Position numbers and translations under genes: made by a program. From an uncultured Clostridia bacterium (GTDB lineage Bacteria > Bacillota > Clostridia > Christensenellales > Aristaeellaceae), in contig CAKULG010000001.1 of the NCBI GenBank assembly GCA_934667105.1, forward strand, positions 19,224 through 83,223: a stretch of 64,000 bases of DNA. The letters run 5' to 3'. Each line of letters starts with the position of its first letter. The stretch's first letter is position 1. The notes beneath the pieces are model-generated. The model was not told where the DNA came from and did no database searches. It was given only the letters and a program-made list of their open reading frames with translations. Below, piece after piece: positions 1 to 64,000 of this stretch.

Positions 1-641
1 AAATTCGAGTGGCGCTGGGGCACCGCCGAGGGGTGGAGGCTCTGCGCGCCATTATCCGGGAAAGCAGCGATCTGGGCATAGAGGCCTTATCGCTGTACGC
101 CTTTTCCACGGAAAATTGGAGGCGCGATCCCCAGGAGGTGGAGGCCCTGATGGGCCTGCTGCTGGAATTTTTCACCTCCGAGATCGACGAGCTGGACGAG
201 AAAAACGTGCGTATCCGCATCCTGGGCGATCAGGCGGGGCTGCCCGCCCCCCAGCGGGAGGCCGTGGCCCGGGCGGAAAAGCGCACGGAGAATAATGCCG
301 GGCTGAAGCTGAACATCGCCATCAATTACGGCGGCAGGGCCGAGCTGGCCCGGGCCGCGCGCCTGCTGGCGCAAAAAGCAGTTCGGGGTGAAATCGCCCC
401 GGAGGATATCACGGAAGAAACCCTGGCGCAGGCGCTGTATACCCATGATCTGCCCGATGTGGATCTGCTGATCCGCACCAGCGGGGAAATGCGGCTGAGC
501 AATTTTTTGCTGTATCAGTGCGCCTACGCCGAGTTCCTGTTCCCCGAGGTGCTGTGGCCGGATTTTGATCTGGCGGCTTATCATGCGGCGCTGGATGCCT
601 TCGCCCGGCGGGACAGGCGATTTGGAGGACGAAAGCAATGA
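1..641 (+). CDS. uppS: isoprenyl transferase / undecaprenyl-diphosphate synthase, N-terminus cut by window edge
   Basis: The frame is open to the window start. Translation contains YAFSTENWRR and IRTSGEMRLSNFLLYQ, hallmark cis-prenyltransferase motifs. The stop overlaps the cdsA start (ATGA). Confidence 0.9.
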   Translation, partial: IRVALGHRRGVEALRAIIRESSDLGIEALSLYAFSTENWRRDPQEVEALMGLLLEFFTSEIDELDEKNVRIRILGDQAGLPAPQREAVARAEKRTENNAGLKLNIAINYGGRAELARAARLLAQKAVRGEIAPEDITEETLAQALYTHDLPDVDLLIRTSGEMRLSNFLLYQCAYAEFLFPEVLWPDFDLAAYHAALDAFARRDRRFGGRKQ

Positions 642-1450
642 CCACACGGATTATCACCGGCGTGTGCCTGACTGCAGTGCTGGCCTTTGCGCTGGCTATG
701 GGGGGCTGGGTTTTTTCGGTTTTGTATATGGCGTCCATTTGCCTTTCGATGTACGAGGTGTTCCGCGCCTTAAAGCAGGCGGGGCACCGCCCGGTGCAAT
801 GGCCCTGCTGGCTGTGCCTGGTGCTTTCCATTCCGCTGTTCACCATCAAGGACAGCGTGTCCCCCCTGCTGCCGCTGGTGGCGGGAGCGTGCATGCTCAT
901 TGCGGTGATGGTGATGTTCCGCTCCGAGCCCCGGCTGGATGAACTGCTGCTTTCCGCCATGCCGCTGTTCTGCGTGCTGCTGCCGGGCATGTGCATGCTG
1001 GGCCTGGCCCGGGCCATTGACCGGGTGCATCAGCTGCTGCTGATTCTGCTGGCCTTCGGCGTGCCGCTGGTGGGCGATATGCTGGCCTATTTCGTGGGCA
1101 GCCGTTTCGGTGCGCGCCGGCTGTGCCCGGCGGTGAGCCCCAATAAATCCGTGGAAGGGGCGGCGGCGGGCCTGGCGGGCAGCGTGCTTTTTGCGCTGCT
1201 GATGGACGGGGTGTTTTCCTGCTTCGCGCCCATGCCCCCGGTGTGGCATTTCCTGGTGCTGGGCGTGCTTGGCGGCCTGGCGGGGCAGGTGGGCGATCTG
1301 TTCGCCTCGCTGATTAAGCGCCATTGCGGCCTGAAGGATTTTGGCACCATCTTTCCCGGCCACGGAGGCATGATGGACCGGCTGGACAGCGTGTATTGGG
1401 CCACGGTGGTGATGTATGTGTATCTGCTGCTGGGCCCCTTCCCGGCCTAA
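638..1450 (+). CDS. cdsA: phosphatidate cytidylyltransferase (CDP-diglyceride synthase)
   Basis: 270-aa multi-TM protein with a C-terminal GHGGMMDRLDS signature. The uppS-cdsA-dxr order is typical of Firmicutes. Confidence 0.85.
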   Translation: MTTRIITGVCLTAVLAFALAMGGWVFSVLYMASICLSMYEVFRALKQAGHRPVQWPCWLCLVLSIPLFTIKDSVSPLLPLVAGACMLIAVMVMFRSEPRLDELLLSAMPLFCVLLPGMCMLGLARAIDRVHQLLLILLAFGVPLVGDMLAYFVGSRFGARRLCPAVSPNKSVEGAAAGLAGSVLFALLMDGVFSCFAPMPPVWHFLVLGVLGGLAGQVGDLFASLIKRHCGLKDFGTIFPGHGGMMDRLDSVYWATVVMYVYLLLGPFPA

Positions 1451-1475
1451 AGGCGGAAAGGAAAGCGAGGAGAGC

Positions 1476-2627
1476 ATGCGCGGAATAGCAATCCTGGGCA
1501 GCACTGGCTCCATCGGCCGGCAGGCCATTAACGTGATAACGCTGCATCCCGACCGCTTTTTTGTGACGGCCCTGACCGCCCACAAAAACGCGGCGCTTTT
1601 ATTTGAGCAGGTGCGCCTGCTGCGGCCCCGCATGGCGGCGCTGACGGGGGAGGAGGCGCAGGTGCCGGAGGATCTGCGCTTTTGCGAATTTTTCTTTGGC
1701 TCGGACGCCCTGGAGCGGGTGGCCCGGGAAAGCGAGGGCCAAGATGTGCTGGCCGCTGTGGTGGGCGTGTGCGGGCTGCGGGCGGTCATGGCCGCCCGAC
1801 AGGTGGGCAAGCGCGTGCTGCTGGCCAATAAAGAAACGCTGGTGGCGGGGGGCGAAATGGTGATGGCCGCCTGCCCGGAGCAGGACGGCATGCCCACCCT
1901 GCTGCCCGTGGATAGCGAACACAGCGCCATTTTTCAGTGCCTACAGGGGGCGGGACCCAACGCTTACGCCCGTATCCTGCTCACGGCCTCGGGCGGCCCC
2001 TTCCGCACCTGGGAGGCGGCGGCCATCCGGAAGGCCACCGTGGCGCAGGCCCTGGGGCACCCCACCTGGAGCATGGGGGCCAAGATTACGGTAGATTCCG
2101 CCTCCATGTTTAATAAGGCGCTGGAAATTATCGAGGCGAAATGGTTGTTCCATGCCCGGCCGGAGCAAATTCAGGTGGTAATTCACCCCCAGAGCATCGT
2201 GCATTCGGCGGTGGAATTTCAGGACGGCGCGGTAATCGCCCAACTGGGCGCGCCGGATATGCGCGTACCCATTCTCTACGCCATGAGCTATCCCCAGCGG
2301 CTGGAAACAGGGGCGAAGCGGCTTGATCTGTTCGCCCTGGGGCAATTGACCTTCGAGGCTCCGGATCAGGAAAAATTTCCCGCCCTTGGCATGGCCTATG
2401 CCGCGCTGGCGGCGGGGGGCGCGGCGGCCTGCGTGCTCAACGCCGCCAACGAGGAGGCCGCCGGGGCGTTTCTGCGGGAGGAGATCGCCTTTGGGGAGAT
2501 TCCCCATATCGTGGAAAGCGCGCTGGAGCGCTGGGGGCATCTGCCCGCCCGAACGCTTTCCGATGTGGAAACGGCGGACGCCCTGGCTCGGGAAGCGGCC
2601 CGGCATTATATGAAAAACCACGGCTGA
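1476..2627 (+). CDS. dxr: 1-deoxy-D-xylulose 5-phosphate reductoisomerase
   Basis: N-terminal IAILGSTGSIGRQ NADPH motif, plus LANKE and DSEHSAIFQC motifs. Start placed at ATG 1476, behind an AGGAGAG RBS, rather than the ORF-track start at 1416. Confidence 0.93.
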   Translation: MRGIAILGSTGSIGRQAINVITLHPDRFFVTALTAHKNAALLFEQVRLLRPRMAALTGEEAQVPEDLRFCEFFFGSDALERVARESEGQDVLAAVVGVCGLRAVMAARQVGKRVLLANKETLVAGGEMVMAACPEQDGMPTLLPVDSEHSAIFQCLQGAGPNAYARILLTASGGPFRTWEAAAIRKATVAQALGHPTWSMGAKITVDSASMFNKALEIIEAKWLFHARPEQIQVVIHPQSIVHSAVEFQDGAVIAQLGAPDMRVPILYAMSYPQRLETGAKRLDLFALGQLTFEAPDQEKFPALGMAYAALAAGGAAACVLNAANEEAAGAFLREEIAFGEIPHIVESALERWGHLPARTLSDVETADALAREAARHYMKNHG

Positions 2628-2652
2628 AATTCTTTTGCATGCGGGAGGCGCT

Positions 2653-3744
2653 ATGTCTGTATTAATGATTCTGGCGGCCATTCTGATGCTGGGCGTGATG
2701 GTGATGGTGCATGAATGCGGCCATTTCTTCGCCGCCCGGCTTACGGGCATTCCGGTGAAGGAATTTGCCATCGGCTTTGGCCCCAAGCTGTTTTCCTGGA
2801 AAAGCAAAAAGCATGAAACCCGCTTTTTCTGGCGGCTGATTCCCGCCGGGGGCTATTGCATGTTCTACGGCGAGGACGACGCGGAGGGCAAGGAGCAGGA
2901 AGACCCCCGAAGCATTAACCGCTACGCCGTCTGGAAGCGGCTGCTCACCATCCTGATGGGCCCGGTGATGAATTTCGTGCTGGCGCTGCTGGCGGCCACG
3001 GCGCTGTTTTTCGTCTTGGGCGAGGATGTGAACGGCGTGGTGGGCCGCGCGGTAATCAGCCAGGTGAACGACGGCGGCGCGGCCCAGGCGGCGGGCATGC
3101 AGGAGGGGGATATCATTCTTTCCGTCAACGGCCAGGCGGCCAGCGGCGTGACGGAGGAGGGGCTGCTTTCCGCCTCCGCCATGATCGGCGCTTACAAGGA
3201 GGGGGACGCGCCCCTGCAAATCGCCGTGCTGCGGGGCGAGGATACCCTCTCCCTTTCCATGACACCCAAATACGACGCGGCGGAAAAGCGCTTCATGATT
3301 GGCGTGGGGCTCAGCTATGAATACACCCCCGGCTATGCGCGCGTTTCTCTGGGCCGGGCGGCGGCCCTGGGCGGGGATTACTGCCTGCGGGCGGCGGGGG
3401 CCATTCTGAACGGGCTGAAAACCATGGTGACCACCGGTCAGGGCTTCGCCGAATCCTCCGGCCCGGTGGGCATCGTGCATATGATTGCAGAGGAAACAGA
3501 GAAATCGGGCTGGACGGCGTATGTGCAGCTACTGGTGCTGATTTCGGTGAACCTGGGGCTGTTCAACCTGATTCCCATTCCCGGGCTGGACGGCGCGCGG
3601 GCTATCTTCCTGATTATCGAGGGCGTGCGCCGCAAGCCGGTGAACCGCAAAACCGAGGCGTATGTGCATCTGGCGGGGTATGTGCTTTTGTTCGGCCTGC
3701 TGCTGGTGATGACGTGCAAGGATATACTTCAGCTTTTTCAATAA
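2653..3744 (+). CDS. rseP: RIP site-2 zinc metalloprotease (RseP/RasP family)
   Basis: HECGHFF (HExxH) in the first TM segment, a central PDZ-like region, and a C-terminal NLIPIPGLDG motif. ATG 2653 sits behind GGGAGG; the ORF-track start at 2635 is a TTG. Confidence 0.85.
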   Translation: MSVLMILAAILMLGVMVMVHECGHFFAARLTGIPVKEFAIGFGPKLFSWKSKKHETRFFWRLIPAGGYCMFYGEDDAEGKEQEDPRSINRYAVWKRLLTILMGPVMNFVLALLAATALFFVLGEDVNGVVGRAVISQVNDGGAAQAAGMQEGDIILSVNGQAASGVTEEGLLSASAMIGAYKEGDAPLQIAVLRGEDTLSLSMTPKYDAAEKRFMIGVGLSYEYTPGYARVSLGRAAALGGDYCLRAAGAILNGLKTMVTTGQGFAESSGPVGIVHMIAEETEKSGWTAYVQLLVLISVNLGLFNLIPIPGLDGARAIFLIIEGVRRKPVNRKTEAYVHLAGYVLLFGLLLVMTCKDILQLFQ

Positions 3745-3756
3745 ACGGAGGATGCG

Positions 3757-4806
3757 ATGGGCGTTAAGAAGCGGGTGCAGGCGGGCGGCCTGGCCATTGG
3801 CGGCGGCAGCCCGGTTTCCATTCAATCCATGACCAATACCGATACCCGGGATACGGCGGCCACCCTGGCCCAAATTCGCCGTCTGGCGGCGGCGGGGTGC
3901 GATCTGGTGCGCGTTTCGGTATACGACGCGGCCTGCGCCGCGGCGGTGCGCACGCTGGTGGATGCAAGCCCCGTGCCCCTGGCGGCGGATATTCATTTCG
4001 ATTATCGCCTGGCTATCGCCGCCATGGAAAACGGCGTTCAGAAGCTGCGCATCAATCCGGGCAATATCGGCGGCGCGGAAAATGTGCGCCGGGTGGCGGA
4101 TTGCGCCCGGGCCCACGGGACGCCCATCCGCATCGGCGTGAACGCGGGCAGCCTGGAAAAGGATATTCTGGCCCGGGAGGGCGGCGTGACCGCCCGGGGC
4201 ATGGCGGACAGCGCGCTGCGGCATGTGAAGCTGCTGGAGGACGCGCATTTTACCGATATCGTGCTCTCCCTCAAGGCCAGCAGCGTGCCGCTGACGGTGG
4301 AGGCCTACCGGCTGATGGACAGGCTGTGCGATTATCCCCTGCATCTGGGGGTGACGGAGGCGGGCCTGCCCGGAAGGGGCACGGTGAAATCCGCCATTGG
4401 CATTGGGGCGCTGCTGCTGGACGGCATCGGCGATACGGTGCGCGTATCCCTCACCGGCGATCCCGAGGAGGAGCCCCGGGCGGCGCTGGAAATTCTGCGG
4501 GCCGTGGGTCTGCGGGGAGGCGTGCGCTTTGTTTCCTGCCCCACCTGCGGCCGCACGCAGATCGATGTGGCGGGCATTGCCCGGCGGCTGGAGGCGGAAT
4601 TCGCAGATGTGGATAAGCCCGTCACCGTGGCGGTGATGGGCTGCGTGGTCAACGGCCCGGGGGAGGCCCGGGGTGCGGACGTGGCCCTTTGCGGCGGCAA
4701 AAATTGCGGCGAACTGTTTATCAAGGGCAAGCCGGCGGGCAAGCTGACGGGCGATCTGGCCCAGGCCATGGCCAACGCCGTGCGGGAGTATCTGCATGAC
4801 TTATGA
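3757..4806 (+). CDS. ispG: 4-hydroxy-3-methylbut-2-en-1-yl diphosphate synthase (flavodoxin)
   Basis: Full-length GcpE-family translation (QSMTNT; C-terminal CPTCGR ... GCVVNGPGE cluster ligands). GGAGGA RBS lies 5 nt upstream. Confidence 0.93.
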   Translation: MGVKKRVQAGGLAIGGGSPVSIQSMTNTDTRDTAATLAQIRRLAAAGCDLVRVSVYDAACAAAVRTLVDASPVPLAADIHFDYRLAIAAMENGVQKLRINPGNIGGAENVRRVADCARAHGTPIRIGVNAGSLEKDILAREGGVTARGMADSALRHVKLLEDAHFTDIVLSLKASSVPLTVEAYRLMDRLCDYPLHLGVTEAGLPGRGTVKSAIGIGALLLDGIGDTVRVSLTGDPEEEPRAALEILRAVGLRGGVRFVSCPTCGRTQIDVAGIARRLEAEFADVDKPVTVAVMGCVVNGPGEARGADVALCGGKNCGELFIKGKPAGKLTGDLAQAMANAVREYLHDL

Positions 4807-7800
4807 GGAATTGCTGCGCGCCGTATCCAAGGCCCTGCCCGAAACGGAGGGACAGCTGGCCATCGAGCGGGTGCGCTTTGTGAAAAGCGAAAATAAGGCG
4901 TATTTCTCCTTTCTCTCCGACGTGCTTGTGGGCGAGAAGGGCTTTTTTGCCATCAAGCGGGCGATTGCCGGGGCCTTTCCGGGGCTGAGCTTTTCCCTCC
5001 GGGTGGCCAGCCCCGCCCTGGCCCGGGAATTTCTGCAAAACCCGGATAAATATTCAGCGCCGCTGAATCATTATCTTATTCGTCACTATCCCGCCGTGGC
5101 TTCCTGGGAATTCGATATGCGCTGGGCCCCGGGCAACGGCCGGGTCACGCTGGAAATGCCCGATGAATTTTCCATGGATTATTTGGAAAAGCAGAATATC
5201 CGCCCCCAGCTGGCGGCGGTGATTCGGGATGTGTTCCGGCTGGATACCGAGGTGGCGCTGCGGGTGTGCGGCGATGAGGAAAAGCGGCTTCACGCCCTGC
5301 AAAAGGAGCGGGAGGAGCAGGATCGGGTGGCCAACGAGCGTGCCGCCCGATACGAGGAAATCGCCAAGGCCCAGGAAAAGAAGGAAGAAAAGCCCAAGGA
5401 AGAGGATGTGCGCATCAAGGGCCGCGCCATCGGCGATCCGCCCGTGCCCATCCGCGAGCTGACCGACGACAGCGGCCTGGTGGTGATTCGGGGCAAGGTG
5501 CTCTCCTGCGAGGATAAGGAAATCGCAGGGGGCGAAATGGTGCTGCTCTCCTTCCTGGTGACGGATTTCACCTCCACCATCCGCTGCAAGGCCTTCCTGC
5601 GCTATCGTCCCCGCCGCCCCAAGGAAGAAGAAAGTCCGCCCCCTATCACCGACGCGGAACGGGAGGCCGTGACCAAGGTGCTCAAGGCCATCAAGCCGGG
5701 CATGGGCATTCTGGTGCGGGGGGACACGCAATACGATCAGTATTCCCACGAAACGGTGATTATGGCCCGGGATATGTCCTCCTGCACGCTGCCCCAGCGA
5801 GAGGATACCTGCCAGGAAAAGCGCATCGAGCTGCACGCCCACACCCAGATGAGCAATATGGACGCGGTGGTTTCCGCCTCCGATCTCATTGCCCGGGCGG
5901 CCAAATGGGGCCACGAGGCCATCGCCATCACCGATCACGGGGTGGACCAGGCCTTCCCCGAGGCCTTCGGCGCGGCCAAGAAAAATAATATCAAGCTGCT
6001 CCCCGGCATGGAGGGCTATCTCACCGACGACGACGACGTGGTGATCGGCGCTAAGGACGAGCCCATGGACGGCCCCGTTATCGTGCTGGATTTTGAAACC
6101 ACGGGGCTGAACACCGCCAAGGATCGCATTATTGAAATCGGCGCGGTGAAGCTGGCCCACGGCCAGGTGGTGGACAGCTACGGCGTGCTGGTGAATCCCG
6201 GCGTGCTGCTGCCTGCGAAGATCGTGGAAATCACCCATATCACCGATCAGATGCTCCGGGATGCGCCCACGGCGGCCCAGGCGCTGCCCGAGCTGCTGGC
6301 CTTTATGGACGGCTGCCCCATCGCGGCCCATAACGCGAAATTCGATTGCGCGGTGCTGGAAAGCGAATTAAAGCGCCTGGGGCTGGAATATAAGGCCCCG
6401 CAGCTGGATACCCTCACCCTGGCCCGGAAGCTGTATCCCGAATTGAAATCTCATCGCCTGGGATCGGTGTGCAAGCGGCTGGGCGTGTCCCTCAAGGACG
6501 CGCACCGCGCCGTGAACGACGCCGCCGCCACCGCGCAATGCCTGGCCCGCATGATGGACGACGCCCGGAAAAAAGGCGCGGAAAAGCTGCGCGATTTAAA
6601 CGACGTGGGCAGCGGCTACACCCTGGGCAATTCCTGGCATATCGTGCTGCTGGCCGCCAGCCAGGACGGCATGACCAATTTGAACCACTTAATTTCCGAA
6701 TCCCATCTGAAATATTTCCGGCGCAAGCCCCATATTCCCCGGGCCGTGCTGCAAAAATACCGCCAGGGGCTGATTGTGGGCTCCGCCTGCGAATCGGGGG
6801 AACTGTATACCGCCATGGTGGACGGCGCGACGGATGAAAAGCTCAGCCGCATCGCCCGCTTCTATGATTATCTGGAAATTCAGCCCATCGGCAACAACCA
6901 ATTCCTGATCCGGGAGGGGCGCGTGCCCGATGAGGAAACGCTGCGGGAATACAACCGCCGTATCGTGCGCCTGGGGGAGAAGCTGGGGCTGCCCGTGGTG
7001 GCCACCGGCGACGTGCATTTCCTGGATCCCGAGGACGCGGTGTTCCGCGCCATTTTGCAGGCGGGCCAGGGCTTCAGCGACGCCGATCATCAGGCTCCCC
7101 TGTATTTCAAATCCACCGATGAAATGCTGCGGGAGTTCGCCTATCTGGGCAAAAGCAAGGCTCACGAGGTGGTGATCGAGAACCCCAAGAAGATCGCCGA
7201 TCGAATTGGAAAAGTTTCGCTGTTTCCCCCCCATCCCGAGGGGAAAACCACCTTCTCCCCCTTCTGGCCCTCGGCGGAGGAGGATATCAAAAGCCTCACC
7301 TACGGCACCGCCCACCGCTATTACGGCGACGAGTTGCCCGACATCGTGCAAAAGCGCATCGATAAGGAACTCAATGCTATTGTGGGCTACGGCTATTGCA
7401 CGCTGTATTCCATCGCGCAGAAGCTGGTGAAAAAATCCCTCAGCGACGGCTATGTGGTGGGCAGCCGCGGCAGCGTGGGCTCCTCCTTCGTGGCGTTCCT
7501 GACGGGCATCACGGAAATTAACTCCCTGCCGCCCCATTACCGCTGCCTGCATTGCCGCAAGGCGGATTTCAACATCCCCCCGCAATACACCATCGGCGTG
7601 GATTTGCCCGCCAAAAACTGCCCCGATTGCGGCCAGCCCCTGGTGCGGGACGGCTTTGATATCCCCTTCGAGGCTTTTCTGGGCTTCAAGGGCGATAAAG
7701 TGCCCGATATTGATCTGAACTTCTCCGGCGAATATCAGCCCGTGGCCCATAACTATGTGAAGGAGCTGTTCGGCCCTGAGTATGTGTTCCGGGCGGGCAC

Positions 7801-9136
7801 CATCGGCACCATGGCGGATAAAACCGCCTACGGTTATGTGCTGAAATATCTGGAGGAGCGCAATCTCACCGTTTCCGACGCGGAAAAGGAGCGCCTGGCC
7901 GCGGGCTGCGTGGGCGTGAAGCGCACCACGGGCCAGCACCCGGCGGGCATGGTGGTGCTGCCCCAGGAATACGATATCTGCCAGTTCACAGCCGTGCAGC
8001 ACCCGGCGGACGATTTGGAATCCCCCACCGTCACCACCCACTACGATTTCAACTCCATGCATGATATTCTGGTGAAGCTGGATATTCTGGGCCACGACGA
8101 TCCCACCATGCTGCATATGCTGGAGGAAATCACGGGGGTGAACTTCCGGGAAATCCCCCTGGGGGATCCGGGGGTGATGTCGCTGTTTTCCTCCCCCGCC
8201 GCCCTGGGCGTGACCAAGGAGGAAATTAACTGCAACACCGGCACCTTCGGCGTGCCCGAATTCGGCACAGCCTTTGTGCGCCAGATGCTGGAGGATACCC
8301 ATCCCTCCACCATGCAGGAACTGATTCGTATTTCCGGCCTTTCCCACGGCACCGACGTGTGGCTGGGCAACGCCAAGGATTTGATCGATCAGGGAATCGT
8401 GCCCCTGGCCCAGTGCCTTTGCACCCGCGAGGATATTATGAACCAGCTCATGCAGATGGGCGTGCCCGCCAAGATGGCCTTTGACACCATGGAATTTGTT
8501 CGCAAGGGCAAGGGCCTGAAGCCCGAAATGGTGGAGGCTATGCACGAGCATAACGTGCCTGCCTGGTTTGAAGAAAGCTGCCGGAAGATTAAATACATGT
8601 TCCCCAAGGGCCACGCCGCCGCGTATGTCACCATGGCCCTGCGCGTGGCTTGGTATAAGGTGTATCGCCCTCAGGCATACTATGCGGCGTACTTCACCAT
8701 CCGCGGGGACGGCTTCGACGCCTGCACCATGATTCTGCCCATCGATCAATTGCGGGAAAAGCTGAAGGAAATGTACGACCTGGATGCGCAGAAAAAAACC
8801 TCCCAGAAGGATAAGGACGCCATCACCGCCATGGAGCTGGTGCTGGAAATGATGGCCCGGGGCTTTTATTTCCTGCCTGCCGATCTGTATAAGAGCGATG
8901 TGAAGCGCTTTATCCCCGAGGGCGAAAAGGGCCTGCGGGTGCCCTTCACCGCCCTGGGCGGCCTGGGCGAGGCCGCCGCTATCGGTATCGTGGAGGCCCG
9001 CGCCACCCCCTTCATCTCGGTGGAGGATTTGAAAAACCGGGCCAAGGTGTCCAGCGCCGTGTGCGATCTGCTGCGGGAGCATGGCTGCTTGAAGGATTTG
9101 GCGGAGACCAACCAGGTCACGCTGTTCCAGCTTTAA
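4796..9136 (+). CDS. polC: DNA polymerase III PolC-type (Gram-positive replicative polymerase)
   Basis: 1446 aa. It has an embedded DEDDh exonuclease (VLDFETTGL, HNAKFDCAVL, HRAVNDAAA), a PHP domain (HAHTQMS) and the pol III alpha core. The start overlaps the ispG end by 11 nt. Confidence 0.95.
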   Translation: MTYEELLRAVSKALPETEGQLAIERVRFVKSENKAYFSFLSDVLVGEKGFFAIKRAIAGAFPGLSFSLRVASPALAREFLQNPDKYSAPLNHYLIRHYPAVASWEFDMRWAPGNGRVTLEMPDEFSMDYLEKQNIRPQLAAVIRDVFRLDTEVALRVCGDEEKRLHALQKEREEQDRVANERAARYEEIAKAQEKKEEKPKEEDVRIKGRAIGDPPVPIRELTDDSGLVVIRGKVLSCEDKEIAGGEMVLLSFLVTDFTSTIRCKAFLRYRPRRPKEEESPPPITDAEREAVTKVLKAIKPGMGILVRGDTQYDQYSHETVIMARDMSSCTLPQREDTCQEKRIELHAHTQMSNMDAVVSASDLIARAAKWGHEAIAITDHGVDQAFPEAFGAAKKNNIKLLPGMEGYLTDDDDVVIGAKDEPMDGPVIVLDFETTGLNTAKDRIIEIGAVKLAHGQVVDSYGVLVNPGVLLPAKIVEITHITDQMLRDAPTAAQALPELLAFMDGCPIAAHNAKFDCAVLESELKRLGLEYKAPQLDTLTLARKLYPELKSHRLGSVCKRLGVSLKDAHRAVNDAAATAQCLARMMDDARKKGAEKLRDLNDVGSGYTLGNSWHIVLLAASQDGMTNLNHLISESHLKYFRRKPHIPRAVLQKYRQGLIVGSACESGELYTAMVDGATDEKLSRIARFYDYLEIQPIGNNQFLIREGRVPDEETLREYNRRIVRLGEKLGLPVVATGDVHFLDPEDAVFRAILQAGQGFSDADHQAPLYFKSTDEMLREFAYLGKSKAHEVVIENPKKIADRIGKVSLFPPHPEGKTTFSPFWPSAEEDIKSLTYGTAHRYYGDELPDIVQKRIDKELNAIVGYGYCTLYSIAQKLVKKSLSDGYVVGSRGSVGSSFVAFLTGITEINSLPPHYRCLHCRKADFNIPPQYTIGVDLPAKNCPDCGQPLVRDGFDIPFEAFLGFKGDKVPDIDLNFSGEYQPVAHNYVKELFGPEYVFRAGTIGTMADKTAYGYVLKYLEERNLTVSDAEKERLAAGCVGVKRTTGQHPAGMVVLPQEYDICQFTAVQHPADDLESPTVTTHYDFNSMHDILVKLDILGHDDPTMLHMLEEITGVNFREIPLGDPGVMSLFSSPAALGVTKEEINCNTGTFGVPEFGTAFVRQMLEDTHPSTMQELIRISGLSHGTDVWLGNAKDLIDQGIVPLAQCLCTREDIMNQLMQMGVPAKMAFDTMEFVRKGKGLKPEMVEAMHEHNVPAWFEESCRKIKYMFPKGHAAAYVTMALRVAWYKVYRPQAYYAAYFTIRGDGFDACTMILPIDQLREKLKEMYDLDAQKKTSQKDKDAITAMELVLEMMARGFYFLPADLYKSDVKRFIPEGEKGLRVPFTALGGLGEAAAIGIVEARATPFISVEDLKNRAKVSSAVCDLLREHGCLKDLAETNQVTLFQL

Positions 9137-9204
9137 GCTGTGCAAATGGAAGCCTGCTAAAAAGCCGCGCACAGCGGCGTGAAAATCAAAAGGAGGAAAC
9201 AAAA

Positions 9205-9408
9205 ATGAAGAAAATCGTTCATGTGGAAGGCATGCGCTGCATGCATTGCGCCGGCAAGGTGGAGGGCGCGCTGCACGATCTGGGCCTGGAGGCCTGCGTG
9301 GAGTTGGATAAGAAAATCTGCGTGGTGGAGGGCCAGGCCGACGACGCGGCCATCCGCCAGGCCGTGGAAGCCAAGGGCTTCACCGTAACCGGCATTGAGA
9401 ACGCCTGA
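9205..9408 (+). CDS. heavy-metal-associated (HMA) domain protein, CopZ-like metallochaperone
   Basis: 67 aa, MKKIVHVEGMRCMHCAGKVE, with the MxCxxC metal-binding motif. AGGAGG RBS at 9191-9196. No partner P-type ATPase is present in the window. Confidence 0.75.
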   Translation: MKKIVHVEGMRCMHCAGKVEGALHDLGLEACVELDKKICVVEGQADDAAIRQAVEAKGFTVTGIENA

Positions 9409-9434
9409 GGAAATACGGAGAAACGAGGAATAAT

Positions 9435-9478
9435 GCGGGGGGAACCGCTCCTTGGCCTCCAAGGAATGCCTCCCCCGC
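9435..9478 (+). repeat. intergenic hairpin repeat, family copy 1 (hairpin only, imperfect)
   Basis: AATAAT-GCGGGGGGAACCGCTCCTTGG-CCT-CCAAGGAATGCCTCCCCCGC-ATATTAT, directly after the HMA gene. It has the same GCGGG...CTTGG/CCAAG...CCCGC architecture as the other copies. Confidence 0.7.
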
Positions 9479-9500
9479 ATATTATAATTCTCCATAAAGA

Positions 9501-9528
9501 GAGAGCCGCCGTTTGCACGGCGGCTCTC
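9501..9528. terminator. GC-rich hairpin between convergent genes (probable bidirectional terminator)
   Basis: GAGAGCCGCCG-TTTGCA-CGGCGGCTCTC is a perfect 11-bp stem. It lies 17 nt from the stop of the minus-strand SBP gene. Confidence 0.6.
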
Positions 9529-9544
9529 CTGAATTTTGCGTGGA

Positions 9545-11176
9545 TTACTTGCCGAAGTAATAGGCTTCGTGCAGCTCCAGCAGGCGGGACAGGCCCAGAT
9601 TTTCCATTTCGGTCTTGTAGGCTTCCCAAGCGGCGTCGTCATTGATATCGCGCTTGCCGATGATGAATTCGGTCACGGCGGCGATCATGGCGTCGCCCAC
9701 AGCGGTGTTCAGCTCAGCGCGCTCGTCGATGAGATCCTGATCGGTGCACCAGCTGATCTGGGGGAACTTGGTAACGGTGGCAAAGGGCGCGTACACGCGA
9801 TGCGCGTTGATGGCCAGCAGCTGGCTATCGGTGGCGGCGTCGGAAGCGGCCTTGCTGTTATAGTCTTCCAGGGTACGATAGGTGTTGGGGCCCCAGCCCT
9901 GGGGCAGGTATTCGTTGTGGGTGGAGCCATACTGCCAGATCATCTTGACGGACTTGTCGCCGCCGCCGAAGGAGGGCTCGTCGCTCCAGACCCAGTGCTT
10001 GCCTTCCTGGCCGTAGAAGTTGCTCCAGGAGCGGCCTTCTTCGCTGTAGAAGTAATCCAGCCAGCGAATGGCGACGATGGGATCCTTGCAGGAGGAGGTG
10101 ATGAAGGTGCGCAGGCTGATGACGTTATCCTGAGAAGCATAGCAGCCCTTGACGCCCTTGGGGCCGGTGAGGGGCTCGATGCACTCATAATCGGTGAAGG
10201 TAACGTAGGAAGGATCGGCGTTGTAGGTCAGCAGGCGATAGGGATAAGGAGCGGCGGCCGCGCCAACGGTGACGTTGGTCTTGGGCACGCTGGTCAGCTG
10301 ACGGAACTGGAACAGATCCTGCACGTAGGTTTCTTCAACCAGCAGCTTTTCCTTATACAGATCGTTGATGTACTGGAGGCCTTCGCGGAAATCGTCGGAC
10401 AGGGCCACGCAGGTCACGTTGCCGTCGTCGTCCGCCAGCATGTAGGGCAGGGGATTGCCCGCGGGGCACAGGGTGAAGGCGTTCATGAGGAAGGTATGGG
10501 GATCGGCGCCCTCTCTCCAGTACTGATAGTTACCGGTCAGGGGGATTTCGTCGGTGTTGTCGCCGTTGCCGTTCATATCGTTGTCACGGAAATAGATCAG
10601 CATATCCTTGAATTCTTCGGTGGTGGCGGGAGTGCCCTTGCCGGTGGCGGTCTTATAGGCTTCCAGCCATTCCTTGTACACCCACATCTTCGGGATGGAT
10701 TCCTGCACGTTGTAGATCAGCTGGGGCAGCTCATAGATATGGCCGTCGGGAGCGGTGATCTGCTCGCGCACGCCGGGGTTGTCTTCCAGCGCCTTGACGA
10801 TGTTGGGGGCGTACTGGTCGATCAGGTCTTCCAGGGGAATGATCACTTTGTCTTCCGCGTACAGCAGCGCGTCGTCGGTGCTCAGCCACTGCAAGTAGAT
10901 GTCGCAGCGATTGTTATCCGCCATGGAGGTGTTGAACTTCTCGGAGGCTTCGGAGGAGTTCGCGGTGGTCCAATTGATATGGACGTTGGTCTTCTCTTCC
11001 ACGGTGACGACTTCGTAGTTGGTGGGGTAGTCTTCAACGGTGGCCAGCTGGGGGCACCAAACGCTCAGTTCCACTTTTTCGGTGGAGATGGGGTATTCGC
11101 CGGGCTGGGTCAGTTCCGCGATACCGCAGGAGCAAACCATGCACAGCAGCAATACCAGGGCAACCAGTTTCTTCAT
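9545..11176 (-). CDS. ABC transporter extracellular solute-binding lipoprotein (large sugar-type SBP)
   Basis: The signal peptide MKKLVALVLLLCMVCSCG contains lipobox-like Cys residues. Size and composition fit the large LplA-like sugar SBPs. Start at ATG 11176 behind AGGAGGAACA. It is the last gene of a permease-permease-SBP operon. Confidence 0.85.
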   Translation of the reverse strand: MKKLVALVLLLCMVCSCGIAELTQPGEYPISTEKVELSVWCPQLATVEDYPTNYEVVTVEEKTNVHINWTTANSSEASEKFNTSMADNNRCDIYLQWLSTDDALLYAEDKVIIPLEDLIDQYAPNIVKALEDNPGVREQITAPDGHIYELPQLIYNVQESIPKMWVYKEWLEAYKTATGKGTPATTEEFKDMLIYFRDNDMNGNGDNTDEIPLTGNYQYWREGADPHTFLMNAFTLCPAGNPLPYMLADDDGNVTCVALSDDFREGLQYINDLYKEKLLVEETYVQDLFQFRQLTSVPKTNVTVGAAAAPYPYRLLTYNADPSYVTFTDYECIEPLTGPKGVKGCYASQDNVISLRTFITSSCKDPIVAIRWLDYFYSEEGRSWSNFYGQEGKHWVWSDEPSFGGGDKSVKMIWQYGSTHNEYLPQGWGPNTYRTLEDYNSKAASDAATDSQLLAINAHRVYAPFATVTKFPQISWCTDQDLIDERAELNTAVGDAMIAAVTEFIIGKRDINDDAAWEAYKTEMENLGLSRLLELHEAYYFGK

Positions 11177-11251
11177 AGGATGTTCCTCCTTCAAGAATAT
11201 ATCTCTATGCGAAAAGGCTTTCGCATAAAAGATTCGGGAATTGGGGGCTGA

Positions 11252-12187
11252 TCAGCCCTTCACGGCGCCGATCATCACGCCCTTGACGAAATACTTCTGC
11301 ACGAAGGGATACAGGCACATCACCGGCAGCGAGGAAACGATAATCAGGGAATAGCGCATCACCTCCGCGCGCTTTTCCATGAGGGCCTGGGTGGTGGAAT
11401 CCAGGGTCACGTTGCTTTCCATGGAAAGGCTCTGGCTTTGCACCAGCAGCTCGCGCAGCACGTTGGCCAGGGGCAGCTTGCTCTTATCGGAGATATAGAG
11501 CAGCGCGCCGTAATAGGAATTCCACAGATCCACGGCGTAATACAGGCCGATGACCGCCAGGATGGGGCCGGAGAGGGGCAGCACGATTTGCAGCAGGAAG
11601 CGCCATTCGCCGCAGCCGTCGATCTGGGCCGCCTCGCGCATTTCATCGGGAATGCTGGTGTTGAAGTAGGTGCGCATCACGATCATGTTGTACACCGACA
11701 GGGAGCCGGGCAGAATCAGGGCCCAGATGGTGTTGAGCATGTTGTAATTGCGGATGGTGAGGTAGGTGGGGATCATGCCGCCGGAGAAGTACATGGTGAA
11801 GATGCACAGCGCCATGACCACCTTGCCGTTTTTAAAGGTTCTGCGGGAGAGGGGATAGGCGCACAGGATGGTGACCACCAGGGCCACCGCCGTGCCCGTG
11901 ACCATATAGAGCAGGGAGTTGGCATAACCGCTCCAGACGGTTTTTTGCTCGAATACGGCGTTGTAGCCTTCCATGGTGACGCGGGCGGGAATGAGGGAAA
12001 GGCCGCCGCCCGTCATCACGCCGCCGGAGAAGGAGGCGGAGAAAACGTAGAGCAGGGGATAGAGAACGATGATGAAGAACGCGAACAGCGCCAGGGTGAC
12101 GAAGGTGAGAAACACATAGTCGGATTTCATCAGCTTGATCGCCGAGTTCTTTTTCTTTTTGCCGGTTTTACGATCGATGGTGCTCAT
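11252..12187 (-). CDS. carbohydrate ABC transporter permease (MalG/LplC-like)
   Basis: 311 aa, about 6 TM segments, with the EAA loop EAAQIDGCGEWRFLLQIVLPLSGP. GGGAGGA RBS. Confidence 0.85.
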   Translation of the reverse strand: MSTIDRKTGKKKKNSAIKLMKSDYVFLTFVTLALFAFFIIVLYPLLYVFSASFSGGVMTGGGLSLIPARVTMEGYNAVFEQKTVWSGYANSLLYMVTGTAVALVVTILCAYPLSRRTFKNGKVVMALCIFTMYFSGGMIPTYLTIRNYNMLNTIWALILPGSLSVYNMIVMRTYFNTSIPDEMREAAQIDGCGEWRFLLQIVLPLSGPILAVIGLYYAVDLWNSYYGALLYISDKSKLPLANVLRELLVQSQSLSMESNVTLDSTTQALMEKRAEVMRYSLIIVSSLPVMCLYPFVQKYFVKGVMIGAVKG

Positions 12188-12207
12188 GCTTGCGTTTCCT
12201 CCCTTCC

Positions 12208-13209
12208 TCAGAACAGCGAGCTGCCGCTCAGCTTGCCCGTAACTTTGTTGACCAGCACCAGCATCACCATGTTAAACAGCGATTGGAACAGGCCGATGGC
12301 CGCGGAATAGGAATACCGGGGACGGCCGGAGGCGATGCCCACTTTGTAAACGTAGGTGGCGATCACTTCGGAAACGCCGCTGTTTAAGTTGTTTTGCAGC
12401 AGCAGCACTTTTTCGAAGCCGATGTTCAGCAGGCTGCCGCAGCGCATAATCAGCAGGATGCAGAAGGTGGGCAGCACGCCGGGGATATCCACATGCCAGA
12501 TGCGCTTGACGATGCTGGCGCCGTCCACGATGGCGGCCTCGTGCAGCTCGGGGGAGACGGAGGCCAGGGAGGCGATGTAGATGATGGCGCCGTAGCCCAA
12601 CTCCTGCCACACGCCGGACCAGACGTAGATGCTGTAGAAATACTCGGACTGGGCCATGTAGTTGGTGGGGGGCACGCCCAGATAGCCCAGCGCCACGTTG
12701 ATGATGCCGCCGCGGGCGTTGAGGAACTGGAGAATCAGCGTGCACATAACGACGGTGGAAATGAAGTGGGGCGCGTAGCTGACCATCTGCACCGTTTTGC
12801 GGAAGCGCTTAAAGGGAACGTAATTCAGCAGCAGCGCGAAAATCAGCGAAAGCGGGAACGTGGCCAGAGAATAGAGATTGATGAGCAGCGTGTTGCGCAG
12901 AATCTGCCAGAACTGAGGCGCGTCGAAAAACTGCTTCACATACTTGAAGCCCACCCAGTCGCAATCCTCGATGGCGCGGGTGATGCGGAAATTGCGGAAC
13001 GCGATCTGCACGCCGTACATGGGCACGTACCGGAAGGCGATCAGCACCGCTACGGGCAGCAGCAGCATGATATATAGCGCGCCGTGCCGGGCGATTTCGT
13101 TTTTAAAGGCGGTGGAGAATTTTTTCCGCGGGGCGTGGGAAATTGCTTTGGTTGACACCTGGCTCTCATCCTCTCTGACGAAAATCGATTCATCACTTTC
13201 AACAATCAT
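12208..13209 (-). CDS. carbohydrate ABC transporter permease (MalF/LplB-like)
   Basis: EAA loop EAAIVDGASIVKRIWHVDIPGVLP. The start is uncertain: ATG 13209 has no obvious RBS, and an in-frame GTG at 13158 follows GAGGATGAGAG. Confidence 0.8.
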   Translation of the reverse strand: MIVESDESIFVREDESQVSTKAISHAPRKKFSTAFKNEIARHGALYIMLLLPVAVLIAFRYVPMYGVQIAFRNFRITRAIEDCDWVGFKYVKQFFDAPQFWQILRNTLLINLYSLATFPLSLIFALLLNYVPFKRFRKTVQMVSYAPHFISTVVMCTLILQFLNARGGIINVALGYLGVPPTNYMAQSEYFYSIYVWSGVWQELGYGAIIYIASLASVSPELHEAAIVDGASIVKRIWHVDIPGVLPTFCILLIMRCGSLLNIGFEKVLLLQNNLNSGVSEVIATYVYKVGIASGRPRYSYSAAIGLFQSLFNMVMLVLVNKVTGKLSGSSLF

Positions 13210-13444
13210 TGAATCTTAACGCGACTTATTATAGCACGCATAATTGCATAAAGCAAATACTTTTATCTACAAAAATATTAAAATTTTTATTCGTTTTCCA
13301 CTTTTTGAAAATGTAAATGTATTTTCCAGAGCCGAAAAATACATGCGGGGGGGGGGGGTGTCCGATGGGAGAATTGTGTTGGATTTTTGCAAAATAAATC
13401 GAAAAATGCTGAAAAAGAAAACGTTTGGAAAAATCGATCAAATT

Positions 13445-13625
13445 CCCCGTAAGCAGTTTTTCCCCTTCCCCAAACGGCTTTCTCGGAAGGTATGGGAGGA
13501 AATTTTTGCTTTTATATGTTCGCGGGGAGGCTGGCTGAGTTCTTATTACCTGAATTTACCCAATCGGCTTTCTCGGAAGGGCGCGGGGGAACCGCTCTTT
13601 GGCCTCCAAAGAGCGGTTCCCCCGC
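13445..13625 (-). repeat. intergenic hairpin-plus-module repeat, composite copy 2
   Basis: Hairpin at 13583-13625 lies immediately after the stop of the LarA-like gene. The module CCTTCCGAGAAAGCCGATTGGG (reverse complement of 13559-13580) is followed by a second hairpin-less module copy (13468-13490). Confidence 0.8.
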
Positions 13626-13635
13626 ATATTTATAT

Positions 13636-14907
13636 TTATTCTCGGCACATCCATAGCCCCAGGGCGGGGTTGGGAATGAAATAGAAGGGTTCGCCGTCCG
13701 GGGCCTGGTGGAAGCCGGGCTGCCTGTCGGCGGGCAGATAGCGGCGGCAGGCCTCCTGGTAGGGCATGCAATCATAGCCCACGCCGCGGATTTCCGCGTC
13801 GGTCAAATGCGGCGCGGCGTAGATAATGCGGAAGCGCCCGTCGGCAGAGCCGTGAATCAAATGCGCGGCGGCGGAACGATTTTCCCGCAGGGCCGCCTCG
13901 GTTTGCAGCAGGGCCAGCACGCGCTCCCGCCCGCAATAGCCGTAGCGGCGAATCAGCGCGTCCACCGCCGCATCCTCGCCAAAGCGCCGCACGCCGGGGG
14001 CCAGAATTACCAGCTCCCCGCCCGGGGCCAGGGCCATCCGGGTTCGGTAAACGGCCTTGTTGCCCAGCCAGGTGGATTTGAACTCCTCCGGCTCCAGATA
14101 GACCACCGCCCGGGGAAGGGGCTGATCCAGCCAGGTGATGTTCGCCTGCTGGCTCAGGGCCACCGCCCGCTCGAAAAGCGCCCGCTCCCGGCCGATGAAC
14201 AGGCCGTGCAGCCGCCCGCCGCCCGCCCCCTGGGTGGCTACGGTGAGCAGATAGCAAAGGGGCAGATGGGCGAGAAAGCGCTCCTCCGCATAATCGAATA
14301 CCCGGCGCACGGGAGAAAAATCCCGGCCCATCACCCGCTCCGCGCCGTAGGCCGCCCCCAGCATGTGGGAGGCGTTAATCATCTCGCTGCCGCCCAGGCC
14401 CACGAATAGATTCTTGTTCCGGTTGGCCATGCCCGCCACCTCGTGGGGCACCACCTGGCCGATGGAGAGAATCAAATCGTAATCGGGGCACAGCAGCCGC
14501 TTGTTCACAGATACGGGGATGCACTCGGAAAATACCCCCTGGGATACCTCCCGGCAGAAACCGGCGGGCACCTCCCCCAGGCGCACCACATCCTCCCGCC
14601 AGCGATGGATGAGAAACCGCTGGGCGGGGACGCCGGGATACATCCGGACGATTTCCTCCGCCGTCATGGGCGCATGGGTGCCCAGGGCGGGCATCACATC
14701 CGTCTCCGCCCCCATTTCCCGCAGCCGGGCGTATAAATGCACGGTGATGGGCCCGGCACAGGAATAAAAGCGCGTGAAATCCGGCGGCAGCAGCAGCACC
14801 CGGCGCAGGGGCGCCTGGCTTTCCAAAAACGCATCCAGGGCGCGGCAGACTGCGTCCTCCGCCAGAACGGCGGGATAGGCGGACAGGGCGGCGGCGTAAG
14901 GCTTCAT
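13636..14907 (-). CDS. lactate racemase (LarA) N-terminal-domain / DUF2088 family protein
   Basis: 424 aa starting MKPYAAALSAYPAV behind GGGAGGAACA. The overall length and layout (PPDFTRFYS, GTHAPM, VPHEVAGMANRNKNLFVGLGG) match what I recall of the LarA-like superfamily. The ATG overlaps the mutY stop (ATGA). Confidence 0.65.
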   Translation of the reverse strand: MKPYAAALSAYPAVLAEDAVCRALDAFLESQAPLRRVLLLPPDFTRFYSCAGPITVHLYARLREMGAETDVMPALGTHAPMTAEEIVRMYPGVPAQRFLIHRWREDVVRLGEVPAGFCREVSQGVFSECIPVSVNKRLLCPDYDLILSIGQVVPHEVAGMANRNKNLFVGLGGSEMINASHMLGAAYGAERVMGRDFSPVRRVFDYAEERFLAHLPLCYLLTVATQGAGGGRLHGLFIGRERALFERAVALSQQANITWLDQPLPRAVVYLEPEEFKSTWLGNKAVYRTRMALAPGGELVILAPGVRRFGEDAAVDALIRRYGYCGRERVLALLQTEAALRENRSAAAHLIHGSADGRFRIIYAAPHLTDAEIRGVGYDCMPYQEACRRYLPADRQPGFHQAPDGEPFYFIPNPALGLWMCRE

Positions 14908-15965
14908 TTCTGTTCCTCCCTTGGGGCGGTTTCTTCCCGCGCCAGTATTTCTTCCGCCCGGGCCCGGGCGGCGCGCATGGCCGTTGGCAGGGGCAGCGCG
15001 GCGATCTCCTGGCGATTGGCCCACACCCCCTCCCGGGCACGGGGCTCCGCCGCGGTGAAATGATACAGCTTCATGTTCCACACCCGGTGGGTGAATACAT
15101 GGCGGGCTTCTCCCAGGGCCTGGTGAAAGACGGCCTTGACCCCCAGGCCCCGCAGCGCCTTTTCCAGGGCGGCGCGGCCGCCCGCCCCCTCCGTCAGAGG
15201 AAACACCCATAGCCCCCGCAGCAGCGCCTCCTCCCGCATGCGCAGCAGCGCCTTTCCCCCGCAGGTGACGATGGCCACCGCCACGGGCACTTCCTTGGGC
15301 GGCGGCGCGGCGGCCTTGATGGGCAACATGTCCGCATCTCCGGCGGCGTAGGCGTCGCAGAGCGAACGCAGAGGGCATTTTTCGCAGTCGGGCGTGCCGG
15401 GGGTGCAGATGGTGGCCCCTAAATCCATCAGCGCCTGATTGAAATCGCCGCAGCGGGTATCGGGCATATCCTCCCGGGCCAGGGCGGCCAGGCGGCGGGC
15501 CACGGAGGGAACGCCCACATCCTCCCGCACCCCGTGCACCCGGGAAAGCACCCGGGTCAGATTGCCGTCCATGGCGGGGCAGGGCAGATCAAAGGCGATG
15601 GAGGCCACCGCCGCCGCCGTATACGCCCCCACCCCGGGTAGCGCCCGCAGCGCCGCTTCCTCCCGGGGAAAAACGCCCTGATACTGCGCCACGATCACCT
15701 GGGCCGCCTTGTGCAGATTCCGGGCCCGGGAATAATAGCCCAGCCCCTCCCACAGCTTCAGCACCTCCTGCTCCGGGGCCGCCGCCAGGGAAAACACATC
15801 GGGAAACCGGGCCAGAAAGCGCGTCCAGTACGCGCCCACCGTTTCGGTGCGCGTCTGCTGAAGCATGATTTCACTGAGCCAGATTTGGTAGGGATCCTTC
15901 GTACCCCGGAAGGGCAGAACCCGGCGGCAGCGATCGTACCAGGCGAGCAAAAGCTGAGCAAGCAT
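14904..15965 (-). CDS. mutY: A/G-specific adenine DNA glycosylase
   Basis: WYDRCRRVLPFRGTKDPYQIWLSEIMLQQT, an HhH-GPD motif, a 4Fe-4S loop (C-x6-C-x2-C-x5-C: CTPGTPDCEKCPLRSLC) and a C-terminal NUDIX-like domain. Start at ATG 15965 behind AAAGGAG. Confidence 0.88.
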   Translation of the reverse strand: MLAQLLLAWYDRCRRVLPFRGTKDPYQIWLSEIMLQQTRTETVGAYWTRFLARFPDVFSLAAAPEQEVLKLWEGLGYYSRARNLHKAAQVIVAQYQGVFPREEAALRALPGVGAYTAAAVASIAFDLPCPAMDGNLTRVLSRVHGVREDVGVPSVARRLAALAREDMPDTRCGDFNQALMDLGATICTPGTPDCEKCPLRSLCDAYAAGDADMLPIKAAAPPPKEVPVAVAIVTCGGKALLRMREEALLRGLWVFPLTEGAGGRAALEKALRGLGVKAVFHQALGEARHVFTHRVWNMKLYHFTAAEPRAREGVWANRQEIAALPLPTAMRAARARAEEILAREETAPREEQK

Positions 15966-16241
15966 AGGGGCTCCTTTCAAACGGCGATATATTATAGGAA
16001 GAAAATGCGGCGGACGGCTGACGCGCCTTCGCCCGCCAGCCTGAACGCCGTCCGCGCCCCAGAGAAGCACGGGGGCGGTTTTCCGAATCGATTATAGCAT
16101 AGACTTTGCCCGGAATAAACACGAAAAAATAAAAATAAAAGAAAACGCGAGCAATTTAAAGAAAACATATGAAAAACAGCCAATAACAAGAAATAATTCG
16201 ATAAAACAGGGAAAAACAGAAAAATTCTGGAAGAATTCTGC

Positions 16242-16270
16242 TTGCGTCCGCGCGCCGAATGCGATACACT
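16242..16270 (+). promoter_or_regulatory. putative sigma-A promoter of groESL
   Basis: TTGCGT, 17-bp spacer, TACACT, located 14 nt upstream of the CIRCE element. Confidence 0.45.
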
Positions 16271-16283
16271 ATGCAAGGATGAA

Positions 16284-16310
16284 TTAGCACTCAATATCAA
16301 TGAGTGCTAA
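16284..16310. promoter_or_regulatory. CIRCE operator (HrcA binding site)
   Basis: TTAGCACTC-AATATCAAT-GAGTGCTAA is a perfect match to the TTAGCACTC-N9-GAGTGCTAA consensus. It lies 47 nt upstream of groES. Confidence 0.95.
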
Positions 16311-16338
16311 CAAGGAAAATCCCCGGCAAAGCCCGTAA

Positions 16339-16641
<303 letters not shown>

Positions 16642-16656
16642 AACCATTTCCAATAA

Positions 16657-18330
<1,674 letters not shown>

Positions 18331-18378
18331 GACGCGTCGCTTACGCTCAAAATTTAGGCGCATTATAGGGTAAAAAAG

Positions 18379-18420
18379 CTCCGCCGTCTGCGTTGCGCAG
18401 AAGGCGGAGTTTTCTTTTTT
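18379..18420 (+). terminator. intrinsic terminator of groESL
   Basis: CTCCGCCGTCTGCG-TTG-CGCAGAAGGCGGAG followed by TTTTCTTTTTT. Confidence 0.85.
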
Positions 18421-18514
18421 CTGTAGGCGCTTGGCGATATTCCTATAGCGCAGCGCGTTAAAACACGATATAATTATGCTGAAGCCGACAAAAAATGCAA
18501 GAAGGAGGAGAACG

Positions 18515-19150
18515 GTGTATTTTACATACGGAGAAACCGAGCTTTCCTATCTGCGAAAGAAGGACAAGCGGCTATGCAGCGTCATTGACCGTATCGGGCA
18601 TATCGACCGCGCGGTGGATACAGATTTATTTTCGGCCGTCGTTCACCATATCATCGGGCAGCAGATTTCCACCAAGGCGCAGGCGACGATCTGGCAGCGG
18701 ATGCAGGATGCGCTGAGCGCGGTCAACGCTGAAACTATTCTGGAGGCAGGCGTTCCCAAGCTGCAAGGGCTGGGCATGACGTTCCGCAAGGCGGAATACA
18801 TCACGGATTTTTCCGAAAAAGTCCATACCGGCGCGTTTAATCTGGATGCCGTGGAGCGCATGCGCGATGAAGACGCGATTCGGGCCCTGAGCAGTCTGAA
18901 AGGGATCGGCGTCTGGACGGCGGAGATGATCCTGCTGTTCTGCCTGCAGCGGCCCGATGTTTTCAGCTACGACGATCTTGCCATCCAGCGAGGCTTGCGC
19001 ATGATCTACCACCATCGAGAAATTGACCGCAAACTGTTTGAAAAATACCACCGCCGTTTTCACCCCTATTGCAGCGTGGCCAGCCTGTATCTCTGGGCTG
19101 TGGCGGGCGGGGCCATCCCGGAGATGCGGGACTATAAGTCGAACAAATAG
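18515..19150 (+). CDS. DNA-3-methyladenine glycosylase II family (AlkA-like, HhH-GPD)
   Basis: The HhH-GPD core (LSSLKGIGVWTAEMILLFCL ... YDDLAIQRGL) carries the catalytic Asp context. GTG 18515 follows GAAGGAGGAG. The upstream in-frame ATG 18476 lies 2 nt after a TATAAT (18469-18474), so it is probably not the start. Confidence 0.8.
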   Translation: MYFTYGETELSYLRKKDKRLCSVIDRIGHIDRAVDTDLFSAVVHHIIGQQISTKAQATIWQRMQDALSAVNAETILEAGVPKLQGLGMTFRKAEYITDFSEKVHTGAFNLDAVERMRDEDAIRALSSLKGIGVWTAEMILLFCLQRPDVFSYDDLAIQRGLRMIYHHREIDRKLFEKYHRRFHPYCSVASLYLWAVAGGAIPEMRDYKSNK

Positions 19151-19163
19151 AGGAGGATACGCC

Positions 19164-19697
19164 ATGCCGTTTATTCAACATTACGATTCGCCAATGGGCG
19201 GGATTCTGCTGGCGGCGGACGAGATCGGGCTGGTCGGGCTGTGGTTCGATGGGCAAAAATACTTTGCTCGCGATTTGCCTGAGGAGCGTATCGAGCGGGA
19301 TACACCCGCGCTTACAGAAGCCAAGCGCTGGCTGGACATTTATTTTACCGGTAAAGAACCTGACTTTCTGCCGCCGCTGCACCCCATCGGCTCCGCATTC
19401 CGGCAAGACGTGTGGGGAATTCTTTTACAGATTCCCTACGGAAAGACTACAACCTATGGCGAGATCGCACGGCGGCTTGATGAAAAGCGCGGTCTTTCCC
19501 GAATGTCCGCCCAGGCGGTGGGCGGCGCGGTGGGGCACAATGAAATCTCCATTATCATTCCATGCCACCGGGTGGTGGGCACAAACGGCAGCCTGACCGG
19601 GTACGCCGGGGGAATCGAGAAAAAAATAAAGCTGCTGGAATTGGAGCAAACCGATATGACTCACTTTTTCATGCCGAAAAAGGGCACGGCGCTTTAA
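19164..19697 (+). CDS. ogt: methylated-DNA--protein-cysteine methyltransferase
   Basis: Active-site motif IIIPCHRVVGTNGSLTGYAGG. AGGAGG RBS at 19151. Confidence 0.92.
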   Translation: MPFIQHYDSPMGGILLAADEIGLVGLWFDGQKYFARDLPEERIERDTPALTEAKRWLDIYFTGKEPDFLPPLHPIGSAFRQDVWGILLQIPYGKTTTYGEIARRLDEKRGLSRMSAQAVGGAVGHNEISIIIPCHRVVGTNGSLTGYAGGIEKKIKLLELEQTDMTHFFMPKKGTAL

Positions 19698-19710
19698 TGG
19701 AGGGAAAACG

Positions 19711-20214
19711 ATGATTGTTGCAGCCACGACACAAAAGATGATCGCGTTTTACAGGGGTAACATCCACGATATTGACCATTTTCTCAAGGTCTGGGCCATG
19801 GCAAAGACGATTGGCGAGTTGGAGGCGCTGGACAAGCACGCACAGGAGGTTTTGGAGCTTGCCGCTGTGGTGCATGATATTGCCTGCCCGCTGTGTCGGG
19901 AAAAATACGGCGATACCAACGGAAAGCATCAGGAACTGGAAAGCCCGCCGTTGGTAGAGGCGTTTTTTAAGGGGCTTCCCGTTGAACGCCCTGACGTGGA
20001 ACGTGTTTCGTGGCTGGTCGCGCATCATCATACCTACGCGAACATCGACGGCCCGGATCATCAAATTTTGCTGGAAGCGGATTTTCTGGTCAACGCGGGC
20101 GAGAGCGGCTATACGCCGTCGGCGATCCGCAATTTCCGTGAGCGCGTGTTCCGTACGGCCGCAGGCAAAGAACTTCTGGACAGTATGTATCTGAAAGGCG
20201 CTGAAAACTCATGA
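19711..20214 (+). CDS. HD-domain phosphohydrolase family protein
   Basis: 167 aa with H...HD (AAVVHDIACP) and a downstream HHH metal-ligand pattern. Specific function unknown. Confidence 0.7.
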   Translation: MIVAATTQKMIAFYRGNIHDIDHFLKVWAMAKTIGELEALDKHAQEVLELAAVVHDIACPLCREKYGDTNGKHQELESPPLVEAFFKGLPVERPDVERVSWLVAHHHTYANIDGPDHQILLEADFLVNAGESGYTPSAIRNFRERVFRTAAGKELLDSMYLKGAENS

Positions 20215-20443
20215 AATCTTCCAATCGACTTCAAATTCAACAGGCGTTTGCCCAGCAGGCCGCGGGATTCGAAAGCGACCGCATGAGCTTTTCCCAGAAA
20301 GACTATTTGGCTCATGTAGTGCGGGAAATTGCCCCAACAAAAACAAGTGCTGTTCTGGAAGCGGCGGCCGGGCGATTGCGCCTCATGCCAGAAGCGTGGT
20401 TTGCCTGGATATGACGTCCGTCCTGCCTCTCCTAGAAGGCTGA
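20211..20443 (+). pseudogene. class I SAM-dependent methyltransferase remnant (frameshifted and 3'-truncated)
   Basis: The N-terminus QQAFAQQAAGFESDRMSFSQKDYLAHVVREIAPTKTSAVLEAAAG runs into motif I. The frame then breaks and the expected continuation AIAPHARSVVCLDMT is readable in another frame. A stop follows at 20441-20443, and most of the fold is missing. Confidence 0.7.
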
Positions 20444-20671
20444 TACGGCGCTCTTTATTTGCATTTTCCTTTCCCTTGCGGCTATGCACGAGGAGCATTA
20501 TTGAACAAGCGTAAGGTTCAAAAAAACGTTTGAAATTTTCGCTCGTCCCTGGTATAATAAATAGGTAGCGTGTGGCGTTTCTGCGTAAATCCAGTTGCAG
20601 AAAAGCCGCGCGTTTTTTTCGAAACGGAGGGGAGAGACGGCTGAAAATTTCATAGGCGAATCGTGCGGCAG

Positions 20672-20718
20672 AAATGCGTAAGGCCAGATTTGTGGAGGGC
20701 CTGCGCATTTATTTTTTT
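20672..20718 (+). terminator. terminator-like hairpin plus T-run just upstream of the MATE gene
   Basis: AAATGCG-TA-AGGCC ... GGCCT-GCGCATTT followed by ATTTTTTTAT. It ends 23 nt before ATG 20741. Confidence 0.5.
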
Positions 20719-20740
20719 ATGAAAGAAAGGGTGGTTTTCA

Positions 20741-22159
20741 ATGGATACCGGAAATCAGTTTTTGGGAACGGAGCGCATCGGCAAGCTCATGCGGCAGTAT
20801 GCCGTCCCCTGCGTCATTTCGCTGCTGGTGGGCGCGCTGTACAACATCGTCGATCAAATTTTCATCGCCAACGCCAGCTATCTTGGCTCCTACGGCAATG
20901 CCGCCAACACAGTCGTTTTCCCGCTGACCGTCGTGGCCTTGGCCGTCGCCGTCATGGTAGGCGACGGCTGCTGCGCCTTTGTCAGCATGGCGTTGGGCAA
21001 AGGGGAGAAGAACAAGGCAAAGCGCTGCGTTGGAAATGCCGTTGTGCTGATCGTTGGCGGCAGCCTTGTCCTGACTGCGGCGTATCTCGTTTTCGCAGAC
21101 AGCATAATCGCTCTGTTCGGCGGTACGGTTAATGCGGAAACGTATCGCTGCTCGCAGGAATACTTTTTCTATATCGCGCTGGGTCTTCCGTTCTACATGT
21201 TCGGTCAGGCTATGAACCCCATTATCCGGGCGGATGGAAGCCCCCGATTCGCCATGATTTCCACGCTGGCGGGCGCTGTTGTCAATATCATTCTGGATCC
21301 CATTTTCATCTTTATCTTCAAATGGGGCATGATGGGTGCGGCCGTCGCCACGGTTATGGGGCAGGCGGTAACGGCGCTGCTGGCTGTGTGGTATCTGCTG
21401 CATATGAAGATGATTAAGCCCGCGGGCGGCGATTATGCCCTGCGGGGGAATATCTGCGGCCGGATGCTGACGCTGGGTATCACCAGCTTTCTTTCGCAGA
21501 TCAGCCTGGTGGCGGCAATGGCGGCCATTAACAATATGCTTCGCAAATATGGCGCGCGGGACGCCGTGTTCGGGCAGGCGCAGTACGCGCAGATTCCCAT
21601 GGCCGTGGTGGGCATCGTGATGAAGTTTTTCCAGATCGTCATTTCCATCGTTGTCGGCATGGCGGCGGGCTGCATTCCCATTGTGGGCTATAACATGGGC
21701 GCGGAGAAGAAGCTGCGCGTTCGGGAACTGTTCACCAAGCTGCTGATTGCCGAGGCGCTGGTGGGCGCTGTAGCGCTGGCGCTGGCGGAGGGCTTCCCGC
21801 GGCAGCTGATTTCCATTTTCGGCGCGGCCAATGAAAGCGGCTATTATACGGATTTTGCTGTCAAGGCGTTCCGCATTTATCTGTGCATGATGGCGCTGGC
21901 CTGCGTCAACAAGGCGTGCTTTATCTTTTTGCAGGCAGTGGGCAAGGCGCTTTCGTCCACGCTGCTGTCCATGTTCCGCGAAGTGGTGTTCGGCGTTGGC
22001 TTTGCGCTGCTGCTGCCTATGTTCTTTGGCCTGGACGGCGTGCTGTATTCCATGCCGGTCTCGGATATTTTGACTTTTGTCATCGCGCTGTTTATCATCG
22101 CGAAAACATATCGCGAGCTGTCCAATCCCCGTGCGGGCGCATTAATAGAAGAAGCCTAA
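20741..22159 (+). CDS. MATE family efflux transporter
   Basis: 472 aa with 12 predicted TM segments. The N-terminus GKLMRQYAVPCVISLLVGALYNIVDQIFI is typical of MatE/NorM-like proteins. Confidence 0.88.
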   Translation: MDTGNQFLGTERIGKLMRQYAVPCVISLLVGALYNIVDQIFIANASYLGSYGNAANTVVFPLTVVALAVAVMVGDGCCAFVSMALGKGEKNKAKRCVGNAVVLIVGGSLVLTAAYLVFADSIIALFGGTVNAETYRCSQEYFFYIALGLPFYMFGQAMNPIIRADGSPRFAMISTLAGAVVNIILDPIFIFIFKWGMMGAAVATVMGQAVTALLAVWYLLHMKMIKPAGGDYALRGNICGRMLTLGITSFLSQISLVAAMAAINNMLRKYGARDAVFGQAQYAQIPMAVVGIVMKFFQIVISIVVGMAAGCIPIVGYNMGAEKKLRVRELFTKLLIAEALVGAVALALAEGFPRQLISIFGAANESGYYTDFAVKAFRIYLCMMALACVNKACFIFLQAVGKALSSTLLSMFREVVFGVGFALLLPMFFGLDGVLYSMPVSDILTFVIALFIIAKTYRELSNPRAGALIEEA

Positions 22160-22252
22160 AAAGCGGCGCGCTCGCCGCTGCAATCTGGAAATTATGCAAT
22201 AAGAATCCCCCTGGCGGCTGCTTTGGGCAGTTGCCGGGGGGATTCAGCGGAT

Positions 22253-22283
22253 GGGGGAATGCGCCAAAGAGCGATTCCCCCGC
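22253..22283 (-). repeat. intergenic hairpin repeat, truncated copy 3
   Basis: The reverse complement reads GCGGGGGAATCGCTCTTTGGCGCATTCCCCC, preceded by ATAT, directly after the SDR gene stop. An unrelated-looking hairpin GAATCCCCC...GGGGGATTC (22203-22245) lies next to it. Confidence 0.55.
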
Positions 22284-22297
22284 ATATATTTTCTCTC

Positions 22298-23047
22298 TTA
22301 CCCGCGCAGCAGGCTGCACCCGCCGTCGATGAGATAGCAATCGCCGGTGATGAAGGCCGCATCGTCGGAGCAGAGATAGAGCACCAGCTTCACCACCTCG
22401 ATGGGCTCGGCGGCCCGGCCCAGGGCGGTTTTCATATTGGCCATGGCGGCGCGGGTAAGCACGGGGCCGGGGGCCACGGCGCAGCAGCGCACGCCGTAGG
22501 GCGCGCCCAGCAGGGCGATGGAGCGGGTGAGCCCGTTCATAACGCCGCTTTTTTCCGTGCTGTAATCCGGATTGCCGGGGTCCGCAATCGCGCCGCAGAC
22601 GGAGCCCACGTTGATAATCACGCCCCGCTTGCGCGCCATCATGCCGGGCAGCGCCGCCCGGGCCATATACATGGGCGCGCGGAAATTCACCTCCACGCCC
22701 CAATCCAGCACCTCGATGGGCATTTCCACAAAGGGCGTGCCTCCGATGCCGTTCATTCGGGCGGGCGCGCCGCCGGCATAGCTGACGGTGACGTCTACGC
22801 CGCCGAATTTTTCCTCCGCCAGCTTCACGGCCTTGTCGATATCCGCATAATTGCGCACATCCACGGTCAGCCCCAGGGCGGAGCCGCCCTGGGCGCGAAT
22901 TTCCGCCGCGGCCTGCTCCACCCGGTCGGTGGAAATATCGCACAGGAGCACGTTGGCCCCCTCCTCGGCCAGCTTCTGGCTGGTGAGCAGACCCATGCCC
23001 GAGGCAGCGCCGGTGATGACGGCGGTTCTGTTTTCAAAGCGTTTCAT
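22298..23047 (-). CDS. SDR family oxidoreductase
   Basis: 249 aa with the TGAASGMG cofactor motif. Classical short-chain dehydrogenase length and layout. Confidence 0.85.
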   Translation of the reverse strand: MKRFENRTAVITGAASGMGLLTSQKLAEEGANVLLCDISTDRVEQAAAEIRAQGGSALGLTVDVRNYADIDKAVKLAEEKFGGVDVTVSYAGGAPARMNGIGGTPFVEMPIEVLDWGVEVNFRAPMYMARAALPGMMARKRGVIINVGSVCGAIADPGNPDYSTEKSGVMNGLTRSIALLGAPYGVRCCAVAPGPVLTRAAMANMKTALGRAAEPIEVVKLVLYLCSDDAAFITGDCYLIDGGCSLLRG

Positions 23048-23074
23048 GGAAAATGGCCTCCTTTTTCTCCGGCC

Positions 23075-23842
23075 TCAGCCCCGGTGCCACAGCAGCTCGT
23101 GCAGGGTGCGGCTGGCGGCCTCGGTAAGGGGCTGATTGCCCAGGTGATTTTCATCATAAACGGGGACGGTGAAGGTGAGCATACTGCCCAACACGGGGCC
23201 CACATAGCGCTGCAAGCGGGCGAAACGGCCGTTGCATAGCTGCACAAAGGGTACTTTCAGCGTGCGCTTGGCCAGCACGGTGGCCCGCAGCGCCTCCAGG
23301 AATTGCTCCTCGGTGTCCGCCAGGGTGACGATCTTGGCGATGTCCGCCCCGCGATCCTCCATCCGGTGCAGATGCTCCACGATTTCCTCGGCGGAAAGCG
23401 CTTCATTCATGTGGGAGGAAAGCAGCACCTCGCTGCCCCGCTGGTGCAGCTCGTCGATCAGGCGCATTTGCCGCCGGATGGCCTCGGGCTTCAGCGTCAG
23501 TTCCCGGGGGGAGGGATCGAACAGATCGCCCATCAGGTCGCTTCCCGCCGCGCCCTCCTCTGCCGCCTGCAATTGCAGCTCCGCCCGCTTTTCATCGGGC
23601 GCGCCGCTCAAATGATGTCCGCGATAGGTGTAGGGCATGCAGGGCCGGGGCGTGAAGGAGAAAATGCGGCGCATGGCCTCCCGGCTCCAGCCGTCGGGCC
23701 CCAGGGCGGCGAAATTGATGGCAAAGGCCTTGGCTCCGGCATGCTCCGCCATGCGCATGGCTCCCAGCAGCGCTTCCATCGTGGGCTGCTCCATCATGCC
23801 TGCGGGAAAGGGCGTTTCCAGGCGTAAAAATGAAGGCTTCAT
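23075..23842 (-). CDS. type I 3-dehydroquinate dehydratase (AroD) family protein
   Basis: The segment LSSHMNEALSAEEIVEHLHRMEDRGADIAKIVTLADTEEQFLEAL reproduces the AroD His ... Lys (KI) active-site region. It is upstream of, and co-oriented with, the SDR gene. Confidence 0.6.
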   Translation of the reverse strand: MKPSFLRLETPFPAGMMEQPTMEALLGAMRMAEHAGAKAFAINFAALGPDGWSREAMRRIFSFTPRPCMPYTYRGHHLSGAPDEKRAELQLQAAEEGAAGSDLMGDLFDPSPRELTLKPEAIRRQMRLIDELHQRGSEVLLSSHMNEALSAEEIVEHLHRMEDRGADIAKIVTLADTEEQFLEALRATVLAKRTLKVPFVQLCNGRFARLQRYVGPVLGSMLTFTVPVYDENHLGNQPLTEAASRTLHELLWHRG

Positions 23843-23974
23843 TGCGAACGCTTCCTCCCTTTTACTTGTTTCTTTCTATTCGCCATTCTACAAAAAAACG
23901 CCGCGTTTGCCCATGCAAAAAATAGAAATTTCCATGAAAAAAAGAGAGGGATGGGGAACGAAAGCTAGAAAAAA

Positions 23975-24018
23975 GCGGGGGATTATTCTTTGGGCGGCGC
24001 TCCAAAGAATACCTCCGC
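23975..24018 (-). repeat. intergenic hairpin repeat, copy 4 (hairpin only)
   Basis: The reverse complement reads GCGGAGGTATTCTTTGG-AGCGCCGCC-CAAAGAATAATCCCCCGC. It sits 13 nt after the rarA stop, with an AT-rich lead-in. Confidence 0.7.
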
Positions 24019-24030
24019 TTAGCTATTATA

Positions 24031-25320
24031 TTATTTTCCCCGGGGCTTGAGCTTGGCTTCGCTGCCCTGATCGCTGGGAAAATAATAGCGCGCGTTCAGA
24101 TGATCGTCGGGCAGATACTGCTGCGCCACCCAGTGGCCGGGATAATCGTGAGGATATTTATAATCCGTTCCGGTTTTCACGCCCAGGCGCTCGCTGCCCT
24201 TATAATTGGAATCCCGCAGGTGGGGCGGGACGGGGCCGAAGCCGCCCTTTTCCGCGTCCGCCATGGCCGCGTCGATGGCCATGACCACGGAATTGGATTT
24301 GGGGCTGTTGCAGATGGCCAGAATGGCCTGGGTGAGGGGCAGCTTGGCCTCGGGCATGCCGATCATTTCCAGGGCCTGCCCGGCGGCTACAGCCTGCAGC
24401 ATGGCGGCGGGGTTGGCCAGGCCCACATCCTCGCTGGCATGGGCGATAATGCGCCGGGCCAGCATGCGGGGATCCGCACCGGCGTAAAGCAGCCGGGAAA
24501 ACCAGAGCAGCGCCGCGTCGCTGTCGCTGCCGCGAAGCGATTTGCAGAAGGCGGAAAGCATGTCGTAAAACAGCGTGTCGTCGCAGCGAATGACGGGCTT
24601 TTGAATGCTCTCCTCCGCGATTTCAAGCGTAATGTGGATTTTTCCGCCCACGGTGGGGGTGGTCAGGGCGGCCAACTCCAGGGCGTTGAGGGCGGTGCGC
24701 ACATCGCCCCCCGCTACCCGGGCGATATGATGCAGCGCTGCTTCCTCCAATTCCACATGCATGCCGCCCAAGCCCCGCTCCGTATCCGCCGCCGCCCGCA
24801 GCAGCGCCCGCTCCACATCCTGCTGGGTGAGGGGCTCAAAGGCGAAAATGCGGCAGCGGCTCACGATGGCGGGGGTCATGGAAATCATGGGGTTTTCAGT
24901 GGTGGAGCCGATAAAGCGAATCAGCCCGCTTTCCATGGCGGGCAGAATGGAATCGGATTGCGCCTTGCTCCAGCGGTGGCATTCATCCAGCAGCAGATAG
25001 GTGGGCTGGCCGTAGAGGGCCCGGCGATCCGCCGCCTGCTTTAATTCCTCCCGCACATCCGCTACGCCGGAGGTGACGGCGTTCATTTTCACAAAGGCGG
25101 CGTTGGTCTGCTTGGCGATAATGCTGGCCAGGGTGGTTTTGCCGCAGCCGGGGGGGCCGTAGAAAATGGAGGAGGTAAGCCGGTCGGCCTCGATGGCCCG
25201 GCGCAGCAGCCGCCCCCTGCCCACGATATGCTCCTGGCCGTAAAATTCATCCAGCGTGCGCGGCCGCATGCGATCCGCCAGCGGCGCGCCCGATTGCTCG
25301 TTTTGAGAAAACAGCGTCAT
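24031..25320 (-). CDS. rarA: replication-associated recombination protein A (AAA+ ATPase)
   Basis: MTLFSQNEQSGAPLADRMRPRTLDEFYGQEHIVG...FYGPPGCGKTTLA, plus the MgsA C-terminal domain. Start at ATG 25320 behind GGAGGATCGGAT; the longer ORF-track start is rejected. Confidence 0.9.
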   Translation of the reverse strand: MTLFSQNEQSGAPLADRMRPRTLDEFYGQEHIVGRGRLLRRAIEADRLTSSIFYGPPGCGKTTLASIIAKQTNAAFVKMNAVTSGVADVREELKQAADRRALYGQPTYLLLDECHRWSKAQSDSILPAMESGLIRFIGSTTENPMISMTPAIVSRCRIFAFEPLTQQDVERALLRAAADTERGLGGMHVELEEAALHHIARVAGGDVRTALNALELAALTTPTVGGKIHITLEIAEESIQKPVIRCDDTLFYDMLSAFCKSLRGSDSDAALLWFSRLLYAGADPRMLARRIIAHASEDVGLANPAAMLQAVAAGQALEMIGMPEAKLPLTQAILAICNSPKSNSVVMAIDAAMADAEKGGFGPVPPHLRDSNYKGSERLGVKTGTDYKYPHDYPGHWVAQQYLPDDHLNARYYFPSDQGSEAKLKPRGK

Positions 25321-26078
25321 ATCCGATCCTCCGCCACCAGCGTGGCGATTTCTTTTCCTTCGCCCCAGCGAATCACATGCTCCTTTTCGCCCACGCCCAG
25401 GGACATATGCAGCAGCGCGACGCCCATATCCAAATCGCCCCCAAACCGGGCGCGGGAAAGCGCCAGCGTGCGCCCGGCGAAGGAGAGCCGCCAGGGCTGC
25501 AAATTCATGGCCGAGGGGGCGAAGCGCACGCATTCCGCCGCGCGATAGGCCCACAGGGGCCAGGCGGCGGGATCGCCCTGGCAGATTTCGGTGAGCTTTT
25601 TGCGCTTATGGCCCTCCGGCTCTTCCGCCGGAACGCCCAGCGCCAGAATGGCCGCCGTCCGTTCGTCCTCCCCCAGGGCCAGAGGAAGCCCGGCGGGCTT
25701 GAACGTGGCCAGCCAGCAGCAGCCCAGCCCCAGCGAAACCGCCTCCAGGGCCAGGGCCTCGCCGCTGACGCCCGCGTGAAGATAGGCCCGGGGCGCGCTT
25801 TGATCCACAATCAGCGCGGCGCAGCAGCCCGTGCCCGTCACGCCCCCCACCACCGGCAGGCGGCGGAAGATGCGCTCCGGTTCGCCCTCGCACAGCTCCA
25901 GCCGCACCCCGGGCAGGCAAATGCGGCCTGTGGCGTATTGCAGGGCGCTTTTCTGCGCAATATCGGGCGACCCGGAATATTTGCGCACGCTGGCGCGCCG
26001 GGAAACCGCCGTCAGAAAGCGCGCCCGCTGGGCGGGCGAATAAAAGCCGTTTAAGGCGCAGGGCTCCATGGACGTCAC
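25317..26078 (-). CDS. nitroreductase family protein
   Basis: 253 aa. RRASVRKYS near the N-terminus and the overall layout are typical of the nitroreductase fold. The stop overlaps the rarA start (ATGA). Confidence 0.6.
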   Translation of the reverse strand: MTSMEPCALNGFYSPAQRARFLTAVSRRASVRKYSGSPDIAQKSALQYATGRICLPGVRLELCEGEPERIFRRLPVVGGVTGTGCCAALIVDQSAPRAYLHAGVSGEALALEAVSLGLGCCWLATFKPAGLPLALGEDERTAAILALGVPAEEPEGHKRKKLTEICQGDPAAWPLWAYRAAECVRFAPSAMNLQPWRLSFAGRTLALSRARFGGDLDMGVALLHMSLGVGEKEHVIRWGEGKEIATLVAEDRI

Positions 26079-26367
26079 GCTCCCTCCGCGTTCTCACAGG
26101 GGGTTCAGGCCGGCGGGCCCGAGCGCCCCGGGAATGCTTTCAAAACACCTTTTAGTGTATCACGAGCGGGCGCGCGCGTCAATTGATAGAAACAATTGTT
26201 CGCAAATTTGTTAGGATTCGGCCGGTTGAAATTATCTAAAACGAATCTAACGAGAATAAAAATCTATATTAAATCCGATTTGTGCAATGCATCGTCCGAT
26301 TTGTGCAGGAAATTCCCGCGCAGGGGCGCTATAATAAAAGAAAAAAGCGAAAGGATGGAGGAAACAG

Positions 26368-27624
26368 ATGGAACGATATGACGTGCTGGTGGCGGGCGGC
26401 GGCTTTGCGGGCGCGGCGGCGGCGATTGCGGCGGCCCGGCAGGGGGCGCGGGTGCTGCTGGTGGAGCGCTATAATTGCCTGGGGGGCGCGGCCTGCAACG
26501 CGCTGGTGAATCCTTTCATGCCCTACGGAACGCATATGCCCGAGACGGGGAAATGGAAATCCCTGTGCAACGGCATTTTTGCGGAGGTTCTCTCCGGCCT
26601 GAAGGAAATGAACGCCCTGGGCGAAAACGGCATGACCTTCGACGAGGAGGCGCTGAAGCTGCTGCTAAACCGCATGGCGCTGGGGGCGGGGGTGCGGCTG
26701 CTGTTCCACGCCCAGATTGCCCAGGCGCAGATGGAAAACGGGGAAATTAAATCCGTTCTTTGCGCCACCCCCGGCGGGCCCCTGACCCTGAAAGCGGATA
26801 CCTATATCGACGCCACCGGCGACGGCACGCTTTCCATGCTGGCGGGCTGCGCCTTCCAGCTGGGCAGGGAACAGGATCAATTGTGCCAGCCCATGACCCT
26901 CTGCTTCCGGATGGACCAGGTGGACAAGGAAAAATACCGCCAGCACCGGGCGGAAATCAATCCCCTGTATCAGCGGCTTCAGCGGGAGGGCAAGATCAAG
27001 AACATCCGGGAGGACGTGTTGATTTTCGACACGCTGCATCAGGGCGTGCTGCATTTTAATTCCACCCGCATCGTGCGCCGGAATCCCACCGACGCTTTTG
27101 ATCTGACCCAGGCGGAAATCGAGGCCCGGGAGCAGGTGGACGAATTGTGGCATTTCATGCGGGAGAACATTCCTGGCTTTGAAAACAGCCGAGTGCTTTC
27201 CACCGCGCTGCAAATCGGCGCCCGGGAAAGCCGCATGATCGCCGGGGAATACCGCCTGACCCAGGAGGATTTGAAAGCCTGCACCAAGTTTCCCGACGGC
27301 ATTGCCGCGGGCAATTATGATATTGACATTCACAATCCCGAGGGCAGCGGCACCAGCCATTATTTCTTCGCCCCCGGCGCTTATTACACCATTCCCTATC
27401 GCTGCCTGCTGCCCAAGGGGACGACCAATCTGCTGGTGGCGGGCCGCTGCATTTCCTCCACCCACGAGGCCCAGGCCTCTTATCGCGTCATGCCCATCGT
27501 CTGCTGCATTGGCGAGGCTGCGGGCGTGGCCGCCGGAGTGGCCCATCAGGCCCGCGTTTCCCTGCGGGCGGTGGACATTCAGCGCGTCCGCGTCCTGCTG
27601 CAGGCGGGCGGCGCGCCGATTTAA
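26368..27624 (+). CDS. FAD-dependent oxidoreductase
   Basis: N-terminal YDVLVAGGGFAGAAAAIAAARQGARVLLVE dinucleotide-binding motif. 418 aa. GGATGGAGGAAA RBS. Confidence 0.8.
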   Translation: MERYDVLVAGGGFAGAAAAIAAARQGARVLLVERYNCLGGAACNALVNPFMPYGTHMPETGKWKSLCNGIFAEVLSGLKEMNALGENGMTFDEEALKLLLNRMALGAGVRLLFHAQIAQAQMENGEIKSVLCATPGGPLTLKADTYIDATGDGTLSMLAGCAFQLGREQDQLCQPMTLCFRMDQVDKEKYRQHRAEINPLYQRLQREGKIKNIREDVLIFDTLHQGVLHFNSTRIVRRNPTDAFDLTQAEIEAREQVDELWHFMRENIPGFENSRVLSTALQIGARESRMIAGEYRLTQEDLKACTKFPDGIAAGNYDIDIHNPEGSGTSHYFFAPGAYYTIPYRCLLPKGTTNLLVAGRCISSTHEAQASYRVMPIVCCIGEAAGVAAGVAHQARVSLRAVDIQRVRVLLQAGGAPI

Positions 27625-27712
27625 GGAAACGGAACGAGAAAAAATATTGCTGGGGAGAGTTTCCTTAGAGGCGTTTCGCTTTGCGTCCACGCGAAGGCGG
27701 GACGCGGATTTC

Positions 27713-27746
27713 GGGCGGCAAACGAAGGGTTTGCCCGCCCTTTTAA
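27713..27746 (+). terminator. intrinsic terminator after the FAD oxidoreductase gene
   Basis: GGGCGGCAAAC-GAAGG-GTTTGCCCGCCC followed by TTTTAAAA. Confidence 0.7.
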
Positions 27747-27861
27747 AATGGCTCGCTTTCAGCCTTCCATGGCGCGCATTTCAGAATAGTTTTGGCGTGC
27801 TTCGTAAGCCTTTTCGTCTCCCTCAACCCGATGGTTTTTGGGCGAAAAAACGCTCAAAATT

Positions 27862-27974
27862 TTGTCCCCGCTTGTCCCCATTTTTTGTCCCCAGTGGGGA
27901 CGAGCGAAAAGGTTTGTCCCCATTTTGTCCCCAATCGCCCGATATTTTTTTGTCCCCAGTGATTTTTGCCCCCA
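27862..27974. repeat. cluster of TTGTCCCC motifs (6 direct, 1 inverted, 1 degenerate)
   Basis: TTGTCCCC occurs at 27862, 27872, 27885, 27914, 27925 and 27950. An inverted GGGGAC lies at 27896-27901 and a degenerate TTTGCCCCC at 27966-27974. All sit in a convergent intergenic region. Confidence 0.85.
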
Positions 27975-27975
27975 A

Positions 27976-28020
27976 AAAGGCGAAAAAAGAATCGGCACTC
28001 GTTGAAAAGTGCCGATTCTT
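27976..28020 (-). terminator. intrinsic terminator of the GGGtGRT operon
   Basis: AAGAATCGGCAC-loop-GTGCCGATTCTT begins 19 nt after the stop. A T-run (TTTTTCGCCTTTTT) follows on the minus strand. Confidence 0.75.
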
Positions 28021-28038
28021 GCGTGTTTTGGTGGGATA

Positions 28039-29058
28039 TTAGCCCTTTTGCGCCTCTTCCACGGCCACAGCCACAGCCACGGTGGCGCCGACCATGGGGT
28101 TGTTGCCCATGCCGATGAGGCCCATCATTTCCACGTGAGCGGGCACGGAGGAAGAACCGGCGAACTGCGCGTCGGAGTGCATACGGCCCATGGTGTCGGT
28201 CATGCCGTAGGAGGCGGGGCCGGCGGCCATGTTATCGGGATGCAGCGTGCGGCCGGTGCCGCCGCCGGAAGCCACGGAGAAGTACTGCTTGCCCGCTTCC
28301 CAGCATTCCTTCTTATAGGTGCCGGCCACGGGGTGCTGGAAGCGGGTGGGATTGGTGGAGTTGCCGGTGATGGAAACGTCCACGCCCTCGTGCCACATGA
28401 TGGCCACGCCCTCGCGCACGTCGTCCGCGCCGTAGCAGCGAACCTTGGAGCGCTCGCCGTTGGAATAGGCGGTTTCGTTCACGATGGTCAGGGCATGATC
28501 CTGCTTCACGTCGGCGGAGAGGTAATCATACTTGGTCTGCACATAGGTGAAGCCGTTGATGCGGGAGATAATCATGGCCGCGTCCTTGCCCAGGCCGTTG
28601 AGGATGACGCGCAGGGGGTTCTTGCGCACCTTGTTGGCGTTGCGGGCGATGCCGATGGCGCCCTCGGCGGCGGCGAAGGATTCGTGACCGGCCAGGAAGG
28701 CGAAGCACTCGGTCTTTTCATCCAGCAGCATAGCGCCCAGATTGCCGTGGCCCAGGCCCACCTGGCGCTGATCGGCCACGGAGCCGGGGATGCAGAAGGC
28801 CTGCAGGCCCTCGCCGATGCACTTGGCGGCCTCGGCGGCGGTTTTCACATTCTTTTTCAGCGCGATGGCGGCGCCCAGCTCATAGGCCCACTTCGCATTT
28901 TCGAAAGCGATGGGCTGAATGCCCTCCACGATCTTATAAGCGTCCACGCCCTTGGCGTTGTTGAACGCCTTGAGCTCGTCAAAATCCTTGAAGCCGTATT
29001 TCTCCAGCACGGGCTGAAGCTGGGGCATACGCCGTTCATAACCTTCAAACAGAGCCAT
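28039..29058 (-). CDS. GGGtGRT-family protein (conserved, function unknown)
   Basis: 339 aa containing the literal motif SVASGGGTGRTLHPD that names the uncharacterised family as I recall it. Strong AAGGAGG RBS. Confidence 0.75.
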   Translation of the reverse strand: MALFEGYERRMPQLQPVLEKYGFKDFDELKAFNNAKGVDAYKIVEGIQPIAFENAKWAYELGAAIALKKNVKTAAEAAKCIGEGLQAFCIPGSVADQRQVGLGHGNLGAMLLDEKTECFAFLAGHESFAAAEGAIGIARNANKVRKNPLRVILNGLGKDAAMIISRINGFTYVQTKYDYLSADVKQDHALTIVNETAYSNGERSKVRCYGADDVREGVAIMWHEGVDVSITGNSTNPTRFQHPVAGTYKKECWEAGKQYFSVASGGGTGRTLHPDNMAAGPASYGMTDTMGRMHSDAQFAGSSSVPAHVEMMGLIGMGNNPMVGATVAVAVAVEEAQKG

Positions 29059-29076
29059 TTTCAGCGCACCTCCTTC

Positions 29077-29778
29077 TTATTGTTTCCGCGGGTCGATCCA
29101 GGCGACCGCGCCGTCCTCGGCCTTAAAGCGGCCGTAGGTGCCGATGTTCTTTTCATACGCTTCGTTGGGGCTCATGCCCTTCTTGATCGCGTCCATCATC
29201 TTGCCCAGGGACAGGAACTGATAGCCGCAAACCTGGCTGTCCTTATCCAGGGCCAGCTTCATCACATAGCCCTCGGCCATTTCCAGATAGCGGGTGCCCT
29301 TGGCCTTGGTGCCGTACATGGTGCCCACCTGGCTGCGCAGGCCCTTGCCCAGATCCTCCAGCCCGGCGCCGATCACCAGGCCGTCGTCGGAGAAGGCGGA
29401 CTGGGTGCGGCCGTACACGATCTGCAGGAACAGCTCGCGCATGGCGGTGTTGATCGCGTCGCACACCAGGTCGGTGTTCAGCGCTTCCAGGATGGTCTTG
29501 CCGGGGAGAATTTCGCTGGCCATGGCGGCGGAATGGGTCATGCCGGAGCAGCCGATGGTTTCCACCAGCGCTTCTTCGATGATGCCGTTCTTCACATTCA
29601 GGGTCAGCTTGCAGGCGCCCTGCTGGGGCGCGCACCAGCCGATGCCATGAGTAAGGCCGGAAATATCCTTAATTTCCTTGGCCTGGATCCATTTGCCTTC
29701 TTCAGGAATGGGCGCGGGGCCGTGGTTGGGGCCCTTCATCACGCATACCATTTCTTCCACTTCGCGGGAATATTGCAT
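29077..29778 (-). CDS. IscU/NifU-like iron-sulfur scaffold domain protein with C-terminal extension
   Basis: The N-terminal half has an IscU-like Cys pattern (GWCAPQQGAC ... TIGCSGMTHSAAMASE...GKTILEA), followed by a roughly 110-aa extension. AAGGAGGATTAGAATCC RBS. It lies 18 nt upstream of the GGGtGRT gene. Confidence 0.65.
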   Translation of the reverse strand: MQYSREVEEMVCVMKGPNHGPAPIPEEGKWIQAKEIKDISGLTHGIGWCAPQQGACKLTLNVKNGIIEEALVETIGCSGMTHSAAMASEILPGKTILEALNTDLVCDAINTAMRELFLQIVYGRTQSAFSDDGLVIGAGLEDLGKGLRSQVGTMYGTKAKGTRYLEMAEGYVMKLALDKDSQVCGYQFLSLGKMMDAIKKGMSPNEAYEKNIGTYGRFKAEDGAVAWIDPRKQ

Positions 29779-30009
29779 GGATTCTAATCCTCCTTACAAT
29801 TAATTGTGGGACAAACACCATATTATTATAGCATATCGCCCCGCCCGAAAAAAGGGGGTTTTTTGTTTTTTTGGCCGCGTTTGCGGGGCAAATTCCGCCC
29901 GCACGGCTGCTCGCCGCCCATAGGCGCGCCCTTTTTCGTTTTTTTCCGCATTTCGTTTCGACGCGGCGGCCCCGCGCGGGCTTTTATACTGATATTGGAG
30001 GATGAAAGC

Positions 30010-30828
30010 ATGCGCGTATACGGCGAGGCCTATTTCTGCCTCAATATGGGCATGGATTTTCTTTGCCTGCTGCTGGCCGCCCGGCTGGGACGGCTGCGGT
30101 TTCGCCCAGGGCGGGCGCTACTGGCGGCGGGGCTGGGGGGCGGCTATGCGCTGTTGGCGCTTATGGGCCCGCCCTGGCTGGGGGGCGCTTGGGGGCTGAT
30201 GCTGTCGGCGCTTTGCATGTGCCTGCTGGCCTTTGGCCGCCGGGGGCTGCGGGGCTTTCCGCTGCTGCTGGCGGCGGGGCTGTTCTTCTGGGGCGTGGCG
30301 GAATATTTTAGGGGCAGACGGGCTCCTGCCGGGCTGATCCTGGCCGGGTGCGCGTTTTCGGGGCTGGGGCTTGCGGCGCTGCTGCTGCGCCGGGGGCCAG
30401 ACGGTGAAGGCCGCTTTGAAGTGGAGCTTCGCCTGGGCGGGCGGCGGGCGGTGCTGCCCGCGCTGCGGGACAGCGGCAATCTGCTTGCCGACCCCGTGAG
30501 CGGCCTGCCCGTCATTGTGATTCCCGCGCCGCTGGCCCGTTCGCTTCTGCCCCCGGGCACGCGGCCCGAACGGCTGGATACGCTGCCCCCCGGAGGGCGG
30601 CTGATTCGAATGCGGACGGCGGGAGGCGTGGGAACCGCCATGCTCTTTTGCCCGGATGAAATCATTTTGCGCCAGGGCGGGGCGGCCCGCCGGGTGGACG
30701 CGATGGCGGCGGCGGCCCCCTTTCGGGATTGCTGGGCGCTGCTGCCCGAAGCGCTTTTTTCAAACGACGCGGGCTCCCTCCCCTCGGAGGGGCCCCAGGA
30801 AAGGAAGGATCTGCATGCAGGCTTTTGA
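30010..30828 (+). CDS. spoIIGA: sigma-E processing peptidase SpoIIGA
   Basis: N-terminal membrane domain ([17 protein letters not shown]) and the aspartic protease motif [20 protein letters not shown]. Immediately upstream of sigE. Start at ATG 30010 behind GGAGGA. Confidence 0.85.
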
Positions 30829-31525
30829 CATGCGCAAATGGATGCTGCTGTTTTTTTCACATCTGCGCTCCGGCCGGATGTATTACATCGGCGGCGCGGA
30901 TCCCCTGCCCCAGCCCCTCACCGGCGAGGAGGAGCGCCAGCTTACCCAACGGCTGCATAAGGACGACGGCACCGTGCGCTCCATCCTCATCGAGCGCAAC
31001 CTGCGGCTGGTGGTGTTTATCGCCCGGAAATTTGAAAATACCGGCGTGGGCATGGAGGATCTGATCTCCATCGGCACCATCGGACTGATTAAGGCGGTGA
31101 ACACCTTCGACCCCGAAAAGAAGATTAAGCTGGCCACCTACGCCTCCCGGTGCATTGAAAACGAGGTGCTGATGTTTCTGCGCCATAACAGCCGCCTGCG
31201 CTGCGAGGTTTCCCTGGATGAGCCCCTGCGCACCGATTGGGACGGCAACGAGCTATTGCTTTCCGACGTGCTGGGCACGGAGGGCGATCTGGTTTCCCGA
31301 GGGCTGGAGGAGGACACGGAAAAGCAGCTGCTTTCCGGCGCGCTTTCGCATCTTTCCCCCCGGGAGCAGCGCATCATGCGCCTGCGCTTCGGCCTGGGGG
31401 GCCGCCGGGAAATGACGCAGAAGGAAGTAGCCGATGTGCTGGGCATTTCCCAATCCTATATTTCCCGGTTGGAAAAGCGCATTCTTTCCCGCCTGCAAAG
31501 CGAGATGATTCGGGTATCCTCATAA
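30815..31525 (+). CDS. sigE: RNA polymerase sporulation sigma factor E (pro-sigma-E)
   Basis: [14 protein letters not shown] ... [61 protein letters not shown] ... [13 protein letters not shown] is near-identical in layout to Bacillus SigE. The start choice (30815 versus 30830) is uncertain. Confidence 0.93.
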
Positions 31526-31722
31526 ATAAAAAGCGCCCGCAAAAAAACGTTCGCGGCGCTTCCGGCTTTTTCGGCCGTATACGCTCTGCATACAGGCATA
31601 AGCGGCGGAAATTCCGGCGAAAAAGGGCGATTGAGCCCGGATTCGCGCCCCTTTCTTCTCCCCGCGTCTTTGTATAAACCGCCTCTTGAGGCGCCATACT
31701 GAAAAAAGACGGAGGTGGCAGT

Positions 31723-32508
31723 ATGGCGACAAGCAAAGTGGAAATCTGCGGCGTGGATACCGCGTCGCTGCCCGTGCTTACCAATGAACGCATGCGCGAA
31801 TTATTTCCCCTGGTGCATGGCGGCGACCGCGCGGCGCGGGAGGAATTTATTCGCGGCAATCTGCGCCTGGTGCTCAGCGTGGTGCAGCGGTTTAATAACC
31901 GGGGCGAAAATGTGGACGATCTGTTTCAGGTGGGCTGCATCGGCCTGATTAAGGCGCTGGATAATTTTGACGTGAGCCAGAACGTGCGCTTTTCCACCTA
32001 TGCCGTGCCCATGATTATCGGGGAAATTCGGCGCTATCTGCGGGATAACAATCCCATCCGGGTCAGCCGTTCCCTGCGGGATACGGCCTATAAGGCGCTT
32101 CAGGCCCGGGACAGGCTGGTGATTTCCCTCAACCGGGAGCCCACCCTGGCGGAAATGGCCCAGGCCCTGCAATTGCCCCAGGAGGACGTGGTGTTCGCCC
32201 TGGAGGCAATTCAGGATCCCGTTTCGCTCTTTGAGCCGGTGTATAACGACGGCGGCGACGCGATCTATATCATGGATCAGGTGAAGGATGAAAAGCACCA
32301 GGATGAAAGCTGGCTGGAGAAAATCGCCATCAAGGAGGCCATGCGCCGCCTGAACGACCGGGAAAAGAAAATTCTGCGCCTGCGTTTTTTCGAGGGGCGC
32401 ACCCAGATGGAGGTGGCCGGGGAAATCGGCATCTCCCAGGCCCAGGTTTCCCGTCTGGAGAAAAACGCGCTGCTGCACATGCGCAAATACGTCAGCAGCA
32501 ATTCGTGA
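31723..32508 (+). CDS. sigG: RNA polymerase sporulation sigma factor G
   Basis: KVEICGVDTASLPVL ... GNLRLVLSVVQRFNNRGENVDDLFQVGCIGLIKALDNFD ... STYAVPMIIGEIRRYLRDNNPIRVSRSLRD. Position after sigE as in Bacillus and Clostridium. Confidence 0.93.
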   Translation: MATSKVEICGVDTASLPVLTNERMRELFPLVHGGDRAAREEFIRGNLRLVLSVVQRFNNRGENVDDLFQVGCIGLIKALDNFDVSQNVRFSTYAVPMIIGEIRRYLRDNNPIRVSRSLRDTAYKALQARDRLVISLNREPTLAEMAQALQLPQEDVVFALEAIQDPVSLFEPVYNDGGDAIYIMDQVKDEKHQDESWLEKIAIKEAMRRLNDREKKILRLRFFEGRTQMEVAGEIGISQAQVSRLEKNALLHMRKYVSSNS

Positions 32509-32533
32509 GGGAATGGGGGAGAAGATAATAAAT

Positions 32534-32778
32534 GCGGGGGAACCGCTCTTTGGAGGCCAAAGAGCGGTTCCCCCGCACCCCTTCTGAGAAAGCCGATTGG
32601 GTAGGAGAGGGCGGCAGGAAAACGGCTGATTTCTCCGCTGGCAGAGCGTGCGGAGGGTTGCGGAGCGGTTTCCCCGCACCCCTTCCGAGAAAGCCGATTG
32701 GGTAGGAGAGGGCGGCAGGAAAACGGCTGATTTCTCCGCTGGCAGAGCGTGCGGAGGGTTGCGGAGCGGTTTCTCCGC
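32534..32778 (+). repeat. intergenic hairpin-plus-module repeat, copy 5, with a 101-bp tandem duplication
   Basis: The hairpin at 32534-32576 is followed by two 101-nt units (32577-32677 and 32678-32778). By my reading the units differ at two positions. Each unit carries GAGAAAGCCGATTGGG ... CGGCTGATTTCTCCGC and a degenerate hairpin. Confidence 0.9.
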
Positions 32779-32990
32779 GCAAGCGCTTCATATCGTTTAT
32801 GGGCAGCCCCTTCGCCAACCGGAGGCGGCTGCTCGGAACGTCCCCGCAAAGGGGGCGATTTTCTTATTTTCCTACGAAAAACGGCTGTTATTTTCTTGTC
32901 TTTTTCGTTTTCGCTTGTTATTTTTCCCGGGCCATGCTATGATAATTCCAGCCATACGAATTTGAAAAATAGAAAGAGAGGGGTTGTCCG

Positions 32991-35342
32991 TTGTTCTCCT
33001 GTCGTTTTATCAGCGCCACCCGGGAATATTCCACCCTGGAAAAGCAAGTGCCCGCCCCCTATCTGCGCCGGAGCTTTGAAATCAAGGCCCCCGTGCAGCG
33101 CGCCGCCCTCACCATCTGCGGCCTGGGCTTTTACGAGGCGTATCTCAACGGCCAGCGCATCACCAAGGGCCTGCTGGCCCCCTACGTTTCCAACCCCGAC
33201 GACATTCTATACTATGATCGCTACGACCTGACCGACCGGCTGCGCCCGGGCAAAAACGTGCTGGCGCTGCTGCTGGGCAACGGCATGCTCAATTGCCCCG
33301 GCGGCCAGGTGTGGAATTTTGAAAATGTGCGCTATCGCAGCGCGCCCAAGGCGGCCCTGGCGCTGGAGGCGGAAACGACGGCGGGGGAGACGCTGCTGCT
33401 GGAGGCGGACGAGCAATTCCGCTGCGCCCCCTCGCCCATTCAATACGACGATCTGCGCGCGGGGGAATGGTATGACGCGCGCAAGGAAATTCTCGGCTGG
33501 AATCTGCCCGAATTCGATGATTCCGCCTGGGCCCCCGCCCTGCCCGCCGAAACGCCCCGGGGCGAATGCCGCCTGTGCCAGGCCGAGCCCATCGTGACCA
33601 CGGCGGAGTTGGCGCCCCGTTCCGTGCGCCCCGCCCGCATCGGCCTGCTGCCCAAGGTGCATCAAAAGCTGCCCCAGCTGCCCCTTACCGGGCCGGACGC
33701 CTGCCTGGAGGGCTGGCTGTATGATTTCGGGGTGAACGCCGCGGGCCTGTGCCGGCTGAAAATCAAGGGCCGTCCCGGTCAGCGGATCATCCTGCAATTT
33801 GGGGAAAAGCTGGATGAAGAAGGCAACCTGGATCTGCGGGGCATGGCCTTCCTGCCCTTGCCGTTAAATCACCGGGATGTGTATATCTGCCGGGGCGGCG
33901 AGGAGGAAAGCTACACCCCCGCCTTCACCTATCACGGCTTCCAATACTGCCTGGCCATCGGCCTGGACAAGGAGCAGGCGCTGCCTGAAACGCTGACCTG
34001 CCTGGTCATGAATTCCGATCTGAAAACCCGGGGGGATTTCTCTTCTTCGGATGACCGGCTTAACCGCCTGCAGCAGGCCGTCCGCGTTTCCGATCTGGCG
34101 AATTTTTATTATTTTCCCACCGATTGCCCCCATCGGGAGAAGAACGGCTGGACGGCGGACGCGGCCCTTTCCTGCGAGCAGACGCTGCTGAATTTCACCC
34201 CGGAAAATTCCTACCGCGAATGGCTGCACAACATCCGCAAGGCCCAGCGGGAGGACGGCGCGCTGCCCGGCGTGGTGCCCACCGGCGGCTGGGGCTTTGA
34301 TTGGGGCAACGGCCCGGCCTGGGATTGCGTGCTGGTGTATCTGCCTTATTTCATCTGGCGCTATCGGGGCGATGTGCAGGTGATTCGGGAAAACGCCGGG
34401 GCCGTTATGCGCTATCTGCATTACATCACCACCCGGCGGGATGCGCGCGGCCTGATCCATATCGGCCTGGGCGATTGGTGTCAAAGCGCCCATTCCAACC
34501 GCGCAAAAGCGCCCCTGGAATTCACCGACACCGTGCTGTGCATCGATATCTGCCGCAAGGCGGCGGTGATCTTCGGCGCGGCGGGCATGACGGCCCAGCG
34601 CGCTTTTGCCCTGGCCGTGGGCGAGGAATTCCGCCGGGCCGCCCGCGCCTATCTGCTGGATCTGGGCAGCATGACCGCCCTGGGCGGCTGCCAGACCTGC
34701 CAGGCCATGGCGATTTTCTATGATGTGTTTGAGCCCGCCGAAAAGCCCGCCGCCTTCCAGGTGCTTTTGAAAATGATCGCGGAAAACGACGGGCTGATGG
34801 ATGTGGGCGTGCTGGGGGCCCGGGTGCTGTTCCGGGTGCTGTCCCAGTTCGGGCGCACCGATCTGGCCTATGATATGATTACCACCCGCCGTTATCCCTC
34901 CTATGGCAACTGGCTCGATCAGGGGGCCACCTCCCTTTGGGAATCCGTCCGGCCCCGGGATTGCTCCCCCGATTCCCATAATCACCATTTCTGGGGCGAT
35001 GTGAGCGGCTGGATGTTCGAGGCCCTGGCGGGCATTCAGGTGAACCCCCGCGAACGGGAGCCCGGCGAGGTGCTGCTGCTGCCCCGGATTATCGACGCGC
35101 TGGAGCACGCCTCCGCCTTCCACACGCTGCCCCAGGGGCGGCTTTCCTCCGCCTGGAAGCGCGTGGGCGATCAGGTGGAATGGACGGTGGAAATTCCCGA
35201 GGGCTGTTACGGCATGCTGCAATTGGAGGCCGCCTGGCAATTTGACGACGGCACGCGCTTCAAGCCCGCCGCCAGCGGCGTTTACCGCCTGCTGCCCGCC
35301 GGCGCGAAGGACCGCTATTATCAGCCGGAGAAGGATATTTAA
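32991..35342 (+). CDS. alpha-L-rhamnosidase (glycoside hydrolase family 78)
   Basis: 783 aa. The N-terminal region (LRRSFEIKAPVQRAALTICGLGFYEAYLNGQRI) and the (alpha/alpha)6 catalytic region (FPTDCPHREKNGWTADA) are typical of GH78. TTG start. Confidence 0.85.
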   Translation: MFSCRFISATREYSTLEKQVPAPYLRRSFEIKAPVQRAALTICGLGFYEAYLNGQRITKGLLAPYVSNPDDILYYDRYDLTDRLRPGKNVLALLLGNGMLNCPGGQVWNFENVRYRSAPKAALALEAETTAGETLLLEADEQFRCAPSPIQYDDLRAGEWYDARKEILGWNLPEFDDSAWAPALPAETPRGECRLCQAEPIVTTAELAPRSVRPARIGLLPKVHQKLPQLPLTGPDACLEGWLYDFGVNAAGLCRLKIKGRPGQRIILQFGEKLDEEGNLDLRGMAFLPLPLNHRDVYICRGGEEESYTPAFTYHGFQYCLAIGLDKEQALPETLTCLVMNSDLKTRGDFSSSDDRLNRLQQAVRVSDLANFYYFPTDCPHREKNGWTADAALSCEQTLLNFTPENSYREWLHNIRKAQREDGALPGVVPTGGWGFDWGNGPAWDCVLVYLPYFIWRYRGDVQVIRENAGAVMRYLHYITTRRDARGLIHIGLGDWCQSAHSNRAKAPLEFTDTVLCIDICRKAAVIFGAAGMTAQRAFALAVGEEFRRAARAYLLDLGSMTALGGCQTCQAMAIFYDVFEPAEKPAAFQVLLKMIAENDGLMDVGVLGARVLFRVLSQFGRTDLAYDMITTRRYPSYGNWLDQGATSLWESVRPRDCSPDSHNHHFWGDVSGWMFEALAGIQVNPREREPGEVLLLPRIIDALEHASAFHTLPQGRLSSAWKRVGDQVEWTVEIPEGCYGMLQLEAAWQFDDGTRFKPAASGVYRLLPAGAKDRYYQPEKDI

Positions 35343-35355
35343 GTGAAAATTTAAT

Positions 35356-35398
35356 GCGGGGGAACCATTCCTTGAAGGTCAAAGAACGGTTCCCCCGC
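35356..35398 (+). repeat. intergenic hairpin repeat, copy 6 (terminator-like)
   Basis: GCGGGGGAACCATTCCTTGAAGGTCAAAGAACGGTTCCCCCGC starts 14 nt after the rhamnosidase stop and is followed by T-rich sequence. Confidence 0.8.
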
Positions 35399-35520
35399 AA
35401 TACTTTGTTTTCGTTTTTTTACAGCCCCTTGTTTAGAGGGGTAAAAAGCGTTTTTGCAGCCTGGATACGCTAGAACGGGGCGGCTTCTCTTGTTTGCTAT
35501 TCTTCCAATTTTCTATGCAT

Positions 35521-35733
35521 GTGGAGAAGCAAGCTGATTTCTTAAAACGCTCCTTCTTCCCCGATCGGCTTTCTTGGGAGAGTGCGGGGGGGAAAAAAAT
35601 CGTTCAGGTGAGCGCCGTTCCCTTATGTTAGCGGAGAAGCAAGCCGAACTCTTAAAACACTCCTTTTTCCCAATCGGTTTTCTTGGGAGGGCGCGGGAGG
35701 AGGTTCTTTGGCCTCCAAAGAACCCCCTCCCGC
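35521..35733 (-). repeat. intergenic hairpin-plus-module repeat, copy 7 (two units, about 110-bp period)
   Basis: Hairpin at 35693-35733 directly after the parB stop. The modules CCCAAGAAAACCGATTGGG and GCTTGCTTCTCCGC occur twice. In the distal unit the hairpin is decayed to GCGGGGGGGAAAAAAA. Confidence 0.8.
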
Positions 35734-35765
35734 AATTATTATTTATTATTTTATTCGTTCCTTTT

Positions 35766-36614
35766 TCACCGGCCCTGCTCTAATTGCTCCAGGGCCTGAT
35801 AGAGCGTTTCCAACTCGTCCTCGTTGTAATACTGAAGAATAATTTTGCCATGCTTCCGGTTGCCCCGAATTACGGCCCGAAGGCCCAAATTCTCCCGCAG
35901 CTTATTTTCCATATCCTGCAATTCCAGCGGCAGGGGCCGGGGGGCGGGCTTGGCGGGGGCGGGGGCCTCGGGCTTGGCCGCCAGCTTTTCCAGGGCGCGG
36001 ACGCTGAGCCCCTCCTGGATCACCTTCTGGGCCAGGGCGATTTGCAGCCCCTCATCCTCCAGCCCGGCCAGCACCCGGGCATGCCCTGCGGAAAGGCGGC
36101 CCGCAGTCACCTCCTGGCGCACCTCCTGGGGCAGCGTTAAAAGCCGCAGCAGGTTCGCCACCGCGGGGCGGGATTTGCCCAGCCGGGCGGCGGCCTTTTC
36201 TTGGGTGTAGCCGCAGGCGTCCATCAACTGGCGCACGGCGGCGGCCTCTTCAATGGGGTTCAGGTCCTCCCGCTGAATGTTTTCAATCAGCGCGGCCTCC
36301 ATCTGCTCCTGGGGCGAAAAATCCCGCACGATGCAGGGCACCGCGTCCAGCCCGGCGATGCGGGCGGCCCGGAAACGGCGTTCCCCCGCCACGATGCGAT
36401 AGCGCCCGCCTTCCTCCACCACCAGCAGCGGCTGAAGCACCCCCGCCTCCCGGATGGAATCCGCCAGCGCTTGCAGGGCCGATTCGTCAAATTCTCGCCG
36501 GGGCTGATCGGGATTGCGGTCCAGCTCGGTCACGGCGATCATGTGCACGGCGTTTTGATCCTCGGTTTCGGGCAGCAGCGCGTCCAGCCCGCGGCCCAGG
36601 CCCATTTTCTTCAT
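35766..36614 (-). CDS. parB: chromosome partitioning protein ParB/Spo0J
   Basis: GLGRGLDALL N-terminal motif, ParB box (IVAGERRFRAA) and HTH region. Downstream of parA. Confidence 0.93.
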   Translation of the reverse strand: MKKMGLGRGLDALLPETEDQNAVHMIAVTELDRNPDQPRREFDESALQALADSIREAGVLQPLLVVEEGGRYRIVAGERRFRAARIAGLDAVPCIVRDFSPQEQMEAALIENIQREDLNPIEEAAAVRQLMDACGYTQEKAAARLGKSRPAVANLLRLLTLPQEVRQEVTAGRLSAGHARVLAGLEDEGLQIALAQKVIQEGLSVRALEKLAAKPEAPAPAKPAPRPLPLELQDMENKLRENLGLRAVIRGNRKHGKIILQYYNEDELETLYQALEQLEQGR

Positions 36615-36651
36615 TGATTTTCCACCTCTGCCCCTCTAAAAAAACGTTTTC

Positions 36652-37416
36652 CTATCGCGCCGTGTTCCGGGCGATAACCTCCTTGGCCAGGGCGCGATAC
36701 GCCTCCGCCCCCGTGCTGCGGGGGTCGTAGCGGTGAATAGGCAGCCCGTGGCTGGGGGCTTCGCCCAGGCGCACATTGCGGGGCACCGTGGTGGCGAACA
36801 CCTTGCCCCGGAAATGTTTCTTCACCTGGGCCACCACCTGCAGCCCCAGGTTGGTGCGGCCGTCCAGCATGGTCAGCAGCACGCCCTCAATTTCCAGGGC
36901 GGGGTTCAGCCCCTTTTTCACCCGCTGCACCGTGTTCATCAGCGCGCTCACGCCCTCCAGCGCGTAATATTCGCATTGGATGGGAATGAGAATGCTTTGG
37001 GCGGCGGTAAGGGCGTTGATGGTCAGCAGCCCCAGCGAGGGCGGGCAATCCACGATGATAAAATCATATTGCTGCCGCGCCGCTTCCAGCGCCGCCCGCA
37101 GCCGGTATTCCCGGCGGGGGAGGGCGGCCAGCTCCAGCTCCGCCCCGGCTAGGCGAATATCCGCAGGCGCGACGAACAGCCCCTCCTGGGGCGTTTTTTC
37201 AATCACGCTTTCCAGGGGGCATTCCCCCAGCAGCGCTTCATAAACCGTTTTCTTGCCCGCCTGAACGCCCAGGCCGCTGCTGGCGTTGCCCTGCGGATCC
37301 ATATCCGCCAGCAGGGTGCGCTTTCCCGCCTCCGCCAGGCAGGCGGCCAGGTTCACGGCGGTGGTGGTTTTGCCCACGCCGCCCTTCTGATTGGCAATGC
37401 AAATAATTTTTCCCAA
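36652..37416 (-). CDS. parA: chromosome partitioning ATPase ParA/Soj
   Basis: Deviant Walker A motif ANQKGGVGKTTTAVNLA. 254 aa. Confidence 0.93.
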   Translation of the reverse strand: MGKIICIANQKGGVGKTTTAVNLAACLAEAGKRTLLADMDPQGNASSGLGVQAGKKTVYEALLGECPLESVIEKTPQEGLFVAPADIRLAGAELELAALPRREYRLRAALEAARQQYDFIIVDCPPSLGLLTINALTAAQSILIPIQCEYYALEGVSALMNTVQRVKKGLNPALEIEGVLLTMLDGRTNLGLQVVAQVKKHFRGKVFATTVPRNVRLGEAPSHGLPIHRYDPRSTGAEAYRALAKEVIARNTAR

Positions 37417-37444
37417 TATAAGCCCCTTCTTTATGCTTTTGCGT

Positions 37445-37924
37445 TCATTCCATCAGCCAGCCCCGCAGTCGGAAGCGCGGATGGCAGGCCCGGGCCACTC
37501 CGGCGATGGCCGCCAGCTCCTCCCGGCTTTGCAGGGGCGCAAAGCGCGTATATAGCGTGCGAAGCGCCGCCAGGCTGCTGCACCGCATGGAATATTCCCG
37601 CAGCAGCAGCAAATGCTCCCCGTCCACTGGGAAGCCCTGAAAAACCAGCAGCAGCAGATCATCCGCCATCACGGAAAAATCCTCCACCCGGACGCGCACC
37701 CAGCTTCCATCCTCCAGCTGCGCCAGCATGGAGCCCCGGGTTTCTTCCCGCACCGCCCAGAAAAGCAGGCTGTCCAGCCGTGCGGCCAGCGCGTCCGGCG
37801 GGCGGCGGGAGGAATAGCCGTTCAGCAGGCAGGCGATTTCCTCCATCATAGGGAAAAGCCGCCCTGAAAGGCGCGCGCCAAGCCAGGGCTGCAAAGCGAT
37901 TTCCACCTGCGCCGTGGCGATCAT
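37445..37924 (-). CDS. hypothetical protein (no recognisable domain)
   Basis: 159 aa from ATG 37924 behind GGGAGGGGAGG. It ends 29 nt upstream of parA on the same strand. The longer 217-aa ORF-track version runs into the AT-rich origin region and is not supported. Confidence 0.5.
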   Translation of the reverse strand: MIATAQVEIALQPWLGARLSGRLFPMMEEIACLLNGYSSRRPPDALAARLDSLLFWAVREETRGSMLAQLEDGSWVRVRVEDFSVMADDLLLLVFQGFPVDGEHLLLLREYSMRCSSLAALRTLYTRFAPLQSREELAAIAGVARACHPRFRLRGWLME

Positions 37925-38199
37925 GCGCCTCCCCTCCCTCTCCTTCCAAAGATACCACACAATGGCTGAATTGTCCAGCGTTCCGGGGCAGAAAAACGGG
38001 GGAAATCCCGCCTGTTTTTCCCTGCGCGGGGGCACGCGGCCGGACGGGTAAAAGAAATTTTTTGTTATTTTTTGTAAGCTGCGTTTATAAATATTCACAT
38101 TTACTCGTAATGTGAATAATTATGCATTGCATTTTCCGCCCGCCGTCCATCCCTTGTGGTGTCCTTCCGGTGGGGGCACAATTCCTGGCCCTGGAAAAG

Positions 38200-38208
38200 T
38201 TATCAACA
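38200..38208 (+). promoter_or_regulatory. DnaA box (1 mismatch)
   Basis: TTATCAACA versus the consensus TTATCCACA. Confidence 0.55.
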
Positions 38209-38311
38209 GCACATAGCCATGCACGCGGGGAAAATGCGAAATTCTCCCAGAAAACCCTTGAAATAATCGAAAAAATCTGGTATGATAAGGCCGTGGTTCG
38301 GATAAACGCAG

Positions 38312-38334
38312 TTATCCACAAAAAGTTATCCACA
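38312..38334 (+). promoter_or_regulatory. two tandem perfect DnaA boxes
   Basis: TTATCCACA at 38312-38320 and again at 38326-38334, separated by AAAAG. Confidence 0.85.
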
Positions 38335-38441
38335 GCCCGCGCAAGGAAAGCCCTGGCCGGGTATTATTTTTTCACTGTTCTCCCTTCCACAGAAAGCAAA
38401 TAAACATGCAAACGAATGCATAGAAAGCGGAGCGAGGTACA

Positions 38442-39764
38442 TTGGATAAGCAAGCGCTATGGGAGCAAGCCTGCGCAATCATGCGCGCGGAAATGACGCA
38501 AGTAACCTTCGATACCTGGATCAAGGCGGCCCTTCGGCCCCTGGGCTTTTCCGGCGATCAGTTTTTTATCGAGGCGGTGACGGATTTCTATCATCAATTC
38601 GTGGTTCCGCGCTATGCCGTGCTCATCAGCAATTCGCTTTCCCAGGCGGCGGGCAAGCCCATCAAGGCGCAGCTGCTCACCCCCGCCCAGGCGGATGAAT
38701 ATCGGGAGGGCGTAACGCCGGAGGATAAGCCTGCCCCCGCTTCTTCGCTGAATCCCAAATACACCTTCGACACCTTCGTGGTGGGCAATAACAATCGCTT
38801 CGCCCACGCGGCGGCGCTGGCGGTGGCGGAATCCCCCGCCGACGCATATAACCCCCTGTTCATTTACGGCGGCGTGGGCCTGGGCAAAACGCATCTGATG
38901 CACGCCATCGGCCATTACATGCTTTCCCAGAAGCCCACCATGCGGGTGAAATACGTCACCTGCGAGCTGTTCATGAATGAAATGGTGAACTCCCTCAATA
39001 AAAAAACGCAGACAGAATTCCGCGAAAAATACCGGAACATCGACGTGCTGATGGTGGACGATATTCAGTTCCTCACCGGCAAGGTGGGCACCCAGGAGGA
39101 ATTTTTTCACACCTTTAACGCCCTGCACACCGCGGGCAAGCAGATCATTCTTTCCTCGGATAAGCCGCCCAAGGAAATCGCCAAGCTGGAGGAGCGGCTG
39201 CGCAGCCGCTTCGAATGGGGCCTGATCGCCGATATCGCCAAGCCCGATTTGGAAACCCGGGTGGCCATCCTGCAAAAGAAGGCGGAGGACGAGCTGCTGC
39301 ATGTGGACGGCGAGGTGCTGGAAATGATCGCCGAGCGGGTGGCCAGCAATATCCGCGAATTGGAGGGCTGCCTGACCCGCCTGGTGGCCTATTCCTCCCT
39401 CACCGGACGGCCCATCGACCGGGCGCTGGCCGAGGAGGCGCTCAAGGAGGTTTTCGCCCGCAGCGAGCCGCGCCATGTCACCTGCGACGATGTGATGGAG
39501 GCGGTGGCAACCTATTATAACGTTACCGTGGACGATCTCAAGGGCCCCCGCCGCAGCCGCGATGTGGCCGTTCCCCGGCAAATCGCCATGTACATCGCCC
39601 GGGAGGTGGTGGGCGCGCCGCTGACCATGATCGGCGATTGCTTCGGCGGCCGCGATCATTCCACCGTGAATCATGCTTGCCAGAAAGTGACCCAGGAGGT
39701 GAAAACCTCGCCCACGCTTAACAACCTGGTCAGCGATCTGTGCCAGCAATTGCAGGAAAGGTAA
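38442..39764 (+). CDS. dnaA: chromosomal replication initiator protein DnaA
   Basis: 440 aa with AAA+ Walker A (GGVGLGKTHLMHA), LMVDDIQFL, and the C-terminal DNA-binding domain (IAMYIAREVVGAPLTMIGDCFGGRDHSTVNHA). TTG start as given by the ORF track. Confidence 0.95.
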   Translation: MDKQALWEQACAIMRAEMTQVTFDTWIKAALRPLGFSGDQFFIEAVTDFYHQFVVPRYAVLISNSLSQAAGKPIKAQLLTPAQADEYREGVTPEDKPAPASSLNPKYTFDTFVVGNNNRFAHAAALAVAESPADAYNPLFIYGGVGLGKTHLMHAIGHYMLSQKPTMRVKYVTCELFMNEMVNSLNKKTQTEFREKYRNIDVLMVDDIQFLTGKVGTQEEFFHTFNALHTAGKQIILSSDKPPKEIAKLEERLRSRFEWGLIADIAKPDLETRVAILQKKAEDELLHVDGEVLEMIAERVASNIRELEGCLTRLVAYSSLTGRPIDRALAEEALKEVFARSEPRHVTCDDVMEAVATYYNVTVDDLKGPRRSRDVAVPRQIAMYIAREVVGAPLTMIGDCFGGRDHSTVNHACQKVTQEVKTSPTLNNLVSDLCQQLQER

Positions 39765-39785
39765 AAGAACGTTTTCTCCTGCTCC

Positions 39786-39995
39786 CCTCTAAGAGAGCCG
39801 GTTAGGCGAATCGGGACGGCGGGAAAGCGGCTTGCTTCTCCGCCAAGGCAGGGATACGCAAGCGTAATTTTGAATAGGTCTTTTCGTTTGCCTTGCGGAG
39901 AAGCAAGATTCCTTTATGACGCTGCATTTATCCATACCGCTTTCTTGAGGAAGCGCGAGGGAGCCTTCTTTGGCCGCCAAAGGAGGCTCCCTCGC
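39786..39995. repeat. two family copies in opposite orientation (copy 8), downstream of dnaA
   Basis: A plus-oriented hairpin-less unit (CTCTAAGAGAGCCGGTTAGG ... GGCTTGCTTCTCCGCC) faces a minus-oriented complete unit (GCGGAGAAGCAAG ... CCGCTTTCTTGAGGAA plus hairpin 39955-39995). Confidence 0.75.
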
Positions 39996-40281
39996 TTATT
40001 ATTTTCTCGTTTTTTCGCCCTCGCCTCATAGCTTTTTGTTGGAGGCGCGTAGCATAATTTGCCGGGAGAGAGGCGAAAAACAAGGAAAATCAAGGGGTTC
40101 AAATATTACTACACCTTGAAACAGAAAGGGAAACTTGTCATGGAAGAAACGGCTATGCTATGCTGATCTCGTTCCAGGAGGAAGCGAAACGGCCCGCCGG
40201 GCAAGGCAAGGCGAAGGGCGTTTTCCCACTTCTCCCGTTTCCCGCCGCGCAAGCGGCAAACACGCCGAAGGAGGTTTTTCC

Positions 40282-41841
40282 ATGAAAAAGCTCGTTTCCC
40301 TGTTTCTGGCGGCTGTGCTGGCGCTGAGCCTGGCCGCGATTCCCAACGTGCTGGCGGAGGATTACGATTTCCAGATCGCCGTGAAGCGCCACGCCATGGA
40401 TAAGAGCGACGGCTACGGCACGAAGCCCGGCGCCATTCTGGCGGAGCAGAACACCGGCCTCAAAATTGATTATTACGAGATGGACGCCAGCGTGGCCACG
40501 GACCGGGTGAATATCATGCTGAACAGCGGCACGCTGCCCGACGCCTTCATCAACACCATCAGCCAGGAGCAGCTCACCCGCAACCTGCCCCTCTTCACCC
40601 CCTTGGATGAATACCTCACCGAGGAAAACTGCCCCCATCTGATGGACGTTTTCGAGCAGTATCCCGAGGTGAAGGCCAGCATCACCCAGACCGACGGCCG
40701 CATTTATTCCCTGCCCACCTGGAAATATGTGAGCAATGAAAACGACGGCGGCGCGATTCAGTTCATCAATAAGGCGTGGCTGGACAAGCTGAGCCTGGAA
40801 ATGCCCACCACCACCGAGGAATTTTACAACGTTTGCAAGGCTGTCAAGGATGGCGACCCCAACGGCAACGGCCTGAAGGATGAGATTCCCGTGCTGTTTA
40901 CCCAGAATAACTGGGCGGCGCATTTCATGTTCCTCATGAGTCCCTGGGGCATCACCGAATGGGTGAACGGCGGCGACGGCTATCTGAAGATCGACGAGGG
41001 GAAAGTGCTCTTCACCCCCACCCTGCCCGAATTCCGCGCGGCGCTGGAATACTGGCATCGCTTCGCGGAGGAAGACCTGCTGGACGTGGAGGGCTTCACC
41101 ATGCTCAACCAGCAGTTCTACGCCCGGCTGAAGAGCTACGTGGGCCTGACCTATTCCGGCTGGACCCCCGCCAATAACTTCGACACCGAAACGGCCCGGG
41201 AGTATGTGGCCCTGCCGCCGCTCACCGCCTCCGATTATCCCGAAATCACCCCCGTGCAGAACGGCCATTGGAACACCTACCGGGGCAACAGCTACGGCTT
41301 CGTTATCACCGCCGCCTGCAAGGATCCCGCCAAGCTGGTGCAGTGGTACGACGCGCAGAACGCCGATACCAAAACCAAGATGACCTGGCGCGCGGGCGAG
41401 GAGGGCCTTCTGTGGGAGATTCAGGACGGCGTGCTCTATGAGCTCTATCCCGAATCCGTCACCGTGGATTTCACCCGCTCCAACATGATCTACACCTACG
41501 GCTGCTCCGAAAACGCGCCCACCTTCCTGCTGCCCACAGAGGTTTCCCAGTATCATGACGACGCGCCCGCCGACGCCACCATGCGCCTGAAGATGGTGGA
41601 GGTGGTGAAGCCCTATCTGCAAAAGGAAATCTTCCCCTCCCGCCCTGTGGAAAGCGCCAAGCTGGAGGAGCGCAACATGATCTATACCGATTTGAAGGCG
41701 TATCTGGATTCCTTCGTGGCGGACTGCGTGGTTTACGGCATTGACGACGCCAAGTGGGAAAAGCATCTCAAGGATTGCCAGGGCTACCATGCGGACGAAT
41801 GGACCCAGTGGTATCAGGATTTCCTGGACGGCAAATTCTAA
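40282..41841 (+). CDS. ABC transporter extracellular solute-binding protein (paralog 1)
   Basis: 519 aa from ATG 40282 behind GAAGGAGG. Signal peptide MKKLVSLFLAAVLALSLAAIPNVLAEDY. Large sugar-type SBP, near-identical to the SBP at 44580-46139. Confidence 0.88.
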   Translation: MKKLVSLFLAAVLALSLAAIPNVLAEDYDFQIAVKRHAMDKSDGYGTKPGAILAEQNTGLKIDYYEMDASVATDRVNIMLNSGTLPDAFINTISQEQLTRNLPLFTPLDEYLTEENCPHLMDVFEQYPEVKASITQTDGRIYSLPTWKYVSNENDGGAIQFINKAWLDKLSLEMPTTTEEFYNVCKAVKDGDPNGNGLKDEIPVLFTQNNWAAHFMFLMSPWGITEWVNGGDGYLKIDEGKVLFTPTLPEFRAALEYWHRFAEEDLLDVEGFTMLNQQFYARLKSYVGLTYSGWTPANNFDTETAREYVALPPLTASDYPEITPVQNGHWNTYRGNSYGFVITAACKDPAKLVQWYDAQNADTKTKMTWRAGEEGLLWEIQDGVLYELYPESVTVDFTRSNMIYTYGCSENAPTFLLPTEVSQYHDDAPADATMRLKMVEVVKPYLQKEIFPSRPVESAKLEERNMIYTDLKAYLDSFVADCVVYGIDDAKWEKHLKDCQGYHADEWTQWYQDFLDGKF

Positions 41842-41864
41842 GCGCGATGCATTAAGGAAATAAT

Positions 41865-42070
41865 GCGGGAGGAGGTTCTTTGTTGGCCAAAGAACCTCCT
41901 CCCGCACCCTCCCAAGAAAGCCGCTTGGGGAGGAGAGGGGGAGGGAAAAATCCGCTTGCTTCTCCCCGGGCAGGTATGGGAGCACTTGTTGGAGCCGCGC
42001 GCTCAAGAAAGCCGATTGGAGAAGAGAAGAAAGTAAGAAGAAAATCATTTGCTTCTCCCCGGGCAGGCAG
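41865..42070 (+). repeat. intergenic hairpin-plus-module repeat, copy 9 (one full and one hairpin-less unit)
   Basis: The hairpin GCGGGAGGAGGTTCTTTGTTGGCCAAAGAACCTCCTCCCGC (41865-41905) lies 24 nt after the SBP stop. It is followed by CCCAAGAAAGCCGCTTGGGG ... GCTTGCTTCTCCCC, and then by a second CAAGAAAGCCGATTGG ... TTTGCTTCTCCCC. Confidence 0.8.
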
Positions 42071-42415
42071 GGGGAGCGCTTGTCGGAACGATCCTCCGGC
42101 GAAGACTGAACGGGTATATAAAAGCAGAATAAAGGAATCGGCGTATTTCATCGTCGAAACAAGCGAAATCCTTTTATTGGATGCAGGGGCGCGCGGGCAA
42201 ACCGCGTTTTTATATAGGAAGAAAGCGCGGGGGAGCGCGCGCCCGTCGCAGGGAAGGGGAAGGGCCTTTTCCTGTGAAACATCCGTGAAACAGGCCAAAT
42301 ACGGCCTGAATGTAGCATTTTTTCAAAGGAAATGTAGCATATTTTGCTTTTGAACGGGAAATTTCCGCCCTGCGCGGCCACAAATCATGCTACCCCTTTC
42401 GCCGGATAAAGAAAC

Positions 42416-42444
42416 TTGCCATTTCCCTGCCGATATGGTATGCT
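42416..42444 (+). promoter_or_regulatory. putative promoter of the permease-permease-SBP operon
   Basis: TTGCCA, 17-bp spacer, TG-n-TATGCT (extended -10). It lies about 175 nt upstream of ATG 42618. Confidence 0.4.
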
Positions 42445-42617
42445 TTAAACACAAAAGGGAAGGAATGAAAGCAAACGGCGCTTTTCTTCTGTGCAGCTTC
42501 ACCGAAGGAACGCGGCTTCCTTTTCTTTTTTCCATTTTCCCGCCGGAGCGCGTCCGGGGCCTCGCCCGCCGCGCGTTCGCACCGATTGATAATTACACAA
42601 CGAAGGGAAGGAATTCT

Positions 42618-43574
42618 ATGCAAAACGCCCCGGCCCGGACGCTGCCGCGCAATGATCGCCAGCGCCGCCGTCATCTGATCCTCAAGCAGATGAAGGCCAA
42701 TTACTTCCTCTATATTTTCCTGCTTCCCGCCACGGTGTATCTGGCCCTGTTCGCCTATTGGCCGCTGTACGGCATTCAGATCGCCTTCAAGGATTTCTTC
42801 GCCTTCAAGGGCATCGAGGGCAGCCCCTGGGTGGGCCTGAAGCATTTCCGGAATTTCTTCAATTCCCCCCGCTTTTCCATGCTGCTGAGCAACACGCTGA
42901 CCATCAGCTTCTACAGCCTGCTGGCGGGCTTCCCCATGCCCATCATCCTGGCGCTGCTGCTGAATTACACCCCCAAGCAGGGCCTCAAGCGCTTCGCGCA
43001 GACGGCCTCCTACGCCCCGCATTTCATCTCCATCGTGGTGCTGGCGGGCATGCTGAACGTGTTCCTTTCTCCCCGCAGCGGCTTTATCAACACGCTGCTG
43101 GGCTATCTGGGCCGGGATCCGTTCTTCTTTATGGGCTCGCCCTCCGCGTTTAAGCATGTGTACGTCTGGTCCGGCGTGTGGCAGAGCACGGGCTGGTCCT
43201 CCATCATTTATCTGGCCGCCCTCTCCGGCGTGAGCCCCGAGCTGCACGAGGCCGCCATCATCGACGGCGCGAACAAATTGCAGCGCATCTGGAATATCGA
43301 TATTCCCACCATCATGCCCACCATGGTGATCCTGCTGGTGATGAACTTCGGCTCCATTATGAACGTGGGCTATGAAAAGGCCTTCCTGCTGCAAAACAGC
43401 CTGAACATGACCGCCTCCGAAATCATTTCCACCTATACCTACAAGGTGGGCCTGCAGGACTCGCAGTACAGCTATTCCACCGCCATCGGCCTGTTCAACA
43501 ATGTGATTAACTTTGTGATGCTGGTGTTGGTGAACAAGGCCGCCAAGGTGCTCTCGGGCAGCAGCCTGTGGTGA
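42618..43574 (+). CDS. carbohydrate ABC transporter permease (MalF/LplB-like)
   Basis: EAA loop EAAIIDGANKLQRIWNIDIPTIMP. Paralog of the 12208-13209 gene. Start at ATG 42618 behind GAAGGGAAGGAA; the ORF-track start at 42387 is rejected. Confidence 0.85.
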   Translation: MQNAPARTLPRNDRQRRRHLILKQMKANYFLYIFLLPATVYLALFAYWPLYGIQIAFKDFFAFKGIEGSPWVGLKHFRNFFNSPRFSMLLSNTLTISFYSLLAGFPMPIILALLLNYTPKQGLKRFAQTASYAPHFISIVVLAGMLNVFLSPRSGFINTLLGYLGRDPFFFMGSPSAFKHVYVWSGVWQSTGWSSIIYLAALSGVSPELHEAAIIDGANKLQRIWNIDIPTIMPTMVILLVMNFGSIMNVGYEKAFLLQNSLNMTASEIISTYTYKVGLQDSQYSYSTAIGLFNNVINFVMLVLVNKAAKVLSGSSLW

Positions 43575-43592
43575 GGAAGGAGAAGGACGAAC

Positions 43593-44516
43593 ATGAGCAT
43601 TTCGGGCGTTAAGCACAGCAAAAAAATCCATGAAACCCGGGTGGACCGGGTGTTCAACGGGGTCGTATACTTCCTGATTATCCTGCTGCTGATTATCTTC
43701 ATTTATCCGCTGTGGTTCGTGCTGATGGCCTCGGTGAGCGATCCCGCCTACGTCAATTCCGGCACGCCGCTGCTCTGGCCGATGGGCTTTACCACCATGG
43801 GCTATAACCGGGTGTTCGCGGATAACCGCATCTGGATCGGCTATGCCAACACCATCCTCTACGCGGGCCTGGGCATGGTGGTGTCCACCATGGTGCAGGT
43901 GATGGCGGGCTATTCCCTCTCCCGCCGCGATCTGCCCGGCCGGAGCATCTTCATGGGCCTGTTCGTGTTCACCATGTATTTCGGCGGCGGCCTGATCCCC
44001 TTCTATCTGGTGGTGAAGCAGCTGAACCTGGTGAACAGCAGGATTCTGATGATTATCCTGGGTTGCTCCTCGGTGTATAACATCATTATCGCCCGCTCCT
44101 TCTTCACAAGTTCCCTGCCGGTGGAATTGTACGAGGCGGCCTCCATCGACGGCTGCACCAATCAGCGCTATTTCTTCTCCATCGTGCTGCCCCTGTCCAA
44201 GGCCATCATCGCGGTGATCGCGCTGTACGCCCTGGTGGCGCAATGGAACTCCTATTTCAACGCCATGATCTTCCTCACCGACCGGAACAAGTATCCCCTG
44301 CAATTGTATCTGCGGGAGATTCTGCTGGCCGCCAAGACCTACGAGGACGTCTCCATGGTGGGCGGCGATGTGGAGGCGGCCGCCCAGATGGAGAAGATGG
44401 GCGAGGTCATCAAATACGGCGTCATCGTGGTTTCCACGCTGCCGGTGATCGTGGTGTATCCCTTCCTGCAAAAGTATTTCGTTCAGGGCGTGATGATCGG
44501 CTCCCTCAAGGGCTGA
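43593..44516 (+). CDS. carbohydrate ABC transporter permease (MalG/LplC-like)
   Basis: EAA loop EAASIDGCTNQRYFFSIVLPLSKA. Paralog of the 11252-12187 gene. Confidence 0.88.
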   Translation: MSISGVKHSKKIHETRVDRVFNGVVYFLIILLLIIFIYPLWFVLMASVSDPAYVNSGTPLLWPMGFTTMGYNRVFADNRIWIGYANTILYAGLGMVVSTMVQVMAGYSLSRRDLPGRSIFMGLFVFTMYFGGGLIPFYLVVKQLNLVNSRILMIILGCSSVYNIIIARSFFTSSLPVELYEAASIDGCTNQRYFFSIVLPLSKAIIAVIALYALVAQWNSYFNAMIFLTDRNKYPLQLYLREILLAAKTYEDVSMVGGDVEAAAQMEKMGEVIKYGVIVVSTLPVIVVYPFLQKYFVQGVMIGSLKG

Positions 44517-44579
44517 CGCGCCCCCAGGCGTCGATATTCGCCGCGGACGCGGTGAAAATAAAAAAGGAGGAAACCCCGA

Positions 44580-46139
44580 ATGAAGAAGCTTATTTCCCTG
44601 TTCCTGGTTGCGGTGTTGGCGCTGAGCCTGGCCGCGATCCCCAACGTGCTGGCCGAGGATTACGAATTCACCATCGTCGTGCAGCGCCATGCCCTGGATA
44701 AGAGCGACGGCTACGCCACCAAGCCCGGCGCCATCCTGGCGGAAAAGAACACCGGCATCAAGATTTACTACGACGAGTTGGAAGCCAGCACCGTGAACGA
44801 TAAGGTGGGTATCTATCTGGCCACCGGCGCGCTGCCCGACGCCTTCATCAACACCGTCAGCCAGAATCAGCTCACCCGCAACCTGCCCCTCTTCGTCGCC
44901 CTGGACGAATACCTCACCGAGGAAAATTGCCCCCATGTGATGGATATCTTCGAGCAGTATCCCAACGTGAAGGAAAACCTCACCCAGACCGACGGCCACA
45001 TCTACTCCCTGCCCACTTCCATGTATGTGAGCCCCGAGGATGACGGCAACTCCATCCAGTTCATCAACAAGGCCTGGCTGGATAAGCTGAACCTGGAAAT
45101 GCCCAAGACCACCGAGGAATTCTACAACGTCTGCAAGGCCGTCAAGGAAGGCGATCCCAACGGCAACGGCCAGGCGGATGAAATCCCCGTGCTGTTCACC
45201 CAGAATAACTGGGCGGCCCACTTCATGTTCTTCATGCATCCCTGGGGCATCACCGAGCTGGTGAACGGCGGCGACGGCTATCTGGCCATCAAGGACAACC
45301 AGGTCGTCTTCACCCCCACCCTGCCCGAATTCCGCGCCGGCCTGGAATATTGGCATCGCTTCGCGGTGGAAGGCCTGCTGGATGTGGAGGGCTTCACCAT
45401 GACCAACCAGCAGTTCTACGCCCGCCTGAAGGAATATGTGGGCCTGACCTACCGCGGCTGGACCCCCGCTTCCAACTTCGATTCTGAAAAGGCCAAGGAA
45501 TTCGTGGCGCTGGAGCCCCTCCAGGCCTCCGATTATCCCGAAATCAAGCCCGTGCAGCCCGGCTATGACGGCTACTATCGCGCCAACAGCTACGGCTTCG
45601 CCATCACCGCCGCCTGCAAGGATCCCGCCAAGCTGGTGCAGTGGTACGATGCGCAGAACGCCGATACCAGGACCAAGATGACCTGGCGCCTGGGCGAGGA
45701 AGGCATCCTGTGGGAGCTGCAGGACGGCGTGGTTTACGAGCTGTGGCCGGAATCCGTCACCGTGGACTTCACTCGTGAAAACATGAAGTACACCTACGGC
45801 TCCTACGGCAACGCCCCCGCCTTCACCCTGCCCACCGAAGTGGCCCAGTATCATGACGACGCGCCCGCCGACGCCACCGTGCGCCGCAAGCTGGTAGAGG
45901 TTGTGAAGCCCTATATCCAGAACGTCATGTTCCCCCAGCGCCCTGTGGACAGCGCCAAGCTGGAAGAGCGCAACATGATCTATACCGACCTGAAGGCCTA
46001 TCTGGATTCCTTCGTGGCGGATTGCGTGGTCAACGGCATCGACGACGCCAAGTGGGAAAAGCACCTGAAGGATTGCCAGGGCTACCGGGCCGAGGAATGG
46101 ACCCAGTGGTATCAGGATTACCTGGACGGCAAATTCTAA
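44580..46139 (+). CDS. ABC transporter extracellular solute-binding protein (paralog 2)
   Basis: 519 aa. AAGGAGGAAACCCCGA RBS. Same length as the 40282-41841 product and collinear with it. Confidence 0.9.
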   Translation: MKKLISLFLVAVLALSLAAIPNVLAEDYEFTIVVQRHALDKSDGYATKPGAILAEKNTGIKIYYDELEASTVNDKVGIYLATGALPDAFINTVSQNQLTRNLPLFVALDEYLTEENCPHVMDIFEQYPNVKENLTQTDGHIYSLPTSMYVSPEDDGNSIQFINKAWLDKLNLEMPKTTEEFYNVCKAVKEGDPNGNGQADEIPVLFTQNNWAAHFMFFMHPWGITELVNGGDGYLAIKDNQVVFTPTLPEFRAGLEYWHRFAVEGLLDVEGFTMTNQQFYARLKEYVGLTYRGWTPASNFDSEKAKEFVALEPLQASDYPEIKPVQPGYDGYYRANSYGFAITAACKDPAKLVQWYDAQNADTRTKMTWRLGEEGILWELQDGVVYELWPESVTVDFTRENMKYTYGSYGNAPAFTLPTEVAQYHDDAPADATVRRKLVEVVKPYIQNVMFPQRPVDSAKLEERNMIYTDLKAYLDSFVADCVVNGIDDAKWEKHLKDCQGYRAEEWTQWYQDYLDGKF

Positions 46140-46188
46140 GGAATACGAAAAGCGCCTTTTGTGAAAAAAAGCGAAATTCCGTTTGCTC

Positions 46189-46218
46189 TTGACAACAAAG
46201 GGTGCAATCGGGTATCAT
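46189..46218 (+). promoter_or_regulatory. near-consensus sigma-A promoter upstream of the AraC-type regulator
   Basis: TTGACA, 18-bp spacer, TATCAT. Followed within about 5 nt by the hairpin GCCAGGCGGG...CCCGCCTGGC (46223-46253). Confidence 0.55.
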
Positions 46219-46388
46219 GAAGGCCAGGCGGGGAGAATTTCTTCCCGCCTGGCTGCGGCGTTTTCTGAATGACGCGGGGGCTGCGGCGCTATTCTCAAAT
46301 TAGCATATACAAATTCGCGGCGCGGATTGGATATTTTAATTTGAGCATAGGCTGCGCGCGCGGCGTTTTAATATCGAGGGGGCATATC

Positions 46389-48563
46389 ATGCGGGAAAAA
46401 GCGGCGAAAAAGGAAAAATGGTATCCTTCTCTCTGGCTGAAATACGCCGCGACGTATCTGCTGGTGCTGGCCGTGCCCTTTCTGGCCTTCACCCTGTTTT
46501 TCAATTCCTTCCTCGCCCAGGAAACGGAGAAAAACGCCCGGGAGACGCTGGAGAGCGCGCTGGATAAAATCGTGACGGATTTTGACCAGCGGGTGGAGCA
46601 GATGGCCGCCATCGGCGCGCAATTGGATAACATGCGGGATTTCGGCCTGGTTTCCCTTCAGAATTTCGATTATTCCGCCCGTTATGGCGTGCAGCGGTCG
46701 CTGCTGGCCTTTAAAAATACCAATACGTTTTTCCGCGATATTCTGTATTACCACCGGGCGCAGCCCCAGGTGGTTTTCTCCGGCGTGGGCACTTACCTCA
46801 CCTCCTATTACCGCCTGGTGTACGATTCCGTTTCCGGGCGCTTTCGCCCGCTCAACGGCCTGAGCGCCGTGCTGGTGAAGGGCTGGGTGCCCTGTCAGCG
46901 GGTCACTGCCGGGCAGCTGAATCTGCCCGCCGCGCTATTGTATATTCAGCCGCTTACCACGGTGTCGGGCGGATACCTGATTTTCGAAATTCAGGAAAGC
47001 AGCGTGCGGGCCATGACCCGGGTTGCCCCGCCCCAAAGCGAATTATACATCCTGGCGGGGAACACGCTGCTCTATCCCTTCCAGGGGGAGGCCCCCGCCA
47101 TGCCCCTTAACGAGCCGGGCAAGCGGCCCGACGGGCGCTATCAATACGCCCGGTACAGCCCCTCCACGGGCCTGACCTATCTCTACATTGCGGAAATCAG
47201 CAATATCGGGGCCATGGCGCGCACGATGCTCACCAGCTTTATGGCCCTTTCCGCGGCGGTGAGCGCTCTTTGCTTTGGGGCCATCGTGATTTTCTCCCGC
47301 CGCCACGCCAAGCCCATCGAGCAGCTTGTCACCCTGGCGGACGATATCGCCCCGGGGGGCGGCCCCGGCGTGGTGCGCCTGCAAAACGCCATGCACCAGC
47401 TGCAATCCCGCAGCCAGGAGCTGGATGAGATGCGCCAGAACACCATGCGGGGCCACGCCCTCATTCGCCTGATCCGGGGCAAATACCGCGGCGAGGAGGA
47501 GGCGGAGGATAACCTGCGCCGCCTGGATATCGCCTTCCGCCAGCCCTACCGCGTGATTCTGCTGATGGAAGCGGCGGGGGAGGACCGGGAGGAGCTGACG
47601 GGCCGCGCTCTGGAATATCTGGCCCAGCAGCACGATGTGTACGGCTTCGCCTATGCCGAGCGCAGCGCGTATGTGATGATGGTGGGCATGGATTCGGAAA
47701 GCCGCGCGCCCCTGGAAAGGGAGCTGCGGGCCTTCATTGGCCAGCTGGGCCCGGCGGAGAGCAGGCCGCGCTTTTCCCTGGGCGGCGAATTCACCCATTT
47801 CACCCGCGCCCAGGAATCCTACATGCAGGCGCTGTCCGCCGCCCGGCGCGATCCGGCCAAGGCGGTGGCGCTGTATCAGGCCGCGGATGAAAACGAGCTG
47901 TTCTATCCCCGGGAGGAGCTGCGCGCCCTGGGCGCGGCCCTGGAAAACCAGGATCGCAACCGCACCGCCTTCCTTTACGATGTGCTGATGAAGCTGGTGC
48001 GCCAGCACACGCCGGAATATTTCTACACCGTCAGCCTGGTTTCCGAAATGATCAATCTGTATCTTCAGGCCCCCTCCCGCCAGAACCCGGAGGGCGGCGA
48101 GGAGAATTACGCCGCCAGCCTGCAGGGCATGTATATGAACGATCCCGAGGATATGATCGCCTGCCTGCAGCGGCTGCACACCCAGGCGCTGCAATGGATG
48201 ACGGAAAACGATCTTTCCAGCAGCACCACCGAAATGACGGGCGTGGCCAATTACATTTCCGCCTGCGAGGAGCTGGATACCCTTACCGTGGGCACCGTGG
48301 CCGAGCGCTTCGGCCTGAACATTTCCTCCCTCTCCCATAAATTTAAGGAGCAGATGGGCTGCAACATTTCCGATTACATCCTCACCTGCAAAATGAACCG
48401 CGCCTGCACCCTCCTGCGCTCCACCGAGGAAACCGTGGCGGATATTGCGGAAAAGGTGGGCTACAGCCAATACACCTCCTTCGTGCGCCAATTCAAGCGC
48501 CAGAAGGGCGTTACCCCCACCGCCTACCGGGAGGCCTGGCAGCGCGGCGAAGGGAAAGAGTAA
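46389..48563 (+). CDS. membrane-anchored AraC family transcriptional regulator with extracytoplasmic sensor domain
   Basis: Two TM segments (YLLVLAVPFLAFTLFF and FMALSAAVSALCFGAIVIF) bracket a region of about 270 aa. The C-terminal AraC HTH pair includes TVADIAEKVGYSQYTSFVRQFKRQKGVTPTAYR. Start at ATG 46389. Confidence 0.8.
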   Translation: MREKAAKKEKWYPSLWLKYAATYLLVLAVPFLAFTLFFNSFLAQETEKNARETLESALDKIVTDFDQRVEQMAAIGAQLDNMRDFGLVSLQNFDYSARYGVQRSLLAFKNTNTFFRDILYYHRAQPQVVFSGVGTYLTSYYRLVYDSVSGRFRPLNGLSAVLVKGWVPCQRVTAGQLNLPAALLYIQPLTTVSGGYLIFEIQESSVRAMTRVAPPQSELYILAGNTLLYPFQGEAPAMPLNEPGKRPDGRYQYARYSPSTGLTYLYIAEISNIGAMARTMLTSFMALSAAVSALCFGAIVIFSRRHAKPIEQLVTLADDIAPGGGPGVVRLQNAMHQLQSRSQELDEMRQNTMRGHALIRLIRGKYRGEEEAEDNLRRLDIAFRQPYRVILLMEAAGEDREELTGRALEYLAQQHDVYGFAYAERSAYVMMVGMDSESRAPLERELRAFIGQLGPAESRPRFSLGGEFTHFTRAQESYMQALSAARRDPAKAVALYQAADENELFYPREELRALGAALENQDRNRTAFLYDVLMKLVRQHTPEYFYTVSLVSEMINLYLQAPSRQNPEGGEENYAASLQGMYMNDPEDMIACLQRLHTQALQWMTENDLSSSTTEMTGVANYISACEELDTLTVGTVAERFGLNISSLSHKFKEQMGCNISDYILTCKMNRACTLLRSTEETVADIAEKVGYSQYTSFVRQFKRQKGVTPTAYREAWQRGEGKE

Positions 48564-48577
48564 AATTAATAAATAAT

Positions 48578-48620
48578 GCGGGGGAACCGCTCTTTGTTGG
48601 ACAAAGAACGGTTCCCCCGC
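48578..48620 (+). repeat. intergenic hairpin repeat, copy 10 (bidirectional terminator position)
   Basis: GCGGGGGAACCGCTCTTTGTTGGACAAAGAACGGTTCCCCCGC lies between the convergent AraC and C69 peptidase genes. A T-rich run follows on the plus strand. Confidence 0.85.
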
Positions 48621-48640
48621 AAATATTTTGTTTTTGTTTT

Positions 48641-50191
48641 TTATTTAATGGCGTTGACCAGCTCCATGCAGGCGGCGTGAACCTTCGCGGCCAGGGCGCT
48701 GCTGGCGGCGGTGGCGGCTTCAGGGGTGAGGGCGTCGGCGTCCAGCTGGGCGAAGGCGTCGTAGCATTCCGTCTGGAGGGCGGCCAGCTTATCGGCGACG
48801 GCGGTTTTTTGCTCGTCTGTCAGGTTTCCGGCCTCATACAGGTTAGAAAGCGCGTCCATCGTCCAATAGACGGAATTGGCCCAATTGGCGGGCAGCGCGC
48901 AATAGCCTTCCACGGGCACGCGCTCGCCGTTTTCATCCCGTTGATATTTGGTGGTGGCGTAGGCCACGGCGTTTTCGGGCTTTTCGGCGGCGAATTCAGC
49001 GGGCAGCGTGCTCAGTTTATAGCCAGCGTAGGTATCCGTGGTCAGCATGGGGTAATAGGGCACGAACACGCTCAGCGCCGCGTCGTCCATGGCCACCCAC
49101 TCCACGGTGCCGGTGGGGCCGTCCTTCCCGGAGAGAACGAAAATGTGGGTTTCCAGGTTACGGGTGGAGCCGATACCGGCGATGTGATAATATTTCACCA
49201 CGTCGTCCACCGTGTAGGCGTGATCCAGGGTGATAGCGGTGTACAGCGGCACGATATCGCCCTGGGCGTTCACGTTGGAAATCGTATAATCGGATACGGC
49301 GGGCTCTTCCTTGGCAGTTTCGGCGTTAAAGAATTTGAGCGCGTTCACCATGCGGCTTCCGGCGGTCTGATCGGCGTTATAGGAGGCCACATAGTCGATG
49401 GTGTTGGCTTCCTTATCGCCCACATACGCGCCGGCCTGCTCGGCCACGGCGATAAGATTTTTGGAAGCGATAACGTTTTTCGTATCGTCCAGATCAATCA
49501 GGCCGATAATGGACATATTCGGCTGGGCGAAGGCCATAGAGGAGGAAAGCTTCAGCGCCACATACTGGGTGCCGGAGGCGTTTTCGATATACCAGGTTTC
49601 CTGGCTGTCGGCGATGAATACGCCCGAGCCGCCCGCGCAGCCCGCCGTGTCGTAGATGTTCAGCAGCAGCGTAACGGCCTCCTTCGCCGTTGCGGCCTCG
49701 CTGAGCAGCACGGTGGGAATTTCGGCTTCCTCGATGCCGGTATCCACATAGGGATCCACGGCGTAAATCGCGTCGGAGCAGCCGATGGTTTCGGTGGCGC
49801 TGACGGTCACGCCCATTTCGTTGGTGCCGCCCGCCTCATAGGGGGTGTGGGGGTGCGTGCCGCCGCAATCCGGGCATTCGTTGCCCACCGCCGCGCCGTT
49901 ATCGTCGCTGAAGGCGGTGTAGCTGTAGCTGGGTTTGGTGAAGGTGTAGGTGAAGCCGTAGCAGCCGGCGTATTCTTCACCGGCGGCGTGGTTCCCGGCG
50001 GGGCTTACATAAAACAGCTTGTTATAGCTGTTGGAAATATCCTCGGAACGGGCGAACATCGTAGTTCCGTCCGCAGTCAGGTCGGAGCCGACGTAAATCG
50101 CCGTGCACGCCATGGCGCTGACGGAGGACAGACACAGAATCAGAGCGGCCATCAGGGATACCAGCATTTTTAATTTCTTCGAGTTCAGCAT
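48641..50191 (-). CDS. secreted C69 family dipeptidase
   Basis: The signal peptide ends in SAMA, followed by the nucleophile Cys in CTAIYVGSDLTADGTTMFARSEDI. Start at ATG 50191 behind AAAAGGAGGA. Confidence 0.82.
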   Translation of the reverse strand: MLNSKKLKMLVSLMAALILCLSSVSAMACTAIYVGSDLTADGTTMFARSEDISNSYNKLFYVSPAGNHAAGEEYAGCYGFTYTFTKPSYSYTAFSDDNGAAVGNECPDCGGTHPHTPYEAGGTNEMGVTVSATETIGCSDAIYAVDPYVDTGIEEAEIPTVLLSEAATAKEAVTLLLNIYDTAGCAGGSGVFIADSQETWYIENASGTQYVALKLSSSMAFAQPNMSIIGLIDLDDTKNVIASKNLIAVAEQAGAYVGDKEANTIDYVASYNADQTAGSRMVNALKFFNAETAKEEPAVSDYTISNVNAQGDIVPLYTAITLDHAYTVDDVVKYYHIAGIGSTRNLETHIFVLSGKDGPTGTVEWVAMDDAALSVFVPYYPMLTTDTYAGYKLSTLPAEFAAEKPENAVAYATTKYQRDENGERVPVEGYCALPANWANSVYWTMDALSNLYEAGNLTDEQKTAVADKLAALQTECYDAFAQLDADALTPEAATAASSALAAKVHAACMELVNAIK

Positions 50192-50326
50192 GTTTGCGTC
50201 CTCCTTTTGTTTGATGAATGCATTATAATGCATCTTTATACACTTGTCAAGCTGTTTTTGAATATTTATTCTATTGTTTTTGACTTTAATGTATAATTAC
50301 AACACACGCAGCCGTCTTTGCCTGCA

Positions 50327-50370
50327 TAAAAAAAACGCCCCGGCCTGTGGATGGGATACAGGCCGGGGCG
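50327..50370 (-). terminator. intrinsic terminator of the ECF sigma / anti-sigma operon
   Basis: Minus strand: CGCCCCGGCCTGT-ATCCCATCC-ACAGGCCGGGGCG followed by TTTTTTTT. Confidence 0.85.
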
Positions 50371-50393
50371 TATGCAGGATGAAGTTCTTTTCG

Positions 50394-51329
50394 TTATTGC
50401 AGCGCTTCCTGGAACGCCTCGAAGAATTCGGGGCAGGCCCAGGTGCCGCAGGCCAGCAGGCGTTCGCCGTTCACGGCCATTTGCAGCGTCAGGCCGTTTT
50501 GCAATTGAATCAGCAAAGATTGCGCGGTTTCGCCGCTGCCCGCCCGCTGATAGCTGGCGTTGGCGGTTAAAACGCCGATAAGCCGCTGGGCGGTTTCCGC
50601 GTCGTTAATGGTGCCCACGCCGGAAAGCTCCAGCGCCACGGCCTTGCCCGCCCGGAGGGTATCAGCCAGCGTTTCGCCGCCCACCAGCGCGTTATCGCCG
50701 AAGGATACCCGCTGGAACGCCCGCAGCTGACCATCCACCCGGGCGGCCACCGCCGCGCCGCTCATGCCGCGCACGGCGTACACTGTTTCCCCGGCGTTCA
50801 CCGCGTTGGAGCAAATTCCGCTGCGTCCGGCCAGGGCGGGCTCGCTGGTATAGGTATCCACCGTGCCCAGGGAATCGCCCAGCATGGAATCCGTCAGGGC
50901 GGTGGGATTGGTGAGCAGCCGGTAATAGCGGCCGTTCACGCCGATAAGCGGGAAATTTCCCCCCGAAGCGGGGGCCCACAGGCTGCGATAGGAGGGATTG
51001 GAGGACGCGCGGATGGAGATGCTGCCAACCGGCACATCCAGCGCCAGCTTGGCCCCCGGGGCCTGGGAAGCGCCGGCAGGCTGAGAACTGAGCAGCACGG
51101 GCTCCTGGGGCGCGCTTCCGCCCCGGGGGGAGGCCGCGTATACGCCGCCGCCCACCAGCAGCGCCAGCGCGCAGCACAGGGCGGGAATCAGCCGCCGCGC
51201 CCGCGCCCGGCCCTGCGTTTTTCCCCGGGCCGCCTGCATAATCCTTCGTTTCAGCGCCTCATCCGCTTGAAGACCGGCGGACGAGGCCATTTCGGGCAAT
51301 TGCCGCAGCCTTTCCTCCACGTTCTTCAT
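50394..51329 (-). CDS. putative anti-sigma factor (single-pass membrane protein)
   Basis: A short cytoplasmic N-terminus, one TM segment (LIPALCCALALLVGGGVYA) and a roughly 230-aa extracytoplasmic domain. The start overlaps the ECF sigma stop (ATGA). Confidence 0.6.
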   Translation of the reverse strand: MKNVEERLRQLPEMASSAGLQADEALKRRIMQAARGKTQGRARARRLIPALCCALALLVGGGVYAASPRGGSAPQEPVLLSSQPAGASQAPGAKLALDVPVGSISIRASSNPSYRSLWAPASGGNFPLIGVNGRYYRLLTNPTALTDSMLGDSLGTVDTYTSEPALAGRSGICSNAVNAGETVYAVRGMSGAAVAARVDGQLRAFQRVSFGDNALVGGETLADTLRAGKAVALELSGVGTINDAETAQRLIGVLTANASYQRAGSGETAQSLLIQLQNGLTLQMAVNGERLLACGTWACPEFFEAFQEALQ

Positions 51330-51856
51330 TGCGCTCCACTCTCCTTTAATATTTCTTCCAGCTTTTTTCTGCCCCGGGAAAGGCGACTGGAAATCGTCCC
51401 CTCGGGCACATGCAGCATATTGGCGATTTCGGCGATGCCGTAGCCCTGATAATAATGCAGCAAAATCGCATCCCGGAAATCGGGGGGCAGCCGCCGGATA
51501 GCGGCCAGCAGCTCCTGCCGCTCCAGGCGATCCTCCAGATTACCGGGGGCGGGGGTTAATTCCATGGCGGGGCTGCCCAGCACCACCCGCTTTACCCAGG
51601 CGGCGCGCCACAGATCGCGGCAGCGGTTCAGCGCCACTTTCAGCAGCCAGGCCTTTTCCTTGCCGGGCACCAGCTCGGGGGTATGCGTCAGCAGGCGCAC
51701 GAAAACGTCCTGGGTCACATCCTCCGCCTTTTGCCGGTCGCCCAGATAAAAATAGCTCATCCGGAGCACATCCCCCGCGTATTGCGCATAAAGCGCTTCG
51801 AACTGCGCTTCGTCCATACGCGCGGGCGCGCCTCTTTCTCCTGCCCGGTCGTTCAT
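51326..51856 (-). CDS. RNA polymerase ECF-type sigma-70 family factor
   Basis: Region 2 (DVTQDVFVRLL ... AWLLKVALNRCRDLWR) and region 4 (ILLHYYQGYGIAEIANMLHVPEGTISSRLSRGRKKL). The start among 51886, 51877 and 51856 is uncertain. Confidence 0.85.
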   Translation of the reverse strand: MNDRAGERGAPARMDEAQFEALYAQYAGDVLRMSYFYLGDRQKAEDVTQDVFVRLLTHTPELVPGKEKAWLLKVALNRCRDLWRAAWVKRVVLGSPAMELTPAPGNLEDRLERQELLAAIRRLPPDFRDAILLHYYQGYGIAEIANMLHVPEGTISSRLSRGRKKLEEILKESGAQ

Positions 51857-52058
51857 ACAACGGCGCACCTTTCCCATTTCTTGCAAGGTTCAGCAAAAAT
51901 TACGAAATTCTTTTCCCGCCTTTTCCGGCGCGCCCCGTTTTTGCAGCGTGGCCACCTGGGAAAAGCGGCGGGCGGTTATCCCCGTGGGTTTATTATAGCC
52001 CCTGGGCCCCGGCTCGGTCAAGCGGGCGCGCGAAAAGGAAAGAATTCCCGCCGCGCCG

Positions 52059-53357
52059 TCAGATTTTTTGGGCGGTCAGGTCGTAGGTATCGGCGGAAAG
52101 AATGCGGCCGTGCACAAATTCCCCCTCCTGGAGGGGTGCGTCGCTGTGCAGAAGGATTTCGCCGTCCGCGTCCGGGGCCTCCCAGGCGGAGCGCGCCGTG
52201 TAGGCGTTTTCCCGGCGACCCGTCACCAGCAGCTTTTCCTCCCGGCCCACGCGGGCCTGGTTCCGGGCCAGGCTGATTTTCGCCTGAAGCCGCATCAGCC
52301 GGTCCAGCCGCGCCTGCTTAATTTCCTCGGGAATCTGGTTCGGCATCGACGCGGCGGGGGTATCCTCCTCGGGGGAGAAGGCGAAGGCGCCCATCCGGTC
52401 GAAGGCGATTTCCTCAGTGAAGCGCATCAGCACCTCAAAATCCGCCTCCGTTTCCCCGGGGAAGCCCACGATAAAGGTGGTGCGCAGGCAGAAGCCCCGG
52501 GCCCGGGCGGCGGCCAGCATGGCGCGCACATGCTCCATCGTACCCCGTCGGTTCATAGCCCGCAGCAGGCCGGGGGCGGCGTGCTGCAGGGGCAGATCCA
52601 GATAGCGGCAGATATTTTCATGGGCAGCCATCACATCCAGCGTTTCCTCCGTCAGTTCGTCGGGATACAGATACAGCGTCCGCAGCCAATCCACCCCCGG
52701 GATTTTCGCCGCCTCCGTCATCAGGGCGGCCAGGGAATCCCCTGTGTCGCGGCCATAGCGGGTGGTATCCTGGGCGATGAGAATTTGCTCCCGCGCGCCC
52801 TGGGCGGCCAGCTGGCGCATTTCCTGCAAAATGGCCTCCCGGTGGCGGGAGCGATACCCCCCGCGAATCAGCGGAATGGCGCAGTAAGCGCAGCGATTGT
52901 CGCAGCCGTCGCCGATTTTGATATAGGCGGAATAGCTGGGCGTGGTGAGCACCCGGCCGCACTCCAAAAAATCCTTTTTCCGGGCGGTGGCCACGGGGCG
53001 CTTGCCCTCCAGCGCCTTTTCCAGATAGCCCGCCAGCTCCCCGTATTGGGAAACTCCCAGCAGGCAATCAATTTCGGGAATTTCGGAAAGCAAATCCTTT
53101 TCATAGCGCTGGGCCAGGCACCCGGTGACGCACAGCACCCGGCAGCGCCCTTTTTCTTTATATTGCGCCATTTCAAAAATCGCGTCGATGGATTCCTCCT
53201 TGGCCGGCGCGATAAAGCCGCAGGTGTTCACGATCAGAATATCCGCCTGCTCCGGCTTTTGCACGATTTCGCAGCCCGCCGCTTTCAGCGTGCCCAGCAT
53301 CTGCTCGGAATCCACCCGATTTTTCACGCAGCCCAGCGAGATCATGCCGATTTTCAT
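52059..53357 (-). CDS. rimO: ribosomal protein S12 methylthiotransferase
   Basis: MKIGMISLGCVKNRVDSEQM UPF0004 domain, radical SAM motif CDNRCAYCAIP, and a C-terminal TRAM domain. The start (53357 versus 53399/53402) is uncertain. Confidence 0.85.
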   Translation of the reverse strand: MKIGMISLGCVKNRVDSEQMLGTLKAAGCEIVQKPEQADILIVNTCGFIAPAKEESIDAIFEMAQYKEKGRCRVLCVTGCLAQRYEKDLLSEIPEIDCLLGVSQYGELAGYLEKALEGKRPVATARKKDFLECGRVLTTPSYSAYIKIGDGCDNRCAYCAIPLIRGGYRSRHREAILQEMRQLAAQGAREQILIAQDTTRYGRDTGDSLAALMTEAAKIPGVDWLRTLYLYPDELTEETLDVMAAHENICRYLDLPLQHAAPGLLRAMNRRGTMEHVRAMLAAARARGFCLRTTFIVGFPGETEADFEVLMRFTEEIAFDRMGAFAFSPEEDTPAASMPNQIPEEIKQARLDRLMRLQAKISLARNQARVGREEKLLVTGRRENAYTARSAWEAPDADGEILLHSDAPLQEGEFVHGRILSADTYDLTAQKI

Positions 53358-53498
53358 GCCCTGTAAATTACTCAAGGAAGTTTTTCCTCCGTGCTTCATC
53401 AAAGTATTCTTCGCGGCGTTTTCACCCCTGGTATTTTAGCACAATTCTCCCTGCGCCACAAGGGGGGAAGGTTGCTTTGCGGGCCGTTCCCTGCTATA

Positions 53499-54230
53499 AT
53501 GAGGGGGAAGAAACGGGGGGCGAGAGGCGTGCAAAGGCTGCTGGGGGAGCTGCGCCGGGCGGATGAGCGCTATCATCTCATCGCGGCGGGAGATAAAATC
53601 GCCGTGGGCGTATCGGGCGGCAAGGATTCCATGGCGCTGCTGGCGCTTCTGCGGGCCTATCGCGGCTTTTCGCCCCGGCCCTTTTCCCTCTGCGCGCTGA
53701 CCATTAAACTGGGCGAGCCCTTTGATACATCCCCCATCGCCGCTCTGTGCCGGGCCTGGGATATTCCCTTCATACTGCGGGAAACCGATCTTCTGCCCAC
53801 CCTGGCAAAGGAAAAGAACCCCTGCGCCCTGTGCGCCCGGCTGCGGCGGGGCACGCTGCTGCGCATGGCGGCGGAGCAGGGTTGCCAAAGCCTGGCCCTG
53901 GCCCATCACCGGGAGGACGCGCTGGAAACGTATTTGATGAGCGCCCTGTCCGAGGGGCGCTTTTACCGCCTGGCCCCTTCGGCGAATATGGAGAGGGCGG
54001 GGGTGCGGGTGATCCGCCCCCTCATCGACAGTCCCGAGAGCGCCTTGGCCGCCCTTTGCAGGCGGCAGGGGCTGCCCGTGCTGAAAAATCCCTGCCCTGT
54101 GGATGGGCACACCCGCCGGGCGGAAATGCGCACGCTGCTTTCCGCCCTGGAAGCGCGCTGCCCCGGGGCTAACGCGCATTTGCTTACCGCCCTGCAAAAG
54201 GAACGGGAACAGGAGCTACGCAACGAATAG
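53499..54230 (+). CDS. PP-loop ATPase, tRNA 2-thiocytidine (TtcA)-like family
   Basis: PP-loop motif VGVSGGKDSMALL and a CxxC motif (NPCALCARLRRG). The start (ATG 53499 or GTG 53529) is uncertain. Confidence 0.75.
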   Translation: MRGKKRGARGVQRLLGELRRADERYHLIAAGDKIAVGVSGGKDSMALLALLRAYRGFSPRPFSLCALTIKLGEPFDTSPIAALCRAWDIPFILRETDLLPTLAKEKNPCALCARLRRGTLLRMAAEQGCQSLALAHHREDALETYLMSALSEGRFYRLAPSANMERAGVRVIRPLIDSPESALAALCRRQGLPVLKNPCPVDGHTRRAEMRTLLSALEARCPGANAHLLTALQKEREQELRNE

Positions 54231-54238
54231 GAGCAGCT

Positions 54239-56425
54239 ATGGCCGAGCAATTGGAAGCCATTATTGAAGAAACGATTTTTCGCAACGAAGAAAACGGATA
54301 TTCCGTGGTGCAGGCAAAGGCGGGCCGGGAAAGCGTGACCGTGGTGGGCGCGCTGCCCGCCCTGGCCCCGGGGGAGCAGGTATCCCTTTCGGGGGGGTGG
54401 GTGGAGCATCCCCAATACGGCAAGCAATGGAAAGCCACCGCCTGCGAGATTCGCCAGCCCACCACGCTGCTGGGCATCGAGCGTTATTTGGGCTCGGGGC
54501 TGATTAAGGGGGTGGGCCCCTCCACGGCGCGGCTGCTGGTGCAGGAATTCGGCAAGCGCACCCTGGATGTGCTTTCCGAGCAGCCCGAGCGGCTGACCGA
54601 GGTGCCCGGCATCGGTAAAAAGCGCGCGGCGCAATTGGCCGAATCCTTTCGGGAGCAATACGCCGCCCGGGAGGCCATGGTTTTTTTGCAATCCTACGGC
54701 GTATCCCCCGCCCTGGCGGTGAAGATCAGCAAGGCCTACGGCGCGGACGCGCAGCGCAAGATCCGGGAAAATCCCTACCGGCTGATCGACGATATCGAGG
54801 GCGTGGGCTTTCTCACGGCGGATCGCATCGCCCTTTCCCTGGGCATTCCCCAGGACAGCGAATTCCGCCTGCGTTCGGGCCTGAAATATGTGCTGCAGGA
54901 ATCGGCCAACGGCGAGGGCCACACCTATCTGCCCCGGGAGCTGCTGCTGGAGCGGGCGGCCCGGGCCCTGCGTGTGGACGCGGAGCAGCTGCTGCACCCC
55001 CTGGACGCGCTGCTTTTCGCCCGGGAGCTGGTGGCCGTGGACGCGGAGGGCCGGGACGCGGTGATGCTCTCCGCCTATTTCTATGCCGAAAAGGAAACGG
55101 CGCGCTATCTGCGTCTGCTGCTGCGGGACGCGCCCGAAAAGCCCCGGCCCTCCCTTTCCCGGGAAATCGGGGAATTTGAAAAGCGCAACGGTATCCAGTT
55201 CAGCGAAAATCAGCGCCGGGCGGTTTCCGAGGCGGTGCGGCAAGGGCTGATGGTGATTACCGGCGGCCCGGGCACGGGGAAAACCACCATCATCAATTGC
55301 ATTCTTTCCCTGGTGGGCAAGGACGCGCTGCTGGCGGCCCCTACGGGCCGCGCCGCCAAGCGCATGAGCGAGGCCACCGGCCACGAGGCCAAAACGCTGC
55401 ACCGGCTGCTGGAATTCGCCGGGGAGGAGGGCAAATTTCAGCGGGACGAGCAGAACCCCCTGGATTGCGCCTGCGTGATTGTGGATGAAATGTCCATGGT
55501 GGACGTATTCCTGATGCGTAGCCTGCTGCGCGCGCTGAAGCCCGGCTGCAAGCTGATTCTGGTGGGGGACGCGGATCAATTGCCCTCCGTGGGCGCGGGC
55601 AACGTGCTGGGGGATATTCTCAAAAGCGGCTGCGTGCCCTCCGTGCGGCTGACGGATATTTTTCGCCAGGCCGAGGAAAGCCTGATCGTGGTGAACGCTC
55701 ACCGTATCAATCACGGGGAGCCCCCCCTGCTGAACCGGCGGGACAGCGATTTCTTTTTTGAGCGCAAGCCCCTGCCCGAGGCTGCGGCGGAGGCCATCGT
55801 GGGCCTGTGCGCCCGGCGACTGCCCGCCTTTTTGCACAGCGATTCCCCCGCACGGGATATTCAGGTGCTGGCCCCGGCCAAAAAGGCCGAGGCGGGGGTG
55901 TTTTCCCTGAACGCCCGGCTTCAGGCCGCCCTGAACCCTCCCGCCCCCTGGAAAAAGGAAATCGTTTTCGGCGAAACCGTTTTCCGCACGGGGGACAAGG
56001 TGATGCACACCCACAACAATTATCAATTGGCCTGGAAAACGGATGGGGGCGAGGAAGGCGAGGGCGTTTTTAACGGCGACGTGGGCTTTATTTCCCAGGT
56101 GGACGTCCAGGATCGGGTGGTCGCCGTTCGCTATGACGACGAGCGCACGGTGGAATACGATTATCCTCAGCTGGAGGAACTGGAACTGGCCTATTGCCTT
56201 TCGGTGCATAAAAGCCAGGGCAGCGAATTCCCTTGCGTGGTGATGCCCGTGGTGGGCGGGCCGCCCCGACTGCTGACCCGCAATCTGTTCTATACCGCCC
56301 TTACCCGCGCCCGGAAGCTGGTGGTGCTGGTGGGGCGGGAGGATTGCATCGAGGCCATGGTGCGCAATAATCACATCGCCACCCGCTTTACCACCCTGCG
56401 TCAGCAGCTGGCGGAGGCGGAATAG
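54239..56425 (+). CDS. recD2: SF1B ATP-dependent RecD-like DNA helicase
   Basis: 728 aa. N-terminal OB/HhH region, Walker A (ITGGPGTGKTT), Walker B (VIVDEMSMVD) and C-terminal SVHKSQGSEF. Confidence 0.88.
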   Translation: MAEQLEAIIEETIFRNEENGYSVVQAKAGRESVTVVGALPALAPGEQVSLSGGWVEHPQYGKQWKATACEIRQPTTLLGIERYLGSGLIKGVGPSTARLLVQEFGKRTLDVLSEQPERLTEVPGIGKKRAAQLAESFREQYAAREAMVFLQSYGVSPALAVKISKAYGADAQRKIRENPYRLIDDIEGVGFLTADRIALSLGIPQDSEFRLRSGLKYVLQESANGEGHTYLPRELLLERAARALRVDAEQLLHPLDALLFARELVAVDAEGRDAVMLSAYFYAEKETARYLRLLLRDAPEKPRPSLSREIGEFEKRNGIQFSENQRRAVSEAVRQGLMVITGGPGTGKTTIINCILSLVGKDALLAAPTGRAAKRMSEATGHEAKTLHRLLEFAGEEGKFQRDEQNPLDCACVIVDEMSMVDVFLMRSLLRALKPGCKLILVGDADQLPSVGAGNVLGDILKSGCVPSVRLTDIFRQAEESLIVVNAHRINHGEPPLLNRRDSDFFFERKPLPEAAAEAIVGLCARRLPAFLHSDSPARDIQVLAPAKKAEAGVFSLNARLQAALNPPAPWKKEIVFGETVFRTGDKVMHTHNNYQLAWKTDGGEEGEGVFNGDVGFISQVDVQDRVVAVRYDDERTVEYDYPQLEELELAYCLSVHKSQGSEFPCVVMPVVGGPPRLLTRNLFYTALTRARKLVVLVGREDCIEAMVRNNHIATRFTTLRQQLAEAE

Positions 56426-56601
56426 GAACGGGATAGCATTATACGGGTGAGGGATTCTTTGGGGGCATTTCGCCCCGCGCTTCCGCTTTGATGAGTAGCG
56501 CGGGGCGTAAAAAATGAAGGACTGGCCGCCCTTCATTGCATCCAGCAAGTTTGCTCGATACTTTTTTGACAGTCTGAGCCGCCCTAAAAAGCGGCGCTCA
56601 T

Positions 56602-56690
56602 CAGAATACCTCTCCCGCACCTTCTTTAAGAAAGCCGATCAGGAACGGGCAGGTATCGGGAAATTGGCCTGCTTCTCTGCTGACGGAAGG
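56602..56690 (+). repeat. degenerate family copy 11
   Basis: Only the right arm of the hairpin remains (CAGAATACCTCTCCCGC; compare copy 12). It is followed by ACCTTCTTTAAGAAAGCCGATCAGG ... GCCTGCTTCTCTGC. Confidence 0.5.
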
Positions 56691-56780
56691 GAGCAGAGGC
56701 GTTTCGCGCACTAAAATTTTCATAGCCCTTTTGCGGAACGAAAAAACCGCCCCAAGGCAAAAATTACCCCTTCCAAAATG

Positions 56781-56794
56781 CGAACAAATGTGCT
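56781..56794. promoter_or_regulatory. candidate LexA (Cheo/SOS) box overlapping the uvrA promoter
   Basis: CGAACAAATGTGCT versus the Firmicute consensus CGAACRNRYGTTYC (2 mismatches). It abuts a TATTAT -10 element at 56794-56799. Confidence 0.4.
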
Positions 56795-56884
56795 ATTATA
56801 GGGTTCCGGCCGGGGGGGGGCGACTGCATCCCGGCCTGGGGAAATATGCGTTTGTTTGCGCCAGAAAGCAAGGAGAAGCCAGGC

Positions 56885-59695
<2,811 letters not shown>

Positions 59696-59791
59696 GGAAT
59701 GGGGAGGAGCCGGCAGAGGGAAAGAAACCTTTTTGCGGCAATCCGCCCCGCGCTGTTCCGCCAAATAAATCGGAATTTGCAGGTGTGATTG

Positions 59792-60235
59792 ATGAGAATT
59801 GTAGAAGTTACAGAGAACAAAAAACAATATCTTGATTTGCTCCTGTTGGCGGATGAGCAGGAAGATATGGTTGACCGTTATCTCTATAATGGTAAAATGT
59901 ATGTTCTTGATGATGACGGAGTGAAATGCGAGTGTGTCGTAACGGACGAAGGGAATGGAATACTTGAAATTAAGAATATCGCTACAGTTCCCCCATTTCA
60001 GCGAAAAGGCTATGCCAAAGCACTGATTGAATTTCTTGTTGAAAAATACCGCAGACAATTTTCGATACTGCAAGTGGGAACCGGCGACAGCCCGTTGACG
60101 ATACCCTTTTATGAAAAATGTGGCTTTGTACGCTCGCATACCGTGCCAAATTTCTTTACGGATCATTATGATCACCCGATATATGAGTGTGGTGTACACC
60201 TTGTAGATATGGTGTATTTGCAAAGACCTCTATAA
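59792..60235 (+). CDS. GNAT family N-acetyltransferase
   Basis: About 147 aa with the acetyl-CoA motif region VPPFQRKGYAKALIEFLV and FYEKCGF. Visibly lower GC than the flanking genes. Confidence 0.75.
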   Translation: MRIVEVTENKKQYLDLLLLADEQEDMVDRYLYNGKMYVLDDDGVKCECVVTDEGNGILEIKNIATVPPFQRKGYAKALIEFLVEKYRRQFSILQVGTGDSPLTIPFYEKCGFVRSHTVPNFFTDHYDHPIYECGVHLVDMVYLQRPL

Positions 60236-60297
60236 AACAAATTCCAGTTTGTCAAGCGATCGCCAGACCGCAATTTACAGGGAGAGGAAACGCCGCG

Positions 60298-60489
60298 CTT
60301 ACGATAAAGAAATTCGAGAAAGAGGACATTGAAAAGGTTCTGGCGTTTGAACGGGCCTTAAGGGCGGAATGCAAGGCCCAGGGGGTATTGATCGCGCTGA
60401 CGGCCAATAACGATGGGGCGCAGCGCTTTTATATGAATGTAAAGGATGCGTCTATCCATGACGCCGGAATCTGGATGGATATTAAATAA
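60298..60489 (+). pseudogene. possible GNAT acetyltransferase remnant
   Basis: LTIKKFEKEDIEKVLAFERALRAE resembles a GNAT N-terminus and GAQRFYMNV resembles the C-terminal RFYxxxGF motif. The core is missing, and no start codon follows the GGGAGAGGAAA RBS-like site. Confidence 0.35.
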
Positions 60490-60708
60490 GCGAAGCGGAC
60501 GAATAATGCCTCGCGGCGAAAAGCATGGCGGCATGCAGAAAACAGCCCGGGCGCGCAAATGCCCGGGCTGCTTCAAGCCGCTCAACGCTTTTTTAGGATG
60601 CGCGAAGGAGCGGCGAAAAAAACAAAAATAAAGAAATTGCAGGGAAACCCTTCTTTCGTAGTTCAAAGAACGGCTCCCCTGCAATTCTTAAGGGCTCGTC
60701 ATGCTCGC

Positions 60709-61050
60709 TTAGTGAATCACGTTGATGACGTGCAGCGGATCCACATACACAATGCGACCGTCGATAAAATGCTCTTCATATACGCATTCCACCGTGGCGC
60801 CGATCTGGCGGGCGTAAATGAGCACGGGCTTATTCACCGCCCAGGCGGAGGCCAGCAACCAGGCGACGTCGTCGTAGGGCGTGGCCTTGGCCACACGAAT
60901 CATCCAGGCGACCTTGGCGTTGGCGGAATCTACCATTTTATAGAGAAGCCGGTTTTTCTGCTCCTGGGAAATTTCACAGGCGGAAACAGAGAAGCAGGTG
61001 AGCGCGAGGATGAGCAGCAGCGCGGCCAGGAAACGAAGCGTTTTTTTCAT
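60709..61050 (-). CDS. small putative lipoprotein, function unknown
   Basis: 113 aa. The signal peptide MKKTLRFLAALLLILALTCFSVSAC contains a VSAC lipobox. No recognisable domain. Confidence 0.55.
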   Translation of the reverse strand: MKKTLRFLAALLLILALTCFSVSACEISQEQKNRLLYKMVDSANAKVAWMIRVAKATPYDDVAWLLASAWAVNKPVLIYARQIGATVECVYEEHFIDGRIVYVDPLHVINVIH

Positions 61051-61264
61051 GATGTCCTCCCCTTTTGTGCGAACACGTTTCGTCGTTCAATTTTGCGGCA
61101 TCTATTTTTTAATTGGAAAAATTCCGCATTTTTTCCATCAGCATCATACACGTTTTTTTCCGGATTGTCAATGCTAATTTTAAAGAAAAATACATATTTA
61201 AAAATATTTTTTCTTACTTTTGTAACTGTAATATAACATTTTTGACGCCTCGTTTTTTCTCGCC

Positions 61265-61466
61265 AGCGGAGAAGCAAGCCGCATTTTTTGCCCGTCCCTT
61301 CCTAATCGATCTTCTTAGGCGGGCGGGAACCGCACTTTCCTTTTTTCTTTTTCGGCAGAGAAGGAGCCGGTTTTTTTAACCGTCCCTTCCCAATCGGCTT
61401 TCTTAGAGAGGGTGCGGGGGAGGTATTCTGTTGGGGCGAAATGCCCCACAGAATACCTCCCCCCGC
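61265..61466 (-). repeat. intergenic hairpin-plus-module repeat, copy 12 (two units)
   Basis: The hairpin at 61414-61466 (GCGGGGGGAGGTATTCTGTGGGGCATTTCGCCCCAACAGAATACCTCCCCCGC on the minus strand) lies 26 nt after the mrp stop. The modules CTAAGAAAGCCGATTGGGAAGGGACGG and CTAAGAAGATCGATTAGGAAGGGACGG ... GGCTTGCTTCTCCGC follow. Confidence 0.8.
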
Positions 61467-61491
61467 ATTGTTTTAATTTTATTCTCTTCGT

Positions 61492-62310
61492 TCAAGCCAG
61501 GATTTTGCGAATGGCATCCTCCAGCCAATCGCCTTCGAACAACTCGATAAGCCCCGCGTCGCAGGCGGCGGCCAGCTTCAGATTGATGGGCAGCCGGGCC
61601 AGCACCTGGGTATTAAACCGCTGGGCGGTTTCCTGGGCGTGGCTTTCGCCGAACACCTCCACATGCTTTCCGCAATCGGGACAGACGGCGTAGCTCATAT
61701 TTTCCACCAGCCCCAGCACAGGAATATGCATCATATCCGCCATGTTCAAGGCCTTTTCCACAATCATGCCCACCAGCGCCTGGGGAGTGGTTACCACAAC
61801 AGCCCCGTCCACGGGCACGCTCTGGAATACGGTGAGGGGCACGTCGCCCGTTCCCGGGGGCATGTCGATGAACATCACATCCAGATCGCCCCAGAGCACA
61901 TCCGTCCAGAATTGCTTCACCGTGCCCGCAATTACAGGCCCGCGCCAGACCACGGGGGTGTTTTCCGCATCCAGCAGCAGATTGACGGACATCATTTCAA
62001 TGCCCGTCCGGCTTTTCACCGGCAGGATGGCCTCGCCGTCGCCCATGGCCTTTTCCTTGACGCCAAAGGCCTTGGGGATGGAGGGGCCCGTCACGTCCGC
62101 ATCCAGAATGGCGGTTTTATAGCCCGCCCGCTGGGCCATCACGGCCAGCAGCGCCGTCACCATGGATTTGCCCACGCCGCCCTTGCCGCTCATGACCGCG
62201 ATCACTTTTTTTACGCTGGAGCCCTTGTGCAGGCTTTCCAGCATGCTCTGCTTCTCCCGGCTGGCGCAGCTGGCGCCGCAGGAGGAGCAATCGTGGGTAC
62301 ACTCGCTCAA
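61492..62310 (-). CDS. Mrp/NBP35 family ATP-binding protein (Fe-S cluster carrier type)
   Basis: Cys-rich N-terminus CTHDCSSCGASC, deviant Walker A motif SGKGGVGKS, and a CPDCG motif. Confidence 0.85.
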   Translation of the reverse strand: MSECTHDCSSCGASCASREKQSMLESLHKGSSVKKVIAVMSGKGGVGKSMVTALLAVMAQRAGYKTAILDADVTGPSIPKAFGVKEKAMGDGEAILPVKSRTGIEMMSVNLLLDAENTPVVWRGPVIAGTVKQFWTDVLWGDLDVMFIDMPPGTGDVPLTVFQSVPVDGAVVVTTPQALVGMIVEKALNMADMMHIPVLGLVENMSYAVCPDCGKHVEVFGESHAQETAQRFNTQVLARLPINLKLAAACDAGLIELFEGDWLEDAIRKILA

Positions 62311-62375
62311 ATCGTCCGCTTCCTTTCTTCCTTCCCTTGCTTTTCCAAATCCGGCCTGCGCCGGAAAAAGCCTAT

Positions 62376-62412
62376 GAAAAAGCCGCGGGGCCCGCAGGCC
62401 TTCCGCGGCTTT
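62376..62412 (-). terminator. intrinsic terminator after the FtsX-type permease gene
   Basis: Minus strand: AAAGCCGCGG-loop-CCGCGGCTTT followed by TTCAT. Confidence 0.6.
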
Positions 62413-62473
62413 AATGCATTCGCCGCCGGGACGGGAAAACCCTGCCCCGGCGCAAAATTTTCGCCGCCTTGGC

Positions 62474-64000
62474 TCATTCCGTGCGCAGGGCCTCCACGGG
62501 ATCCTTTTTCGCGGCCATGCGGGAGGGAATCAGCCCGGCGATAAAGGTGAGCGCCATGGAAATCGCCACCAGAATCAGCGCCCCCGCCGCAGGCAGAACG
62601 GCGGCGTTGTGGATGCCCGTCAGGCGGTGAATCACGATGTTGATTACGATGTTCAGCAGCAGCGTGGCCCCAATGCCGATGGCCCCCGCCCCAAAGCCGA
62701 TAATCAGCGTTTCGGCGTTGAACACCCGGGAAATATCCCGCTTGGATGCGCCGATGGCCCGCAGAATGCCGATTTCCTTGGTGCGTTCCAGCACGGAGAT
62801 ATAGGTGATAATCCCGATCATGATGGAGGACACCACCAAGGAAATGGCCACAAAGGCGATGAGCACATAGCTGATGGCGTTAATAATGGTGGTGACGGAG
62901 GACATCATCAGCCCCACATAATCGGTATAGCGAATCTGATCCTCCTCGGGGACGGAGGCGTTGTACGCCTCGATGATCTCCACCAGCTTTTCCTTGGCCT
63001 CAAAATCCTTGGGATACAGATAGATAGAGGCGGGATCCTCCGCGTCGCTCAGGCCCAGGCGGGTCAGGTTGTCCGCCAGGGTGGATTCCGATGCGGCGGG
63101 CTTGAAGCGTTCAATCAGGGCGTTCAATTGCTCCTGGCTCATTTTAGCGATCATTTTCTGCTGCGCTTCGGGCAGGGCGGCGATATACGCCTGAATTTCT
63201 TCCTGGGAATATTCCTGCTGGGCGGCAAAGGGCAAGCCGGTGAAAATATCTGTTTCCGGACTGGCAAGCTGGGCCTGCACGGGGGCGCTTTGCTTCACTT
63301 CCTCCAGCAGATGCTCCATCAGCGCGCTCAGATACCCCACCCCGCCGCTGACCGAGGCCGTCACTGTATCCTCCCCGGGGCGCAGAACGCCCACCACCTT
63401 GATTTCCGGGGCCTTTTCCAGCAGCGTTTGCAGATAGAGCGGGTCGCCGCTGCGATCCTGCCAGGTATCCCCCGTCTGCTCAAAGAAATCGCTGTTCACC
63501 AGCAGCTTAAAGCGCAGGGAAAGCAGCTCGTCATAGGTGAAGCTGATCTGTTGGCTGTCGATGGCCTGGCCCGCCATCAACTGCTCCATCATGCCCTTTA
63601 ATTCGCCCTGATCCTTCAGCCCCAGGGCGTAGAGCATAAAATCGCTGATTTCGTTGCGGCTGTTGGCGATGATGACCACCTCGTCCCAGGCCTGGGGCAT
63701 GCGCCCCGCCAGCACCTCATACTGGGCGGAGAGCAATTCCTCGTTATCCAGCAGCTGCTGAAAGGCGTTCATCCGCTTTTCGGAGGAATTCATTATTCCG
63801 GCGGAGAGCTGGCTGCTGGCGCTCATCATTTCGCCCAGCCCCGCCGCCTCCATCACGGTGGAGGGGTTCACCTGCAGGGCTGAGCCGTCCTCCAGCACGC
63901 GGTAAATGGTAAGGGGGGTGTCGTAATCGTATTGCACGCCGCTTACCAGCCCCTCCACGCCGGAGGCGGGATCCTCGATATAGGCCTTAAAGGCGGCCAG
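62474..64000 (-). CDS. ABC transporter permease, FtsX/MacB-like, N-terminus beyond window edge
   Basis: The C-terminal FtsX domain (four TM segments, ILRAIGASKRDISRVFNAETL) is preceded by a large extracytoplasmic domain. The frame stays open to position 64000, and the ORF-track M at 63958 is a GTG. Confidence 0.8.
   Translation of the reverse strand: MAAFKAYIEDPASGVEGLVSGVQYDYDTPLTIYRVLEDGSALQVNPSTVMEAAGLGEMMSASSQLSAGIMNSSEKRMNAFQQLLDNEELLSAQYEVLAGRMPQAWDEVVIIANSRNEISDFMLYALGLKDQGELKGMMEQLMAGQAIDSQQISFTYDELLSLRFKLLVNSDFFEQTGDTWQDRSGDPLYLQTLLEKAPEIKVVGVLRPGEDTVTASVSGGVGYLSALMEHLLEEVKQSAPVQAQLASPETDIFTGLPFAAQQEYSQEEIQAYIAALPEAQQKMIAKMSQEQLNALIERFKPAASESTLADNLTRLGLSDAEDPASIYLYPKDFEAKEKLVEIIEAYNASVPEEDQIRYTDYVGLMMSSVTTIINAISYVLIAFVAISLVVSSIMIGIITYISVLERTKEIGILRAIGASKRDISRVFNAETLIIGFGAGAIGIGATLLLNIVINIVIHRLTGIHNAAVLPAAGALILVAISMALTFIAGLIPSRMAAKKDPVEALRTE

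What the first reader, a model, noticed from the sequence alone, without database searches (positions are those of the whole stretch)
9435..61466. Abundant structured intergenic repeat family: hairpin plus second conserved module, at least 12 copies in 64 kb
Twelve intergenic regions carry the same architecture. The copies are at 9435, 13445, 22253, 23975, 32534, 35356, 35521, 39786, 41865, 48578, 56602 and 61265.

The architecture is an AT-rich lead-in (AATAAT-like), then a long hairpin that always opens GCG(G/A)G and closes C(C/T)CGC. In most copies the hairpin carries CTTTGG / CCAAAG next to the loop.

The stem interiors differ between copies while keeping complementarity:
- GGGGAACCGCTCTTTGG / CCAAAGAGCGGTTCCCC
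- GGAGGAGGTTCTTTG / CAAAGAACCTCCTCC
- AGGGAGCCTCCTTTGG / CCAAAGAAGGCTCCCT (one mismatch)
- GGGGAGGTATTCTGT / ACAGAATACCTCCCC

This looks like compensatory change, implying selection on structure. In 7 copies the hairpin is followed by (A/G)CCCT(C/T)CC(A/G)AGAAAGCCGATTGGG, a variable 25-40 nt, then GCTTGCTTCTCCGC. Here AGAAAGC and GCTT(G)CTTCT can pair into a second stem.

Where a coding gene lies upstream, the hairpin starts 10-30 nt after its stop codon and in that gene's orientation, so the element supplies or replaces the terminator. I do not recognise it as a named REP/BOX/MITE or Rfam family. No transposase or RAYT-like gene is in the window.
Basis: partly seen in the sequence, partly recalled or inferred. 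Interest (0 to 1): 0.75.

Follow-up and report, generated by a model that had tools for sequence, protein, structure and literature searches.

The report
Modular terminator-hairpin repeat family in gut Clostridia
The window carries a real, previously undescribed family of short intergenic repeats, a long hairpin with optional side modules, in an uncultured gut Clostridia bacterium; it resembles the SPRITE, BOX and REP repeat elements already known from other bacteria, so it is a new example of a familiar kind.

Summary
The window has 13 family hairpins (H, 41-52 nt, 19-21 bp stems), one degenerate remnant and 13 copies of a ~70-nt second module (B). They lie in 13 of the 27 intergenic regions longer than 50 nt. 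I found a third module, T, a conserved ~27-nt U-rich tail.

All copies can be written rcB(0-3)-H-T. The hairpin stem is supported by covariation, including compensatory changes at the same locus in different strains.

In H-B copies the U-rich tail lies on the strand opposite the upstream gene. The claim that the element "supplies the gene's terminator" therefore holds only for H-T copies.

Among 10-11 strains of the same species no element is gained or lost. What varies is the number of 101-nt B units (1, 2 or 3), and at one site B plus a two-gene cassette is swapped for T. Repeat diversity matches that of ordinary intergenic DNA.

Nothing matches in Rfam, plasmids, phages or the literature, and no transposase lies within about 74 kb. 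Related copies occur only in a few gut and rumen Clostridia MAGs.

Best reading: a lineage-restricted, non-autonomous mosaic repeat built round a terminator-type hairpin. It is a new member of a known kind.

The parts
9435..9479 (.). Solo hairpin H, 26 nt after the stop of the HMA-domain gene (9205-9408). Its two arms come from different subfamilies, so the middle is mismatched.
13450..13625 (-). H (13583-13625), a full B (13517-13585) and a partial B (13450-13490). It starts 10 nt after the stop of the Lar_N gene at 13636.
22255..22285 (.). Degenerate H remnant: the 3' arm is intact and the 5' arm is internally deleted. It is the same in all strains.
23975..24018 (-). Imperfect solo H followed by TTTTTT on the - strand. 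Terminator geometry for the MgsA-family gene, whose stop is at 24031.
32534..32763 (+). H (32534-32576) plus two tandem 101-nt units. Each unit holds a 3'-arm fragment of H and a B (32575-32644, 32676-32745). Other strains have 1, 2 or 3 units.
35356..35426 (+). H (35356-35398) plus the U-rich T module (35399-35426), the terminator of the rhamnosidase gene. In 9 other strains T is replaced by B plus an HTH and zinc-ribbon gene cassette.
35516..35733 (-). H (35693-35733) plus two B modules (35626-35695, 35516-35586), downstream of parB, whose stop is at 35766.
39781..39847 (+). B module preceded only by a degenerate short hairpin that overlaps the dnaA stop. It is the left half of an inverted doublet.
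39893..40020 (-). B (39893-39957), H (39955-39995) and T (39996-40020, read on the + strand). It is the right half of the inverted doublet and is not downstream of a gene in its own orientation.
41865..42065 (+). H (41865-41905) plus B (41903-41972) plus a degenerate B (41996-42065), 23 nt after the stop of the solute-binding-protein gene.
48578..48645 (+). H plus T between convergent genes. It has A-rich and U-rich flanks, so it has bidirectional terminator geometry.
56602..56686 (+). 3'-arm fragment of H plus one B, 177 nt after the recD2 stop and behind an ordinary terminator hairpin (56468-56510).
60613..60683 (-). Diverged H (60640-60683) plus T (60613-60639), the terminator of the 113-aa gene.
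61261..61467 (-). Long H variant (61416-61467) plus two B modules (61351-61415, 61261-61327), downstream of the ParA-like gene. One strain has a single B.

Best explanation
This is a lineage-restricted family of non-autonomous, mosaic intergenic repeats.

Anatomy. The core is a 19-21 bp G+C-rich hairpin (H) flanked by U/A-rich tails (T). That gives a bidirectional, SPRITE-like terminator unit. On one fixed side of H, the side defined by the asymmetric AGG loop, T can be replaced by one to three copies of a ~70-101 nt module. That module has a conserved part next to H (B1), a purine-rich variable middle, and a conserved far end (B2).

Shown:
- The copies are homologous rather than convergent.
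- The stem is kept paired through compensatory change.
- B units expand and contract in tandem between strains.
- H is a breakpoint where flanking modules are exchanged.

Inferred:
- The family spread in the past by a trans-acting enzyme or by recombination that is not encoded nearby and is not visibly active now.
- H-T copies now act as intrinsic terminators.
- H-B copies act as stable 3'-UTR or intercistronic hairpins that block antisense read-in and 3' exonucleases.
- B is mostly a passenger.
For: Homology and modularity:
- B1, B2 and T are conserved in sequence between loci.
- The H loop keeps one orientation relative to B.

Structure:
- The H helix has 19 pairs, 7 of them changed on both sides, and is 94.7% paired. 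None of 500 shuffles reached the observed score, and slid controls fell to 43-53% paired.
- Compensatory or stepwise changes occur at orthologous sites between strains. Examples are GGGTGAAC/GTTCACCC in L141, and CCCCC, CCACC and CTACC opposite a fixed GGTGG at a site just outside the window.
- H folds more stably on the strand where the U-rich tail follows at 11 independent sites against 2 (my sign test gives p about 0.02). That points to selection on a single strand, most simply RNA.

Dynamics:
- The 101-nt unit occurs 1, 2 or 3 times at 32534 and 1 or 2 times at 61416.
- At 35356, H-T alternates with H-B plus a cassette, with the junction exactly at the 3' end of H.
- The hairpin at 9435 is a chimera of two subfamilies.

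Weak constraint on B:
- Within-species diversity of B is 0.009-0.040. Other intergenic DNA gives 0.015-0.033 and coding sequence 0.005-0.016.
- B shows no excess folding.

Terminator geometry.

Distribution:
- The family is present in a few related 55-61% G+C Clostridia MAGs: L090, L094, L108, L129, L132, L161, L163.
- It is absent from the sampled 12-24 kb of four other relatives: L001, L135, L167, L170.

Published analogues: SPRITE and BOX (PMC3049150).
Against: - There is no direct evidence of mobility. No empty site was found, no target-site duplication, only a weak terminal inverted repeat (GCGGRGRARC, 7 of 10), and no transposase in about 74 kb.
- All sites are fixed in all 10-11 strains.
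- H plus B1 is 92-97% identical between this species and rumen MAGs that share no other DNA-level similarity in the loci held. That is more conservation than a decaying passenger should show, and it hints at a conserved trans-acting partner or a function for B1.
- Transcription and termination were not measured.
- The strand asymmetry rests on 13 informative sites.
- The genome-wide copy number is unknown.
Confidence: 0.6

Rival explanations
1. The unit read as rcB-H-T is a multicopy small-RNA or 3'-UTR-derived RNA family. It would have a body carrying a C/U-rich, anti-Shine-Dalgarno-like region (for example CCCUCUCCU or CUCCUUUUUCCC) and end in a strong intrinsic terminator, as in csRNA, LhrC or RsaE-type regulators of Firmicutes.
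For: - In this orientation every copy ends in a hairpin plus a U-rich tail.
- G.U wobbles favour this strand, 11 sites against 2.
- One B-stem position goes G-C, then G.U on this strand, then A-U between strains.
- The variable middle keeps its pyrimidine richness with CUCC/UCCC motifs although its sequence varies (read on the opposite strand).
Against: - No conserved promoter lies upstream of rcB. Internal units of the tandem arrays have none at all.
- The putative seed region is the least conserved part.
- B has no excess folding and no supported structure.
- B diversity within the species equals that of neutral intergenic DNA.
- Copy number of the unit varies freely between strains.
- In relatives B is truncated to B1 and sits in sense orientation just upstream of ribosome-binding sites inside pyr operons.
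Confidence: 0.12
2. H, alone or with B1, is a DNA-level recombination site. In this reading it is a hairpin or cruciform recognised by a recombinase or HUH enzyme, through which gene cassettes and flanking modules are exchanged, in the manner of integron attC sites or REP/RAYT.
For: - A two-gene cassette (HTH plus zinc-ribbon) flanked by [H B>] and [<B <B H] is present in 9 strains and absent in 2. The left junction lies exactly at the 3' end of H.
- In rumen MAGs a 153-aa gene inside the pyr operon is flanked by inverted H-B1 copies.
- Inverted doublets [H B> <B H] recur in three genomes.
- The hairpin at 9435 is a chimera.
Against: - No integrase, RAYT or other recombinase lies within about 74 kb.
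- The right junction of the cassette is at an unrelated terminator, not at a family hairpin.
- Another variable cassette nearby (59792-60235) is not bounded by H.
- In L161/L162 the same 153-aa gene is flanked by B1-like sequence without H.
- Orientation shows no relation to replication direction around dnaA, judged from the coordinates.
Confidence: 0.1
3. These are ordinary, independently evolved intrinsic terminators that merely look alike because of G+C-rich stems.
For: The position is right after stop codons, and H-T copies have hairpin plus U-tract geometry.
Against: - Loops, flanks, B1, B2 and T are conserved in sequence between loci and between genomes.
- Stems are 19-21 bp, against 5-12 bp for the other terminator-like hairpins in the window.
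- Covariance-model E-values go down to 2e-41.
- The orthologous sigma-factor gene in a relative has an unrelated ordinary terminator.
Confidence: 0.02

Closest known systems
[quoted passage not shown]
   Same: Both are interspersed repeats made of an unusually long duplex followed by a long U-rich tract. SPRITE has about 18 bp; here the duplex is 19-21 bp and T is about 27 nt with 50-67% T. Both are concentrated close to the 3' ends of coding sequences and are probably co-opted as terminators.
   Different: The host is different (about 60% G+C uncultured Clostridia). Sequence relatedness to SPRITE was not tested. Here the U-rich tail can be replaced on one side by a second, tandemly repeatable module, and many copies face the 'wrong' way for the adjacent gene.
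BOX elements of streptococci (boxA-boxB(n)-boxC; PMC3049150)
   Same: Both have a modular build with an internal module in a tandem array whose copy number differs between strains. Here it is 1, 2 or 3 units of 101 nt. Both are intergenic, and neither encodes its own transposase.
   Different: The end modules here are a perfect hairpin and a short conserved end (B2), not two mutually complementary boxes. The B unit carries a fragment of the hairpin arm. The family has no demonstrated effect on neighbouring genes.
REP / BIME / REPIN elements of Proteobacteria (RAYT-associated)
   Same: Both are extragenic palindromes in 3' UTRs and between cistrons. Both occur as singlets and inverted doublets, are combined with other short motifs into mosaics, and have stems kept paired by compensatory change.
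   Different: H is longer and nearly perfect. There is no GTAG-type flanking tetranucleotide, and no RAYT gene is seen in about 74 kb. The phylum is Bacillota.

Membership tests
Rfam families (any) | Match to a curated covariance model | tested here: not met
   No match at gathering score. At E up to 5 only two spurious eukaryotic or viral models overlap a copy.
Intrinsic (Rho-independent) terminator | G+C-rich hairpin directly followed by a U tract in the direction of the upstream gene | tested here: inconclusive
   Judged from the sequence, the feature is met at 23975, 35356, 48578 and 60640. The pattern scan's own rule flagged none of these on the gene's strand, and flagged only 35356 and 48578, on the opposite strand. 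Not met at 13583, 32534, 35693, 41865 and 61416: the U-rich tract is on the opposite strand (scan: 13583, 32534 and 41865; sequence: 35693 and 61416). Activity was not measured.
SPRITE-like terminator repeat | Interspersed repeat with a duplex of about 18 bp or more plus a long U-rich tract, enriched near the 3' ends of coding sequences | tested here: met
   Stems are 19-21 bp. The T module is conserved at 6 sites and is 50-67% T. Ten sites lie 10-32 nt after a stop codon.
SPRITE-like terminator repeat | Sequence homology to pneumococcal SPRITE | not tested
   No SPRITE model or sequence was at hand.
BOX-type modular repeat | Internal module in a tandem array with strain-variable copy number | tested here: met
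   One, two or three units at 32534 and one or two at 61416 among strains.
BOX-type modular repeat | Terminal modules that are complementary to each other (TIR-like) | tested here: inconclusive
   The B2 end GCGGAGAAGC matches the H arm GCGGGGGAAC at 7 of 10 positions, read.
MITE | Target-site duplication flanking the element | tested here: not met
   No direct repeats are seen at the outer flanks of the singlets or doublets.
MITE | Presence/absence (empty-site) polymorphism | tested here: not met
   All sites covered are occupied in all 10-11 strains. Relatives differ in gene context, so no clean empty site was available.
REP/RAYT | Conserved tetranucleotide (GTAG type) next to the palindrome | tested here: not met
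   The flanks are AATAAT-like on one side and CGC(A/G)CCC or AAATA on the other.
REP/RAYT | Cognate Y1 (IS200-like) RAYT gene in the genome, flanked by the repeats | not testable with these tools
   None in the window or the 10-kb extension. The rest of the genome is not available.
REP/RAYT | Hundreds of copies genome-wide | not testable with these tools
   Local density is 13 clusters in 64 kb, plus 2 more in the next 10 kb. No complete genome is held.
Integron attC | R''/R' core sites (GTTRRRY), extrahelical bases, and a neighbouring integron integrase | tested here: not met
   No such cores are seen in H. No integrase is present in the window. Genes are large, housekeeping and in mixed orientation.

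The most novel reading that the evidence does not exclude
H, together with the conserved B1 box, is the recognition site of an undiscovered trans-acting DNA enzyme in this clade of gut and rumen Clostridia. Through these hairpins, flanking modules and small gene cassettes are exchanged. That would make it a Gram-positive counterpart of REP/RAYT or of attC-type hairpin recombination. It would explain three things: the 92-97% conservation of H-B1 across species, the junction exactly at the 3' end of H, and the genes flanked by inverted H-B1 copies.
Probability: 0.1. Interest if true: 0.75.

Novelty: new member of a known kind. Interest (0 to 1): 0.42.

Why it matters
Interspersed hairpin repeats shape transcription boundaries, mRNA stability and genome rearrangement, and they fragment short-read assemblies. 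Almost all characterised families come from cultured Proteobacteria and streptococci.

This family occupies about a fifth of the intergenic DNA in a 64-kb stretch around the replication origin of an uncultured human-gut Clostridia species. It shows strain-level copy-number variation that could serve as a typing marker.

It also offers a natural series for studying how terminator hairpins evolve: the same hairpin with a U-tail, with B, or inside operons. If a cognate enzyme exists, it would be a new hairpin-recognising system in Bacillota.

Tried and rejected
- Rfam at gathering and at permissive thresholds: nothing.
- blastn of an H-B unit against PLSDB plasmids and INPHARED phages: no match.
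- A 15-mer scan of viral contigs: 82 single chance matches, none real.
- Scans of GTDB species representatives and JGI metagenomes with a 23-nt degenerate B1 pattern: 21 and 26 stretches. Only L090 and L094 (genomes) and L108 and L129 (metagenomes) were real. Both scans are capped, so the hairpin pattern itself could not be scanned.
- A consistent promoter upstream of rcB: not found.
- Contig ends as a proxy for repeat copy number: the breaks were at a poly-C tract and at strain differences, not at the repeats.
- A relation to replication strand around dnaA: orientations are mixed.
- A tRNA-like or PyrR-binding-site resemblance of B1: considered and dropped, with no tRNA and no Rfam PyrR hit.
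- The 153-aa gene flanked by H-B1 in rumen MAGs as a possible transposase: only a weak Peptidase_M78/HExxH match and no homologue in the window.
- A search of full-text literature and of 200 supplementary files of a gut structured-RNA catalogue for the repeat sequences: nothing relevant.

Full report
**What is there.**
The window is 59.8% G+C. It comes from a Bacillota chromosome: it encodes PolC, GroEL, sporulation sigma factors, DnaA and ParAB.

Hairpin H has 19-21 bp arms with the consensus GCGGGGGAACCGCTCTTTGG-AGG-CCAAAGAGCGGTTCCCCCGC.
- H is present at 9435, 13583, 23975, 32534, 35356, 35693, 39955, 41865, 48578, 60640 and 61416.
- An arm fragment lies at 56602, a degenerate short hairpin precedes the B at 39781, and a decayed remnant lies at 22255.

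Module B is about 70 nt and occurs 13 times. It has three parts:
- B1, CGC(A/G)CCCYTYC(A/G)AGAAAGCCGATTGGG, next to H;
- a purine-rich variable middle of 20-30 nt;
- B2, CGGCTTGCTTCTCCGCTG(A/G)CA, at the far end.

Extra B copies are tandem. Each is preceded by a fragment of the 3' arm of H, which gives a 101-nt unit at 32562-32763.

T is about 27 nt, AAATAYTTTGTTTTCGTTTTTTTAC. It is conserved between 35399, 48621, 39996, 60639 (- strand) and two sites just beyond the window.

The family covers 1,642 nt. It sits in 13 of the 27 intergenic regions longer than 50 nt and never in coding sequence (gene models). A 23-nt B1 pattern matches 6 times against 0 in shuffles.

**Architecture.**
The loop of H is asymmetric, and B always follows the strand that carries AGG. 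T-like tracts can lie on either side of H. The simplest description is a symmetric core, rcT-H-T, in which B replaces T on one defined side. Equivalently, every copy reads rcB(0-3)-H-T.

In H-B copies the remaining AT-rich side abuts the stop codon of the upstream gene. From that gene's direction the hairpin is therefore preceded by an A-rich tract and followed by ACCCCTTCC, with no U tract.
- The pattern scan flags 13583, 32534 and 41865 only on the opposite strand.
- Small ordinary terminators lie beyond the B arrays at 32839-32857 and 42191-42207.
- At 23975, 35356, 48578 and 60640 a T-rich tract follows H in the adjacent gene's direction, which is terminator geometry; the scan's own rule, which needs the T run to start within 2 nt of the stem, did not flag these on that strand.

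Inverted doublets [H B> <B H] fill the intergenic region between co-directional genes at 39781-39995, in L108 and in L132.

**Structure tests.**
I aligned 12 non-redundant H-B units and counted pairs.
- The H helix has 19 pairs and is 94.7% paired.
- Seven pairs have changes on both sides.
- None of 500 shuffles reached the observed covariation score.
- Sliding the 3' partners drops pairing to 43-53%.

It has one compensatory case and is 78% paired in its inner helix. B folds no better than dinucleotide shuffles on either strand, with z-scores from -2.2 to +1.75.

**Same-species strains.**
An exact-protein look-up returned syntenic contigs from 10-11 strains for window positions about 21.7-42.5 kb and 51.5-72 kb.
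- Every element is present in every strain, so there are no empty sites.
- The 101-nt unit occurs 1, 2 or 3 times at 32534, and one strain has one B instead of two at 61416.
- At 35356 the window and one other strain have H-T. Nine strains have H-B followed by an HTH gene and a zinc-ribbon gene. The two forms diverge exactly at the 3' end of H.
- Paired positions change together at orthologous sites. L141 has GGGTGAAC/GTTCACCC where the others have GGGGGAAC/GTTCCCCC. At a site 8 kb beyond the window a fixed GGTGG in the 5' arm faces CCCCC, CCACC or CTACC in different strains.
- Nucleotide diversity is 0.005-0.016 in coding sequence and 0.015-0.033 in other intergenic DNA. It is 0.004-0.061 in H and 0.009-0.040 in B.

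The repeats therefore evolve about as fast as unconstrained spacer DNA, except that H keeps its pairing.

**Which strand matters.**
I folded each H allele on both strands. The strand on which the U-rich tail follows is the more stable at 11 independent sites. The other strand is more stable at 2, and 5 sites are ties. My sign test gives p about 0.02.

Mismatches therefore tend to be G.U on that strand and A.C on the other. This argues for selection on a single strand, most simply an RNA terminator hairpin. A purely double-strand DNA constraint would not produce this bias. Orientation shows no relation to replication direction on either side of dnaA.

**Distribution.**
Nothing matches in Rfam, in plasmids or phages, or in the searchable literature.

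Pattern scans of 185,579 species-representative genomes and of JGI metagenomes found only four real loci.
- Three are from closely related 60% G+C rumen or gut Clostridiales MAGs (L090, L094, L129). There the pyr operon reads pyrF-[H B1>]-153-aa gene-[<B1 H]-pyrE.
- Their H-B1 is 92-97% identical to window copies, although nothing else in those loci aligns to the window.

Relatives with 84-89% identical PolC have either no copies in 24 kb (L001, L135) or a diverged doublet (L132).

Other relatives show H-B1 between carB and the next cistron, or H separated from B1 (L161, L163). In L161/L162 B1-like sequence flanks the 153-aa gene without H.

Inside operons the flanks are not U-rich. This fits selection against termination there.

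**Interpretation.**
The homology of loops, flanks and side modules rules out independent terminators. The weak constraint on B, its free copy-number change, the lack of a promoter and the lack of structure all argue against B being a regulatory RNA. That idea is not excluded, however.

The best-fitting picture is a dispersed, non-autonomous mosaic repeat of the SPRITE/BOX/REP kind.
- SPRITE is an 18-bp duplex plus a U-rich tract close to the 3' ends of coding sequences.
- BOX has a tandem internal module whose number varies between strains (PMC3049150).
- Stem-loop repeat families are common as a class (PMC2267715).

How the family spread is not shown. There is no target duplication, only a weak terminal inverted repeat, no transposase within about 74 kb, and no current insertion polymorphism. 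The variation seen today comes from tandem expansion and contraction and from recombination at H.

The strong cross-species conservation of H-B1, and the two cases of genes bracketed by inverted H-B copies, leave room for an unknown hairpin-recognising enzyme. I rate that at about 10%.

**Verdict.**
It is a new member of a known kind of element. It is of moderate interest.

Noticed in passing
window 35766-39764: parB, parA, a 159-aa gene and dnaA lie together. An AT-rich spacer (37925-38441) holds a 37-nt palindrome at 38087-38123. The window therefore most likely spans the chromosomal replication origin. dnaA is followed by a sugar-binding-protein gene rather than dnaN.
   Followed up: partly
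window 27862-27957: Six direct copies of TTGTCCCC lie within 96 nt, in the spacer between the FAD-oxidoreductase gene and the GGGtGRT-family gene. This looks like an array of binding sites. It gave a weak spurious hit to the repeat model (E 0.0013).
   Followed up: no
window 59792-60235: The GNAT acetyltransferase gene between uvrA and the 113-aa gene is replaced in other strains of the species. Some carry a cellulase plus a 66-aa gene, others a 169-aa gene plus an aspartic-protease-like gene. The replaced segment runs from the gene's stop to just past its start, not to a family hairpin.
   Followed up: partly
window 35399-35515, compared with L136 13576-14650: Nine of eleven strains carry an XRE-type HTH gene (71 aa) and a divergent zinc-ribbon membrane gene (173-198 aa), with a 40-nt palindromic operator between them. 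The window strain lacks both genes.
   Followed up: yes
window 56526-56567 (- strand) and the last 45 nt of L002: The 42-nt sequence CTGTCAAAAAAGTATCGA(G/A)CAAACTTGC(T/G)GGATGCAATGAAGG occurs once in the window. It recurs at a different locus, downstream of the 9435 hairpin, at the very end of a contig from another strain. It may be the end of a second repeat or insertion sequence.
   Followed up: partly
window 13347-13358: A homopolymer of 12 C on the - strand lies in the promoter-side spacer of the ABC-transporter operon. Two short-read contigs of other strains begin at the corresponding C run.
   Followed up: no
window 11242-12627 against 43161-44526, and 40282-40581 against 44580-44879: The window has paralogous sugar ABC-transporter operons. 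The permease genes are 72-74% identical in inverted orientation, and the two large solute-binding-protein genes are 82% identical over 300 nt. Both paralogous operons are bordered by family repeats.
   Followed up: no
L094 3344-3805 (also L090, L129, L161, L162): A conserved 153-aa HExxH protein, with a weak Peptidase_M78/IrrE match (E 4.6e-4), is inserted between pyrF and pyrE in several rumen and gut Clostridia MAGs. It is always bracketed by inverted B1 boxes, with or without the hairpin.
   Followed up: partly
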